A stretch of DNA of 64,000 nt. Source: Pocillopora damicornis. Taxonomy: Eukaryota. Shown piece after piece: positions 1-64,000 of this stretch (within the stretch, counting starts at the first letter, position 1; each line of letters opens with the position of its first letter). The stretch lies in the NCBI RefSeq assembly GCF_003704095.1, contig NW_020844410.1, positions 62,001 to 126,000 of the forward strand. The letters run 5' to 3'. The notes beneath the pieces are model-generated. The model had not been told where the DNA came from. It did not search any database and saw only the letters and a list, made by a program, of their open reading frames with translations. Made by a program: the position numbers and the translations under genes.

Positions 1-238
1 AAAACACGAGCAAAATTTAATTGAGAATTAACATCAAACCTCACAAAAATAGAAAACAATTCTTCTTACTGTTAATTGTTACCACTGTTTGAATTAATAA
101 TGAGGCTCTGATTGAAAGTCAGAAATGCACTAGCTAGTCGGCTTTTGGTTTACTTTTTATAAGTGGCAAAGTGTGCAGCGTTAACGGTAACGCTTGGCTA
201 GTTTTCTATTTACTAAACAGATCAAAAAACGGTCTTAC

Positions 239-520
239 CTGTTGAATCGCGCGTGTCTGTCGCTGAAGGATTAATCCTCGTCTTTCGAGCTGGTTTTCGA
301 AATATGTTCTTTGAGTCGTCAGTTTAAGAGCGGCAGCCGCAGATTGTTCACTTGCTTCTTCATCTTCTTCACAAGTTTCAAACACCAACACGTAATCAAT
401 TCTTCGCCTCGGCTCACTACTGCTCAAATAAACTCCTTCGTTATCATCCGTGATAAAATTTTCTGAAACAGTTTCATACTCTTCTTCGTCCAAAAGTCTT
501 GATAATTGTGTTTTACTCAT
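239..520 (-). CDS. ANO: Anoctamin/TMEM16 paralog A0, first coding exon (rest of gene lies beyond the left edge of the window)
   Basis: 94 codons MSKTQLSRLL...GVYLSSSEPRRRIDYVLVFE...FENQLERRGLILQ, the anoctamin N-terminal motif. It ends at a phase-0 donor CAG|GTAAG at 239/238, the same position as in the other paralogs. Confidence 0.85.
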
Positions 521-1312
521 GTTCGGCTTGTTGAAAGCAAACTGAACTCAAGTAGCACTTCGTGACTCGAAAAGTGTTCAAAACCACTAAATCACTTCCC
601 CTTGAGGCACTATACTATTCTTTGAAAACAATGCTACGTGCCTTACTCGGTATTTCTGGAGTTCACTCGAGGACAAAGTCTACTCAAATGAGCATAACAA
701 TGCAACTGCAGGACTTACTTACGCATTTTGATAAGAAAACCTGAACTAAATTAAAAACATTGGTAAAATCTTCACAGGGGCTTCCGAATTTTCTAACGCT
801 GTCAATTCAAGATCGAGAACGACGCTTTTTAACTAATATGTTTAATTGGAGGCGCTTCTCTTCGGCAACGGTATCTAATTTAAATTCACTGTACTTGCTA
901 GTCATTAATTAGATTTTTTTCTCAAAAGAGTCAACCTCCATCATGAACGGAGTTGAACGAACCGGCTTCTTTTATTTCCCAGCACGTTATAAATAGCTGC
1001 TAACGAAAAGGAGCTTGTGTTTTGGGTTACGTCCCACAAGCGAGAGCCTTAGCCAGTGAATTAATACAAAATTAAAGTCCTAATATATTTGCCTTCCTAA
1101 ATTTCTTTATTTAAAACAATATAAATTCAGCTATAGAGCTAAGCACTAGCTGAAATGAAACTGTGAAAATGAAGCACAGACATATTTTAAGCTCCCTATC
1201 TTCCACTCGCCCAAGCAGAAATCTGGGTGATTAAGGCAATTCTAAAATTTGTGGTGATGTTTTATTCCGTCGAGCTTATCTTGGTCAGTAAATATCAAAT
1301 CAAAGCTCCTGC

Positions 1313-2527
1313 GTAAATACATCTTTTATTTGCCGGCTGGGAGGTCCGTATGGTGAAAAACTGCGACCAAGGTCTTGAAAATACTGCCTGAGGTCACAGT
1401 TTTTCACCATACAGACCGACCCTTAGCCGGTAAATAACATATTTATTTTTTTAAACTTGACGAAATTCTTTCCGAAAGAACTCGAATGATTTAGGGCTGT
1501 AAATACGGTAAGATCTTCCATAAACTGAACAATTTTTGAGCGAGTAAATGGTAGTTAAAATAGAGGTGATACAAATTAAATAGAGATGCCTCACCGAAAC
1601 ATTTTCATTTCCGTAACGATGAAGGTGATTTAAAAGGCTTCCAAACAAACTTTGAAACATCTTTTTTTACAAGTATCTGTCACAATCTGACACCTGTCAA
1701 TTAGGGAGCGCGTAAGAAAAAAAAAGCGCAAGAACCTTTGAAAAACAACGGAACTAGTTTGGCAAAGACTGTCACGACAATGTTTTCTTCAAAAACAGTC
1801 AATGATCTAACGGAAAGTATTATTCTCTCTCATCGACGATTCATTCATGTACGAAGATTTACCTCTGTTCATTTCAAGTAAACGGCGAGGAGAGTAATTG
1901 TGAGTAAATTCAAATTTTTTATTTTGAAGTTGTGAGAGTTTGTTTGTTTGTTTGCTGCAATGGCGTGTGTAAATCTGGTCTTTCCTCCACAAAAACTAAA
2001 TTCGAATGGCACCCTCCGATGAAACACACGGGGATTCAAGCGGCCTTTTCTCATTAATTTTCCTTCAGTTTCTGTTGTGCAATTTACAGTACAAATGTCC
2101 AAATTGAACGGACTTGGAAAGACTCACCGAGAGCGTATATTTGTTGTAGAACTTAAATTAAAACGTCGCTCGCTCTTTCACTACGAACAAATTGTTTGAG
2201 AAAATTCAGATATTAAATGAATGAAAGTTCCGTCGTTCAGTTTAACTGTAACCAAATACTTCACGTTTTAAGTGATTTCAGAGAGAGGAAAGAGAGGATT
2301 CATAAGTTACTTCTCGGCTTGAGGTAGTGACCGACGTGTTTGCTTAAAAATACTCCCCAGCCGGAAAAACGAGATATATTTATGAAAAATGGCAACGAAA
2401 GTTGGGATGTACTCGGCGACTCACGGAAGCGTTACCGTGGCCCGTGAGGAGAGATAGGAAAATACTGACCGGGTAAAGAACCAATCAGATTGCAGGATTC
2501 GTTACCGTGCCCTCTCAAAAAAATAAT
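1313..2527. mobile_element. Non-autonomous element with a long terminal hairpin (Crypton-like architecture); far boundary approximate
   Basis: Hairpin arms 1343-1368/1392-1417 (24/26 complementary) plus outer arms 1326-1338/1425-1437. Short A/T inverted repeat at ~1442-1452 and ~2517-2526. No coding remnant recognised. Confidence 0.45.
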
Positions 2528-4576
2528 TTCTTAGTATGTCTCCATTTAAAGACAAATGTCAACCTCCGTGAGGCGTTAAGCTGACAGAACTGGCTTTCCG
2601 CTCACGAGTTATTCCTACTCCCGTTTCTCTCGCGGAGTAGAGTTCACCCAAATTTCAATCTCAATTAAGGCAAATAATTTATCCAGTTCACGATGAGTAA
2701 GAACCTAAAGTTTATATATCCGAGCTACCACTTTGAAAAAATCTTCATCCAACAACAAGCGTGTAGCAGTATGACTGTGCAAGCTTCCTCCCAACCCTCC
2801 CCCCCTCCCCTGCATAACTTAACCCTCCCCACCAAGGCCTTAGAAATGAAATTCATTTCATTAATAAAAATTGTCTTTAAGTGATGGCCTTAATATGGCA
2901 ACAAGCAGCAGTTCCGTTTGAGAAAGCGTAACTGAAGTTTATGTTTTGATAAGACTTATATTAAGGCCCAGCCAGCATAACAGGCGTAATTTTTTTCACG
3001 TTTTTCAGGCGAACGGAGGCGAACGCGAGGCGAGCGCGAAGTGTTAGTCACGTTCGAGGAGAGAAGCACAGAGAAAAATAACGCCCGTACGCATACTATT
3101 GTTCAAGATCTTCCGCCCCTTCATACACATCCAATCAACAACTAATCCCAAGAGCTGACTTTTAACACCTGTGTGTTATTTCATTGGATCTCTGTAAATT
3201 TCTCGTCTTCAGCAAGCATAAATGTTTGTAATTTCTGTCCGCCTGGGTCGAAGTATAAATTGTTTACAGGTGGGGTTTTGACAATTTGTCATCATTTAGA
3301 AAGGAAACCATTTTTCCAAAACGCAAACGTGTTCTTTAGTCAAGCTAATGGCTCCCTATCTCTTGATTCCCTCGTTCCTCGCCTTCCTTTCGTTTAACAA
3401 AATGCTATTTCCTCATTTGTGTTCCCCAAAAAGAATAACATGGCTACACAGCTAACCTTTCTCCCAGAGTTCTGTGATCCTTTCCTCCTGGTGCATCCTG
3501 ACTATGGCACCCGCCACCCAAGCGGGTGGTTAATACACACAGTCATATTTCTGCCCGGCGCTGACATATGAAAACCGCAGGAGTGAAAGTTATAGAACTA
3601 AAATAACTTAAAAGTAAAGACTAGGATCTCAATTAACGTGCGGCTACCGAACCCTTCTGGTTATAATATGATGCTACTCTCCTCTTTAGCCTGGTTATTT
3701 GTCCCAAACTCTGCGCGTCCTTACACTGGCTCGGAGAAGTTGATCAACTAACTTGAACTCAAATCACAGGTCGAAATGAAAAAGTTTATTTTTTCGCTAA
3801 CCACAAGAATTGTATCAGGATAAAGGCAGGGTGCTGACCAAAATAGCTTGAGCTGGAGAGGAAATTCTCACACTCAGCTTTTGATTCCAGAGCAACCGCC
3901 AAAGCTTTTAAGGATGACAGTGTAGACTTAACACCGATCATTTTTAAAACCAGCATGCCTCATCTGGTATATGGCAGTGTTTTGGCCTGGAGAAATTCAA
4001 GGTGTGACTTGATGATGGGAGACACTTTAATTTTAGAGATCTTTAATGCTGTAATACTAATGATTACTGAACTCAACATCACGTAGAGAGGACGTTTTAC
4101 AATTAATGATAAACCAAATGCATCGCAATATTGATTAGATGATGGCAAAAAATCAATAGAAATACGCGCGTCATATTTTTTCATGCACGCCCGGAAGGTC
4201 CTGGTAGCTTGATGGAGAAATTTTACTCCTGAAACATTATGAAAGACTCTTAGTGACGAATTTACTTTCCATGTATTTATAGACGCTTTTCCTCTTATGA
4301 TAACTTGTTTTCTAGCTTATGGGACTTGTCAGCGGCAGTGGACTGCAATAGCAGAATCAACCAGTCTCACTTTATCTCACAATAATATACGTAGTTTTGC
4401 TGTTTAAAAGCCTGGGCGTAGATTCCCCCCCCCCCCCCCTCCCCCAGAAAAAAGCAATTTTAAGCATTCAAGTTCTTACTGATAATTTTCCAAATTTTTA
4501 TCGTCTTTTTTATGTAAATAATGAATTGAAATTGGTGTAAGAAGTTGCATGTGTATCACACCTAAGATAATTAGGG

Positions 4577-7500
4577 TTAAGACTCGTATGTTTGATCAAA
4601 TTTTTTGCTTTCAACGTTGATTTCATCCAGGGCATCCTCATACTGTGTTACGTTATCATCCTCTTCTTCCTTAAGTTCCTCGATGTCACTGTCGTATTCA
4701 GGAGTATAGAACACTGTCTTGACCATTTCTCTTTCTCTTTCCATAATAAACTGCAGCTCATCAGGCTTGTCAGGCACCAACCAAGCAATAAATCCTGTCA
4801 CAGTGTAAACTACAAACTGAAATACGAACACGAAGGCCAACCGAGCAGTTAGGAGGTGCCAGTATGCTTTGGAGAAGCCATACGGGTAAGTGCTATCATG
4901 GTATCCAGGGTATCTATTCACAGAGGAAACAGAACATGAAACGAATGCTTTTTTTTGTGTGTATGGCAAATACTGTAGGGTAAACATCTGCCCCAAGACT
5001 ATTGTACCTCTTGAGGAGCGCAAGGAAGCTGAAAACAGCAATTAATCTAGGTTAGATCGGTCATTTCTAGGACAGATTTCATTTCAGAAAGACAGCAGCT
5101 CCAAATGAAGCTACCCTAAGTTACCATGAACCTCCCAACACTCTAAACACTCTATTGCTATTGCGATGAAAGCTATTTAACTACCTGCAATGACTTCTTG
5201 TGTAGTTTAGATTTTCTGTCGGGTTGTCTGGCTGGGTTCCATTTTCCCATGAGTAGAGGGTATCCAAATCAATGGCAGCTAGTGTAAAATTAACGTATCC
5301 CTTCAGAGTGCCTCCATATGAGGAATGACGATCAGGAGCGTACATGACTTTGTAAAGGAGTTTCGGGATAAACTCTGAAGTGAACGCGAGTATGAACGCA
5401 TTCACCAGCACTGAAGCTCTTGTCACAGCTTCCAGGACGTCGTACCAGGCCCCTATGTCCTCAACACGGGCGACATCCGGTCGGCGAAAGTGGCACAAGA
5501 ACTTGATAGCGTCCAGACGGATCTCAATGACGGTGTTAATAAAGGCAAACAACGGGCCGAGTGGGAACGCAGCCACAAACATGGTCACAAAGCCATACTG
5601 TAAAACTGAAATTAGTCAAGAATGATTCAATTCTGAGATTGCCACCCTTTGCCTCAGTGAGCATACAATCTAGATGTATCAGCAGAGGCGAAAATGCATT
5701 TTATAGACTAGTTCTATGTTATCTTGAGATAACAGGGCTTCGTACAGAAGCGGCTACATGAGGTCTCCACCAAGTAGCTGTAAATGGGGAAAAAAATTTC
5801 TGAAAGGGATCTTTAGACTGTAACAGTAAAGTTGGTGTCGATATTGGCGAATCACGATGCGCAAGTTTACCAATTAAACGAGAGAAAGACCGAATATTAT
5901 ATTCAAATACACATCGATTTATTATGCAATATATATATATATTTATTATCATCGTTATTATGACTATGATCATCATCATCATCATTATTATTATTATTAT
6001 TATTCTCATGATTTGAATTTTTCAATGTTCCATTTGAGTTACAAATTTGCTCCACTTGCTTAGCAATCATGAACTTGGCCTTACAACGGCTTTTGAAAAT
6101 TCAGTTGAGTTGAAAAGATATCAATTTCCACAATATTTAAAATTCTTACCAATTTCTAAGTACTCCCAGAACATGTAATGCTTTTCACATGCAGTTAGAT
6201 CGTAGTCGCTTTCGTACTGACGACAGTCATCTGGATTCTCTTTGTTACGCCGATTCTTCAACAGACTCAAATATCTAAAACCAAATGAGAGCATGCGCAC
6301 TTAGAATAGGCTGTTAGGTTTGAAACTGTGCTAACGAAAGAAATAAACAAATTCCGAAAAGATTCAAGCTCTCTAAAAGAACGTCCTTGGTACTTACGGC
6401 ATCGCCATTTCAAATATATTGAAGAAAATCTGCTTTCCCACCATGATTATAAAAAGTTGAACAGCAAGTTCCAAAAAGCATCCCTGCTCGCTGCAGCCGT
6501 CTAATCGATACTTGCTCATCAGCCTCCTGTATTTTCCAGGAGATCCCACAATAAGGTTTGATTTAAAGAAAGCAATATAAAATAGGGCTGAATAGTTATT
6601 GACGAACTGGAAAGAAGACATTTTCCATGTGAAACTGTCCTTGTAAGCGCTTTCTGTGGGTGGGTTTTCCCAGTCAGTGAGCCAAATTGCCAGCTTCTCG
6701 TACACTTTGGACAAAAACATTATAAAAACAAGATTGATAAGCGCAGCCGTTGCCGCCGTGATGATACGAGCGCGTTTTTGAACATTGTTGTCCCTGCTAC
6801 CACTCAGTACAGCAAACATGGCGGCACGGTATACCACTACGCCAACTGCAGCTCCGAGAACTAGAAGAATCATGAAAGCTACCACGGCAAAGACTGTGCC
6901 ATATCTTCGGTACGTCTTAACCTTGGAAACTACAGGTTCTATTTTTCCGGTCTCTGGGTTACGTTTAAAGAGAAACATTTGCAACTGTTCTTTTGGTAAA
7001 CTTTTCCTGTATTCAGGACGAAATTGTTCTTCTTCTTCCTCAAACTCAGAGGTGTGCCATTCTTGAGCGAGGGATGCTTGGCGACGTTTCCAAAACTCAA
7101 GGAATAGCGTGGCCCAGATGGCCACAACAAAAGCAAGGAACACAGTTCCATCGTTGTCAAGCAGATGCGTTGTGTAAGCATACATGCAGACGTCGGGAGC
7201 TAGATTCCAAAAGCTGCACTGTTTGTCACACAATGGACACATATACCAACGACCTCTGTTTTTCTCGTCGCAAAGATCTTGAACAGGGATGTAGGAGCCT
7301 GCTGAGATAACACCAGCGATGAATACCAGCAAGCCAACAATAGCAAGAGGAAACAACATGGCGGTGTAAAATCCGAGCCAGGCAAAATAGAGGCCGACTT
7401 CGTGTCCGAAGTAATCCTTGATGGCATCATAAGGTTGATGCTTGAAGAATCTGCCAAATCTTGCCCAGTCTGCTTTCAGCTTCTGTCGATCATTTGTTGC

Positions 7501-8792
7501 AGTTTCTCCTTTTTCCTGCGAATCTGGGCCATCATGAAGTGAATACCCAGCGAGGTAAGCCTGATCCAGAAGAAGCCTCTGTAGCCCCACCCCGTCCGGT
7601 CCTCTCGCAAACCGGGCATTTTGAAGCAAGTGTTGGACGATGTAGTGGCGATCCAAGACGTTGAAAAAGCTCTCTTTGTCCTCGTTGTTCACATACTCGC
7701 TCAAGTAATCTTCTAAAAAGGGAGCCATGTAAAAGCTCGGCTTTTCGCCCAGGGTGGAATCATGAAGGACAAAAGGATTTTTGCTTTGCAGCTTTTCGAA
7801 CAATTTGTGACCAATTATATTCTCTATCCATGAAGAAAATACCGCGTCATTGGGTCGAAGAGGAACCTTTAATCTCATCCGTTCAGCACTCTGTGCCAAC
7901 ACATTCCAAGGCGCATGGATCAGCACAAAATGACGTTCTATTTCTGGATCCTGCATAGTGCATGAAAAGTAAATTCAAAATTTTACATGAACATTGATGA
8001 TATAAACAAGAGCTAATCGAATTTAAACTGGAAAAGGAGAGAATGTGCGGCTGTATTATAAAACATTTCATCGCTGTCCCTTCCCCCAACAGTCTCCTCT
8101 ATCAGCAACGTAATTCACCCAGGCGGTTACTTTTCATGTAGCTAGCTTAAGTAGTTCCTACTCTTAGCGTGTCGATGCGATGGTACTTTTACCGCAAAGC
8201 TTTACAGGGTAAATATTTTTCTTCAAGGCTTTAGTGAGTACTTGCAACCATTACCCTGCAATTAATATTGAGATTCTCCTATTCGTTTGAGTTTATAAAT
8301 CAGATTAAAGAATGTTAAAAGATCGATAAAATTCTAGGCGGTTATTGTTAGCTATGAAAACTTGGAGAATGAAAATTTACTGAAAAGCCCTGCGAATAAT
8401 GCAAATTAAAACATGGCCCTATAAGCCTCTAAATAAATATTGAATGTGATAAAATGAAATAGCAATAATAGAATTTCTAATCTATAATTATTTACCTCCC
8501 CGATGATCACAGTCTTACGCTGCAGATCTAACCCTAGTTTATTTTCAAGGCATTTTTCAAATGAATATCGCCATGCGAGAAGTTTCCTTTGTTTTGCGAG
8601 AGCATCATCATCCATTCCACTGACATCCTTTGGAGTTTCGTAAACCAAAACGTAATCAACATGCTTTTCGTAGGTTTTATTTCTCTTGTGTAGTTCGCTT
8701 GGATCGTCTTCAAGGGATACTTGCGATTTTTCATTCAACTCTATCTGGATGTTATCGATTCGGTCCAATCTCGCATAGGATCCCCTTTCCAT
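4577..8792 (-). CDS. ANO: Anoctamin/TMEM16 paralog A1 (Ca2+-activated channel/scramblase family), 5 exons, ~910 aa
   Basis: Exons 8792-8496, 7950-6398, 6274-6150, 5605-5185, 4913-4577, all GT-AG and phase-consistent (2733 nt). Motifs: [104 protein letters not shown]. Confidence 0.93.
5926..6005. repeat. Compound microsatellite (AT)n/(ATC)n/(ATT)n
   Basis: Visible directly; it accounts for the spurious ORF 5719-6009. Confidence 0.85.
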
Positions 8793-11121
8793 ATCAATTT
8801 TATATTTCCAGCTTTGCAACGGTGGCCAGGTGATGACAGATGCGATTAAATTAAGGAATTCTTGTTGGAGAAATACGTTGGCAGGATGTGTTAGGTTCAA
8901 TGTCCTTTTAAAGCAGGCGAAAATTTCAAAAGGCGTTAAGAATGGCTTCGAAATGCGAATCAGCGTTGAAAAACTCGCGCCGTTATTATTAATTCAAGCT
9001 GCTTTTATGATATTTTGGAAACACAGAGGCCCATGACAGCATTAATAATTTATTACTAGAAATGATGCTTCTGTACTTGTAGTTAATGGAAATGTCTGCT
9101 CAATTATCGTAAAGCGGCTTTGTGACAACAGTCCGATTCATCATCTCATGCGAAAGTAAAATAATTATACTGCAGGAGCAATATTTCGACTAAGTAACTA
9201 TCGGTCATAGCGAAGTATGTTAAATAGAAACAAATCGCTTTCAAAGCGGTCAAAAATTTGACAGGAGCTTGGCAAATTTTCGTCCTTTAAATGGTTTTTA
9301 CTGGCTCGCTATATTTGGATGTTTTCCAACGTTTTTGGTGTAGAGAAAACTCTTCATGCTCGAAAACATGAAGGTTAAACATAGATGATATGCAATGAGG
9401 AAGATAACCTTTTCAAGGAACATAGTGGTACTTTTTTTTTTAATTATCATGTGAGTCATTATTACGTTTTGGGCTGAGGAGTATTCAGAAAACACCTGTA
9501 GCTGAGAATGAAGCGAGCGCTCCAGGGGGTGACCAAACAAAACAAGCTGACTCATAATTCCACCAGCAAAACTGAACAAAAACGTGGATATAGAACACCT
9601 GGTAAACTAAGGAGGGCGTTGGCGGTTTAAATGACCAACTGGTACGTACAAATGGAGTAAATGATAAACCATATGAATGATTGGTAAACACTAGAGTAAA
9701 ACATTTTAGGTACACCGTTATGATAAAATTATGATTAAGGATGATACCTATTGTGGCATGGAAAATAATTACTTCAGACAGAGTTTTGCCGAAATTGTTT
9801 CAAAAGGTTGTAATTGTTATCCTCTGGTGTTCTGCATCACATACGATTGATATCATCACAGGTAAAAAACTTCTAAACGACATTTGTATCCAGCGGTGTC
9901 CATTGGCTTGACTGAGGACCCTTATTTTCAAGAGAACTGAATTTCTTCAGGCTACCATCGGTTATTTTGTGCGGAGGCTTTGTGCATTGTAAACCCATTT
10001 CAGGTTTATGAAAAGAAATTCGAACTGGAAGACAAAAGATAAAGAAATAATGCTATTATTCCCTTAGGAAATTAATAATTATGTTTCTTTTCACCCTGCA
10101 GTTGAACGATACTTTTATTACCTGTGATAAGAGGTCTGATAAATAGGGACAGCTTTACCGCTGTCTAATCCTTTTGGGACGGAGAGATTTAAAATGTCCG
10201 CAATAATATAGGAAATTTCATTCAAAGGTTTTCCTCGAACTTATGTGTGAGAATCAGAGGCTGCTTGTGAGAGTATCCTGTGACAAAGCTCTCTTCAACT
10301 TAAAAGGGAGAAAATGAAGCAATTATCGAGAACGCTATCACAAACCCTAAGGGTTTTTTAATTCTCATCTTAGATGAAAATGATCATTTGTAACTTTGCA
10401 GGCGATTAATTGAAGATTCAATTGTAGTTTATTGCAATCTCACGCTGGGTCTTTTACAGAGAAAAAAAAACACTTTACAACCAATGATGCTTTTCGTTCT
10501 TAACATTTAACTCTAGAGCACCAAGCGAAATAATCAAACACTTTTCTAGATTAAGGTTATCAGTAACGGTTTCTCAACTAAACCACTGTTTATATAACAG
10601 GGAGTTGAGTATGTTGAAACTGCTGGGAATAATCAGCACGGAGAGCCAAAATATAAATGCAAGATTCGAAAATATCGAATTAGTTTGAGATATGGTACTT
10701 GCTCTGAAATACAATAGAACATGAAATGAACATTCTTACGTCTCAAAATTTAGAAGGGTCAAAACCGCGAAAATTGCTTATTATATAAAAATAATTCAAC
10801 CTTTTACCAAAAGGAAATTGTAAAGTACAAGATATTCCTACATGTTCAGAACACATTGCACGCAAGTAAATTTTCTCTAAGCTATGAGCCAACTAATATG
10901 AAAAGGTTTAACTACGTAGAAAAATTCAAAGCCCTTGGAAACAATTGAAAAATGGGCATTTGAAATGGCGACAATGCGAAAAATTTTCGTGTATTCCTCA
11001 TTTAGCTGAAAGAATAATTTTTTAAGATCTGAAATTTCCCTTTTATATTTGTGGCTCGTAATGGTCAGTTATGTAGTCTACTTCTACAGTTGTTTTGAAA
11101 TTATGTCAAATATTGATCTCA

Positions 11122-14100
11122 TTACAGCATCTCATTATCCGGGGGTACGTGATGGTCACCATTGCTTTCATCAATATCATACTTCTTTCTAAACGCCAAC
11201 TTCGTCAAATGCTGTTCTCGTTTGGCCTTCAAATCCAGATCCTTTGGAACATCAGGTACCATGTAGGCGATGAAACTTGTGATGAGGTACACAGAGAACT
11301 GGAACACAAACACGAAAGCGAGGCGCGCAGCTATCACGTGCCAGTATTGCTTGTTCTGTTTGTAAGGTGGAGTCGATGCAAAATAGCCATGATATCTAAG
11401 ACAGAAATAAAGAATCACTTAAGTCGTAGATAGGCAATGTGATGTAATATCTGGAAGAACTTGAAAACCCGTTCTCAAACTCATTAAGACACGCCAATTT
11501 CGTCACGTGCATTCCGGTGAAACACCGAAACGACGTGCTGTCTTTGAGTTTCATATAATATCAAACCCTTGAGTTTAATAAAGCATCAAACCCTTGATTT
11601 TGATAAAGCATCAAACTCTAGTGAACTCATTTCTTAATATGAATATTAATAACGCGTATTTGAATACTTAAAACAAAGACACCAACATGAACAAACAACC
11701 TTGTGATAACATTATTCACAGACAAATCACCATAACAATACAATTTTTCGTAACAACAAACTTGCCGACAACATGTTCGTGAATATGTCCATTTTCTTTT
11801 TTTCCTGAGGCACAATTAAGAAGCTATATCAAAAAAATCGTGCATCGGATTTCACCAGGGTTCCCAAACACTCGAAAACAATAAAAGCATCATCAGTTTC
11901 ATCAGTTTTCTCGTGTTTGGAAACCCTGATGAAATCCTCGCACTCGTTTTTGAAATAGTACGTCGATGATTCACCCAGGCTAGAACCCAGTCCTCTTACA
12001 GTAACCACAAGAACACAACATGTCACGTCGAGTTTTGCATAAAATGATAAAAAGATACGTTTGCATTATATAAGAAAAAATGGGACCCCCTCGATATCAT
12101 TCATAAAAACAACAGCAATCGAAAAAAAAAAGAAAAAAAAAAAAAAGGAAATTAGGAAATTAAAACAACGTAGTTACCTGCAACTGCTATTATGATAACG
12201 AAGATTTTCATAAATATTTTCTGGTTCTGTTCCAGGTTCTTGCTCGAACAGGTAGGAGACATCAATAGACGCCAAAGAGTTCTCTATGTATCCATCCAAC
12301 GTACCTCCTCCTGTAGAGTTGCGGTCTGGAGCATACTTCATTTTGTAAAGAAGCTTTGGGATGTACTCTGATGTAAAGGCCAGCACAAAGGCATTTACCA
12401 GGACTGAAATTTTTGTCACACCCTCAAGGATTCGGAACCAGGCTCCGATATCTTCAGCACGTGCAGCGTCTGGCCTCCTAAACTGCGATACAAAGTTGAT
12501 GGCGTCTACACGGATTTCAGCTATAGCAGTAAGGAGGGCAAAGAAAGGACCAAGAGGGAATGCAGCCACGAACATGGTCACAAATCCATACTGTAAAACT
12601 GCAAGTCGAATAACATGTATATATTAGACGGTATATAGAACGAGCGTTACGTGTCCGAGCATGGGCATCTTTTCAATGTGTTCGCTGAGAGAAAAAAAGA
12701 TATCGTAATTTTGATGACGCTCACCTGTTCTTCCCTTTTAGTCACTGTTGATCTAGGATTGATTTCGATCAAAGCACCACGCAGTTTATAGAGTTACACA
12801 ATTTGGACTAATAAATAATTTAAATATATCGCCTAATTTTTGTTTGTAAGAGGTTTTCAAGAAATGTTGAATTACGTAAGGTCTTTAGAAAACAATCCAA
12901 ATTGCGATATATTGTAGAACGGCGGATGAAGCTTCTAATGTGAAATTGTCACTGAATCACAAAAATATTACAGCTTACCAACTTCGAGATACTCCCAAAA
13001 CATGTAGTGGTCTCCTTGAGGACTCAGATCAAAGTCAAGCTGGTACTGTGGTTGGTCTTTGTCAGTTTCTTTGCGCCTCTTCAACCAGTACATGACATAT
13101 CTGTGAAGAAATTACGATAACTTATCTCTAAGCATTGCAATTGAAAGCTGCTGGTAAGCAAGGCAAAAAACTAAGTCAAAGTAATTGTAAAATCAAGAGA
13201 ATATGTGAAGCTGATAACACAAAATTACCTATACTGGCAGAGTGCAGTAACGTTTTCCAATTGAAAAAGATACCCAAATTCTTACATTTTTCAAGATTGT
13301 TGTGAGACATAACTCTAACTCTTCAAGAACACAGTTTTAGATGTGATATCGTATTCTCAGGTCGTTGAGAGAGAGGTTACTCATTTATTGGGTGTTTTTT
13401 AGCGACCTATTTTGTTACTTACGGTATAACAACTTCAGTGACGTTGCCAATAATCTGCTGCCCGACCATGATGATGAGAAGCTGGACACAAAGCTCTAAG
13501 AAGCATCCTTGTTCGCTGCAGCCATCCAATCGGAATCGACCGCCTATGCGCTTGTACCTGCCAGGGGTTCCAACCACCAGCCCTGACTTGAAAAAGGCGA
13601 TGTAAAAGATTGAAGCATATGTATTCACAAATTGGAATAAGTACATTTTCCAAGTAAAGCTGTCTTCGTAGTCGGTGCGCGTAGGTGGGTTCTCCCAGTC
13701 AGTCAACCAGACGGCCAATTTGCTGTAAGCGAACTTCAAGAGGTTGATTGCGAGAAGATTGAGGAGAGCTGCAGTTGCTGAGGTAATAATCCTGGCACGT
13801 GTTTGGATTTTTTTGTCTTTGTTTCCACTTAAGGAAGCAAAAACTGCAGCTCGATAAACGACTACACCAACCACAGCAGCGATGACGAGGAAAATCATGA
13901 AGATAATAATGCTGAAAACCCCACCATACCGCCTATATAGAGTTAACTTGGGTACGTACGGTTCCATCTTTCCAGTGGCTTCATTTTTCTTGAGGGTAGT
14001 TACGGTTGAAGAGTACTCAGGACGAAGAGGTTCCTCTTCTTCTTCAAAGTCATCTGTGTGCCACTCTTGAGCAAGACTAGCCTGCCGACGCTTCCAGAAC

Positions 14101-16098
14101 TCAAGGAACAACGTCGCCCAGACAGACGCGATGAGAGCTAAGCCCACTGTCCAATCATTGTCAAAGAAATGTGTGACGTAGGCATAGAGGCAGGTGGACG
14201 AAGCTAGATCCCAGTAGCTACACTGCCTGTCGCACAATGGGCACATATACCATTTGTTTTGGTTTCCCTTATCGCAGACATCTTTGACTGGAATGTGAGA
14301 GCCCGCGGAGACAATTCCATACAGAAACACAACAAGACCAACGATGGCGAGAGGTACTAACATTGCCGTGTAAAATCCAAGCCAAGAAAAGTACAGGGCG
14401 ATTTCACTGCCAAAGTAATCCTTGATTGCTCCATACGGCTGGAATTTATAAAACCTTCCAAATCTGGCCCAGTCTCGATGCAATCGCTGTCGATCATTTG
14501 AAGGCTCCTCATCGGATTCAAGAGCAACGGGACCATCATGAAGTGGGTATCCTGCCACATATGCACCTTCATAAATCATTCTTCTGAGCCCAACACCATG
14601 TCGACCTTCTGCAAAGCGAGCATTGAAGCAAATTTGCTGCACAATGTATATGCGGTCAATGTTGTCGAAGAACTCCGCCTTGTTGTGGTGATTGACAAAC
14701 TTTGTAACTTCAGCTTCCTTGAAGTTAGCCATGAAGAAGCTGCTTTTTTCTTCCAAAGTAGAATCCTGCACAATCAAGGGATTTCTCCGACGCAGTGACT
14801 GCATTCTTTCGCTTCCGATTGTCTTCTCCATCCATGATTTGAACACAATGTCGTTTTCTTGAAATGGAACTTTGAGACGCATCGCCTCCGCTTTTTTAGC
14901 CAATACGGGCCACGGAGCATGAATAAGGACAAAGTGTCGCTTGACTTCAGGATCCTGGTAGAAAAAACATACATAAGATTTAATTTAAAGAAGTTTCGAT
15001 CAACAGATGCTACGTTCAGAAACGTAACAAAGCTCTTTTCAATAAATCGCTCGCTTTTAAACTAGTCTGTGGATAAAAGATTTTTGCCTGCCCTAAATCA
15101 ACCTAGGTCCAAGCGTATTTGATAGAAGTTAAATTTGTTCAATTTATTGGCTAACTCTATATTTAATTTTTGGACGATTTTAATAACACACGAACACATG
15201 TTTGTTTGAACGCTTACTGGTAGTATTCAGTATATAAATTTTAAAAAGGTGGGCGAGATTTATCTCAATAAGGCAATAATTGAGAGTCATATGATATTTG
15301 AAGATGATGGCAGTTGTATATTGTTACGTAATTAACTGCTCAGTTTTCCATAACTCGTGATCGTGCCCCTTCAATGAAGATGGAAGGAAACTTTCAACAA
15401 GTAGCAAGAGTTTTTTTAACTTTCCTAACTTCCTTTTGATAAAATTGAGTAATTTTAGCATTTCGTGAAGCACATTTTACGCCCTTATTAGCCTCTACCC
15501 TTATAGGTTTCGAGTCTGGCATTAACTGAACTTGCTCCGAAGGGTTTATGGGAAAGACAATGAAATATTAGCATTAGATCAATGATATTATTGTGTGAAG
15601 CTTGACAATATTGATCATTACGATAAAGCGTGCAGTTATGTTTTTTTTCTCAAGGTGATTTCAAGCAACACATATCATTGAAAAGCATCAAGCTTTTCCA
15701 TTCATTATCTGCGTGTTCAAGAAAAGCAAAAAGGAGAATTAGCAATTAATGATGAATTACAGAGCTCGGCAAACTATGAGAACAACAACCAGCGAGGGTA
15801 GCCCCACCTGTGCAGAGACGATCTCATCGTATTCTATGTTAAGCCCTTCTTTCCTTAAGCAATCTTCAAAAGCTTTCCGTTGATATTGCTTACTGTCATT
15901 TGAATTAGCTTGCTCCTTTTGATTTGTTTCATAAACTAACACGTAGTCGATGCGCTTTGCTGGCTGTGCATCGTCGCTGAAATATACTCCTTTCGGCAAT
16001 CTTCGATCTGATTCCTCCCTTAATTCTAGCTGTGTATTGTCATTTTTATCCTCTTCATCTTGGCTTAATCTGAAATAGCCATTTAATCCATTTTTCAT
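11122..16098 (-). CDS. ANO: Anoctamin/TMEM16 paralog A2, 5 exons, ~879 aa
   Basis: Exons 16098-15808, 14954-13423, 13100-12979, 12598-12178, 11395-11122 (2640 nt, phase-consistent). Same intron positions as A1. Motifs [57 protein letters not shown]. Confidence 0.93.
11826..11958. repeat. Long imperfect hairpin (probable transposon end) in the last intron of paralog A2
   Basis: Arms 11847-11871 and 11913-11937 are 23/25 complementary. Confidence 0.6.
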
Positions 16099-18139
16099 CT
16101 TGGGTTCCCTGTATTTCGGTAAGCTCTTCAGTAAAGCGTCAGTTTGGCTTAGAGAATAAATGGGCGTGATAAACTTATGCTTCTCGGCTCATTGCTTTCA
16201 TCGTAAGGTAAGATTTTGTATAAGAAATCAGGCACGGGTGCTTTGTTTCCTTAAAAAGATTTCGCATCATTGAACACATTGTAATGAGCTAAGCTATATC
16301 ACTCACGCGTGAAAAGTTGAGTTGTGAACTTTCTAGGGTTTTTGAAATTTCAAAGACAGTTGTTTTGAACATGTCAGTTCTCGCGATCGAGGTGCGTCGA
16401 TGACGTTTCTCCCGCAGAATGTACGCAGTTATACCTACTCAAAGTTCTCTGCTGTTCTACTACGGCCTATGCAGAGTACGTAGTACGCCTAACAAGTGAA
16501 TTTTTATTTTCAAACTCAAAATATACCAACTTTTGCCCTAGCTACGTTTAACAGCAATCAGGAGCATAATGTTTTCATAATGTTTTAAAGAAAGGTGCTG
16601 TTCTAACAAGCGGACTCTGCATGCTGCACACTGACCTATCATTTCGTCACTGTGCTTACAACTAAAGCAAGAAAACTACAGCGAATAGTAATAACTCACT
16701 GGGAAAGTTAAATAGTACTTTTGTGTGGCAGTAAGTCGTTTTCGCAATTTCTGCTGTAGCAACTGACTTTCTGATGCATGATAATACATGAATAGCTCGG
16801 AGAAGAAAGAATCGACAAACGTTACTGAATACTAAACAAGAATATGCGAAGAGCTGTGCTCTGGGTTTTTAAGTTTTGTTCAAGCCTTTACCGAAGATTC
16901 TATTTGCTGGATGCTGGTATTTTTCATGAGCTCTCTAAATAAGCATGCATGTCCTGGGAGAAAATGCTCTAAATATGTTTAAATTAAAATATAAGGTTGA
17001 TTCAAATCGAGGAGAAGAGTGAAAGTCGTTGTCTATAGTGACCAAAACTTTACTTCAAGAATGTCAAATTATGGCTAGTAGCTTCTCAAAGGTATATCAT
17101 TCAATTTTAGAAGATACGTAAATTTTCAAATTACTAAGTAATTGTTACAAGATGGAAATAGAATTGCTTTAGTCCTTTTAATTTTCAGTTTCAGTATTAA
17201 TGGCGATTGAATCCGGGAAGGTAAAATACTCTTCATTTACATTTCCTGTTTACATCCAGCGGTGAATGCTAATTTAGCTAGGGTCGTGTATTCCCTGAAG
17301 GATTTTCCACTATGAAGGACAAACAGAAAATAAACCCCTAAGAAAATGAAGTCCTCAATAGGAAGCACGTACCCCAGTTTGCGAAAATCGATCGCAATGA
17401 TTTTCCGAACGCTTTCATCGCTCAGTCTTTTAGATAACAGATCAAGTTGGATGCTTTTGAAAGTCAAATGATTTTATCTTTGTCTTTCTTTGTAAACAGC
17501 AATCGACGGTAAAATATTCCGATTTGTTCTGAATTCAATTTTTTTCACTGCTAAAGGCAAAACATTAAGAACAACCCTCGTCAAATTTTAGATGAAATAT
17601 TCAGAAAAAGCTCGAAAGAATTCTAGCTATTATTAAAATTACACGCTCGATTTAGCAATCAAAGTAGCGGAATATTTATCTTCCCGCAGAATATTCGTGA
17701 ATTCTCGACGAAGAGATTGTTTATCCACAAATCTAGAGTTAATGTATTGCCAAGCGTGTTACCAAGCACAACCAAAGTTGATTTTCAAGAATTTCATTCA
17801 AGAGGGCTGATTCTGTTATAAAATTATGTTTTGCTGCTTGATTAAACTCACTCCAACCCTTACGTGTGAAGAATGACACTGAGTTGACCGATGGAATTCT
17901 GAAATAACCTCAGAAATCTAGTGGATTCAACGCTTTTCTTTAACTTTCCCGTACGGAATAAGAGATAACACTCCATATTTTGCAAACAAATTAAATAAAT
18001 AAAGGCACTCATTCGAAAAACTTCTTTGCAAAGAGTTTGAAAGTACTTATGTAATAGAGCGGTAGTCAGACTAACTACACTGAGTTTGTTTTGGCTACGC
18101 TTCAAATGTACGCAATGAATCTACTAGGTCATGACTAAC

Positions 18140-18436
18140 CTGAGATGATATACACTCTGACCGTTCTAGGATTAACCCAGCGTTTGCAAGACTTTCTTCA
18201 TATGCCCTCCTCATTTCCTCACGTTTATTGGCTTCTTCCTTGGCTTCTTCATCGTTATTTTCTTTCTCCTCGCAACGCTCGTATACAAGGACGTAGTCGA
18301 TTTTCTTTCTCGATCCTGCGTCGTCCAAATACAATCCCTTCGTCTCTGTCTGTTTGGAGTGGAAAGATGGCTCCACCATATTAAGAAGAATGTCACCATC
18401 TTCGGTGGTTTTCGTGTAGGCGACAGGTTTCGCCAT
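18140..18436 (-). CDS. ANO: Extra anoctamin first coding exon with no gene body of its own; probable alternative first exon of paralog A2
   Basis: ATG at 18436, 99 open codons MAKPVAYTKT...[21 protein letters not shown]...YEESLANAGLILE...SSQ, phase-0 donor CAG|GTTAGT at 18140/18139. I find no anoctamin body exons between 16098 and 18140. Confidence 0.8.
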
Positions 18437-19626
18437 GAGAGCTCGATTTGTGGCGTAACTCTTCAGTGGCGTTGACAGAAGCGACGAGTTCGCTGAACTT
18501 TGCAATGGGTGTGACAGAGGGCGAACATATTTGCATAAAATACAAATTAGATGTAATTGCCTTACAAATATAATGTATCGCACGTGTTGTTAAAACTCCA
18601 GGTGCTTTATATCTCTTGAATGAATACTGTCATTTTTCGGCGAAAAATCGAAAAAAATAAAGGAGAAAAACTAGAGAGCACATTTCTAACAGATATTGTA
18701 GCGCGCAACGAAATGATGGATGTATGTCAAAATATTATGCTCCTTTTTCATCCACCTGCCTCTTGAATTATTCATGTATATTTTTTCTTTCATTTGCACA
18801 AAAACACTATCGGTTCTAGACTTTTCAGCGAAACGCTGCGAAGCAGGTTTCGCGCTTAAGCGCGCGCGTTAGAGTGCGCATTGGATATGGGATGGAATCA
18901 GAACGCGAGAGAAGCGATATTCAGAGTTAGAAATTCAGTAATCAAATTCAGCGCGGGCCTTATTTCAATCTATTCCGAAGGGACTTTGAAACATGCCCTC
19001 CCCTGTCTGTGAAAAACCTTTTAAATATATTTCGAGCACAACCTACCATAACCTTTAAGCTGATCTCATGTACATCACATTTTCAAGGAAACAGTTTACT
19101 GACACTTATCTTGTAGGAATACAGGACACTCGATAAATTTTCCATTTCAGAATAGCACATTTTCTTTTATCTTCGAGCAACAGGGAAAGTACGCAATAGC
19201 TTCAAGATCATTAGTAGTTTAATACCAGTCACATCGAGTTTCATACCAAATACATCGAGCTCCTTTTGCTTTCAGCTTAAAACTACCTCAGTTTAGCTGG
19301 CGGAAACTGTCGGGAGAATTGAGGCGAGGGATAATCATAGATCTTCATTAGTTTTTTTTATACTTATTGATGCAAAATAAGCTTGATATTTGAATTTTGT
19401 ACGTGTGATGCTTTTTGTAAAACTTAAGCAGCTTTTGATTAATACAAAATAAACTTAAACTGAAGACCTATCCTCGAGATTTTTCTTGCCTTATGGTATC
19501 ATTTAAATGATCGCATCTCAGGTCCTACTTTTGTGGTTCCTCGAGCAGCGGAGATGATTCTAGATTTATTACCTTTCTGGCTCGTTCATTTTTCAGAATG
19601 AGGCGGCAACACAATCTTAACAATTC

Positions 19627-19829
19627 TTGAACCCTCTATACTTTATTATACTTTCCCCATACCGTTTTCCATACATTTGCTACGATGCTGATAAGGAGAA
19701 TCTGTTTAACGATCAAGAGCTTCGTTAGTTGTGAGCACTTCCTTTATTCTCATGACCTTAATGTTCGATTGAGGGATGATGTTGTAAGGAGAAATTAGAT
19801 GCAGTCATCCTTGGGAGTCAAAGGGTTAA
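19627..19829. mobile_element. ~200-bp TTAA-ended (piggyBac-like) MITE
   Basis: Ends TTGAACCCT...AGGGTTAA; internally similar to the copy at 42303-42515 (…gctgataaggagaatctgtttaac…tgtaaggagaaattagatgc…). Confidence 0.7.
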
Positions 19830-19862
19830 TTTACAGAAGAGTCAAACTATTGTCCCAAGCTT

Positions 19863-20729
19863 TTTATTTCATAGGTACTAGGATTTATCCACAAAAATCG
19901 TAGTAAATAAAATTCGTACTGATTCTAAATGTAGCCAATCAGGAGTACGAACGACAAAATTTCACCGTGAAAAATTATCGTTCGTCCAATCAGCAACGCG
20001 AACAACGAAATTTCACTAATGATGAATGAACGTACTGAAGAGAACGTCATGCGAGAGCCGTTGCACAAAACCCGCGCACTTTGAAAAATGGCCGAGGGAA
20101 GGTTCGCTTCTGTTTACTCAGTTGAAGAATTCATTTTAGAACACGAAAACAAAAATACCGCTCAAAAAACTGAAAGAGATGTAAGATTGCTTGAAAGATT
20201 TTTGAAAACGAAGGACGAAGACAGGAAAATTGAAGATATTCCAGCGGCTGAGTTGAATGAATTCATTAGCGAATTTATTATCTCCGTACGCACTAAAGTG
20301 CGAGTAAGAGTGCGTACTCCGTACGCACTCTTTACATGACACTAAGTAGTTTGTTGGCATGGCTTCCTTTATTATAATATTAATAGACATTGAACTTGAT
20401 TGATATCTGATGAACACAGGTAAGCTTAAGTGTTATGAACTTTATGCACTTTTATTAACTTGTTGTTGAGAAATTTTTAAACTACTTTTTACGCTTTTAT
20501 TTCATCGCCCCATTTGTGCTATTTGTCTACCAAAGACAACACGAAAAAATCTCAGCACCTATGAAATAAACACATTACAGCATGGAAAATGCTTTGTACG
20601 ATTTTCATTCACTCGTTGATACGTATCAGAAATCTCACTCGTTCGCTGCGCTCACTCGTTCGTTTTCTGATACTACACAACTCGTGAATAAAAATCGTAC
20701 GCGCGCATTTTCCATGAAGTAATCTCTAT
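19863..20729 (+). mobile_element. Internally deleted Crypton-like (DUF3504 / tyrosine-recombinase) non-autonomous element
   Basis: ORF 20088-20339 (ENKNTAQKTERDVRLLERFL...RKIEDIPAAELNEFISEFIISVRTK) resembles the N-terminal part of Crypton/DUF3504 (KCTD1/ZMYM/QRICH1-type) proteins, then breaks off. Exact 14-bp inverted repeats at 19863-19876 and 20557-20570. Terminal ~135-bp imperfect palindrome at 20581-20716. Confidence 0.7.
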
Positions 20730-20762
20730 GTACCAAGAATGTTTGTATCAACCAGTTAGACC

Positions 20763-21050
20763 CTTAGACTTGTCTCCAAATTGGTCATCAAACAAAGTTT
20801 CAGCCAGTCAAGCGTTGTTGCAGTTAATTACAGTTTTAATCTGTTAATAACAGCATACACAGCGACAACAACAAACACTACTACTACTACTACAACCTCT
20901 GCTAAACAGATCGATTCTTAAACTAGCCTCCAAATTGGTCATTAAAAAAAGTTCCAGCCACTCAGATGTTGTTGCAGTCAATTGCTGTTTTACTTTGACA
21001 AAAACAGCAGGAACAACAACAAACACTACAACTACTTCTACCGCCACTAC
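20763..21050. repeat. Degenerate ~155-bp tandem duplication ending in (ACA)n/(CTA)n microsatellites
   Basis: ctccaaattggtcat...cagcca...gttgttgcagt...acaacaacaaacactac occurs twice (~20763 and ~20918). Confidence 0.7.
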
Positions 21051-22022
21051 TGTTCCAAAGTCCTAAGGGCCAGTGTGACACAAACAATTGTAAGTATGCA
21101 CCAAATGGAATACGTTCAATGTAGTAGAAAAGGTGAGTTTTCCAAAATTTTTCATTTACGTCACCACTTTTGAGAGAGGTTAATTAAAATAACAGTTATT
21201 GTTGGATATATTTATTTTGATCATGCACACCCTCGCCGCCCGTCAACTGATGTAAATTCTCTTGCCACATCAAACCAGAAGTTTACATTATTTTCTGAGT
21301 TAAAAAGACAGCGAAAACCATGTAAGTTTGCACGATAACGTAACATTTTGATGAACAAAGACTAGTCTGGAAACAACTAATCCTCTAAGTAACACTCTAA
21401 TGCGAAAAAAAACTTTACATACAAAACCGTTCGAACACTTTGATCAGGAGAACGAGTTAATCTAGTTACATTATATACTGAAGAATGGCATTAGAAAATC
21501 TTGGATAATTTCTCTTGGGTTAGTTTTTCCACGTTTGTTAAATGAAGAGTCCAGTCGCCAGTTTCAATTGCTCACGATCAGTTGCTGCAAATATAGAAAG
21601 AAAACTGATCAGCGCCTTACGAAATTTGGTGATTTTAACCAAGCCTCGTACCACGATCAGACAATGACATAGAATGGATATTCAGAATTTAATTCGTATG
21701 GACAAACATCACGGTTTTATCCTAACTTATTTGTTGAGTCATCTTTTAAGGTGAAAAAATAGCATTACGAAGTTAGACCCCGCAAAAACGGGAAATAAAC
21801 AACACCACGCAGAAGAAATGTTTAGTTACTGTCATTTGAATGGGCACATATCAATGTTGCATATAAAGAATTTTACTTGAGTACACATTGAACAATATAA
21901 AAAACGTTGCCAAACAACAGCAGCGCCCAGCAGCTTTCACAAGGATTTCCTCTACAGATACAAATTTCCCACATAATAGCTCTGTTCGTCACAATGCTTT
22001 AGAAACTCATCTACCAACCTCA

Positions 22023-25000
22023 CTAAGCAACTGCTTCAGTGTTTACATCGACCTCTTCGGTCTCTTTTTCTCGAAGGGCTTCCTTGGCCAGGAATTCTTC
22101 CCGTTTGATTTTCAGCGCCAGCAACTTTGGCTGATCAGGAACCAACCAGGCCAAAAACTTTCTGATTGAATAAACGATGTATTGGAACACAAATACAAAC
22201 GCCAGCTTCGCAGCAATCACATGCCAGTGCTGTTTAGTGTAGGCATAAGGATATGCACGCTCGTTATAACCGGGATACCTGCATTATCATCAAAGGGGGA
22301 AAAGTTAAATCGAACAATTTTTACTTTGCTAAAAAGAAAAAACATTCTAACGTCATAAAAAATATATCTATTAACAAAACGACTAGGACATTTTCTGAAA
22401 ATGTTCTTCCATGCAACTCATTCAAGCCGGTACTTTTTAACGCCTCACGTACAGTTAAGCTATCCGCGACTTATTCAGCTCCACGTATCCACCTCCCAAG
22501 TAAAAGACACAACCAATGGCGTCATTTTCGATTAGGTGTCGAAAGTGATCAGAGATTGCTCTGGTTCTACTTTACTTTTCTCTGTGATTGGTCCGGAAAA
22601 CTCGCACCACTTTCCCAACCAATCAGATGCAATCCTAAAACCAATAAAAGCTTAGTGACGCGCGTTTTCCCGCGCTTTAAGCAGTTTGCTTGTTTTTACT
22701 TCGAGTCCTAATTGGTTCTTACTAAAACTTATTTTTTCTTCCTTCTTATCAGCTTTTTTCTCGTAAAAGCGCTCTAATACACTCGAAACTATCATCACTC
22801 ATTGTAAAGCTGCATGTTGACTTACCTACAGTAGTCGCTGGTATAATTCAGCACTTGATATGCGTATTTATATCCTGGCTCTCCACTCAAATTGTACTTT
22901 TTGTAGTCAGATATATTGAAGTACGCCAAACGACTTTCCACGAAACCCGCCAAAGTTCCGTCGCTGTAGGAGTACATGTACACGAGCCTCGGTATGAAGT
23001 CTGACGTAAACGCTATGACAAACGCATTCACCAAAACTGACACATTTGCTAAACCTTCCATAATTGGGTACCAGGCTCCGATATCTTGAGCGCGTGTGGC
23101 GATGGGTCGGCGGAATTGACAGACATAGTTGACAGCGTCTACGCGCACTTCTACAGCACTGTTAAGCAAAGCAAACAGTGGTGCAAGAGGAAAGGCAGCT
23201 ACAAACATCGTCACGAATCCGAATTGTAACACTGAAAAAATAAAGATAAGGGCCGGTGGGAATACGGCGAAATGTAATCACTCGCTGTAATGAAACTACT
23301 ACGTACAAATTAATGCAAAAAAAAAAAAAAAATCAGTACTGCTTGGGTGATATTCCTGACACCGTATCTTTTTAAAATAAAAGAAATACACTCAGCCTCT
23401 AACATGTAGTACATTTCCTTCCCACCAAAGTTGCACCCTCTCTTTCTGGACAAAAAAAAGGAACAAAAACGCTTTTTCTCTATTGTTTAAGCTGCCAAAT
23501 CAACGCTCCGCCAAATACTTTCTGCTCATAAAAATAGATTACACTTGAAGTAAATACACGGCCAATGAGTACACTCTTTGCATAAAAACCCGCAGTACAA
23601 TCATTTACTCAAAGTCTTAATTTATAGGAACTGTAAGCCCCCCCTATTTGAACAATTTAGTCGTATGTTGAAAAATAATCAACCTTATCTCTCACTATTC
23701 CAATGCAATATAACGAGAAGAGAGTATTACCAACTTCCAAGTATTCCCAAAACAAACTGTGTTCTGGTAACGGGCTCAGTTTGTAATCTTCTTCCCACTG
23801 AGGGATGTCATCGGTTTCTTTCCTTGCTTGCCGCAGTTTCCACCATTTCATCAAGCCACTAAAGAAAAGTTAAAATATTTGAAGCTATATAAAGGTTGGT
23901 TTGTCTGAGGTAATCGTGATTTAGCTATTTCTTCCTTTCGTGACGTGCACATCATTACCCCACCCCACCCCTCTAGTTACAAAGGAGTTCAAGAATTCTG
24001 CGGTATACTCACGGGATGGCAGTTTCCGTAATGTTTCCAATAATCTGTTGCCCGACCATGATGATCGCCAGCTGTATACACAAGTCGAGGAGGCAACCTG
24101 CAGCGCCACACCCATCTAAGCGTCCACTACCTCCCAGTCGCCGGTAGTTGCCCGGTGTGCCAACTACAAGGTTCAACTTAAAGAAAGCGATGTAGAAGAT
24201 CGAGGAATAAGTGTTCACGAACTGGAATAGGAACATCTTGTAGGTGAAGCTGTCTTTGTAGTCAGTCGCTGTTCGCGGATTCTCCCAATTGGTGAGCCAT
24301 ATTGCCAGTTTCTCGTAGAAGAATTTCAACAAATTGATGAAAACCTAAATCGAATGAAAAAAATCGTAATGATGACTTGAACTAAAGAATGTCGATTCCT
24401 GTGGCTAATCATTCACAAACTTTTCATATCAGTATTGCTCTCCTTTGAAAACTCTGGTTTTGCATTGGGAAGTCATGACAAATGTTCGAGACAGCTGTAG
24501 GTTGCCCTTACTTCAGATATTTTTCCATAACTTGATAAAAGATTTGCTCAACTGACCGAAAAATAACTAAATGTGCGTGATCGCGTATTTTTTCTGCATT
24601 TCACCCAGTGGTTCCCTCTGAAATGACTACATCGCAATCCAGAATAATGAGAAGGAGGGGGGGGGGAAGAAAGAAGGTTAAGCTAAAGTTCAATAAGACT
24701 CACCAAATTAAGTAAGGCTGCTGTAACACTTGTAATAATCTTGGCATTTCTCCGCACATTGCTTTCTTCGCTGCGCACTAAAGCTGCAAACACCGAGGCC
24801 CTGTAGGCTACCACTCCGATGACCGCCGCTACTACCAGGAAAATCATGAACGAGATTGCGCTTCCAACTCCAGCAAACCTTTGGTATTTCGTCATGTTTG
24901 GGACATGAGGTACAACCTTTCCGGTGACAGGATCTTCCCGCCAAGTTGGGGCAGTGGCCACAAACTCTGGACGGAACTGTTCCTCGACGTCTTCAAAATG

Positions 25001-28000
25001 CATCATGTGCCAGCGGTAGGCAAGAACAGCTTGACGTCGCTTCCAAAATTCCAGGAATACCGTCGCCCACACAGACATGAAAATAGCGAAGATAACCGTG
25101 CTGTCGTTATCGAATGCATGGGCTGCGATGTAGTAATAACAGCTTGAGACCAGAGACCAGTAGGGGCATTGATCGTCACACAGGGAACACATGTAGAATT
25201 TACGTTCGTTGGATTTGTTGCAAATATCTTTTACGGGTTGAAAGTCGCGTGCGTTAATGAAACCGTACAAGAAAACGAAGAGCCCAAAAAGAGCGGCAGG
25301 AATAAGCATGACTGTGTAAAATCCCAGCCAGGAGAAGTACAGGCCAATTTCGGTACCAAAATAATCCTTGATGGCGTCATAAGGCTGAAACTTGAACCAA
25401 CGTCCGAACCGCGCCCAGTCACGCCTCAAGCGCTGCCTATCGTTCGTGGGGGGTTCCCCCTCAGAACATTCTTCGGGACCAGGATGGAGAGGGTACGATG
25501 CAGTGAAGTTTCCTTCATGAATCATTTTTTTAATTCCAACATCATACTTTTCTTCACCAAACTGAATATGACTACAGACGTTCTCTACCATTCGACTCCT
25601 GTCCGTTCGGCTGAAGAAAGTGTCTTTGTTCTTATGGCCGACATAAATTTCTAAGCGATCGCTCTTGAAGTAACCCATAAAAAAATTCCTTGACTTGGTG
25701 ATGGTGCCATCGTGGATCTCGAAGGGATTAGTACGATCAATCATATCGCGGATGTTTTCTCCTACGTTTTTCTCGTACCAGCCTTTCGTTGTAATATCAC
25801 TTTCCTGAAACAAACAGAACGAAAATAGATCGAAAAATGTAAATACCTACATATTCAAACAAACTAATGGAGAGGGTAAAATGAAAAATACTTTAAGTGC
25901 GAGAAAATGTACGACAAACAACAGAAAAATCGAGAAATACGAATCACAAATCTATGACATCGATTACCTTTATGGGCATTTTCATCATCATCTCTTCTGC
26001 GGTCTTGATTAAAAGTTCCCATGGAGCGTGAACTTTCAAAAAGTGTGTCTTGGTTTTGTCTTCCTATAAATTGAAGTGTGGTAATGAGTACCTCGACTGT
26101 TAAGCGATCATGACTGAGAAATTTAATAAATATTATTACCGCAATTGTAGCATAAGGAGCCGAAATGTTTTCGGTCATTTTCCGTCAATACTTAGGCATG
26201 AGGATCCAAAAAAAAAAGGACACACAAAAGAGCAACCGGTCAACAGGAAGAGCTAGTGCAGATCTTAAATTCTGAGCACTAAAGAAACCTAGCACCACGA
26301 GAAAATAATGTGCAAGCAAATGTTATAAAAACAGAACTGACAAGTACCAACTGAGAAGGGGTTGGTCAGTGACACTTTCGTCCAAATTGATGTTTATTTG
26401 AACTTCAGTGCTCTTACAACGTGTGCGTGACATGTGCTACCTGATGTTACGAACAGTGCGTCTGATCACAGCTAGTGTCCCATGTTCTGTTGCTAACAGA
26501 GTCTACGAATGACCATTCTTAAATTCCTAAATGGATGCCGTGTTTTCAGCCTTCTCTATCTCAATTACCACCCTACATTTTAGTGTGCGTTTGTGCCTAT
26601 TTTCAAATATGTTCGAAACATCTCTCAAATTCAGATCGAAACAACACTGAATCACAGTTTTAGAAAAGACTTAGCTGCCCTATTAGACGTCCTCCTAAAT
26701 CTTCAGCTTGTGAAACAGTAAAAATGCAAATTGCCTTTTGTATCGCGGTGACATCGCGGGCGTTTTTTACTTGTTCTTTCCAATTTTTCTCACAATCCAC
26801 GTATATTTTTGATAAAAATATATTTAGTTTTAATTCACGAGCTACAGAACTAAATAAGACGCTTAAAAGTAAATTTCTTTAGGCAAATATTGTGTTTTTC
26901 TGACACACGTAATAAAAGTTGCAAGGCGCACGTGTTGATCCAACGTTATTCATAATGTGACTTAGACGTGACAAATGTGTGAAGATTACGTGACAAGTTA
27001 AGATATGTAAATATTTTCACGTCGTGGGCTACAAGGGTGAAAAGTTGTAGATAACCTTACGATCTTTGGGTCATCGTTCGAAACTTCTCGTAAGAAAAGA
27101 GAGATACACCTTTAAACGATCTGCAGAAAAGCGCATTCTAGACGTCGCGAGACAAAAATATTGTTGTCTGTGTAACGGGAAGCAAACACCAGACGTTGTC
27201 TAGTTAAGAACAAAAGAACACGAGCCACAACGATTACAAAAATAAATAGATTTACCCTGACAAGTTCCATGAGTGAAATTTCATTCTCTACATATTTTAT
27301 ACTCAAAATGAGGAGCAGGGCAATCAAAAACCCTATTTTAGTCATTATTTTGAGTGCAAAGGCAATTCCTTAGGTTTTTAGCACCTTGGTTTACTTAGAA
27401 TATTCAAATTTTATACAACATACGATAACAAATATCGCAAAGAGAATTTTGTCGTATGAAATTGTTTTAGTATAGATACACTACAACAAAGCTTAATTTC
27501 CCAAAAAACATTTGAGTGCTCCTTTATCTTACTTTCGGCCATATGTTCATCTATATTTCGATAAAAGTAAAACTGTTTTCTTTCCTTGTTTTATTGAATT
27601 GAGCACACCCGATTAAATTTGCATCGAATCTTACACCAATACATAAACATGGAGATTAGTTACTTTCTTACCTTTGTAGTAACCTCTTCTTCGTACTCAA
27701 TTTCAAGCCCAGCTTGCTTTAAATTTCGCTGAAATCTCTCTCTTTTCTCCGCTTTTTCACCCAGTTTTTCCTTCTCCTTCTCGTCTAACTCATCTTCGTT
27801 CGAAGGCGTCTCGTAAGCGATGACATAGTCAATCAGCCGCTTGCCATCGCGAAAGCGCAGCCGTTCTTTCTCCCTCTTTTCGACTTCGATGTGTTCCAAC
27901 TCTATCTCGAGCGTCTGCTCCTCCATCATTTGATGTTTTGATAAAACTGCTTCTTCGTCCAAAAGTGGTGTTTGATCGGCGAACGACTCTTCGCGACCTG

Positions 28001-28061
28001 TACCAGGACTTTCGTTGGCTGGAACGCGAGAGCGCAGCCCGCTCGCACTTGGGTGTGCCAT
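22023..28061 (-). CDS. ANO: Anoctamin/TMEM16 paralog A3, 7 exons, ~902 aa
   Basis: Exons 28061-27672, 26063-25968 ([18 protein letters not shown]..., not in the ORF track), 25804-24704, 24344-24013, 23858-23731, 23231-22826, 22278-22023 (2709 nt, phase-consistent). Motifs [50 protein letters not shown]. Confidence 0.93.
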
Positions 28062-30141
28062 CAAAAGCGAAAGATATGTAAATAGTTAATCTTACACTAG
28101 AATTCTCTTGACTGTCTCACCGCAGGCAAATAATCTCAAATTACTTTTATCGCGTACAGCACGTTTCTTATGATGTGTCACGCACGCATTATGCGCCCGC
28201 ATTTGATTGATTGTGTGACCAGCAATCTTACGGAAAAAATAAAAATGGAAGAGTTAAATATATTTCTCCCAGTCATGTTGAGATTGAGAATATTTAGTTT
28301 TTCTCAGAGAGAACAAGAAGGAATACGACTCTCATAAGTTGCTCCTTATTGCAAACTTACGTAATTTACACAAATTTTTAATTTTAACTTTTTGCACATT
28401 TTGTTTTCTGTTGGGGATTTATTGGTGCTCTCTCAGCCAATAAACGAGCTTAGAAGTTTAGACTCGAACACTGATTTTATTAGTAATAAAACCGACATCA
28501 ACAAATATGTATGAACTAACCTCTTATCGTTCGACTTTGGAGGAGATGTTTCTCCAGCTAAAGTTAAGGAATTCATGTTTTCGTCATGAACGTTCTTTTT
28601 AGATTGACTAAAAGAAAAGAATTTGACAGAAAGTGCGCGCTTAGTGACAGGGAAATGATCAGATACACTCTGTGATCAGCCGTTTGATGTATACTCACAC
28701 AGCTTCAAGGGTCTTTTTGGGTATATTTTTGTTCTCGTCCAAAGCGCCGTATAAAAACTTGGTTTCGTACCTGTGGATGTGTCAGATATGTACGATACAC
28801 TCAATACATGAATAACAAATTTAACCAAAATAGCAAGCATAAAAACACAAGGCGTTCTGAAGGCCTCAACCATGAAAGTTCTAATAGTATCCTCTTTAGC
28901 TTGGATTCAAAATGGTTGCCTCCAAAGCCTTAAAAAATTTGAAAGAATTCAAGTCAATTTAACAACTTTCTTTCTCACTTAAGTAAATTGTTAATTCATA
29001 ACGCGACAGATGGAAATATCAAAAGGCAAATTAAACAAATTCGTTGAAGAAGATGACATTTGACAATAAGTGTACGGCTATTTATCAAGTAGTCGTGAAG
29101 TAATCTAACGAATTCGTGAAAATTGTTTAGTGAAGACAATCGAGCACCTAGACTGGGAAGCTGTAATTTATGGCTTTTGCGTATCGAACTTGTACGACCA
29201 AACGCGGCAAGTTGTCCTTAACAACCTCAGTTTTCAGCAAATTGGAGCAAGAAAATAACCATAAGTTATATATATGATGTGGCTAAACTTAAACGTCAGC
29301 TTACCATTCCACAAGCTTCTTGGTCTCCATATTACTTCAAAATATCTTATTGCTCGGGAAAGGCTCAAGTTCTTGCAAACCAAACTTCTGCTTTATCAAA
29401 AATTCAGCGACTCGCAAACACGGTGGCTGGCACTCGAGAAAATCGAACACCGATCATGAATATGTGAAAAATTCGTGCATTAATAAGCCAATCACGAAGA
29501 AGAAATTGGCCAATCTTGTAAATGGCATTCTTTACATTTTTCATGTTTCATGTTTCATGATGGTCTTGCCCCTTTAGGGCCCTCACTTTAAAATCATTAC
29601 ATCAGGTGGAAATCTCATCAAAAATTTAGCGTCTGTCGTGCTGACTTTTTTCCTCATGTTTTTTCGAGTGCTCACAATGCGAGGATGGGAAGGCCCAAAA
29701 AGGAAGGTTTAACACAGCAATTCTATATCGCATTCAGCCGATTATTCAAAGGAGAAACAGACCAGATAAAACTGAAAAAAAAAAATGGATGTAACATGCA
29801 TGAAAGTAGCGTTAGCCTGAACCAGAGTGGAAGCCCCGGACTTTTGACCTTTGTGATAGTGAAAAAAAGTAATCGTGGCAAACGCAGTTCGTCGATTCAC
29901 TTCCATTTATTAACCGAATTTGGTTAGGACATATGCTACATGTCTGTTATGAGTCTGTTCCATGAAAAAATGCAGACTTATAAAACCAAAAGAAAAAAGG
30001 AAGACTCTAAATAAAATATACAAAATACGTCACACAGAAAATCAGTTTTGACTCATGCTCAACCAAATTAAAATCCAAGTTCAAAGAGAAAAGCCCAGAC
30101 AAGATTTTGATCATTCCATCCTCCAATGATGTACGTTGTCA

Positions 30142-33100
30142 TCATACTCTATTGATGCCAAGTCGGCTTCCATTAGCAACACTACTAGACTTTCTCGATC
30201 TGTTTACATTCTCGCAAGACATGTAAAGAGAATCTGTAGAACCTTCAGTGTGCGACACACGTGCGTCCAGGTCACGTGACGCTTCAGCCTCACTTCGAGT
30301 TAAGCATTGCTTAGCGACGTAACTCTCGCGCATTATCTTCACTTCAAGTTTGCGGGGGATATCGGGAATGAGCCAATCCAAGAGACTAACGATGAAGAAA
30401 ACGAAGTATTGGAAGATAATGACGAAAGCTAAACGGACAGCGAGAACGAAGAAATACTGACGGTTGAAATCGTACGGCTCTTGTGGGTCAAAGTACTCCT
30501 TGTACCTAGTGAAACAAATATCAGCTCAGTAAGTTTGGCCAACAATTATGCAGTTAAATGACAAAGGAATTTGTAAAGTTCTAAGATTACCTGCAATAGG
30601 TTTTGTTGTAAGGTAAGTTTTTGAAAGGATCCCGAGGTAGGGACAGCTCACTGAAGTCTTTAATGTTGAAGTAAGACAAGCTATTGTTGACATAACCAGT
30701 TAAACTTCCATCGGAGCTGTATGCGTATTTGTACACTTCCCTAAAAAATAAGTAAAACGTAAATAAAAATTAATTATAGAACACTTGATCTCAAAACACT
30801 GCCACTCCTGGTCAGAAGACTTCGGGGCGGTATGATAGGTTTCAATGAATTATAGAACACTTGATCTCAAAACACTGCCACTCCTGGTCAGAAGACTTCG
30901 GGGCGGTATGATAGGTTTCAAAGGCCAAAACTTAAATATTGTTATCCTATTTATGATCATACTTTCAAACCTATGTTTATTATTTATTTAATAATTTATA
31001 AATTATTAAATGAATTATAAAATTTATAATTATTATAATTTAACCTAACAGTTATGCAAAAAGATGATTTGGTTTGATCAACCGCCGGAATTGATCATGT
31101 AAATTGGCCACCGTAAAGAGTTTCAAAGCTGCCGTTTCGAGCGTCAGCCCTTCGTCAGAGTGAATGGTACAGTGCAGTTGACTTTACAAAAGGCGGCCAG
31201 AAAAATATCTGCTTCTGTTAGCGAGGAGTTAGTCTATCACCTCAGGGCTTCTCTCCTACTTCCCCACCCCCTCCTCTACCGGGATGAAGGCAAAGTTCTC
31301 CCCCTCTCTACCTTCCCCGATATCTTTTATTCTGTGCAAGCCCCAGCTACACAAGTTTATCCTGAAAGTGACAAGGCACAGTGTAGCCTCATTTTCAAGC
31401 GACAATGCTCAACCGAACTTGTACATCACATTTGACACTCCTGAAGCATGAAACATAGTTTATGTTAGCACACATACCTCGGAATGAATTCTGACGTAAA
31501 CGCGATCACAAAAGAGTTCACCACTACGGCAAACCAGCTCATGGTGCGGAGAATTCCGAACCAGACACCAATCCCTTGAGCCCGCTCTGCTACTGGTCGG
31601 CGGAAGTTAACGACGAAATTAATGGCATCTATGCGAAGTTCCAGGATATTGTTGATGAGTGCAAACAAAGGTGCCAGGGGAAATGCAGCCACGAACATGG
31701 TAACAAAACCAAACTGGATTACTGGACATAAAATGAAACGAAAGCTTGGTTAGCTCGAGCCTGGCCCTCAGATAGTGGAGACGAGAGAAAGAGCAGGCGC
31801 GAGAAAATGGCAAGCAAGCAGGCGCTGCTCTTGTGGTCGCAAAGAATCGGTACTTTCCTACACGCTCTAGCTCGTTACGCGAAATAAATTTTTCGCGCCC
31901 CTGCCTTTCCGTTGGTTTCCGCTGATGGAGGACCTAGAATTCGCTAAAGATGAACCACCTATATCAAAATTCACCACAAAACTACTTCTTTTAATTCCCA
32001 GATTAAAAAGAGAAACCTGAAAATTACATTTACCTGTTACGGCAATTAGCATACACGTGAATTTGCGTCATTTTGGCGGGAAAATCCTAGTCTTTGCTAT
32101 TTTACCTTGACGATCTTACAATGAGGAACTTTTTACAAGCCCATTGATGAGGTTCTTTTTTATCATTAATAGGTACACAATGAAGACAACATCAATATAT
32201 CAACAACACACAGCCATCAACATGAGACTTCAAACCAAGTAAAGACCAAACATTACCCATGTCGTGATATTCGTAGAACATTCTCAACTCCGGTTCACCA
32301 TTAATTAGATAATCTATCTCCCACTGCTCAGGATGTACATTTGATTCATTTTCCTTACGCCCGTACCACCAACGCACGAAAGATCTGAAAAAAAGAAACA
32401 AAAAAACCATTCTTTAAAACAAATGAACGAACTTACGAATGAAAGAACGAAGCAAAGAGCGGGCAGTTGTGTAACAATCCAAAGAAATTTCGAACAGGCG
32501 AGCAAATTAACGAACTAAAGGAGTAAGTTAGAAGATATGGTGACAGAATGCAATACATCCTGTCAGCCACGAGGGAAAGGTATCATAAGTAACTAAGTAC
32601 GAGTGGTTTCTTCTCTTCAAGTGTGCTCACAAAAATAAATCAATTTGACCACCCTTTCAACTCTCCCCCCTCCCCCTGTGTGGATTAGTCGACCAAGCCA
32701 AAGTTCTGACGCTGTTTTTAATAAGTTGGACAACTCCGTTCAAAGAACCTTGCCATCCAGCGGATAAATGCACAAAAGAGACAAACGCGTCCATCAGATA
32801 AGCGTTATCGTCCTTTTGAACACCTGGGGCCTGATATAGACATTTTAGTTCTGATTCCCATTTCTCAGTTCCAACTTAATTCAAGTTACTATGAAAAAAA
32901 AGAAAAAGAAAAACAAACGAGTAAAATACTAACGGCAAAGCAAACTTGGAAATGGAATTGATGAACTGCTTGCCAACCATGATAACAGCTAACTGAATGC
33001 ACAACTCAATAAAACATCCCGATGGGTCGCATCCTTCCATTCTTCCACCGCCGATTCGATTATAATTCCCAGGATATCCCACGATACGACTGCTTTTGAA

Positions 33101-36100
33101 GAACGCAATGTAAAACAGCGACGAGTACATGTTTACAAACTGGAAAGAAAATAGCTTCAGTGTTAAAATATTTTGATACTCTGTTCTGGTCCGGGGGGAC
33201 TCCCACTCGGTTAGCGCGACCGCTATTTTCTCATACACAACTCCCAGCACAGTAATAGCGACAAGATTCAGAACAGAAGCTGTCAAAGAGGTTATAATTC
33301 GCGCGCCCTTCTGTATGTCCTCGTCCGGGAAGGCGGACAAAACAGCGACCATAGCTGCTCTGTAAATGACAACTCCAACCAAAGTAGCAATCACGAGTAA
33401 AACCATGAACGAAACTATTAAAAAACCACATGTGAATTTCCCCGCCCGCAACGAAAACGGAATGTAGGGCTCCAATTTGCCTGTCACAGGGTTGGTTCGC
33501 TTGTTTTTGGCCTTTGTAACAAAAGCTGGCCTAGGTGGTTCGAATTGTTCTTCAAAATGCAACATGTCCCATTCGTGAGCTAAGCCTATTTCACGTCTTC
33601 GCCACATCTCCAGAAACACGGTTGCCCAGAGAGACATAAAAACCGCGAAGAACACCGTTCCTTCGTGGTCAAACAGATGTGATACTGTAGCGTAATCACA
33701 GCTTTTTGTTAGGGTCCAGTAACTGCAATCGTTGTCACAAAGCGGACACATGTAAAACAACTCGGAGTTTCTCTCATCGCAGATCTCCTTAACTGGTTGA
33801 AATGTTTCCATTGTTATAAGACCAGCGACGAAGCAGCATACGCCGACTAAACCAGCAATAACAAGCATGAAATTGTACGTTCCTAGCCAGGCAAAATACA
33901 ATGCTACACGAGTCCCAAAGTAATTCTTTATCGCATTAAGGGGCTGATACTTGTACCACTGACTAAAAGATGCCCAGTTTTGACATAATCGCTGACGTTC
34001 GTTTGTCGGAAGATTATCTTCGCTCTCTGTCCGAAGATCTTCATGCAAGGGATATGCACATTCGTAGACCCCTTTATGCAGCAGACGAGAGATTCCGAAG
34101 TCGTCCATTTCAGACGAATACTTCGTCGAGAGTAGAAAGCGATGGGTCATGCGGCTTCGGTCAATGTCGGAAAAAAACGTTTCCTTGTCTTCGATAAGGA
34201 AACAGTCTGACTTTGCCCGACTAAAAACCGCCGTTACCTGACGATCAGGTTTCATGAGAGAACGATCTTGAAGTTGGAAAATATTAAGAACATTTTTGGC
34301 CTTTTGAAGCCATTTACTCTTTTTCGAAGACTTGAGGTGTATTAGCCTTTCAGGCTCGCGAACAGGAACCCGAATCATCATTTCCTCTGCGCACTTGGCC
34401 AGAGCGTCCCAGGGAGCGTGGACAAGAACAAAGGTGAGGTTTTCCTACGATGGAAAAAAAAATAAGTAAATAAAAATTCATTTTCAGGGATTAGAACTGT
34501 CATGTCTATTTAGTCCAAAGGATTTCAATTCATTACAGAAATAAATCTACTTTCAGAAAAGATTAAATTACAAATGTTATATCTACAGATCCAGGCCCAG
34601 CTGTACAAAGGGCGGATAACGCTATCCAACTGATAAATCGCTATCCAGCGGATAAGTGATGGCAAACCGTAGAGCGTTATCCACCAGATAAAGATTTATT
34701 CTGTGAATAGCGTTATCCGACCTTCGAACAACCGGGGCCTGGATGTTGCAGTGAACCTGTCAAATTAAGGCCGAAAGTATAATTGCCAACATACCACTCA
34801 AACGATTCCTTAGGTATTGTATTTTCAAACCTGTTTGTTAGATGTTACGTGTTCTATCATCAAGCCTTGCTTTTTCAGATTCTTCTCATATTTTTCTCTC
34901 ATTTCCGCTTTTTCTCTTTCTTCCTCTTCATTTCTCTTCTCCAACTCAGGTTCAGAATAAACTAACACGTAATCAATTTTCTGCGTGGAAAACAAATAAA
35001 ATTTAATCAAATCAAATTAGTTGTGATTGTTATTGGATTGCTGCTCACTACCTAAGAAGGCTCGGATAAAATTGCAAGGAACCACGTTAGACAAAAATCA
35101 TTATGAGATCTTATACCAAGATGGCCGAAGCCTCCTTTAACTTAAAGAAACTCATATACTACAAAGCTTGCTTTCTGTTATTTTCATTTGAAAACTAAAT
35201 TTACTGCATCAACTTGTGGAGACCTTGAATGTAAACATCTTTCCTGCAGCTTACACGAAAGGAGAAAGATGTCAGTTGTTTAGGTTTACAATATGATTTT
35301 TAAAACAATGCTGAATATGGATTTTACTTCTGACAAATGTTTCCTACTGCTGTCTTGTATCACATCATGCACTAACACAACAAACATTAAATCAAGTAGA
35401 GTCCCACCTTATTCAACAATTCACGTTTACTTATCGATCCCGATAGACTTTGATCGCCCATATCTTGTAAAAGTATTTCCTCCATTGTCGAAGGATTTTT
35501 ACCGGTAGCGATGCGCTCAAGGTTTATTTCCGAAGTGCTTATCGCTGCGACGTAGCTATCGCGTTTCTGCGATGCTTGACTCCAACGAATTGGGGCAGGA
35601 CTTTGTCGCGGTTTGTCAGACGTACTTGGCAATTCATACGCGGTGGAAGATGCAAGAGTCGTTTCATAAATGTCTCCGACGTTTTCTGCGGTTGCTATGC
35701 GTGAAATCGGATCTCTGAAAATGAAATGGGATAGTTTAATTTAGTGATGAGTAGTGTTCCAATTACTTGTAAAAACAACGCATAATCATATCAACAATAG
35801 CGGTCTGAACACAAAATCGTTTCGTAAGTAAAACCCAGGTGGATAAATAAGTATGGTGGTATAACAGGTGGCAAACCACTGTGGCTTTCCTCTCGAAATT
35901 TGCAAATACGTCTTTGTGATTTGCTTGTTTACTAGCGTAATCAAGTGACAATAATAAAAGAAAAGACATTTTCTAAACGTTAAGTGTTAATTCTTAAAAG
36001 GAGGTCCACCTATCAAGAAAAAAAAAAAACCGTCGTAATGCTTTCAGGCTGGTACCAAATTTTGCGGGTTTTTTTAACACGCCTTTCTTTTCAATGTAGG

Positions 36101-36391
36101 AGGTTGTGGTGCCTCGGAGTTTAATAACGAGTGAAAAAAATTTAAGCAAACTATACAAACTTAAAATTTTATCAAAAATAGTGATAAGATAATTTTTTGC
36201 ACCGTTTCTCACCAAATTTTCACCGTTTAGACCATTCGACTTCGATAACATATTGCTATATCCATATACAGCGTCATCAAATTTAAAGCCATTAAGAAAT
36301 GCGCGTTCTGTAGTTAATGTTAACCTGATTAAACGGACGCTATAAAATAAACTCACCTTCCTACCAGACAAAATACTCGTGATTTGTTCAT
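30142..36391 (-). CDS. ANO: Anoctamin/TMEM16 paralog A4, ~8 exons, ~962 aa, with a long Ser/Thr-rich N-terminus and a divergent Ca2+ site
   Basis: Exons 36391-36357 ([13 protein letters not shown]|GTGAG), 35714-35408, 34980-34831 (KIDYVLVY), 34444-32934, 32384-32257, 31721-31478, 30740-30591, 30505-30142 (2889 nt, phase-consistent). The two 5'-most exons rest on frame and splice compatibility only, so they are less certain. Confidence 0.88.
30772..30921. repeat. Exact tandem duplication of a 74-bp unit (period 76) in an intron of paralog A4
   Basis: aattatagaacacttgatctc...gtatgataggtttcaa occurs at 30772-30845 and 30848-30921. Confidence 0.9.
31065..31165 (-). mobile_element. Penelope-type retroelement end fragment carrying a minimal hammerhead ribozyme motif (mutated)
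   Basis: Minus strand reads ctCTGACGAaGGGCtgacGCTCGAAAcggcagct, i.e. CUGANGA-stemII-GAAA. The expected GUC cleavage triplet is GGC here. Confidence 0.55.
34591..34742. mobile_element. Palindromic ~150-bp MITE (CCAGGCCC...GGGCCTGG) with internal GGATAA/TTATCC repeats
   Basis: Terminal inverted repeats are visible directly. Partial relative at ~32740-32833 and a related-ended element at ~48131-48342. Confidence 0.65.
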
Positions 36392-37079
36392 TTTGTGTAG
36401 TTCCCGCAAAGGGAGGGTGAATTGGTTTTCTCGGTTTCAATTCCGCAATCAAAATAGGCGGAACGTAGTTTTGTTTTGCATTGTTAATGAACAATGCAGA
36501 AACAATATCGTGATAATTTATGCAGAAAAATTATATCACATGCTTAGTTAGATGACATGGTGGCAAAGGGTGCGTGGAAAAAAAAAGGAGCTCTAAGAAC
36601 CAACGCCTGTAAATATACATTTAACGCATAAATATCAGAAAAATTAGGTATCGACATTATCTTGGCAAAATTTAATCTCATTTTGAGGTCTACTGAAAAT
36701 AATATTTTTGCAATAAAGAAATTCTCGAACAAAAAGGCGGTAGGAGTTTGAGCCCTAACTGAATCGTTATGTTTATTATTATTTTTTTTTGTTTCTTTTC
36801 GTTTTGTTTTGTTTTTTGCGAAAGACACGTTTCTCCAATTGTCATTCTCTCTTAGGAGTCTTCTAACGTAGTCTTAGAACTGAGGGGGGAGGGGTGGGGT
36901 AACATTCAATCGATGGATATTTATTTAGGCATTTTATCTAGTAGGAGTGGAAAATACACTTGAATAAACTTGTGAATTTATCCTAGGTTACAATAGTGTG
37001 AAAATCTTAATTTTTTAGTTCAATTTTTGAAACATCTCCCGATATATCTTAAAGTAAGCACCACTGATTCAGAGACTCT

Positions 37080-37653
37080 TACTGACCGGAAGTGCGTGTC
37101 ACAAGGTCAACCTGTTCTTAAACAGAGACGATCAACTGATTTATCGTGTTTCGTCATGACAAACAATTTAAGAAACACAATTAATAATTAAAAAGAAGTG
37201 GTTCGTTTCAATGTAATCGAAGTGATCCAAGACACCGTTAATTTTGAACAAGATCATGGGACTGAAAGGCTTAAAAATCTACCGGTTATAATACCATGAA
37301 TAGAAATAATCATAGACCGTACTTGTGCGTGCATGTGACCATGCATGTGGCCAGCATGGCCACACTGATCGTAAAAGTCTCGTATCTAAGTAGTGCCAGC
37401 TGTCTCATCGAACTCCTAAATACCCTTCCTAACCGTAAGTTTTTTTTACAGGTGAAAAAACTGACAAAAAGAAGTTCTTACCATTAGCTTTGACTTCCAG
37501 GTCGATCGAATGCCGATGTGATTACGACATGCCTTCACAAATGTTGATTGAGAAGAGATCTGGTACTCAAACATACCCCATAAGGCATTTCGCGTCGATC
37601 AATGAGAATATGCAATCATCCAGCAGAAATACTCATGAGCGGATAAATCCAAC
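37080..37653 (+). promoter_or_regulatory. PTCD1-like promoter region (divergent from anoctamin A4)
   Basis: ETS-type CCGGAAGT at 37086-37093; Staf/ZNF143-like taccccataaggcatttcgcg at ~37574-37594. Confidence 0.35.
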
Positions 37654-40600
37654 ATGGCGGTCTCGATGAGCAGATTGCGGTATCACAAATTATATCAGTT
37701 TGTCCGTCTATGTAATGAATCTGGATACTCCTTATCCCACGTGTATCCACAGAGAAGGTCATTAAGTCACACTGTTTGTCAGATGTATTCTACATCTTCG
37801 CCTGTTAAGGCCAAAAAGTGGAATCAAACAGGAACGAAACAGCATGCGCACGGTTTTGACAAAACGCGGTCTCCTCCAAGGCCACATCATCTTCGGGACG
37901 ATCTCACATCAGGATCGCATTCAAAGGATGATAAGGTTTCAAAAGAAGAGGAAGATCCCGAGTCTGACCCGGAGACTGAAGACGAAGAGGAACCGAAAAG
38001 ATTTTCATATAGAAAACTGAAAAGTCAGAAATCTGGAAAGGGGTATTTGCGACCGTCTCGGTATATGTTTAGGGAAGTTGAGGCTACAGGGGAGGAAGAG
38101 AATCTATGGGAAAGAAAAAATGCCGATATAAATCGCAAAGGAAAAGTTAATTGGTATGCAAGACAAATGTTGAGGCTTTCTCAAGAGAACAAGGTAAGAC
38201 TATGTAAAGATAACTCTATCTTTAGTTTGTCCGTTAATTACATGTGTTTTTTTTTGCTTTTTTAGTTTTCTTAGCTCAATGATGTCATTAGAGACTGATA
38301 TGTATGGAAATTTATTGACTAAAGACAACTTTTACCAGGTTGATGAAGCCCTTGAACTCTTGTCTTCTATGAAAAAGGACAGACTTAACCCAAAGATAGA
38401 AGTTTACAACATTTTCATTTCTGCATATGCCAAGACTGGGCAAGTCAAGAAGGCTTTTAAACTCTTCAATGATGTAAGTGATATGTTGACTAAATTTCTT
38501 ATGACTTAGAAATTTATCTTTAAAAAATATTTTGCTCAAAGTCGTGAAATCAACAGTACATAGATTGCAGCAAGTAACACCTTATAAACTTAAGTTGTAA
38601 TGCAATACATTGTTTACTTCACGAGAATAATGGTATCCTTCAAATGATGCTTTACCCCTACAACCTACAGAAAGTAAAATGTAACAAATCAATTCACGTG
38701 GAGGGAGAGTGGGATTAAGCAAAGTTAGTTGTTGTGATGCTCCTTCTTATGTTCACCACCAATGATTCTTTGCCTAACTGAGTATCTCCTTCATGATTGT
38801 GCCTTCCACAGGAGAATGTAAAATGAAGTCAGTTTATTAGCCAGATGGCTCATATAATGCTAGCACTGATAACCTTGTTTTAGTGGCATGAAGCAGTTAG
38901 AAGTATTCCTTCTCTCTTCTGGATGTGATGCTTGGCCATATTTACCCCAAAGCATTTTACCTCACATGAAGGGATGGGGGAGAACTTTGAGCAACTCTCT
39001 TGTCCAAAATCACACTAAAAGAACCCATTCAAGGGGCAGAACTAAACCTTTTGATTAGGATTCCTGCACACTTACTATATCAGTATATCACCACAATAGG
39101 AGATGGTCTTCTGTAATGTATCTACAGCAAAACTCTTGTAGCAATAAAAAGGTAGCTTGAATTTCTAAAACATCTGTATTTTCTTTCATTTGTCAAGGTA
39201 AAGAAATGGGATCTGAAGCCAACAGCACACACCTACTCAAGCTTGTTCTATGCTTGTACTCAAGCTCCAGTTACAGAACGTACTTTGGAGAAAGTAGAAA
39301 AACTTTACTCTGAAATTGGCATAAGAGTTTCCAAAGATGAACTGGAAATGAATCTTATTACATACAATGCAGCCATTCAGGCCTTTGCTGTTTGTGGTAA
39401 TCCTGATGGAGCATTTGACGTGTATCAGGAGATGCGAAACAAGAAGTTTGTTCCTGATGAATACACCTTCACATCGTTATTAGCAGCCTGTTGCTTTGAT
39501 CCAGTTGAAGGGCCCAGACTAGCTTTTCAATTACTGGAGGAAATGAAGTGGTTTAGATTACAGCCAAATATTTATATTTACAATTCAGTGTTGAAAGTTA
39601 TGAGAGATTTTAAACTTTCTCGCCAAGAACAAACTAAACACCTACCTGAGGATACAAAGGGTCCTGTAAAAGAGGAAAGAACTTCTGAGCATGAGATTCA
39701 AATTGATGGTGGTAGTGAAACATCAGACAGTGAAATAAATTATGAATTTAGTTCCTCAGAGAATCTTCTGCAAGAAGAAAGCATGCTTGAAAAACAGAAT
39801 GAAGAGAGTGTAAACTTGCATGACTACTTTCCTGGTGTGGAGAAGTTTATCCAAATAATGGCTCTTGAGGATGTTAATCCTGATATACGCACCTTTCAAA
39901 TGCTGCTGCACCTCACATCATCAAAATCAGAAGAAGAGTATTTGATGAATCTTATGAAAAGTTGTAACATTACCCCAGACGCTACTTTTTTTGACTCTGT
40001 AATCAAGAAAAAGGCATTAGAGGGTGATCTAAAGCAGGCAAAGGTAAACATATTTATACTTCTAAATACCCTATTTAACATATGCCTCAGATTTAACCTT
40101 TTCCTTTGTAGGACATTGGGTACACATCAATTGTAAACTTAGAATATAGCACAATTTACTTGTATGTGAGTACAAGAGTTTCTGGCTGGAAATTAGTTGA
40201 ATTCAGGAGTTGAATTCCTTAACAGCTTAACCTTTGCCCAATACACCCCTGACTTCACCTTCTTGTTAAAATACAGAGTCGTTATAAATTAGAATGTGAT
40301 TGTTACGCAGTTTGATTAATTAATTAGTTAATTAAGACCAGCACTCAAATTTTCTCTCATCCAGACTTGTCAAATGAATTTAACAACTTTAATTAATTTT
40401 CCCAATAACTATTTTACTATGTGTATGTGAGGCATTGGGTTCCTAATTGCTGAAAGACAACAATTTTTGCAATCCAAGTAATACAGTTTTCTACTTCTTT
40501 CATTAATTGCAGATTTTAAAATTGTCATCTATTTTAATACAGGTTTACATGAAGCAACTGCAGGAGAAACTGCAGTTTTCTCCATCAGAAGCTTCTTACC

Positions 40601-42893
40601 AAGCATTAGCTTGTGGATGTATAAATCAGAATCAAGGACTTACTTTACTAGATGACATGAAGGTTTGAAATATGATTATACTCTGATAAATTATATGATA
40701 TTTTAAGAAGNNNNNNNNNNNNNNNNNNNNNNNNNNNNNNNNNNNNNNNNNNNNNNNNNNNNNNNNNNNNNNNNNNNNNNNNNNNNNNNNNNNNNNNNNN
40801 NNNNNNNNNNNNNNNNNNNNNNNNNNNNNNNNNNNNNNNNNNNNNNNNNNNNNNNNNNNNNNNNNNNNNNNNNNNNNNNNNNNNNNNNNNNNNNNNNNNN
40901 NNNNNNNNNNNNNNNNNNNNNNNNNNNNNNNNNNNNNNNNNNNNNNNNNNNNNNNNNNNNNNNNNNNNNNNNNNNNNNNNNNNNNNNNNNNNNNNNNNNN
41001 NNNNNNNNNNNNNNNNCAGGAGCAGCTAAATTACGGCATTTTTCTTACTTGGTCAAGTTAGTCAAGGTTTGTATCAGAAATCTATTTTCAATAAGAAAAC
41101 CATTGTCAGCTGTATTTTACATAACCCAAATGGATTTGTTTTGGTCTAGTAAGGGGGGCATTGAAAATGGTTTGGGATCCAAAAACACTTTTAGGTATGA
41201 GAAATAGCAGAACAGGCCATTTTGGTTTCTCTTCATGCTTATTTTCAAACATTTGGTAATCCTAATCTGTGTCTTTCCCTCTGTTCCTGTTTCTGCCTGT
41301 ATTTTCACCTGTTTGTCTGACTGTCCATTGGTTTGCCTGTATTCTTTGCTTTCTGTCACATGTCTTTATTCATGACTGTCTTTGTGATGTGTGCATGTAC
41401 CTTAGTTCTTTGGAGTATCTTTTTGGCTGTATTCTTGAGGATGAAGGGAAGGGGCAGAAATTATCATAGAGACGCAAAGATATTAACCTTGTAGGGCCTT
41501 GTACATGATTGTTGTTAGAATGCTGGAGCTGAGATGACTGCACCATAATACAGAAGACAAGGATTCTGTTTACTTTCGGTTTGGGAAGATGATCTTTTCT
41601 TCCCATGGAACGGATCTCTTTTGTAGTTTTCTATCTGTGTGTATATCTGCTGGCAGTATGCTATGTGTCTGAGCCTGTCTATCCCTGGCTGTCTGTCAAC
41701 TGGTTCATTTTTTAACTGTTATGTTACATTCACCAGAGAATGACAAAGGATGATGTGCAGCCCAATGCTAGGATGATAAATGTCTTGGAGAGGATGTACA
41801 GCTTATCCTGTGAGAAACCCGACATTTCGGTAAGCAGTTGTCAGCTTAATTTTTTCCTCTACTAAAATTTTTCTATTTTGCTGCAGATCAGTGTAAATTC
41901 TCTCCTCACCACAGCCCTTTAACTCGGAGGAAGGGCCAACGCTTGAAACGTCAGCTTTAAAAACTTTATCAACCCATTTGATAAAATCATAATTATTATC
42001 TTGTAGTACGTCCCACCAACGCAGCACCACAGTCTCTTTAGAAACTTACATGTACCTCTTTGTTTGTATCACTTTGTTGCTCAGTTTTCGAGTGAAGTTT
42101 TTGTCTTCAAAACACCATGACCCACCATGTGTCTTCGTTTCATACTTGTTTGGTGGTACAGTGAGAAGTTTGAACTAGTTAATGGTTTGAAGTGAGTAAA
42201 ACGCCATAAGACACAACGTATAGAAAAAAAAACGTGCTGAAAACGAGAAGGAAAAGTAGAAGAAAAAATTGTTTGTTGGATCAGCATCGCATCAAAGTTT
42301 CCTTAGCCCTTTACACCCTAAAACAAGCATGCATGCCGTCCATACTGTTTTCTGTACGTTTCCTTAAGTGCTGACAAGGATAATTTGTTTAACAATAAAG
42401 CACGTCCTTGGTTGGTGATCATTCTCTCTCTTCTTGTGACCTTAATTTTTGGTTCAGAGCTGATATTGTAAGGAGAAATTAGATGCAAGTCATTCTTTAG
42501 GGGTCAAAGGGTTAAGAAAAAGATCATTTTTATTCGTTAGGAATCAAGTTAAGTTAAATTAGAGATGTCGGAATGAGGATGCATGTGTTGAGGTACCCGG
42601 TTTCATTGCCACGTTCATTTTTGCTTTGCTGTTTGCTATAATTTCAGAATGACATGCTGGACCGTGTGGTGAAGCTCAAAAGATTCCGCTTCGTTGAACA
42701 GAAGGGTTTTCGCACATTTTATGAAATCTGGAAATCGAAACGACTTAAAAACAAGAATGCAGCAACAAAGACTAAAGCAAGTTCCAATGATAAATACTAT
42801 GATAAAGGCAGAGACGACGACAGAAATAAAGATGACGCCGTCGACGACATTACAAGTGACGATGACGATGATTCTAAATTTAGCCATCTTTAG
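37654..42893 (+). CDS. PTCD1: Mitochondrial pentatricopeptide-repeat protein, PTCD1-like
   Basis: Exons 37654-38193, 38339-38473, 39198-40043, 40543-40662, [gap]-41066, 41737-41829, 42648-42893. Basic N-terminus resembling a mitochondrial targeting peptide; PPR motifs (VYNIFISAYAKTGQVKKAFKLFND, TYNAAIQAFAVCGNPDGAFDVYQEM, PDEYTFTSLLAAC, PNIYIYNSVL). C-terminal KGFRTFYEIW resembles the GFRAYYKQW segment I recall from PTCD1. One exon is partly inside the N-gap. Confidence 0.8.
40711..41016. other. Assembly gap (N run) inside PTCD1-like
   Basis: N run. Confidence 0.99.
41923..42050 (+). mobile_element. Second degenerate Penelope-type hammerhead-bearing fragment
   Basis: ctCGGAGGAagggccaacgcttGAAAcGTCagct: homologous to the 31127-31162 motif, with the CUGANGA box mutated and GUC intact. 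Confidence 0.45.
42303..42515. mobile_element. ~210-bp TTAA-ended (piggyBac-like) MITE in a PTCD1 intron
   Basis: TTAGCCCTTT...AAAGGGTTAA; homologous to 19627-19829. Confidence 0.7.
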
Positions 42894-43769
42894 TTACCAT
42901 TAAGACACCCCTGGTGGTATGCCGCTCTGTCAAACCGCTTCATGTGTATTGCTCGCCGGTATCACTGAGCACCAACTCAAATCAGTTTAAATTTGTCCAC
43001 AGATGAAGATGTTCTTGAAAAATTTCCATGTCTTGGTGTCAAAGCAAAACCATACTGCGACCTTTCACGGTGTTGTGTTGTGTAGCTTCATGTTCCCTTG
43101 CTTTGGTTCCTAGCACTTAATAACACAATTGATTTGGAAATCTTTTGTTTCTTGAAGTGTGATTGGTTGATATCGTCCAAGTATTTCGGATGAATTATTG
43201 GTACGGTCCGCTCTCTATTGGCGCTTTCTTTTTGGTTTCTTCAGCTGTCCGGAATTACCGCATGCCAACCAAACACCAAGTGCAGTTAGACCGATATCTG
43301 AAGGATTGAACTAACTAAACTTTTCTATGGCTCTCTTTATTGCATATTCTGGAAAAGTTCTCACAATTTCATAATGTGTACTCTTCACTATATGTAATAA
43401 TATTCAAGGAAAACACAGATGTGTTGACTAAAACTACTAATTAAAAGCGGATTCTACTCCATAATGGTTGACGGTAAAATTAAAAAAATGCGACAGCCGA
43501 TTGGAATTTTAAAGACTCATTGCTCTACTTTTTTTTCATAGAAAAATAACCTAATTTTTTCTTCATTGAGATAAAATACTTTTATGATAATGCTCTAAAT
43601 ACAAAACTGAGTTTCTTTATAATTGCTCAGTACATTCGTCTCTGAATATTTTTTTTCTGGCAGCGCATTTACTGCATTTAACGCTTTCACACAGCTTGAC
43701 AAGAAAGCGAGGCGAATCTAATTTTAAGAATTATACTATTCCTACTTTTCATCTTCTCCGATATATGTG

Positions 43770-44246
43770 CAGACATTCCAACCCCTTTAGAGGGGAGTAT
43801 ATTTTTTAGCGCCGAAGGTGCGAGCCTCTTGGGGGGATCTAAGGGCATGCCCCTCCCCCCAGAAAAATGTTCAAATTTAATTTCTCTCAGGTGGCATTTC
43901 CTGCATTTGACATCAATTTTTTGGTATTCTATAAGGTCTCTACTCTTATCACAGATATCTTTGAGCTTTTCTTTGCAGTTGTTAATACATCATTGCAGAG
44001 TCAAAAAGGAAGACATCTTTTATTACTTTTACGATGGCCACTTTGGAAGATCATGAATATTTGTAAACTTTCTGTCCACAAGGCATAAATGCATTCAGTG
44101 GGGAGCCACAAAAAGATTGCGAAAAATACATATAAGATAAGCAATTTTTTCTTTCTTATCAGAATTTTTATGATAAATCGGGAGAACCTGATAAAAATAG
44201 GGAGGGCGGAAAGCAACACATCAAATCGTGAGGGTTGGAATGTCCG
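43770..44246. mobile_element. hAT-like MITE between the PTCD1 and SKAP 3' ends
   Basis: 15-bp TIRs CAGACATTCCAACCC / GGGTTGGAATGTCCG (1 mismatch). Flanks tatatgtg / tgtatgag match at 6/8, consistent with a decayed 8-bp TSD. Confidence 0.65.
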
Positions 44247-44725
44247 TGTATGAGAAAATATTTGTTTACTAAAACCTCAAACAATCTATATTAGGTGAAA
44301 TCTATCCATTCTAAAAAGAAATTCCCCAATTGCAACAATTCACTGTTCCATGGTCATTAATACATAACATCCGAGCATTTCTATTTAAAATGGTGATATA
44401 TGTTGTTTTCCTTAAACTTACATCTTGGATTTGAGAGCGCAAATGACACCAGAATCGAAAAAAGTCTAAAAAAACTATTTCCGATATCGCTTATTGGATT
44501 ATACAACAAACGCCGCCTAAACGTTCTTTTCTCTTTTTTGAAGACGTTACACTCACCAGTTCCCACTGATGTGTGTTTTCTTGTTTACAATGTATTGAGG
44601 TCATTTCTTCAATCGGGCTATGAATTGTATTCTATTAAACTACAAGCGATTTAAGAATCATTTGCACTGACAAGAGACGCCTGGTTGAAGGAGAAGACGA
44701 AAAACATTGCGTTACAAGCCAAACT

Positions 44726-47700
44726 TTACGCTGTCATCTCGTACGCCTCCATGACATATTTTTTCGGCACCAGACCTACACTATACCCTTGAGGTTTGAA
44801 CAAAGACCCGATCCACCAATCGTTATGCGGCTTTTCGTAAATATAAATCAGGTCACCTCGCCGGAATGCCAGCTCATCTTTGTCATCTGCTTCACAGGTC
44901 CACAGGGCTTGATAGATGTTAGCATAGTTGATTTCAATCGTCTGAACTTCTTTGGGACTCGGAGGTGGTTCGTCTTTCGGTTTAGGTGCAGGAGGCTGTG
45001 GCTTAGCAGCTGGCTTTGATGGTCGCTCAGGAGCTTTCTCTGCAGCTGTTCCAGGAAAAATATATTTACCCGTTAACTACCAAAAGTTATCTTCTCCCTA
45101 GAATACCCATACATCATCTAGCAAACAGGTGACGAGAATATTCAAACTTATCAAGTAGAAGTTATCTAGATCTAAAAAAAAAATTTCTTGTAACTACTTT
45201 ACAATGAAATATGAAGCAGCTAGAGGAGAGAATTAACAACTAGATCTCGAGAGTTAAAAGGTTGACTACCGCATTTATTGCAATTTTGCTGACGAGTACG
45301 AAGACATAGGAATTTTTTAGATTTCCCTTTCACCTGATTTACCCACTCCAGCTAAACACAGAATTTCTCAGAAATTTACCACACAGACCAACTTCATACC
45401 GAGAGAGCAGTTAAATCAATGGACATATTATCAACTTACGTGACTCCACTGGAGGAATGACTGGCTGTGGAATCTGGGGTTGAGGTCTTTTGGGTGGACG
45501 CATCGGAGGTGGGGCAGGAGCTTGAGTATCGGCAACTTCGTAATTTTCTTCCACTGACACAGGGGGTGGGGGAGGCGGTAAGTCTGAGGTGTTGTCAGGG
45601 GCGTTTGGTTCAGCAACTTCATACATGTCATCTTGCTGCGGTACAGGACGGGCAGGAGGGACGGGAGCGGCTGATGGCTGTCCTTTAGAAGGTCGCGGGG
45701 GTGGTATCTCTGGTGCTTTGTCTTCGCTGGGGATGGGTGGCATGGGTTCTGTCTTGCTGGGTCGAGGTGGAGGTGCAGATGCCTCGGGTAGTTCGTATTC
45801 CTCTTCTTGAATTGGTTCGACTGTTTTGTTTTCACCTGAAGTAAAATAAATAAATAAATAAATAAAATTCATGTACTCAAAAAATAAACCTCCAAATTGT
45901 TGATGCGACTTGCGCACGAAAATCGATGGTCTATTTAAGTGGCGTGAAAGGTTTTTATCGCCACGACATGAGATGAGAGATGTCCCGTACTGCGCAAATT
46001 TGCTGTCTGCAATTGAGAAATACCACGATAGTCTACGACGTTTTTATATGAAAACGAATACTCTAACACGCCCCATCCCGACTTTCAGTGAGCCATGATG
46101 CTATTATCTGTTAACTAACCAGGGAAAAGTGGAAGCGGGGCCTGTTTTGAGGGGACAGCCGTGGGAGAAACTTCGTAGTCAACCACCTCCCGTGAAGGGC
46201 CTGGAGAGGGGTGGTTTGAAACAGGTGGTTGAACAGTCTCCACTGCTTCGTATAAATCTTCTTGAGTGTCATCATACACTTCGTCTTCTTCTTCCACAGC
46301 TTCGTTTTTTAGGCTCGCGTCAACATAGTGAAGGCTGTCATCATCTCCTGCGGTGTGCCTGTTGCGCATTTCTTCTAATTTAGCCCTTTGATGTTCAGAC
46401 AGCGGAGCATCACAAGCCCTCTGAATGGCTTTTATCCACTTTTCTGTTTCTTCCTTACTGTTTGTCTCAAACTAAGAAAGAAGAGAACAATAAAAATGTC
46501 GCCCTCTACAGATCAGCTACATAAATCAGTAGAGTTTAAAATGCATTCCAACAATTTTTTCTCCATTTAAATTTTCAAACAGTCCTGCGATTGCAACGGA
46601 GCATGTTGTATGTCAAAGCCAGATGGGAATTAGTCGTTAATGCACTACACATCAGAAGAAGTGCACATCACATCGGAAAATTTCATCGAGTTCGAGCCAT
46701 AACCGAATTACTGTTTTGTAATCTTAAACAAGACATATAACCGTCATAGTGCCTCACTTTGCCCGAGCGGTTTAAATAGGAGGCAATGAACTGTAAGGGA
46801 ACCCGACGGAACCCTAATCCGTTCATCAACATGGGGTAGTAATACTCCAAGTCGCCTGATGTTCCACACTGGGATGGTAACACTTGCCTAACATGTTTGT
46901 GGCCATGAAAAACTTGTATAAAATAACGAGAAGAGAGAAGCTCATAAAAAAGTCACTTCCCCAGAGTTCTTATATGCTAGTCCATTCCGTCTGCGTCTAT
47001 TTTTTTCCTCAGGCTTCTTAAAACGATTAAAAAATCGTTCCATAATTTCAGGATATTTGAGAGGAAAGAAATATTTTTAGAAATTTCACTTTCGAAAGTT
47101 AACAAAATTAACAAAAGCACATTGAGGGTGTGACTCTTGTACCTGGTAAGTCCTCTGGCCACCCGAATGCGTGAGATGAAACTCTCGGCCTCTCTTATTG
47201 GCTAGCTGTACTTTGTAACCTGGCAGCAAGATATGCCCTTGTTGTTTGTTGGCCTTCTTGTCCTTAAAGTAGTACATCGCGTGGTTACGCACTACACAGA
47301 ACCTCTTCTGAAACTTACTTCCCAAATACACCTTTCCTTCCTTGCGACGTTTGTTCAAAAAACCTGCAGGAAAATAATTTTTAGCGATCAAAACTACTAA
47401 CTAGAATTTTAACAATTAGTAAATTAATTATTAAATAATACTGTCAAAATTATAAGAGAAAAAGAATGGTATTTGTAAATAATGTGAACCAATGCCCTAG
47501 GGTTTTCACTGAGAAATATTTTCTCTTCTCGAAAGTTTCAAAGTTATCGAAACTCGACTCGAAAGTCTCGAAACTCCGACAAGCGAGGATCGAATTTCGA
47601 GGCACGTCAACTTACAGTACATTAGCCCATGGGAATTGAACTGGAGATCTCTGTGTAGCATCGAAGAATTCTGTGATCTTTGATGCCTATTGAACACGTA

Positions 47701-50700
47701 ATAATACCCAATGGTGCTAAACTCTCTCAGCTACACATACAACAAATAGCATGCAAAATGAGCCTCTGAAGTTGAAGAATGTACTAAAGAAAAGTGGTTT
47801 AAATTAGTTTTCTGAAACGACTATTGGAATTCAGATAATTTGCATTTCAAAGTTTGAATGTGTTTGGAAACATGATACTGGTGCAGGGGAGCAAAATAAA
47901 TTTAACATCAAAACCAGATGATGTAGCATGGTCATCATTAAAGCCAATTGGCCCACACTAGCAAAGCTTGTCCCAAGTTTTGTAGCCAATGATGATAACT
48001 TTTGAATTAATGAGGATTTTGTCTTGCTCCCTTGGATGGGATGCTGGTGCATCACAGGTTACTCCCCTCCCTCCCCACCCCAGCATGTCATCAAGCTTTC
48101 TTCATAGTTCATCAAAATTAATTTACGGTCCTGGGCCTGGTTGTTCAAAGGCCAAGTAGAGCAAACCTAGTGTTCAATTGTAATCTGGTTTCTTCATTCC
48201 TTTTGTTTAAAAGCCTCTTTCGGATAATTTTCTCTATTCTTTTCAGAACATCTAATCATCAAATTGTGGACAAAAATGACCAAAATGAATTTTCTTTTAA
48301 AGCTTTCAGATCTGAAACCCCAGCTTTGAACAACCCAGCCTTGGATAGAGAGAGGTAATATAGGTAAACTAACCCAATGAACTTTAAACCCTAAGCCTGC
48401 TATCCAGCTTGACATTAGGAGACTGTACCCCTCACTAACTAAGAACATGTGCATAGTAATCATAAACAACTTTAAACCTGAATACTTTCCTAGTTTACTA
48501 AACTGCCTATCTTACATCTAATGAAGCTCAGTAAAAGAGCATCAGAGGTAAATGTAATCATAAAATCAGAAAGTCAAAGGTTTCAAAGCTATGTTACCAC
48601 CCACTGCCAATTTTTTGAGCTCACAACCGAACTTATTTCAATTATTGTGAGGAGATCTGATCAATACCTGTTATAATGACACCTTGAACTTTTTCAGGAC
48701 TTGTGCTCTGTTTTAGTTGATCCCAGTTGACAGTTCCATCTACTAAACTATCTGGTGCTTCAATGCCTTCATACATCTCACCATCTGCGTCCTTTGGAGT
48801 AGAATGATCCATGTCTGTAACTAAACCACAAAACTCCAATTGTCATTCAGTTGTAGTATTGTGCCAAGCAAGAAACCCTTCATTGTTAGGTTGGTCAATC
48901 AAGTCAGGGAAAGAGTAAGTGGAGGTCGCCATCAGTCCTTATAGATAAACCGTCCTATGATGTACAATGCTCTTCTCCCTTGAAGCACATACTGGCAAAT
49001 TGGCAGTAAAGTCTAAGATGTAACCTTGTCATCTTTACCCGTCTGTTTTCAGGTGCAATACCAAGTTAGACCATTGGGGGAGACAATTATGTTAGACTAG
49101 TAGTTGAAGACAAAGCTGTGTTGTGAATAATCCAAATGGGAGCCTAACCAGTCTGATATTAGGACAGTGNNNNNNNNNNNNNNNNNNNNNNNNNNNNNNN
49201 NNNNNNNNNNNNNNNNNNNNNNNNNNNNNNNNNNNNNNNNNNNNNNNNNNNNNNNNNNNNNNNNNNNNNNNNNNNNNNNNNNNNNNNNNNNNNNNNNNNN
49301 NNNNNNNNNNNNNNNNNNNNNNNNNNNNNNNNNNNNNNNNNNNNNNNNNNNNNNNNNNNNNNNNNNNNNNNNNNNNNNNNNNNNNNNNNNNNNNNNNNNN
49401 NNNNNNNNNNNNNNNNNNNNNNNNNNNNNNNNNNNNNNNNNNNNNNNNNNNNNNNNNNNNNNNNNNNNNNNNNNNNNNNNNNNNNNNNNNNNNNNNNNNN
49501 NNNNNNNNNNNNNNNNNNNNNNNNNNNNNNATCCTTTTACCTGTTGAATTTTCAAGAATTCCAAGCAATTTTAAAAGGTAATAAGAGGTACTACGGCGGT
49601 AAATGTTACTGGTTACTGCCTGAAAAGGAGAACACTGCAAGGGGTGTCACTTTTTTTGATCCTGCTACAATTACAAGTTACAATTTTAGATTGTTACAGT
49701 CAAGGGCAAAAGAGGAATCAGAATTAAAAAAAAATCTTCTTTCTACTTTCCACTATTCAATGGTAAACATTCAGCTTTTCAGTACCACTGACTGCTGCTA
49801 CAACTGCATTTCTTCAGGAGTTAATATCAACTTAATGAGTTAAATGACAATAACAATAACTAAGTATTTACTATCCTCAATACCTTCATAATCTTCATCA
49901 GCACCTGGGATCTCATAGTTTTCTTCTTGCTCAACTGGAGCTGGAGGCTTCACACTTTGCTCTGTAACTTCATAATTCTCATCTGCAGTGTTCTCTGCTT
50001 GAGGTTCTACATAATCTTCTTGGCCTGGATCATCTTCCATAGCCATGTAGTCTTCACCGGCAGCCTCTCCACCTTGAGCCTCATTTTCCTGCTCAGCTGA
50101 CATCACCTCATAGTTCTCACCACCCGTATCCGCACTTGTTGTAGATGGTACATCATTTCCCTCGACACCCTGGCTCATTTCATAGTATTGATCATCTTGA
50201 GCTATAACAGCTGCAGAATACAATTTACTTTCTTCAATAATTATCACCTTTGTGCACAACCCTTGGCCTCAGCCTATATCCATCTCATTCCAAGGAGTAA
50301 CAATTAACTAACATCCCTGTACAGCATCCAAGAACTGCCCTGCAGTCATATACTGAGAGTAAAGATACATTGGTCTTAAAACTGGTAGGTTTATAAATTT
50401 GTCAGGTACATTTCATGTTACGATTAAATTTCCAGAAACAGAATGGGAAAATTAATACCAGCCACATCATCATAGAGTTCCTCTCCACCCAGGTCATCAT
50501 TGGCTGCTGGTACAGGTGCTGGCACAGGAACTTTACCCTTTGGTGGACGTGGAGGTCCTTTACCACCACCAGACAACTCATTCTGCAATCCTAGTTGGGT
50601 TTTCAACTTTCTGAACTTGTCTGCTAGCAAGGTACGCTCTATCTCTGCTGCTGGAGAAAGTTTTTCTTTGGCCAGTGTAACCGAAAAAAACTTTTCAGCC

Positions 50701-51707
50701 TCTGAAACGAAAAGGGCAGAGTAAAAAGATCAAGGTTGAAAGTCCAAAGCAGGCATTCACTAGTTATTTGTTTATGAGGTAAAAAACATCATTCTCAAGA
50801 CAGAGTGAAGGCAAACTGGTCTCCTTGAGACTAACAAACTCTAAATCATCCTTGTGTTTACTATTACAATTAACCCTTGCACCCCACAAGTGATTGACAT
50901 GCAACTTCTCTTAATGATATCCTTATCTTTTCTAGCAAACAAGTAATGAGAATACTCAAACTTATCAGGTAGAAGTTTTTGTCTTGATCTAACACCAAAT
51001 TCTCATAACTGATACACAAGGAAACGTGAAGCCGCCAGAGGCAAGAATTGATAATCAGATCTTGGCAGTTTAAGGGTTAACACTCCTATTGACCGATGGT
51101 CGTAGCAAAATATTGTCAGCATTTACACGAGTTGGGAATTTTCGCTTCCTGTAAATGTATAAAAGGTTACGCATCGAGTGTTTCGCATTCTTGCAATTCA
51201 GTACCTCCGCGTGTGAATGTATGCTTTGAAATTCGCTGAACTACACGTATAGGAGAAACTACGATTGAAAAGCACATGACCACATGCACATGTAGTTATA
51301 ACACATGAACTAAATGTATACTGGGTAAAAATTCGTCACAGCTACAATGCTAAGCAGTTATACATGTATAATACTGAAATTTGTAGGATGTTTCGAGTGC
51401 ATATTTCTCTTCGTAGCTTCAGCCTTCTCATTGTTGGTATTCCTGCCGTATGCAAGTCAAGTGATAAGCACTAACTATGAAGCAGCGAAGTCATTCATTT
51501 ATACTATCAAAGTAACAAAGTGTAATCGCAGAAAACTTTCAAATGCTGTCTGATATACCGGAAGTCCATAGGTTGCTTCAATGGAAGTGAACGATCATGA
51601 TCACGATTACTCTCTCGCAACAAACACGCCACCGCAAAGATTAATCTCTAATTTAGCTTTAGCTTACCACAAACGGCCTCTTTAACATCCTTGCCGACTG
51701 GATCCAT
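44726..51707 (-). CDS. SKAP2: Src kinase-associated phosphoprotein (SKAP1/SKAP2-like) adaptor: dimerization helix, PH and SH3 domains, ~685 aa
   Basis: Exons 51707-51668, 50701-50459, 50210-49872, 48814-48668, 47363-47143, 46471-46120, 45835-45440, 45045-44726 (2058 nt, phase-consistent). N-terminal KEAVCEAEKFFSVTLAKEKLSPAAEIERTLLADKFRKLK matches the SKAP dimerization domain. PH: GFLNKRRKE...FQKRFCVVRNHAMYYFKDKK. SH3: [30 protein letters not shown]...WWIG...GLVPKKYVMEAY (last exon not in the ORF track). Confidence 0.88.
45073..45265. mobile_element. Degenerate copy of the 50870-51080 MITE
   Basis: Shares ctagcaaacag/agaatattcaaacttatca/agagaattaacaa segments with 50870-51080 and ends aaaggttga. 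Confidence 0.6.
49170..49530. other. Assembly gap (N run) in a SKAP-like intron
   Basis: N run. Confidence 0.99.
50870..51080. mobile_element. TTAA-ended MITE (second subfamily) in SKAP intron 1
   Basis: Perfect TTAACCCTT...AAGGGTTAA termini. Related copies at ~45073-45265 and, in reverse orientation, ~61400-61605. Confidence 0.75.
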
Positions 51708-51944
51708 CAATATTTCGCCTAAAACGAAAGCCAAACTACCAAACTAACAAAAAATACATTGCCTTCTACACAAATAAACAATCACTTTCCGCACAAGCTT
51801 CGCCGCATAACACATTCAACATGTATTATGGGTAACATTCATATTTCCTCGTACTCAGTCCCGCTCAGTCATTTGTTTCTCGGAAATAAAAAAAAAATGC
51901 TCAAGTAGGCAAATTCCCAGAATTCTACGCTCATAACATACAAA
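51708..51944. promoter_or_regulatory. Putative bidirectional promoter shared by SKAP-like and DXO
   Basis: The divergent ATGs are only 237 bp apart. ZNF143/Staf-like sites TTCCCAGAAT (~51914) and, on the minus strand, TTACCCATAATAC (~51823-51835). ETS-type CCGGAAGT nearby at 51558-51565. Confidence 0.6.
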
Positions 51945-54900
51945 ATGTCGTCTTTAGGATCGGAAAATCGTATGGAACCCTTTTTTGTTTCATCTTGGAG
52001 GCCCAACTCTAACCTACCGGTGCGATACGGTCATAGCGAACTTGGTTTCTTTTCGATTGACGAAGAAAGGCACTTCTTACCAAACAAATGTAAACTTGGG
52101 ACGTTGCAGCTACCACAGAACTGTGATAGCCTCGATATAGATTTAAATGTGGGATTTGAGCAATGGAAAGATCTCCCAAACGTCCAACAACACCTTGATT
52201 CCATGCTGCAATGGATTCTACTGAACAAACAATTGATGACGAGAACAGGTGACTTCCGCTCGAGCAAGGATGGTGGCAGGTACTTTCACGTAAAATAATA
52301 GCTTGTATTTCTGAACTGCAGCGATACAACAAATAGTTAAGCACTGTTCTGCACTCTTAGAGTATGGGAGAAGGTTAACAGTTTTTTTATTATCATGCGC
52401 AACTGAAGAGGAGCGAGACCCTCGTGAAATGAGTGGAGATGGAGATGAAGGAGTAGGCTTCCCTTTTTTCTACTACGTAAAAAAAATGTTCTTCTTGTTG
52501 TTGAATTGAATAAGCCGATAGCAGGGTAGCTTTCAGTAATCGCCATTTCTTTTTATCAGTTCCAAGCGAATATTAACAGAACCAATAATTTTACTTGCTG
52601 ACTACCCAACTGCGATTACAAAATGATACTCAGAATAACGATCCAAACGGCGCATAGAATGCCTGCTGGGATTGCCAAAGTGATGCGAGTGTCTTCTTTC
52701 ACACTATTGTTGGTCTCCTCCATTTGAGTAAAATCGCAGAATCTTTCATTGCAGCTGAAACTTTCACCTCGATTTCGAAGAGTGACCGGGAGAGATAAAT
52801 GAGTGAGGGTTTAAGGACAAATATTGGCATGAGGAAAGGTTTAAATTGAACTACCACAGCAAAATTTTAATATGTATACAGCTGACTTGGAACTAATTCC
52901 AGTCGAGTTTTGCAGCTAAACCTGTCTGGACATTTTAAGCAGATTTATGTCGTTGACGGAAAAAGCTTCTTCTTTCTCAGTTGCCAAATTATGCAATGGA
53001 AACATTGACTATGCAAGGGAGACTTTTTAATATGTCTTTTTTCTTATGCCCCAGTTAATCTTTTCTTCTAGACTGGATGTGGACTTTGTCACGTCGCGTG
53101 GTAATCTGGCGCGTATCCTTAACATTTGGAGCGGAAAAGATGGCAAAGGCCGAAAGTGGACCCTTTTGGCCACTCGCTACAGAGGAACAGTTTACCTGAG
53201 CCACATCGAAGATAATCGAGACGATGAAATGTCGTCCTTTGCTCGAAGGGTTTGTTACTGGGGAAAAAGGTTTGAAGTGGAAGTCACTGCACCCGCAGAA
53301 GAAGACTCGCTCCCAGGCTATTCGCGTGGAAATAAAGAGGAACGATATGGTCCTATGAAAGCTTACCCAGGGTTCTTTTCAGTCGTAAGATTTCAGTTGG
53401 AAGGTCATAAGATTGCGCTAAGAGCTGAAATTGATGCCCAAACGCAAGTAAGTGATTCTGACATAATTAAAGGTTCCGATTAATTAGGAAAGGAACGCCT
53501 TATACCACTTTCCAAACTTTAGATATTTTTACAAACTAACTTGAGAAGACACTCTGGACCCTGCAGTATCACTGCAGGGCCCAGAGATTGACGAAAATCG
53601 GACATGAAACGTCGAGCTCGACCCGTTTAAATGGACAGAACATACACTTGATTTCTGGGTGGAGCAGTTTTATTGTTAACTGCGCAGATACTTGAGAGAA
53701 TTATGCCCCACGTCGATTAAATTTCATCAAAGAAATTCTTTGAGAGTATACTTCTGTTTCGACTAAGTTTCGACTGGTTTGCGAAGATCTGAAGTGACAA
53801 GAAAACATTACTAAACATTACTCTTCCGCTTGATTTTTCAGGCTCTGGATGAGCTTCAAATTCCAGACTACGTTGAACTCAAAGTTACGACCGAAAATAT
53901 TGTGCGGGCTACTTGGGCGTTTAAACGAAAGAGACTAGTACCCTGGTGGTGTCAATCAATCATTTCAGGAACGCCGCTTATTGTGTACGGTATCCGAGAC
54001 TACGATGGTCACGTGAAACGTATCCAGCACGTGAGAACTGACGAGATACCTGATGAGGTTGGGCATGAAAATCTCGACAAAGATGGGTGTTTGATGTTCT
54101 TGAGTGATGTGCTCTCTTGGATGAAAGACATCGTGTTCGAAGAGGACACCATGGCTGTCTATACCTTTCAGTGGGATCCAAACGCGCCTGCTAATGGCGT
54201 GACGGTGAGCGCGTTGCGTGACACACAGAGCACTTTCTTGCCTGATTGGTACTTGAATGAGATGGAAGATTATTTTGCGAGTCTTTGTGACCAACGGCAA
54301 AGCAAAGGCCAGAAAAGAAAAATGGAGGACGAAAGTCAAAATAAAGATCGAAAGGAAGGAATGAAGGATATGCGTAAACGACTTGAAGAATCTTGGCCAA
54401 GAACAACGGAGTCTGGAAAGTCGGACTATCATGAGAACATGCAACGAAGGAATTTATCCCACCCCACGGCGCGGAGGTCGTATGACGACCGCGATCGCGG
54501 AAAAGCAACGCAGGTGTTGTCGCATGACACACCTGATGAGGGGCGCCGCCCAAAAAGAGAATCGTCCCAAAGAGGAGATTTCAAAAGAGAACATCACGCG
54601 TCAAGCGTGGCCTATAGAAATGATACCGAACGTGCCATTGGAACTGAGACGCGACTTCATCTTGGTAGAACTAGCACTCGTGATGATCACCGGCACCCAT
54701 CGCCACAGTTTCATCAAAGTAACAGGAAGCAACTTGATAAAGTTACAAGATCTGAAAGATACCGTCGAGAGGAGGAAGATCAGAGACGGCCACGGTCGTG
54801 GTCGGTTATGTCGCCACGTATGGAAACACATTCCCTAAGATCGGGTAATAAAGGTTATCCTTTTGCCGATGCTGAACGGAAATCAGAAGAGTCAAGAGTT

Positions 54901-54948
54901 AAACGACCCAAGCGAGACTCGGAGCATCGAGGTTTCAGAAGACACTGA
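51945..54948 (+). CDS. DXO: DXO/Rai1-family decapping and 5'-3' exoribonuclease with a long Arg/Glu/Ser-rich C-terminal extension, ~605 aa
   Basis: Exons 51945-52279, 53072-53447, 53842-54948 (1818 nt). Family motifs in order: ELGFFS, DFVTSRG, ATRYRGTVYL, YWGKRFE, AEID, YVELK, WWCQS...G...IVYGIRD. Confidence 0.88.
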
Positions 54949-55249
54949 TATTCATATCGGAACTTCAAAAAAGAACCTTTAAATCGAAATTCAGTTACCT
55001 ATAAACAATCTTCACAAAAATAGGAAAACATAGCGCGTGAGGAAATGCAAGATATTTTTTGTTGAAAGTACATTTTAGGAACGTTTAAGTATTTTTCACT
55101 TTGTTTGATACAAATGTACATTTGTAATAATCATTCTCTGTCATATTTAGTCTAGACGTATTTGAGGCTACCACCTCTATTTTTAATCGAGATTTAAAAG
55201 AGTCGATTATCCAAACAACCAATGTATTTTATAGACAATCTTTTAACCA

Positions 55250-55281
<32 letters not shown>

Positions 55282-56119
55282 AAGAAAACAACAGAAAAGC
55301 CTTGTTTGGTAAGGACCGTTGGTAAAAATTTTGTACCATACAAACAAAATCTGGTGAAAAATACACCGCGAGGTGCTTACTAAATACATTTCGTGTTCCG
55401 AACTCAAAGAAGGCGGAAAAAAAAAAGATAACTCAAATTCAGTAGATATAAGTAGGGATACATGCATGAAAAATAAAACTACACTTTTATTAAGAGTGTA
55501 AGTATCTTTCACAGCATTAAAACGTTCAAAAAGCATGAAGCAAGAAGTCTTTTGTGCGAAGATCAGGTCACCTGTTGATAGTATTTTACGAGGAATTATC
55601 GGTTTTGTTGACTCTACATTGACTCAAGAGTTTTATTGAGGTTCTCTTGCTAATGTGAGTGATAAATTATGAGGGCCACAAGTGAAAGTAACGTAGAAGA
55701 GCATAGCTCTTGGCTTTCCTAGATCACTGTAATGGTAGGTGAATGAGTGTGGCTATTAAAATTCTTTGTGCACTACACGTGAAGTTGCGCTTGAACTTCA
55801 GTGCCAGACCTCTAGCAGACCTCTTGCGCTCGCCGATTCGAGTAGCTCAGCGCCGCTCATAATTCCCCGCGGGCGATCAGACGCTTGTGCCGAAGCGGTG
55901 ATAATAAGCGCCTAGTTACAGGCTATTGAGTGCTACACGGCTTAGGAAAGCTACTGACCATATAGTCGTTCTATTTTGTTAAAATTGCTCAAATTGCTCA
56001 TCAGTTTTGCTCAAATTGATGCTCATGCTGTGAAATTGTCAAGGTGAGTGACAAAAATGTGTTATGGGGCGTGTGAAGGAGGAGCGTGGGGGTGTGGGGT
56101 GTGGGGTGTGTGTGTGTGT

Positions 56120-56447
56120 NNNNNNNNNNNNNNNNNNNNNNNNNNNNNNNNNNNNNNNNNNNNNNNNNNNNNNNNNNNNNNNNNNNNNNNNNNNNNNNNN
56201 NNNNNNNNNNNNNNNNNNNNNNNNNNNNNNNNNNNNNNNNNNNNNNNNNNNNNNNNNNNNNNNNNNNNNNNNNNNNNNNNNNNNNNNNNNNNNNNNNNNN
56301 NNNNNNNNNNNNNNNNNNNNNNNNNNNNNNNNNNNNNNNNNNNNNNNNNNNNNNNNNNNNNNNNNNNNNNNNNNNNNNNNNNNNNNNNNNNNNNNNNNNN
56401 NNNNNNNNNNNNNNNNNNNNNNNNNNNNNNNNNNNNNNNNNNNNNNN
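56120..56447. other. Assembly gap (N run) after a (GT)n repeat, upstream of AGXT2
   Basis: N run. Confidence 0.99.
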
Positions 56448-56479
56448 TTTTTATTTTCGAACAAATCTGTGAGCGGAAT

Positions 56480-59400
56480 ATGTTTTCAAAGCGTCTAGTT
56501 TTGAGCCAGAGAGGCTGTCGTGCGGCATTTTTCGGGCTTCAGAATGTTCAAAGAGGCTTCGCTACTTCTTCAGGTATAGTTCTATGCTCTTTTTACTGAT
56601 CAATTCCGGTGAACCAAGATTTTTTGCCCAGACTGGTTGAAGGTCGGCTAAACGTGCACGACCTCTTGTTCGCGTCTAAAGCGGATATAGTCATTGGCGA
56701 TGTTTACTTTACTTTATTCGCCTTGAGATCCCTTTAAACTTTGTTGCAAATAAAAAGAATTGATTTTTACTAAAGATTTTGTCTAGAAAGCCAAGTTTTC
56801 TTTAAAAATCTGACCGATTATCATGATGAGTCTTTACAGTGTTGTTGTCACACAATAACTCGTTCGCGTCCGAAGCAGTTAGAGTCATTGGTGATGTTTA
56901 CTTCGCTTTATTCACCTTACAAGATCGAACGTATTAGAGGAACATTGTTGACAGAGATGAGTTTAAAACTAACTCTGGGTTCATAGAAACTTCGTATGCA
57001 ACGAAAGCTAGGTAAAGTCCTTGTATATGCGCAGTTGTTGTTAAAGCACTAGAGCTGAAATCAAATTCAAAATTAGGCGCTTACTTTAAAGGAAGTTTCG
57101 GTCATCGGTGGTCCTCGCAAGCCTTTGATTCTAGAGAAGAACATCGTAATTGCACTACCGAATCGGTACAGATGGGAGAGAGAGAGCGAATTAAACAGAT
57201 TAATAATGGTGATATGATTTAGTGGAGTTTAGTTCGGTCCGTGATATATGAATGATCATTCGACGACTGTGAAGCGGCAGACGACCGATTTATCAATCAC
57301 GAGTAAGACTATTGACAGAACTGGACGTCCTATCAACAGTTAATCAAAACTATGTCAAAATTTGACATGTAAACAAGCCATCGAGCATGCTATTCCATAA
57401 ATGAAACAACCGTTCAATTGGCTAAATTAGCGGCAACAGCGCACACACGACGTGTACTGTCCAATTCTATATGTAGAAGCATGATGCGAATATTTTCTAA
57501 TTACAATGTTCAGTTACAAGCATGATGGTCCTATTTTAATAATGGTAACAGGAATGAGTGCAGTCTGTAATCATACAATCATACAAGTGTTTAACAAAAT
57601 TGGATGACCCCAACGGTCACTTACACCCATAACACAAACATTGTTCTTTATTTGCTAATGGCACAGACTAAGAGGAGTCCGTTTTGTATGTCATGATACA
57701 TTTACTAGTGATTAAGGCTAGCAGGGACTGCTTCAGTCAAATTAAAAGCTTCAAGGAATCACAAAATTTCATTTTATATTTTGTCAATTGTCCATATAAA
57801 CTTGATTCAAGGGATGTCTGTACCTGGTATTTGAACTTTTGAAATTATTAAGGTAATTCTAGCTGTTTCATTGTTACAATAGAGAGTCACTCCCTGGTAT
57901 AACATGGGCTTATTTTAATTTAAGAGAGTGACCTTCAGGTATGCATACAAGTCATGTATTGTGGCACTGTTTTTTCATTGGTTTGAATTTCGATTCATTT
58001 TTGCAGATGCAAGGTTTTGTTTATCTGTGAGTCTAGTGACTCTGAACTGAAGCAAATTGCAAGTCAAACAATATGTGAAATTAAATAAAACAGCACAGAA
58101 AGTTTCATTTTGAGATGTAAACACAATGACAGTAACAAATATTTGTTTGGGTTCCTAGGACCTCTACTGCAGAAGACGGCACCTCTTGATCCAGGACTGG
58201 AAATGCCACAATGTGATTATGAACCTGAACAGTACCAGGTGGTACACATTAAATTAATTTTAAACCATACTTAGTATAGTTCAGCTCTCACCACGGCAAT
58301 GGAGACTGTAGTTCTAAGTCACAAAGACATATCTGGAGTTAATTTTTTTTTTACCTGCAAAGGATGAGCAACAAATCAATCTTCAAAGTTGAATAGCAAG
58401 TTGAGAAGCCTTAGGTTAAAGTCTCAAAAAGTAATTTAATGTGTTGAAAAGGCATTAAAATAAGCCTTCCAGGTGGGGATTGCTACAACCAGCGAAGCTA
58501 TGAGGCCTACATGGGGTAAAAGTTAAAACATTTGGCTTCTCTGCCCTATTAAAGACAAACTTGTTAATTAGGCTTTACTTTCAGCATTCCAAGTGTTTTG
58601 AATTTGTAGAGAATTGTGTACATTTATCACCTTTGTTTGAGTGATATGTATGTGTATTTGTGAACTCTACTGTTACTTTTTTATTCGTAAGATCTCATTA
58701 ATAATTCTCTTTAATGTCTGCCATATAATTCATAGGATGTTAGTTTGGAGAATTTGAAGTTGGATCAACTAAAAATTTCTCTTTATTCTCATCACTTGTC
58801 TGCTTGATCTTGAATTGATATTGTAAGGAGAAATTCTTTCTTGGTCACTCATGCAAATTAAAGGGGTGATCAACACTTAAATTCTCAATTTTGATATGCT
58901 CTCAGGTAGACATGTAATGAGAATTTATAGTATGAATCAATGATAGAAAATAGCTTTGATGTAACTTTAAATTATTAAATAAAGGTGTGTTTGTTTGCTC
59001 TGATTTATCAGGGAATCTCATTTGAACATGCTAAAGAAGTGAGGAAAACCTATCTGAATCCAGCTTTGTTTTCATATTACAAGGAACCAGTGTTTATTTG
59101 CAAGGTACAGTTATGGATTTTCACAGATATACTCAAGTCAGGACGGCACAGTGTTATTGTGTTTCCCTACCACACCCCAATTAATCATGGTCCTTTTTAG
59201 AAAAGAAACTCTCATGACAAGTCTCATGAAACTCTGTGAAGATGACAAGCACTTGTAAAATTTTTTTAGCTACACCCTGTATACTGGTCAGGAATAAATT
59301 TTATCAGCTTATTCAGGAGAATCCTGATTTGCATGTATATCACACATACTTTTATTGCCAAAAGTGTGTGATTCCCTAACTAGTTTCTTTTAAGACCTGG

Positions 59401-62400
59401 TTAGTTGATCACCTTACAATAATCTCCCAGAAAATGATAATTTTTGAGGGACAGCTAGTCCTGGCAGATTACCCCACCTAACTGTGGTTATTTCAAATGC
59501 CACCACTCACTGAATTAAATAATTGTTATTATAAAAGATCATTTAATACCCAACTGCAATAAAAATTGCCCTAGACTTCTTAACATGTTGTGATTTTTAG
59601 GGTCACATGCAGTGGCTCTGGGACAGTGCTGGAAAAAGATACTTGGATTTATTTGCTGGTATTGTGACAGTCAGTGTAGGACATTGTCATCCGTAAGTTT
59701 TGGTGAATTGTTGAATTATCTTAGAAAATTAACTGTAGACAGTAGTCATGACTGGTGCTTGCTTACATCTTCACTCCCTGGGGTACAACCAAAAAAATGA
59801 AGTTCTTCTGATGATATTCATGTGTTTTTAAGCACTGAAAGATGATGGTATGTAAGGGAAATATCATTAAGGGAATATCACTCAATTTCTCTGATCTAAA
59901 TTAAATTAACAGACATGTGTGGTAGAGAGTACTGAGAATTAACTTTAAAATCTTGGGCAAGAAAGGGTTAAGATAATTTCTAGTAGTAGGGTTATACAAT
60001 ACATTAAATCTTGTGTTTAATGTATATCTCCATCTCTGAATAGTCGAGAAGCCCTTCAGTTTATGATAACTGATAAAAATCTTTGTTACTCCGCAGTCAT
60101 GTGACCAAAGCTGCAAAAGACCAGTTGGATAAATTGTGGCATACGACTAACATATATTATCATCCAACCCTCCATGAATATGCAGAGCTTATGGCATCAA
60201 AACTTCCTGGAAACCTTAAGGTAAACTGAAACTAGGGTTTTTAGATAATAAATAGGTTCAGAAAATTTTGGTTGTTCAGTACTTAGTATTTAAATGAAAG
60301 GAGTCTCTGAGAATATTAGAAGGTTAATGGGGTTGGGTTCATTAGAGCCAGTGTAGATATCCTGTTAATAAACAATTTGCAACATCTAACAATGTTTCCC
60401 TCAACTTCAGTGAGTTCTATTTTAGTGTTGTAACCCTCATTGAATGAGATACAATTCTGTAAAGGGTTTCGTGGTTTCCTGAAATGTTAAATGTCAGGAA
60501 ATTGGTCAATTAATTATCCATTTATGCATGATCACTCTGATAGGACTCACAATGTCAATTAATTTAACACTGAATATTCAACTTAGAAGGAATTTAGGCA
60601 GCCAAACTTTATTTTTCAGTGCATCCCTTAATCACTGTTTTGGTTCATTCATTAATTCCATTTTTATTTGATTATGTCTTTGTAAGTTTATTTTTATTTT
60701 ACAAAGTGTGATCTAATCTAACCCTGAGATTTTTTTATGACAGACTCTTCCTTTAATTGCCTGTGATGTTACAACTAGGAAGATATTGTTGTTTACTTTG
60801 AACAAGGCAGATCCATAGCTCTCTTGAGCTACAGTGTAGCTAGTCAGGTTATTAGGTAGGGAAATATGCTTTGAGCCTTTTTTTCCTTTTAAAAATAGAC
60901 AGTGTGTGACTGTGGTAAATAATATCATATAATATAGTTGCTAGACATTTAAAATCTTCTACCATTGACTATTTGAGTTGTTTTGCCCACTGACCAAAGG
61001 CAAACAACATCCTCTAGCTTGGAAAGATTATTATCATTGGGCTTGAAGACAAATAAAAATGGCATTTACTACTTCTGTTCAAGCAAACCTGCGAGAATGG
61101 CAGGATCAATATGTAATGCCCTAAATTTTTGTACACAGAAGTATGTACATAGTGTAGTTCAAGAGAATCACCTTAATTGTCTCGTTGTAGTTATGCAATA
61201 ATTGGGATCCAAATTTTATGTACTACATTTTATGTTTTTATTTTAGAATTTGCAGGAAGTTCTTTCTTTTTCACTAGGTGTGCTACTTTGTAAACAGTGG
61301 CTCAGAAGCTAATGATATGGCCATCATGATGGCAAGAGCTCACACTGGAAACTTTGATTTCCTTTCTCTGAGGTAAACTGTGGAGCGATAAACACTAATA
61401 AAAACTCCCAAGATCTGATTTTTATCTCTCCCCTCTAACTGATACACATTTCTTTGCAAATTAGTTACAAGAATTTGGTGTTAATTCAAGAAAACCATTT
61501 TTTACCTAATAAGTTTGAGTATGCTCATTACCCATTTACTGGAAAATGTATGGAAATTCTAGGGAGAAGTTACATGTTAATCACTTCTGGGAGTTGAAGG
61601 GTTGAAAGAGATGACATAGCATTAGAAATGGTTGACCTTTTAAACTCACAACATAATAATGATTATGATAATTTCCCTTTCAACGTCTTCAGCCACGCTC
61701 TTAGCTCATCAGGGACATCTACCGACCCCAAACTTAGTAAAAAAAAAAGGAAAGAAATCACCTGATGTGTACAATATGTGGATATGTTGATTTGAACTGT
61801 GTTGAAATTAGCAGGATTCATTTGGTTTCTTTTGTGGATTTGTAATAGAAATGCATATCATGGTGCCAGTCCATACACTCTGGGGATTCTTGCTCACAGC
61901 ACATGGAAACTCAATGTCCCAGTGGGATTTGGATATTTTCAGGTAAACGGCGAAAAGAAGTTACTTGTAAATGTCATTTGATAACGTCTGCAGTTTTTGT
62001 TTCGATGTAAATATTCTCGAGTCCTTCTGCTCTGCTGGGTTGTAATGTTTTTAAAACGCTTATCTCCCCAGACTATGAACCCAGATGTGTACCAAGGACC
62101 CTGGGGCGGAGCTAACTGCCGTGACTCGATAGCACAGGTTGATGGGAATTACCGCAGCGTTTGGTGTAACTCACTTTATCATTGTTTCATTGTTCATCCA
62201 TCTACCATCTATTAAATCATTCATTAATTCGTTCAATCTTTCGTTTCTCGTGCTTTATTCGTTTGTGTAATCCACTCGTTTGTTAATTTATCTCTAATTT
62301 ATGAAATGTATTTATTCATTTATCGACAGACGGACAGAACATGTAATTGTGCGGCAGGTAAACCTTTCTTGAAACAAAAGAAAAAAATTCTATTAATAGA

Positions 62401-63645
62401 TATGTGTGAGGAGCTTTTTCATTTTCAATGAAGTGATGTCGAATACACCATCTAACCAAAACATTTGTATCAATTAAGGTCAGTGTATGGCTTCCAAGAT
62501 GTATGTTGATCAACTGAAAGATGTCCTGGTGCATTCGACTTCAAAAAAGGTTGCAGGATTCATAGCTGAGCCTATTCAGGTCAGAATGCTTTTCCCAACT
62601 TCTGAGTCGTTTACGTAGTAGTTACGAACATTTTCCGACTTGACATAAAAAAATTTTGTATGGATGACGTAGATGTGTTTGGATACCAGCGCCCCATCTG
62701 ATTGGTTGTTTCTTGCGAAGCGAAGCGAAAACCATACTACAGCCAATGGTTGTTCTTTATTTTGGCCTTATTTTGAGCATGTAACATATGTAGGTTCTTA
62801 AATTGAGCGACGATTTACTCAAGTTTACGGTGGCCAATTTACGTTTTCAACTCAGTTGTTAGCTCTAAGTTACCNNNNNNNNNNNNNNNNNNNNNNNNNN
62901 NNNNNNNNNNNNNNNNNNNNNNNNNNNNNNNNNNNNNNNNNNNNNNNNNNNNNNNNNNNNNNNNNNNNNNNNNNAAGATTTACTTTCATTGGCCAATATT
63001 TAGCTGAATAAAGCCTATTTCAATTCTGATTGGTCAGAAATGTGCTGCGGCTGGTGGCTCCTCAGATTTCCCGCCATTTAATGATGCATGCGCAGCGGAT
63101 GGAGTCTGCTATTTGCTTGGTGTTACGTAGTCAGATCGGCACCAGATCTCTTTTTAACTTTCCTCGTTTTTTTGTTGATTCTTCAATCGGATTTGCCGGA
63201 GATGTTTATCGAAGTGAATTTTTTTTCCGTATTTCTTTGCTGTAATTTCTCTTTAACCAAAGATTTGACCAAGCAGCCAACTTTTTCTTCCCTAAGGCTA
63301 TTGATGAAGACGGTGTACAAAAGAACTGTGAGGTCGTGGGAACATACTTCTTAGAAGAACTGCTTCAACTTAAGAAAGAGTTCCCGGATGTAATCGGTGA
63401 CGTCAGAGGGAAGGGTTTGATGATTGGCGTTGAGTTTGTCACAGATAAGGTGAGAGTTCAATTTATTCTCCATTATTTGGGTGGGAATATGAATCATTCT
63501 ACGGTCTTAAACATTTAAGAACGCGAAGATCGTTTTTATTTCCTAGGAATCAAAGACACCTTTGCCTCCCGAGAAGTTCGTCCCAATCTGGGAAGACTGT
63601 AAAGACATGGGAGTTCTTGTCGGAAAGGGTGGACTGTATGGAAAT
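56480..63645 (+). CDS. AGXT2: Alanine-glyoxylate aminotransferase 2, mitochondrial (class III PLP aminotransferase); internal exons lost in a gap, 3' end beyond the window
   Basis: Exons 56480-56573, 58159-58238, 59012-59104, 59601-59692, 60097-60220, 61278-61372, 61849-61942, 62072-62137, 62330-62357, 62479-62579, [gap], 63297-63449, 63547-63645. Motifs [95 protein letters not shown]. Confidence 0.93.
61400..61605. mobile_element. Reverse-oriented copy of the 50870-51080 MITE in an AGXT2 intron
   Basis: Its 3' end gaagttacatgttaatcacttctgggagttgaagggttga is the approximate reverse complement of the 50870 start. Confidence 0.6.
62875..62974. other. 100-N assembly gap of unknown true size inside AGXT2
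   Basis: Exactly 100 N; conserved AGXT2 exons are missing here. Confidence 0.99.
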
Positions 63646-64000
63646 GTAAGTACTCACTTTAGAGATATTAATATCATCCTTGTCCTTTGTCTTTGTCGTT
63701 GCTTTGATAATTTAGTTTTGTTCCCATTAGACGAGTATCACTCTCGTTATACGTTGATTCGAATTCAAATAATTTCTGGTACACAGTGCCTGTCTCAGTC
63801 TTCTCTTCTTCAATTCATGGCATCTGCTGTATGACAGCGCAGCTCATTTTGTTGCCCGCCCTCACGCACGCACGCACTTGCCTCAAGGGTTGAAACAAAC
63901 GACTTCCTTATTTTTTATAAGAATTTGGTTTTCAACTGATGGGTGTTTCAGTAGATTCTTGTGCTTAAATTAAGACATTTTTTAATATTTTTTTGCCTTA

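What the first reader, a model, noticed from the sequence alone, without database searches (positions are those of the whole stretch)
239..36391. Head-to-tail array of at least five intact, strongly diverged anoctamin/TMEM16 paralogs
Seen: four full genes with intact frames and splice phases, plus the start of a fifth, all on the minus strand within 36 kb, and the array continues off the window. The copies are well diverged in protein sequence, so this is an old maintained expansion, not a haplotig duplication. Established: TMEM16 proteins are Ca2+-activated anion channels or lipid scramblases, and in vertebrates they are mostly dispersed genes. Inference: a lineage-specific channel/scramblase repertoire. 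If the host is a coral it could serve Cl-/HCO3- movement, calcification, mucus or nematocyte secretion, or symbiont-compartment membranes.
Basis: partly seen in the sequence, partly recalled or inferred. Interest (0 to 1): 0.8.

Follow-up and report, generated by a model that had tools for sequence, protein, structure and literature searches.

The report
Six-gene coral anoctamin (TMEM16N) array
A stony coral (Pocillopora damicornis) carries six intact, diverged anoctamin membrane-protein genes in a row, but they belong to a cnidarian-only subfamily already known for tandem copies, and half of the array is shared with sea anemones.

Summary
Window 239-36391 carries four complete minus-strand anoctamin genes and the first exon of a fifth. 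With 10 kb upstream, the array is six head-to-tail genes in about 46 kb (5'->3': D, C, B, A, E, F). All have GT-AG introns, conserved phases and no internal stops, and are 41-59% identical. Three of my models match RefSeq proteins of Pocillopora damicornis exactly. Gene A is spliced as predicted in four polyA RNA runs, and F matches full-length transcript ORFs.

The "lineage-specific" reading is only partly right. All six fall in the cnidarian clade that holds the Nematostella genes a 2022 preprint named TMEM16N/ANO13. That preprint already reported linked copies in Nematostella, Hydra and Actinia, but sampled no stony coral. D, C and B each have a Nematostella counterpart, and the anemone C- and B-type genes lie in the same order. 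Only A, E and F look like a stony-coral addition, shared across coral families; that dating is favoured but not proven (AU p = 0.097).

Five genes keep the calcium ligands. D carries a Lys at one ligand in all 22 hexacoral D sequences. Nothing here ties the array to calcification.

Verdict: a real array, already annotated, and a new member of a known kind.

The parts
30142..36391 (-). Gene D (TMEM16N, D type), 8 coding exons: 36391-36356, 35716-35408, 34983-34831, 34444-32934, 32384-32257, 31721-31478, 30740-30591, 30505-30142. The calcium site is altered: in TM6 Asn->Ser and Glu->Lys, and in TM7 EYLE->EYHD.
   Evidence: Pfam. Splice model. 100% identical to residues 141-962 of RefSeq XP_027038323.1. 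5' exons mapped. Motifs.
22023..28061 (-). Gene C (902 aa model), 7 exons: 28061-27672, 26063-25968, 25804-24704, 24344-24013, 23858-23731, 23231-22826, 22278-22023. The large exon is split by two extra introns. It groups with Nematostella 'anoctamin-3'.
   Evidence: Tree (clade support 99).
11122..18436 (-). Gene B (881 aa). There are two alternative first exons, 18436-18140 (distal, used by RefSeq) and 16098-15808 (proximal). Then come 14954-13423, 13100-12979, 12598-12178 and 11395-11122.
   Evidence: The model with the distal exon is 100% identical to RefSeq XP_027038292.1 over 881 aa.
4577..8792 (-). Gene A (910 aa model), 5 exons: 8792-8496, 7950-6398, 6274-6150, 5605-5185, 4913-4577.
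   Evidence: All four introns are removed at exactly these sites in contigs of four polyA RNA runs from three studies.
239..520 (-). First coding exon of gene E (871 aa). The rest lies upstream of the window at G000:C1045:58153-61660. Gene F (909 aa) follows at G000:C1045:52045-56670.
   Evidence: The E model is 100% identical to RefSeq XP_027038266.1. The F model is 99.2-99.7% identical to Logan-derived ORFs P0197, P0195 and P0015.
37654..40136 (+). Pentatricopeptide-repeat (PTCD1-like) gene, divergent from gene D. The same neighbour sits beside the Nematostella D-type gene.
   Evidence: Pfam PPR_2/PPR_3. Nematostella neighbour. tblastn 33% over 271 aa, E 1.8e-40.

Best explanation
This is a conserved tandem array of six TMEM16N (ANO13-type, cnidarian-only) anoctamin genes in Pocillopora damicornis.

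It was built in layers. The D type split off first and is found across Anthozoa. The C and B types split before stony corals and sea anemones diverged. The B type then most likely gave rise to A, E and F in the stony-coral stem, before the complex and robust coral lineages separated. Gene order and strand have been kept since.

The proteins are most likely calcium-gated TMEM16 dimers. Calcium binding to acidic residues on TM6-TM8 opens a membrane-exposed groove. Five copies keep every calcium ligand. Their pore-lining TM5 carries the TMEM16F-type Gln, so scrambling with a non-selective conductance is more likely than a TMEM16A-like chloride channel.

D has a fixed Lys at one calcium ligand and probably has changed calcium gating.

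Shown: gene structure, intactness, orthology groups, synteny, transcription and splicing of A and F. Inferred: dimer, calcium gating, substrate.
For: Structure and intactness. Three models equal RefSeq proteins.

Expression: spliced contigs for all four A introns in four polyA runs from three studies. Full-length ORFs from short Logan contigs match F at 99.2-99.7%. Variants in the A coding sequence are 11 synonymous to 6 non-synonymous.

Phylogeny (IQ-TREE LG+C20, SH-aLRT; FastTree gives the same topology): cnidarian clade 99, D 99, C 99, stony-coral B 99, A 99, E 100, F 99, A+E+F 100.

Synteny: Nematostella chromosome OW051996.1 has C-type, B-type and B-type genes head-to-tail at 14.62-14.65 Mb, and PPR<->D-type at 11.87 Mb. 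A coral relative (ENA ERZ25071802 contig) keeps the order A -> E -> F, with B upstream on the same strand.

Subfamily: the Nematostella genes in my clade sit at the coordinates the preprint gives for TMEM16N.

Residues: calcium ligands and TM5 Gln.
Against: No functional data exist for any TMEM16N protein. By sequence the large exons are about equally close to mouse ANO1 and ANO6: B scores 381 vs 337 bits, D scores 371 vs 379. At the TMEM16F Tyr563 gate position the coral genes have Thr, Asn or Met, closer to the Ser of TMEM16A.

The post-anemone date for A/E/F is not secure. Forcing coral B with anemone B-types costs 16.2 lnL, but AU p = 0.097.

Direct RNA evidence was obtained only for A and F. 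For B, D and E it rests on RefSeq models, and for C on orthologous ORFs from short Logan contigs in other corals.
Confidence: 0.8

Rival explanations
1. The array is a coral-specific expansion that supplies anion (Cl-/HCO3-) channels for calcification or symbiosis.
For: A, E and F form a clade (support 100) with only stony-coral or unnamed coral-like members, and no Nematostella, Exaiptasia or Actinostola sequence. Six linked copies exceed the 3-5 genes per species reported for other cnidarians.
Against: Three of the six types predate stony corals and occur in non-calcifying anemones. All six carry Gln where TMEM16A has its TM5 Lys. The literature search found no link between anoctamins and coral calcification. 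No cell-type expression data were examined.
Confidence: 0.12
2. All six types already existed in the hexacoral ancestor, and sea anemones lost A/E/F. The array would then be wholly ancient, with no coral-stem duplication.
For: The AU test does not reject a tree in which coral B and anemone B-types form a clade that excludes A/E/F (p = 0.097). The support values that place anemone B-types outside coral B + A/E/F are moderate (81 and 89).
Against: The best tree is 16.2 lnL better and puts A/E/F sister to coral B. Searches with A and D as queries returned no anemone sequence closer to A/E/F than to B. A basal hexacoral contig (ERZ25073755) has a single B-type gene next to a D-type gene.
Confidence: 0.2
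3. Some copies, especially A or D, are decaying or unexpressed duplicates whose frames are only intact by chance.
For: A has the longest end branch among the six (0.22). No full-length A-clade ORF appeared among the database hits. D has lost two canonical calcium ligands.
Against: A is spliced at all four predicted junctions in four polyA runs, and its variants are mostly synonymous. D's substitutions are fixed in all 22 hexacoral D sequences, including Nematostella and Actinostola, and the large-exon ORF is intact in each of them. That pattern is conservation, not decay.
Confidence: 0.03

Closest known systems
TMEM16N (ANO13), the Cnidaria-specific anoctamin subfamily (Yuan, Zhu and Kadowaki, bioRxiv 10.1101/2022.04.22.489151)
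   Same: All six coral genes sit in one clade with Nematostella LOC5520273, LOC5520274 and LOC5520189, the preprint's linked TMEM16N trio. I identified these by matching coordinates on DS469516.1 / NW_001834404.1. Both have Anoct_dimer plus Anoctamin domains, and both occur as tandem duplicates.
   Different: The preprint sampled no stony coral and reports 3-5 genes per species with two or three linked. Here six are linked, three of them (A/E/F) without an anemone counterpart. The preprint states that the calcium ligands are conserved in its representative. The hexacoral D type departs from that.
Mouse TMEM16F / ANO6 (calcium-activated scramblase and non-selective channel; PDB 6P46, 6QP6)
   Same: 337-379 bits over the large exon. 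The TM5 motif FQFVN, with the Gln that aligns to the Gln of mouse ANO6, is present in five copies; E has FQFFN. Calcium ligands are kept in five of six.
   Different: Not an orthologue: the preprint treats TMEM16C-F as vertebrate-specific. The position aligned to the TMEM16F gate Tyr is Thr, Asn or Met. No scrambling assay exists.
Mouse TMEM16A / ANO1 (calcium-activated chloride channel; PDB 5OYB, 6BGI)
   Same: 363-381 bits over the large exon for A and B, slightly better than ANO6. The overall architecture is the same, and the TM6 Asn/Glu ligands are kept in A, B, C, E and F.
   Different: The TM5 Lys of ANO1 (LKFVN) is Gln in all six coral genes. The genes are not in the TMEM16A/B clade described for cnidarians in the preprint.

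Membership tests
TMEM16 / anoctamin superfamily | Pfam Anoctamin domain (PF04547) covered from start to end | tested here: met
   In A, B, C and D the large exon hits profile positions 1-173/282. The downstream exons hit positions 334-412 and 408/414-460. All scores are above the curated cut-off.
TMEM16 / anoctamin superfamily | N-terminal cytosolic Anoct_dimer domain (PF16178) | tested here: met
   E 1e-29 to 3e-37 in the four large exons. The first exon of E hits profile positions 6-52.
TMEM16 / anoctamin superfamily | Calcium-binding Asn/Glu (TM6), Glu/Glu (TM7) and Glu/Asp (TM8) | tested here: met
   Kept in A, B, C and E. F has a conservative Asp at the first TM7 Glu. Not met in D: TM6 has Ser and Lys, and TM7 has EYHD. 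Residue roles come from my knowledge of the mouse TMEM16A structures.
TMEM16 / anoctamin superfamily | Homodimer with ten transmembrane helices per subunit | not tested
   The large exon aligns end to end with mouse ANO1 and ANO6 chains. No structure or complex was predicted, and two full chains exceed the size limit of the complex tool.
TMEM16N (ANO13) subfamily | Falls in the cnidarian-only clade that holds Nematostella LOC5520273/LOC5520274/LOC5520189 | tested here: met
   The cnidarian clade has support 99 against bilaterian ANO3/4-like and ANO7-like outgroups. Each coral gene is nested with those Nematostella proteins or their sisters. Locus identity was checked by coordinates. Caveats: ANO1/2 and ANO5/6 were not in the outgroup, and the preprint's membership of the D type could not be checked.
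TMEM16A/B chloride-channel subfamily | Orthology to ANO1/2, and the TM5 Lys linked to anion selectivity | tested here: not met
   All six have Gln at the position aligned to the ANO1 Lys. The preprint lists a separate cnidarian TMEM16A/B clade. The genome has about eight further anoctamin loci that could hold it.

The most novel reading that the evidence does not exclude
The array may record functional diversification that no study has addressed. First, a stony-coral-stem triplication (A/E/F) may have added calcium-gated scramblase or channel isoforms for a coral-specific cell type. Second, the hexacoral D type has kept a Lys in place of a calcium-coordinating Glu in every hexacoral D sequence sampled. 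It may be a TMEM16 protein whose gate is pre-neutralised and works with lower or no calcium dependence.
Probability: 0.2. Interest if true: 0.6.

Novelty: new member of a known kind. Interest (0 to 1): 0.3.

Why it matters
The finding extends a cnidarian-only anoctamin subfamily to stony corals and shows its largest linked set so far, six genes.

It dates the layers of duplication. It also shows that gene order has been kept since before stony corals and sea anemones diverged.

It gives a clean set of natural paralogs for asking how TMEM16 proteins switch between channel and scramblase behaviour and how calcium gating can be rewired: five with a canonical calcium site and one with a fixed Lys.

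It does not yet say anything about calcification or symbiosis.

Tried and rejected
1. Haplotig or recent duplication: rejected, because the copies are only 41-59% identical.

2. Pseudogenes: rejected, because there are no internal stops. A is spliced in RNA, and each type has intact orthologues in other corals.

3. First model of D skipping the small TM7 exon: the BLAST seed missed it. Reading the three frames found the exon at 32384-32257, and the model was corrected.

4. D's first exon at ORF 35994-36494: no anoctamin similarity. The true 5' exons were placed with the RefSeq protein.

5. Names taken from 90% clusters were misleading. The cluster of the F product held the RefSeq product of E. 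The cluster of A's exon held the RefSeq products of D and B. Assignments were redone by alignment.

6. Look-ups of gene neighbourhoods for Montipora (P0027, P0080) and for Nematostella isoforms X2 (P0091, P0136) found no record. The Nematostella loci were reached through other isoforms.

7. PH-domain (SKAP-like) neighbour as shared synteny with Nematostella: both species have a PH-domain gene upstream on the array's strand. tblastn and tblastx found no significant similarity, so orthology is not claimed.

8. Channel versus scramblase from PDB scores: the scores are too close to decide.

9. Literature searches for anoctamins in coral calcification found nothing relevant.

10. All database searches used single exons by reference or proteins returned by the tools. 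Joined models were built only inside scripts, for three purposes: to check frames, to compare with returned proteins, and to cut the tree rows. For C, the tree row joins three exons.
Full report
**What is in the sequence**

The window is G000:C1045:62001-126000 of a 234-Mb assembly. That contig is 495,591 bases long. The same length is recorded for the contig that carries three RefSeq anoctamin proteins of Pocillopora damicornis.

Four large minus-strand open exons carry Pfam Anoct_dimer followed by Anoctamin, with E-values from 1e-29 to 1e-90. They lie at 6394-7956, 13419-14903, 24683-25813 and 32876-34381. A short exon at 206-520 carries the start of Anoct_dimer. tblastn with full-length cnidarian homologues found places the remaining exons.

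A search of the whole genome found two more large exons just upstream of the window. After fetching that DNA the array proved to be six genes, with nothing further in the next 30 kb. On the minus strand, 5' to 3', I call them D, C, B, A, E and F.

**Intactness**

I refined every junction by requiring GT/GC-AG, frame continuity, no stops and the best fit to a reference protein. All chosen junctions are GT-AG. The four shared introns have phases 0, 2, 1 and 2 in all six genes. C has two extra introns inside the large exon, and D has one extra intron downstream.

The models are 871-910 aa, plus 962 aa for D, and have no internal stop. The small TM7 exon of D was missed by BLAST and found by reading the frames.

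Three models proved identical to RefSeq proteins that I had not used to build them. E equals XP_027038266.1. B with its distal first exon equals XP_027038292.1. D equals residues 141-962 of XP_027038323.1. The last also supplied D's two 5' exons, with the ATG at 36391.

The downstream exons of the four in-window genes carry the Anoctamin profile to its last position. The copies are 41-59% identical to each other.

All database searches were made exon by exon by reference, or with proteins that the tools returned. Joined models were built only inside scripts, to check frames, to compare with returned proteins, and to cut the tree rows (for C, a join of three exons).

**Expression**

PolyA RNA runs hold 36-56% of the sampled words of the 6-kb stretch around gene A, about what the mature mRNA would give. 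Contigs from four such runs, from three studies, skip exactly the four predicted A introns: 4913|5185, 5605|6150, 6274|6398 and 7949|8495, each with CT..AC ends on the plus strand. Seventeen listed variants inside the A coding sequence are 11 synonymous and 6 non-synonymous, which fits purifying selection.

ORFs of 896-909 aa on Logan contigs of 3.4-3.8 kb match F at 99.2-99.7% over the whole spliced length. For B, D and E the evidence is the RefSeq models. For C it is full-length ORFs on short Logan contigs from other corals, in the same clade.

**How old the copies are**

I cut about 180 homologues from two protein searches to the large-exon region. FastTree on all of them, and IQ-TREE (LG+C20, SH-aLRT) on 71, gave the same picture.

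- All cnidarian sequences form one clade (99) against bilaterian ANO3/4-like and ANO7-like outgroups.
- D (99) contains an octocoral branch and a hexacoral branch, the latter with Nematostella and Actinostola.
- C (99) contains Nematostella 'anoctamin-3', Montipora and Acropora.
- The rest (99) contains anemone B-type genes (Nematostella twice, Exaiptasia). It also holds a stony-coral B clade (99) and A+E+F (100), with A (99), E (100) and F (99) each distinct.
- F holds both complex corals (Montipora, Porites) and robust corals (Desmophyllum, Pocillopora).

So D, C and B predate the split between corals and anemones. A, E and F most likely arose in the stony-coral stem. This last point is not secure. 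Forcing coral B and anemone B-types together costs 16.2 log-likelihood units, but the AU test gives p = 0.097.

**Synteny**

On Nematostella chromosome OW051996.1 a C-type gene is followed head-to-tail by a B-type gene at 14.62-14.65 Mb. On the older scaffold a second B-type gene follows on the same strand. The order C then B is the coral's.

The Nematostella D-type gene lies 2.75 Mb away on the same chromosome, divergent from a PPR gene. The coral D gene has the same divergent PPR neighbour at 37.6-40.1 kb, and the two PPR genes are homologous (E 1.8e-40). A PH-domain gene lies upstream of the array in both species, but I found no sequence similarity, so I do not claim orthology.

In an unnamed coral relative (ENA ERZ25071802) the order A, E, F is kept head-to-tail, with B upstream on the same strand. 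An unnamed basal hexacoral contig has one B-type gene and a convergent D-type gene.

**What is already known**

Preprint 10.1101/2022.04.22.489151 defines TMEM16N (ANO13) as a cnidarian-only subfamily with 3-5 genes per species. It lists three linked Nematostella genes whose coordinates are those of my loci L015 and L016. It also lists linked pairs in Hydra and Actinia. It sampled no stony coral. From AlphaFold models it inferred a wide, scramblase-like inner gate for one Actinia TMEM16N protein.

Studies in Hydra and Xenia link 'ANO1-like' genes and the inhibitor Ani9 to pacemaker activity, without resolving which subfamily is involved. I found no paper tying anoctamins to coral calcification.

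**How it probably works**

By homology these are calcium-gated TMEM16 proteins. A, B, C, E and F keep the TM6 Asn/Glu, TM7 Glu(Asp)/Glu and TM8 Glu/Asp ligands.

D has Ser and Lys in TM6 and EYHD in TM7. The Lys is present in all 22 hexacoral D sequences, while octocoral D-type sequences keep Glu. Of the 145 other sequences, 138 have Glu there. That is a fixed functional change, not decay.

All six have Gln at the TM5 position where mouse ANO6 has Gln and mouse ANO1 has Lys. The position aligned to the ANO6 gate Tyr is a small polar residue or Met. PDB scores do not separate ANO1 from ANO6.

I therefore favour a scramblase with a non-selective conductance over a pure chloride channel. This is inference only.

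**Context and verdict**

The genome has about eight more anoctamin loci on other contigs. Only this array matched the A exon strongly, so it appears to be the whole TMEM16N complement of this assembly.

The array is real, intact and expressed. It is already annotated in RefSeq and belongs to a described subfamily known for tandem copies. Three things are new: its size in stony corals, the dating of its layers, and the conserved microsynteny. I rate it a new member of a known kind, of modest interest.

Noticed in passing
window 8800-9999 and beyond: RNA contigs run unspliced from A's first exon upstream through 9999 and about 660 bases further (X1 record 3). Contig depth is also higher there. 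This could be a long A 5' UTR. It could equally be B's 3' UTR (B's stop is at 11122) abutting or overlapping A's start. Contigs cannot tell these apart.
   Followed up: no
window 15808-18436: B has two homologous first exons, at 18436-18140 and 16098-15808. Each has its own ATG and a phase-0 GT donor that fits the same acceptor at 14954. RefSeq XP_027038292.1 uses the distal one. I did not check RNA use of the proximal one.
   Followed up: partly
L015:10001-27867 and L015:1-3287 (Nematostella) versus window large exons: The ~1.5-kb exon is single in A, B, D, E and F, and occurs as one ~490-520 aa ORF in many cnidarian contigs. In Nematostella it is split into about seven exons in one B-type gene and at least two in the other. 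This is intron gain in Nematostella or repeated loss elsewhere.
   Followed up: no
G000:C2777:130-156 kb; C1708:143-153 kb; C472:500-504 kb; C3895:264-268 kb; C37:170-172 kb; C1732:78-82 kb: About eight further anoctamin loci lie in the same genome. Two are possible linked pairs, on C2777 and C1708.
   Followed up: no
L019:391-6480 (coral relative, ENA ERZ25071802): ORFs with PIF1/AAA_30 helicase and Herpes_teg_N hits lie just upstream of the relative's B-type gene. This suggests a transposon (Helitron-like) insertion, and the array there is spread over more DNA.
   Followed up: no
Assembly gaps are at 40711-41016, 49170-49530, 56120-56447 and 62875-62974.
   Followed up: partly
clusters: The 90% clusters of the protein collection mix paralogs. 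The RefSeq product of E sits in the cluster of F. The RefSeq products of D and B sit in the cluster of A's exon. A name taken from cluster membership therefore needs checking by alignment.
   Followed up: yes

What the first reader, a model, noticed from the sequence alone, without database searches (positions are those of the whole stretch)
15808..18436. Two complete, homologous first exons feed one anoctamin body: variable-first-exon architecture
Seen: 18436-18140 (99 codons) and 16098-15808 (97 codons) each have their own ATG, the IDYVLVYE motif and a phase-0 donor at the homologous codon. Only one gene body (acceptor at 14954) follows. The distal exon has no stop or frameshift despite heavy divergence from the proximal one, and a TATAAA lies upstream on the minus strand (~18606-18612). 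Inference: duplicated promoter+exon-1 cassettes give one channel two swappable cytosolic N-termini, a miniature version of the protocadherin/UGT1A design. All six DYV-motif exons in the array end in phase 0, so cross-paralog splicing would also stay in frame.
Basis: partly seen in the sequence, partly recalled or inferred. Interest (0 to 1): 0.85.

Follow-up and report, generated by a model that had tools for sequence, protein, structure and literature searches.

The report
Coral anoctamin with two first exons
One stony-coral anoctamin (TMEM16) gene really has two related, separately conserved first exons that RNA shows spliced to the same second exon, so it can make two proteins differing only in the first ~100 residues; this is a validated but ordinary case of a known design.

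Summary
Exons 18436-18140 (99 codons) and 16098-15808 (97 codons) each have an ATG, match the start of the Anoct_dimer domain and end in a phase-0 GT donor. Only one gene body follows, with its acceptor at 14954.

RNA contigs from four studies carry the joint 18140->14954. One study also carries 15808->14954. The proximal exon has its own contigs in all four.

The distal exon is the ancestral, main first exon: full-length transcripts of Acropora, Montipora and two other corals, and Nematostella anoctamin-4, all start with it. The proximal exon is the extra one.
- It lies intact between the distal exon and the body in three other coral lineages.
- It is frameshifted in one pseudogenised copy.
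- It is absent from Acropora, Montipora and an anemone-like outgroup.

Synonymous sites are saturated, yet both exons keep ORF, ATG and donor, which indicates purifying selection.

This belongs to a known class: homologous N-terminal substitution through alternative promoters after exon duplication. It has two members, not a protocadherin-type array. The origin of the proximal exon is unresolved, and cross-paralog splicing was not tested.

The scan has noted a similar layout (a GPCR with four first exons, s1-775449) elsewhere in this genome.

The parts
18437..18693 (-). 5' leader of the distal first exon (minimum extent)
   Evidence: X5 record 12 (1110 nt) covers 18139-18693 and is joined to exon 2. 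The leader holds four upstream ATGs. The true start site is not mapped.
18606..18611 (-).
   Evidence: Present in the sequence, but it lies inside the X5 transcript contig that reaches 18693. It is not shown to be the core promoter.
18140..18436 (-). Distal first exon, coding part: 99 codons, ATG to phase-0 donor CAG|GTTAGT. It is the ancestral and main N-terminus.
   Evidence: Pfam PF16178 E 2.7e-8. Joined to 14954 in 4 of 4 RNA runs. Orthologous N-termini occur in full-length transcripts of other corals and in Nematostella.
14955..18139 (-). Intron removed from distal-exon transcripts (3185 nt). It contains the proximal exon.
   Evidence: Joint 'skips 3185', ends GT..AG on the minus strand, in X1, X5, X6 and X9.
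16099..16329 (-). 5' leader of the proximal first exon (minimum extent)
   Evidence: Proximal-exon contigs end upstream at 16329 (X1), 16299 (X5), 16294 (X6) and 16152 (X9). Depth over 16464-18039 is about 0 in the three polyA/oligo-dT runs. The leader holds five upstream ATGs.
15808..16098 (-). Proximal first exon, coding part: 97 codons, ATG to phase-0 donor CAG|GTGGGG. It is the lineage-restricted, apparently minor N-terminus.
   Evidence: Pfam PF16178 E 9.5e-11. Joined to 14954 in X9. Twelve ortholog clusters at 49-99% identity. Intact at the same place in L002, L004 and L013.
14955..15807 (-). Intron removed from proximal-exon transcripts (853 nt). It is partly retained in some contigs.
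   Evidence: Joint 'skips 853' in X9. X1 record 3 and X6 record 17 read through the donor to 15464 and 15733.
13423..14954 (-). Shared exon 2: the rest of Anoct_dimer and the first 278 positions of the Anoctamin domain.
   Evidence: Pfam PF16178 positions 56-220 (E 4.9e-40) and PF04547 (E 1.7e-90). The donor CC|GTAAGT was read.
11149..13099 (-). Remaining coding exons of the same gene. Approximate limits from tblastn: 13099-12980, 12599-12177, 11400-11149.
   Evidence: tblastn of the 880-aa transcript-derived ortholog P0048 covers its residues 612-874 here. PF04547 on 12623-12177.

Best explanation
This anoctamin (TMEM16) gene sits in a minus-strand tandem array of paralogs in a stony coral. 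It is transcribed from two start regions, and each start region has its own coding first exon. Either exon is spliced in phase 0 to the same acceptor at 14954. The gene therefore makes two full-length proteins that differ only in the first 97-99 residues.

Those residues comprise a disordered tail plus the first strand (IDYVLVYE) and first helix of the cytosolic N-terminal domain.

The distal exon (18436-18140) is the ancestral first exon, shared with sea anemones, and it is the one found in the main transcript contigs. The proximal exon (16098-15808) lies inside intron 1 and is an old addition. It was probably present in the common ancestor of the sampled coral lineages and lost in Acroporidae. 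It appears to be used less often.

Shown:
- both splice joints;
- conservation of ORF, ATG and donor of both exons;
- the same layout in other lineages.

Inferred:
- two separate promoters;
- translation of the proximal isoform;
- a functional difference. One candidate is different trafficking signals: an invariant YxxL plus an acidic SQDED stretch in the proximal type, and a D-x-x-[VI]-[IL]-L-E-M stretch in the distal type.
For: RNA
- The joint 14953/18139 (skips 3185, GT..AG) is in X1, X5, X6 and X9, which come from four studies.
- Long contigs cross it: X5 record 12 (1110 nt) and X6 record 16 (3338 nt, long enough for the whole CDS).
- The joint 14953/15807 (skips 853, GT..AG) is in X9, in a 371-nt contig that is 98.6% like the window.
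- In X9 both joint contigs stop 25 nt (plus 4 ambiguous) into exon 2. Two paths converging in a k=31 assembly graph would give that; the k value is my own knowledge.
- The proximal exon has its own contigs in 4 of 4 runs, while the intron between the two exons is nearly uncovered.

Ancestry of the distal exon
- Transcript-derived full-length orthologs P0048, P0049, P0051 and P0052 start with the distal type. The last two clusters hold RefSeq 'anoctamin-3-like' of Montipora and Acropora.
- Nematostella anoctamin-4 X2 (P0070) also starts with the distal type.

Conservation of the layout
- Distal, then proximal, then body in L002, L004 and L013, all intact with phase-0 GT donors.
- Twelve clusters of proximal-type ORFs.

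Selection
- dS is saturated or above 0.65 in every pair.
- dN is 0.17-0.48 for the distal exon, 0.26-0.67 for the proximal exon and 0.07-0.16 for the body. dN/dS is at most 0.4 wherever it can be estimated.

Same structural piece
- Both exons align to mouse TMEM16F residues about 51-119 and to PF16178 positions 1-51, which exon 2 continues at position 56.

Motifs
- YxxL at residue 8 in 16 of 16 proximal-type sequences and 0 of 15 distal-type sequences.
Against: - The proximal joint was seen in only one of four runs, with only 25 nt on the exon-2 side.
- In X1 and X6 the proximal contig reads through its donor into the intron. That product would end after 113 aa.
- No full-length proximal-type protein is among the proteins fetched. 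The tools could not search for one, because the length window excludes it and joined models were not to be sent.
- All RNA evidence is assembled contigs, so start sites, strand and relative amounts are not measured.
- Both leaders carry upstream ATGs.
- Acropora and Montipora do without the proximal exon.
- The motif reading rests on short patterns only.
Confidence: 0.8

Rival explanations
1. The proximal exon is transcribed but is not a working alternative first exon. It would be a slowly decaying or regulatory leftover whose transcripts mostly stay unspliced, so the gene in effect makes one protein, the distal form.
For: - The proximal joint is in 1 of 4 runs only.
- Contigs read through the donor in X1 and X6.
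- Its donor GTGGGG is weaker than in most paralogs.
- The exon is lost in Acroporidae and frameshifted in L003 copy B2.
- No full-length proximal isoform is among the fetched proteins.
Against: - ORF, ATG, phase-0 GT donor and the YxxL-SQDED start are kept in at least five lineages although synonymous sites are saturated, with dN/dS 0.07-0.40. A neutral 97-codon frame would not survive that.
- The one decayed copy sits in a gene whose body also carries two stops.
- The X9 joint lies exactly on the predicted sites.
Confidence: 0.15
2. The distal exon is an orphan: the surviving first exon of a paralog whose body was deleted. It would not be part of this gene. This was my own starting alternative.
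For: - It lies in a tandem array where every other first exon has its own body.
- It is only about 40% identical to the proximal exon.
Against: - It is spliced to 14954 in all four RNA runs, within contigs that carry the body.
- Orthologous full-length transcripts in other corals and in Nematostella begin with it.
- In Acropora, Montipora and L005 it is the only first exon of the orthologous body.
Confidence: 0.02
3. Assembly artefact: a gene body between the two first exons was collapsed or dropped from the assembly.
For: The assembly is a draft of 4393 contigs.
Against: - There are no Ns in 14.9-18.7 kb.
- Four further runs (X19-X22; kind not on record, one study) hold 0.96-0.98 of the sampled words of 13400-18800.
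- RNA joints skip exactly 3185 and 853 nt.
- The same exon-exon-body order, with no body in between, is seen in three independently assembled lineages.
Confidence: 0.01

Closest known systems
Tandem exon duplication-derived N-terminal substitutions produced by alternative promoters (class described for human genes in Martinez-Gomez et al. 2021, PMC8373072; includes PLEC, KCNAB1 and, formally, protocadherin and UGT1A clusters)
   Same: - Two homologous 5' coding exons lie in tandem, each with its own start codon.
- Each is used with a shared downstream exon in the same phase.
- Both copies are conserved over long evolutionary time. The paper reports 80% of such promoter events shared by human and fish.
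   Different: - This is a cnidarian anoctamin, not listed there.
- The origin by duplication on the spot is not shown.
- There are only two members.
- One lineage (Acroporidae) has lost one copy.
Clustered protocadherin / UGT1A variable-first-exon arrays
   Same: The splicing logic is the same: a promoter-proximal first exon joins the first constant exon, and the first exons lying downstream are removed as intron.
   Different: - Those arrays have many variable exons (roughly nine to over fifty; my own knowledge). Each encodes the whole specificity domain, and for protocadherins the promoter is chosen stochastically.
- Here there are two exons of about 100 codons. They encode a tail plus one strand and one helix of a cytosolic domain. 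Nothing is known about promoter choice.
Mouse Ano2 (TMEM16B) isoforms A and B from alternative starting exons 1a/2 and 1b (Ponissery Saidu et al. 2013, PMC3664704)
   Same: An anoctamin with two alternative start exons, each with its own initiation codon. In mouse the N-terminal difference changes the Ca2+ sensitivity of the channel.
   Different: - Ano2 exon 1b contributes only 7 unique residues and is not described as a homolog of exon 1a.
- Here the two exons are homologous and encode the same structural piece.
Orthologs: 'anoctamin-3-like' of Acropora and Montipora (RefSeq, 873 aa) and 'anoctamin-4 isoform X2' of Nematostella vectensis
   Same: - Exon 2 is 81-83% identical in the two acroporid genera, and 64% in Nematostella.
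- They have the same distal-type N-terminus and the same exon 1/exon 2 boundary.
   Different: The Acropora-like and Montipora-like genomic loci have no proximal exon in intron 1. Their RefSeq names carry no isoform suffix.

Membership tests
Anoctamin / TMEM16 | N-terminal cytosolic Anoct_dimer domain (PF16178) | tested here: met
   Distal exon E 2.7e-8 and proximal exon E 9.5e-11, positions 1-51. Exon 2 covers positions 56-220, E 4.9e-40.
Anoctamin / TMEM16 | Transmembrane Anoctamin domain (PF04547) | tested here: met
   Exon 2 E 1.7e-90 (positions 1-278). Exon at 12623-12177 E 1.3e-31 (positions 333-412).
Anoctamin / TMEM16 | Ca2+-activated channel or lipid scramblase activity | not testable with these tools
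   No functional data. The nearest solved relative by sequence of exon 1 is mouse TMEM16F.
Homologous N-terminal substitution by alternative promoters (tandem 5' exon duplication class) | The two alternative 5' coding exons are homologous to each other | tested here: met
   tblastn E 1.3e-9. Same Pfam segment. Same stretch of mouse TMEM16F.
Homologous N-terminal substitution by alternative promoters (tandem 5' exon duplication class) | Each exon is spliced to the same downstream exon, and the two are never joined to each other | tested here: met
   Joints 18140->14954 (4 of 4 runs) and 15808->14954 (1 of 4). No distal->proximal joint is listed. Support for the proximal joint is thin.
Homologous N-terminal substitution by alternative promoters (tandem 5' exon duplication class) | Two separate transcription start sites or promoters | tested here: inconclusive
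   Proximal contigs begin at 16294-16329, with almost no cover over 16464-18039 in the polyA runs. However, contigs cannot show starts, and no CAGE or RACE data are available.
Homologous N-terminal substitution by alternative promoters (tandem 5' exon duplication class) | Origin of the pair by tandem duplication of the exon | tested here: inconclusive
   In the exon-1 tree the distal clade is supported (98/91) and the proximal clade is weak (46/41). Holding proximal with distal gives p-AU 0.48; holding proximal with the first exon of the next gene downstream in the array (8765-8496) gives p-AU 0.48.
Homologous N-terminal substitution by alternative promoters (tandem 5' exon duplication class) | Both exons conserved in other species | tested here: met
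   L002, L004 and L013 carry both exons intact. There are 12 proximal-type clusters and a distal-type clade of 16.
Protocadherin / UGT1A-type variable-exon array | Many (three or more) variable first exons upstream of constant exons of one gene | tested here: not met
   Only two first exons precede this body. The other four first exons in the window each have their own body, or their body runs off the window.
Protocadherin / UGT1A-type variable-exon array | Regulated or stochastic choice among the promoters | not testable with these tools
   Contig depths cannot rank usage.

The most novel reading that the evidence does not exclude
The two first exons are an ancient switch, older than the split of the sampled coral lineages. 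It puts two different adaptor-type sorting signals on one TMEM16 protein. The proximal N-terminus has an invariant tyrosine motif YxxL followed by an acidic, serine-containing stretch. The distal N-terminus has an acidic dileucine-like stretch. The same channel or scramblase would then be sent to different membranes or cell types depending on the promoter used. Because all six first exons of the array end in phase 0, occasional read-through splicing between neighbouring paralogs could add further combinations.
Probability: 0.15. Interest if true: 0.55.

Novelty: new member of a known kind. Interest (0 to 1): 0.35.

Why it matters
It adds a checked non-bilaterian example to the small class of conserved, homologous alternative N-termini. 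This class is known to be unusually well conserved and functionally relevant in vertebrates (PMC8373072).

It corrects the gene model logic. The far exon is the real, ancestral start. The near exon is an extra start that annotation of relatives does not show, because the annotated relatives (Acropora, Montipora) lack it.

For anoctamin biology it offers a natural experiment on what the extreme N-terminus and the first strand and helix of the cytosolic domain do. In mouse ANO2 the N-terminus changes Ca2+ sensitivity (PMC3664704).

It does not open a long-standing question, and the mechanism is conventional.

Tried and rejected
1. Orphan-relic reading of the distal exon (my starting odds 45%): rejected.

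2. Representative search with the distal exon: it returned only short ORFs that run from the exon into the intron of genomic contigs. These were useful as orthologs but carry no names.

3. Genomic loci of named species:
- the Nematostella protein P0070 is not on record;
- the Acropora palmata protein P0181 gave only a cDNA contig;
- Acropora-like and Montipora-like loci were reached through short cluster members instead.

4. dN/dS: synonymous sites are saturated in most pairs, so only bounds can be given.

5. Origin of the proximal exon: the exon-1 tree has too few columns, and the AU tests reject neither tested origin. No other proximal-type exon exists elsewhere in the genome that could be a donor.

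6. TATAAA as the core promoter: not supported.

7. Full-length proximal isoform:
- none among the fetched proteins;
- the length window of the search for homologous proteins excludes full-length hits for a 97-aa query;
- I left out any search, fold or complex prediction with a joined (spliced) model;
- exons were searched one by one, by reference.

8. Cross-paralog joints (15808->7950, 27672->14954): not testable. The single read-laying run covered 14100-20000 only, and its loose-end table was cut.

9. Rfam on the high-depth spot at 19616-19812: no match.

10. Taxa of L002, L003, L004, L005 and L013 are unnamed metagenome-style assemblies, so the age of the exon pair is inferred from a gene tree only.
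Full report
**1. What is in the sequence**

On the minus strand the window holds a tandem array of anoctamin genes. tblastn of the large second exon and of all minus-strand ORFs against the window finds four bodies. They start near 7950, 14954, 26057 and 34432. There are six first exons of the IDYV type, at 439-239, 8765-8496, 16098-15808, 18436-18140, 27833-27672 and 34989-34831.

The two exons of the finding are exactly as described.
- Distal exon: ATG at 18436, 99 codons, donor CAG|GTTAGT after 18140.
- Proximal exon: ATG at 16098, 97 codons, donor CAG|GTGGGG after 15808.
- The shared acceptor CAG|GAT is at 14954, in phase 0.

The two exons are 39.7% identical over 68 residues (E 1.3e-9). 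Both match positions 1-51 of Pfam Anoct_dimer. Exon 2 continues that domain at position 56 and then runs into the Anoctamin domain.

Nothing anoctamin-like, and no N run, lies between the two first exons.

**2. RNA evidence**

It covered 14100-20000 with four RNA runs from four studies. All four are Logan contigs, so depth, starts and strand are not measured.

The joint that removes 14954+1..18139 (3185 nt, GT..AG on the minus strand) is present in all four runs.
- In X5 it lies in a 1110-nt contig that covers 14398-14953 and 18139-18693.
- In X6 it lies in a 3338-nt contig, long enough for the whole coding sequence.

The joint that removes 853 nt (15808->14954) is present in X9 only. It lies in a 371-nt contig that is 98.6% like the window.

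In X9 both joint contigs end 25 nt (plus 4 ambiguous) into exon 2. That is what a branch point in a k=31 graph gives when two upstream paths converge on one exon. The k value is my own knowledge of Logan, so this is inference.

The proximal exon has its own contigs in all four runs. Their upstream ends are at 16329, 16299, 16294 and 16152. Meanwhile 16464-18039 has about zero cover in the three polyA/oligo-dT runs. This fits a second start region but does not prove one.

In X1 and X6 the proximal contig reads through its donor into the intron. Such a transcript would stop after 113 aa (ORF 16098-15757).

Contig depths, which the tool warns are poor measures, are lower for the proximal contigs than for the body contigs in every run.

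| Run | Proximal contig depth | Body contig depth |
|---|---|---|
| X1 | 60 | 671 |
| X5 | 49 | 205 |
| X6 | 8 | 32 |
| X9 | 28 | 132 |

**3. Which exon is the original one**

A search with exon 2 returned full-length, transcript-derived orthologs at 82-85% identity: P0048, P0049, P0051 and P0052.
- The last two clusters contain RefSeq 'anoctamin-3-like' of Montipora capricornis and M. foliosa, and of Acropora palmata, A. muricata and A. millepora.
- All four start with the distal type (M-A-K-P-[VI]-S-Y...) and pass into exon 2 at the same place.
- Nematostella 'anoctamin-4 isoform X2' (P0070) also has a distal-type start.

So the distal exon is the ancestral first exon of this gene.

**4. The proximal exon in other lineages**

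A search with the proximal exon found 12 clusters of ORFs at 49-99% identity. DNA around orthologs was fetched through the look-up of encoding contigs and scanned with tblastn.

| Locus | Exon 2 identity to window | Distal exon | Proximal exon |
|---|---|---|---|
| L002 | 86% | intact | intact |
| L004 | 83% | intact | intact |
| L013 | 85% | intact | intact |
| L003, second B-like copy | 79% | intact | split over two frames |
| L008/L009 (Montipora-like) | 83% | intact | no trace at E <= 1 |
| L010 (Acropora-like) | 81% | intact | no trace at E <= 1 |
| L005 | 64% | intact | no trace at E <= 1 |

- In L002, L004 and L013 the order is distal exon, proximal exon, body, and both exons end in phase 0 at a GT.
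- In L004 the upstream neighbour is the ortholog of the window's upstream gene, so the region is syntenic.
- In the L003 second copy, exon 2 carries two stops, so that copy is a pseudogene.
- L005 groups with the anemone proteins in the body tree.

In the exon-2 tree, rooted on paralogs, the two acroporid genera are nested among lineages that have the proximal exon. L004 and L002 branch earlier. The window is sister to a starred group that holds L013, L003 and the acroporids (quick method, SH-aLRT only). The simplest history is one gain at the base of the sampled corals and one loss in Acroporidae.

The genome has 234,350,878 bases in 4393 contigs. This matches the 234-Mb Pocillopora damicornis assembly (PMC6208414). 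If that identification is right, the window is a robust-clade coral. The exon pair would then predate the robust/complex split. Both steps are inference.

**5. Selection**

Pairwise Nei-Gojobori estimates show synonymous sites saturated or high in every pair (dS 0.65 to undefined).

| Region | dN |
|---|---|
| Distal exon | 0.17-0.48 |
| Proximal exon | 0.26-0.67 |
| Exon 2 | 0.07-0.16 |

Where a ratio can be formed it is 0.07-0.21 for the distal exon and 0.07-0.40 for the proximal exon.

With that much silent change, an unconstrained 97-codon frame would not keep its ATG, open frame and GT donor in five lineages. Both exons are therefore under purifying selection, the proximal less tightly.

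**6. What the exons encode and how they differ**

Both align to residues about 51-119 of mouse TMEM16F. That is the IDFILVYE strand and the helix that follows it at the start of the cytosolic N-terminal domain. Naming them a strand and a helix is my reading from knowledge of TMEM16 structures. The swap therefore replaces a disordered tail plus two packed secondary-structure elements with homologous ones.

Within each type the tail is conserved in its own way.
- All 16 proximal-type sequences have Y-x-x-L at residue 8, most followed by S-Q-D-E-D or a close variant. None of 15 distal-type sequences has a YxxΦ (Φ = bulky hydrophobic) in the first 30 residues.
- Distal-type sequences share D-x-x-[VI]-[IL]-L-E-M-[VA]-E-P-S-F. 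In the window, in several corals and in the anemones this fits the acidic dileucine pattern [DE]xxxL[LI].

These look like two kinds of adaptor sorting signals. That is pattern-level inference only. An earlier first-reader note (s1-786084) made a similar remark for the whole array.

In mouse ANO2, alternative start exons change Ca2+ sensitivity (PMC3664704), so gating is an equally plausible target.

**7. Origin**

A tree of 62 first-exon peptides (102 columns) supports a distal-type clade (98/91). It places the proximal type outside that clade as a weakly supported group (46/41) on an unresolved backbone.

AU tests reject neither proximal plus distal as one clade (p 0.48) nor proximal plus the first exon of the next gene downstream in the array (8765-8496) (p 0.48).

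No second proximal-type exon exists elsewhere in the genome.

Duplication on the spot followed by fast divergence, and capture of a paralog's first exon by unequal exchange in the array, both remain open.

**8. Comparison with what is known**

Homologous N-termini made from tandemly duplicated 5' coding exons and alternative promoters are a described class. That class is strongly conserved between human and fish. Its authors state that protocadherin and UGT1A clusters use the same mechanism (PMC8373072).

The present case fits that class. The start sites and the duplication origin are still unproven.

It does not meet the array feature of protocadherin/UGT1A: there are two exons, not many.

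I found no paper describing it for a cnidarian anoctamin, but I did not search for that specifically. Whether RefSeq of this species lists both isoforms could not be seen, because records of the window's own genome are withheld by the tools.

**9. Verdict**

- Novelty: a new member of a known kind.
- Interest: moderate to low (0.35). It is a clean, conserved, RNA-supported example with a testable motif hypothesis, but no new mechanism.

Any search, fold or complex prediction with a joined exon model was left out.

Noticed in passing
window 19650-19810: A 150-165-bp interspersed repeat. It has more than 2000 first-look candidates in the genome, and 40 scored copies at 78-87% identity. It explains the enormous RNA contig depth (3,000-16,000) and the many loose ends at 19616-19812. 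There is no Rfam match. It is probably a SINE- or MITE-like element carried in many transcripts.
   Followed up: partly
L003:10001-17221: In one unnamed coral assembly the B-type gene is duplicated in tandem. The second copy keeps an intact distal first exon. Its proximal exon is split over two frames, and its exon 2 has two in-frame stops. It is a pseudogene in the making.
   Followed up: partly
window 15464-16329: In run X1 an 866-nt polyA-library contig covers the proximal exon and 344 nt of the intron behind it, then stops near an A-rich stretch. It may be an intron-retaining or intronically polyadenylated short transcript that would encode only 113 aa (ORF 16098-15757).
   Followed up: no
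window 18437-18693 and 16099-16329: Both 5' leaders, as far as contigs reach, contain upstream ATGs with short uORFs: four in the distal leader (up to 47 codons) and five in the proximal leader (up to 34 codons).
   Followed up: no
window 34831-34989: The first exon of the uppermost paralog in the window has no ATG within the aligned part. The frame opens after a stop just upstream of ...[11 protein letters not shown]. Its start codon may lie in a further upstream exon, or the N-terminus may be much shorter than in the other paralogs.
   Followed up: no
first-exon tree, rows P0011, P0015, P0016, P0019, P0020, P0022: This is a well supported subgroup inside the distal-type clade. Its exons do not end at the usual ...Q|GT position but run on to a conserved K-R-x-L-V. 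It may be a further B-like paralog or a lineage with a shifted donor.
   Followed up: no
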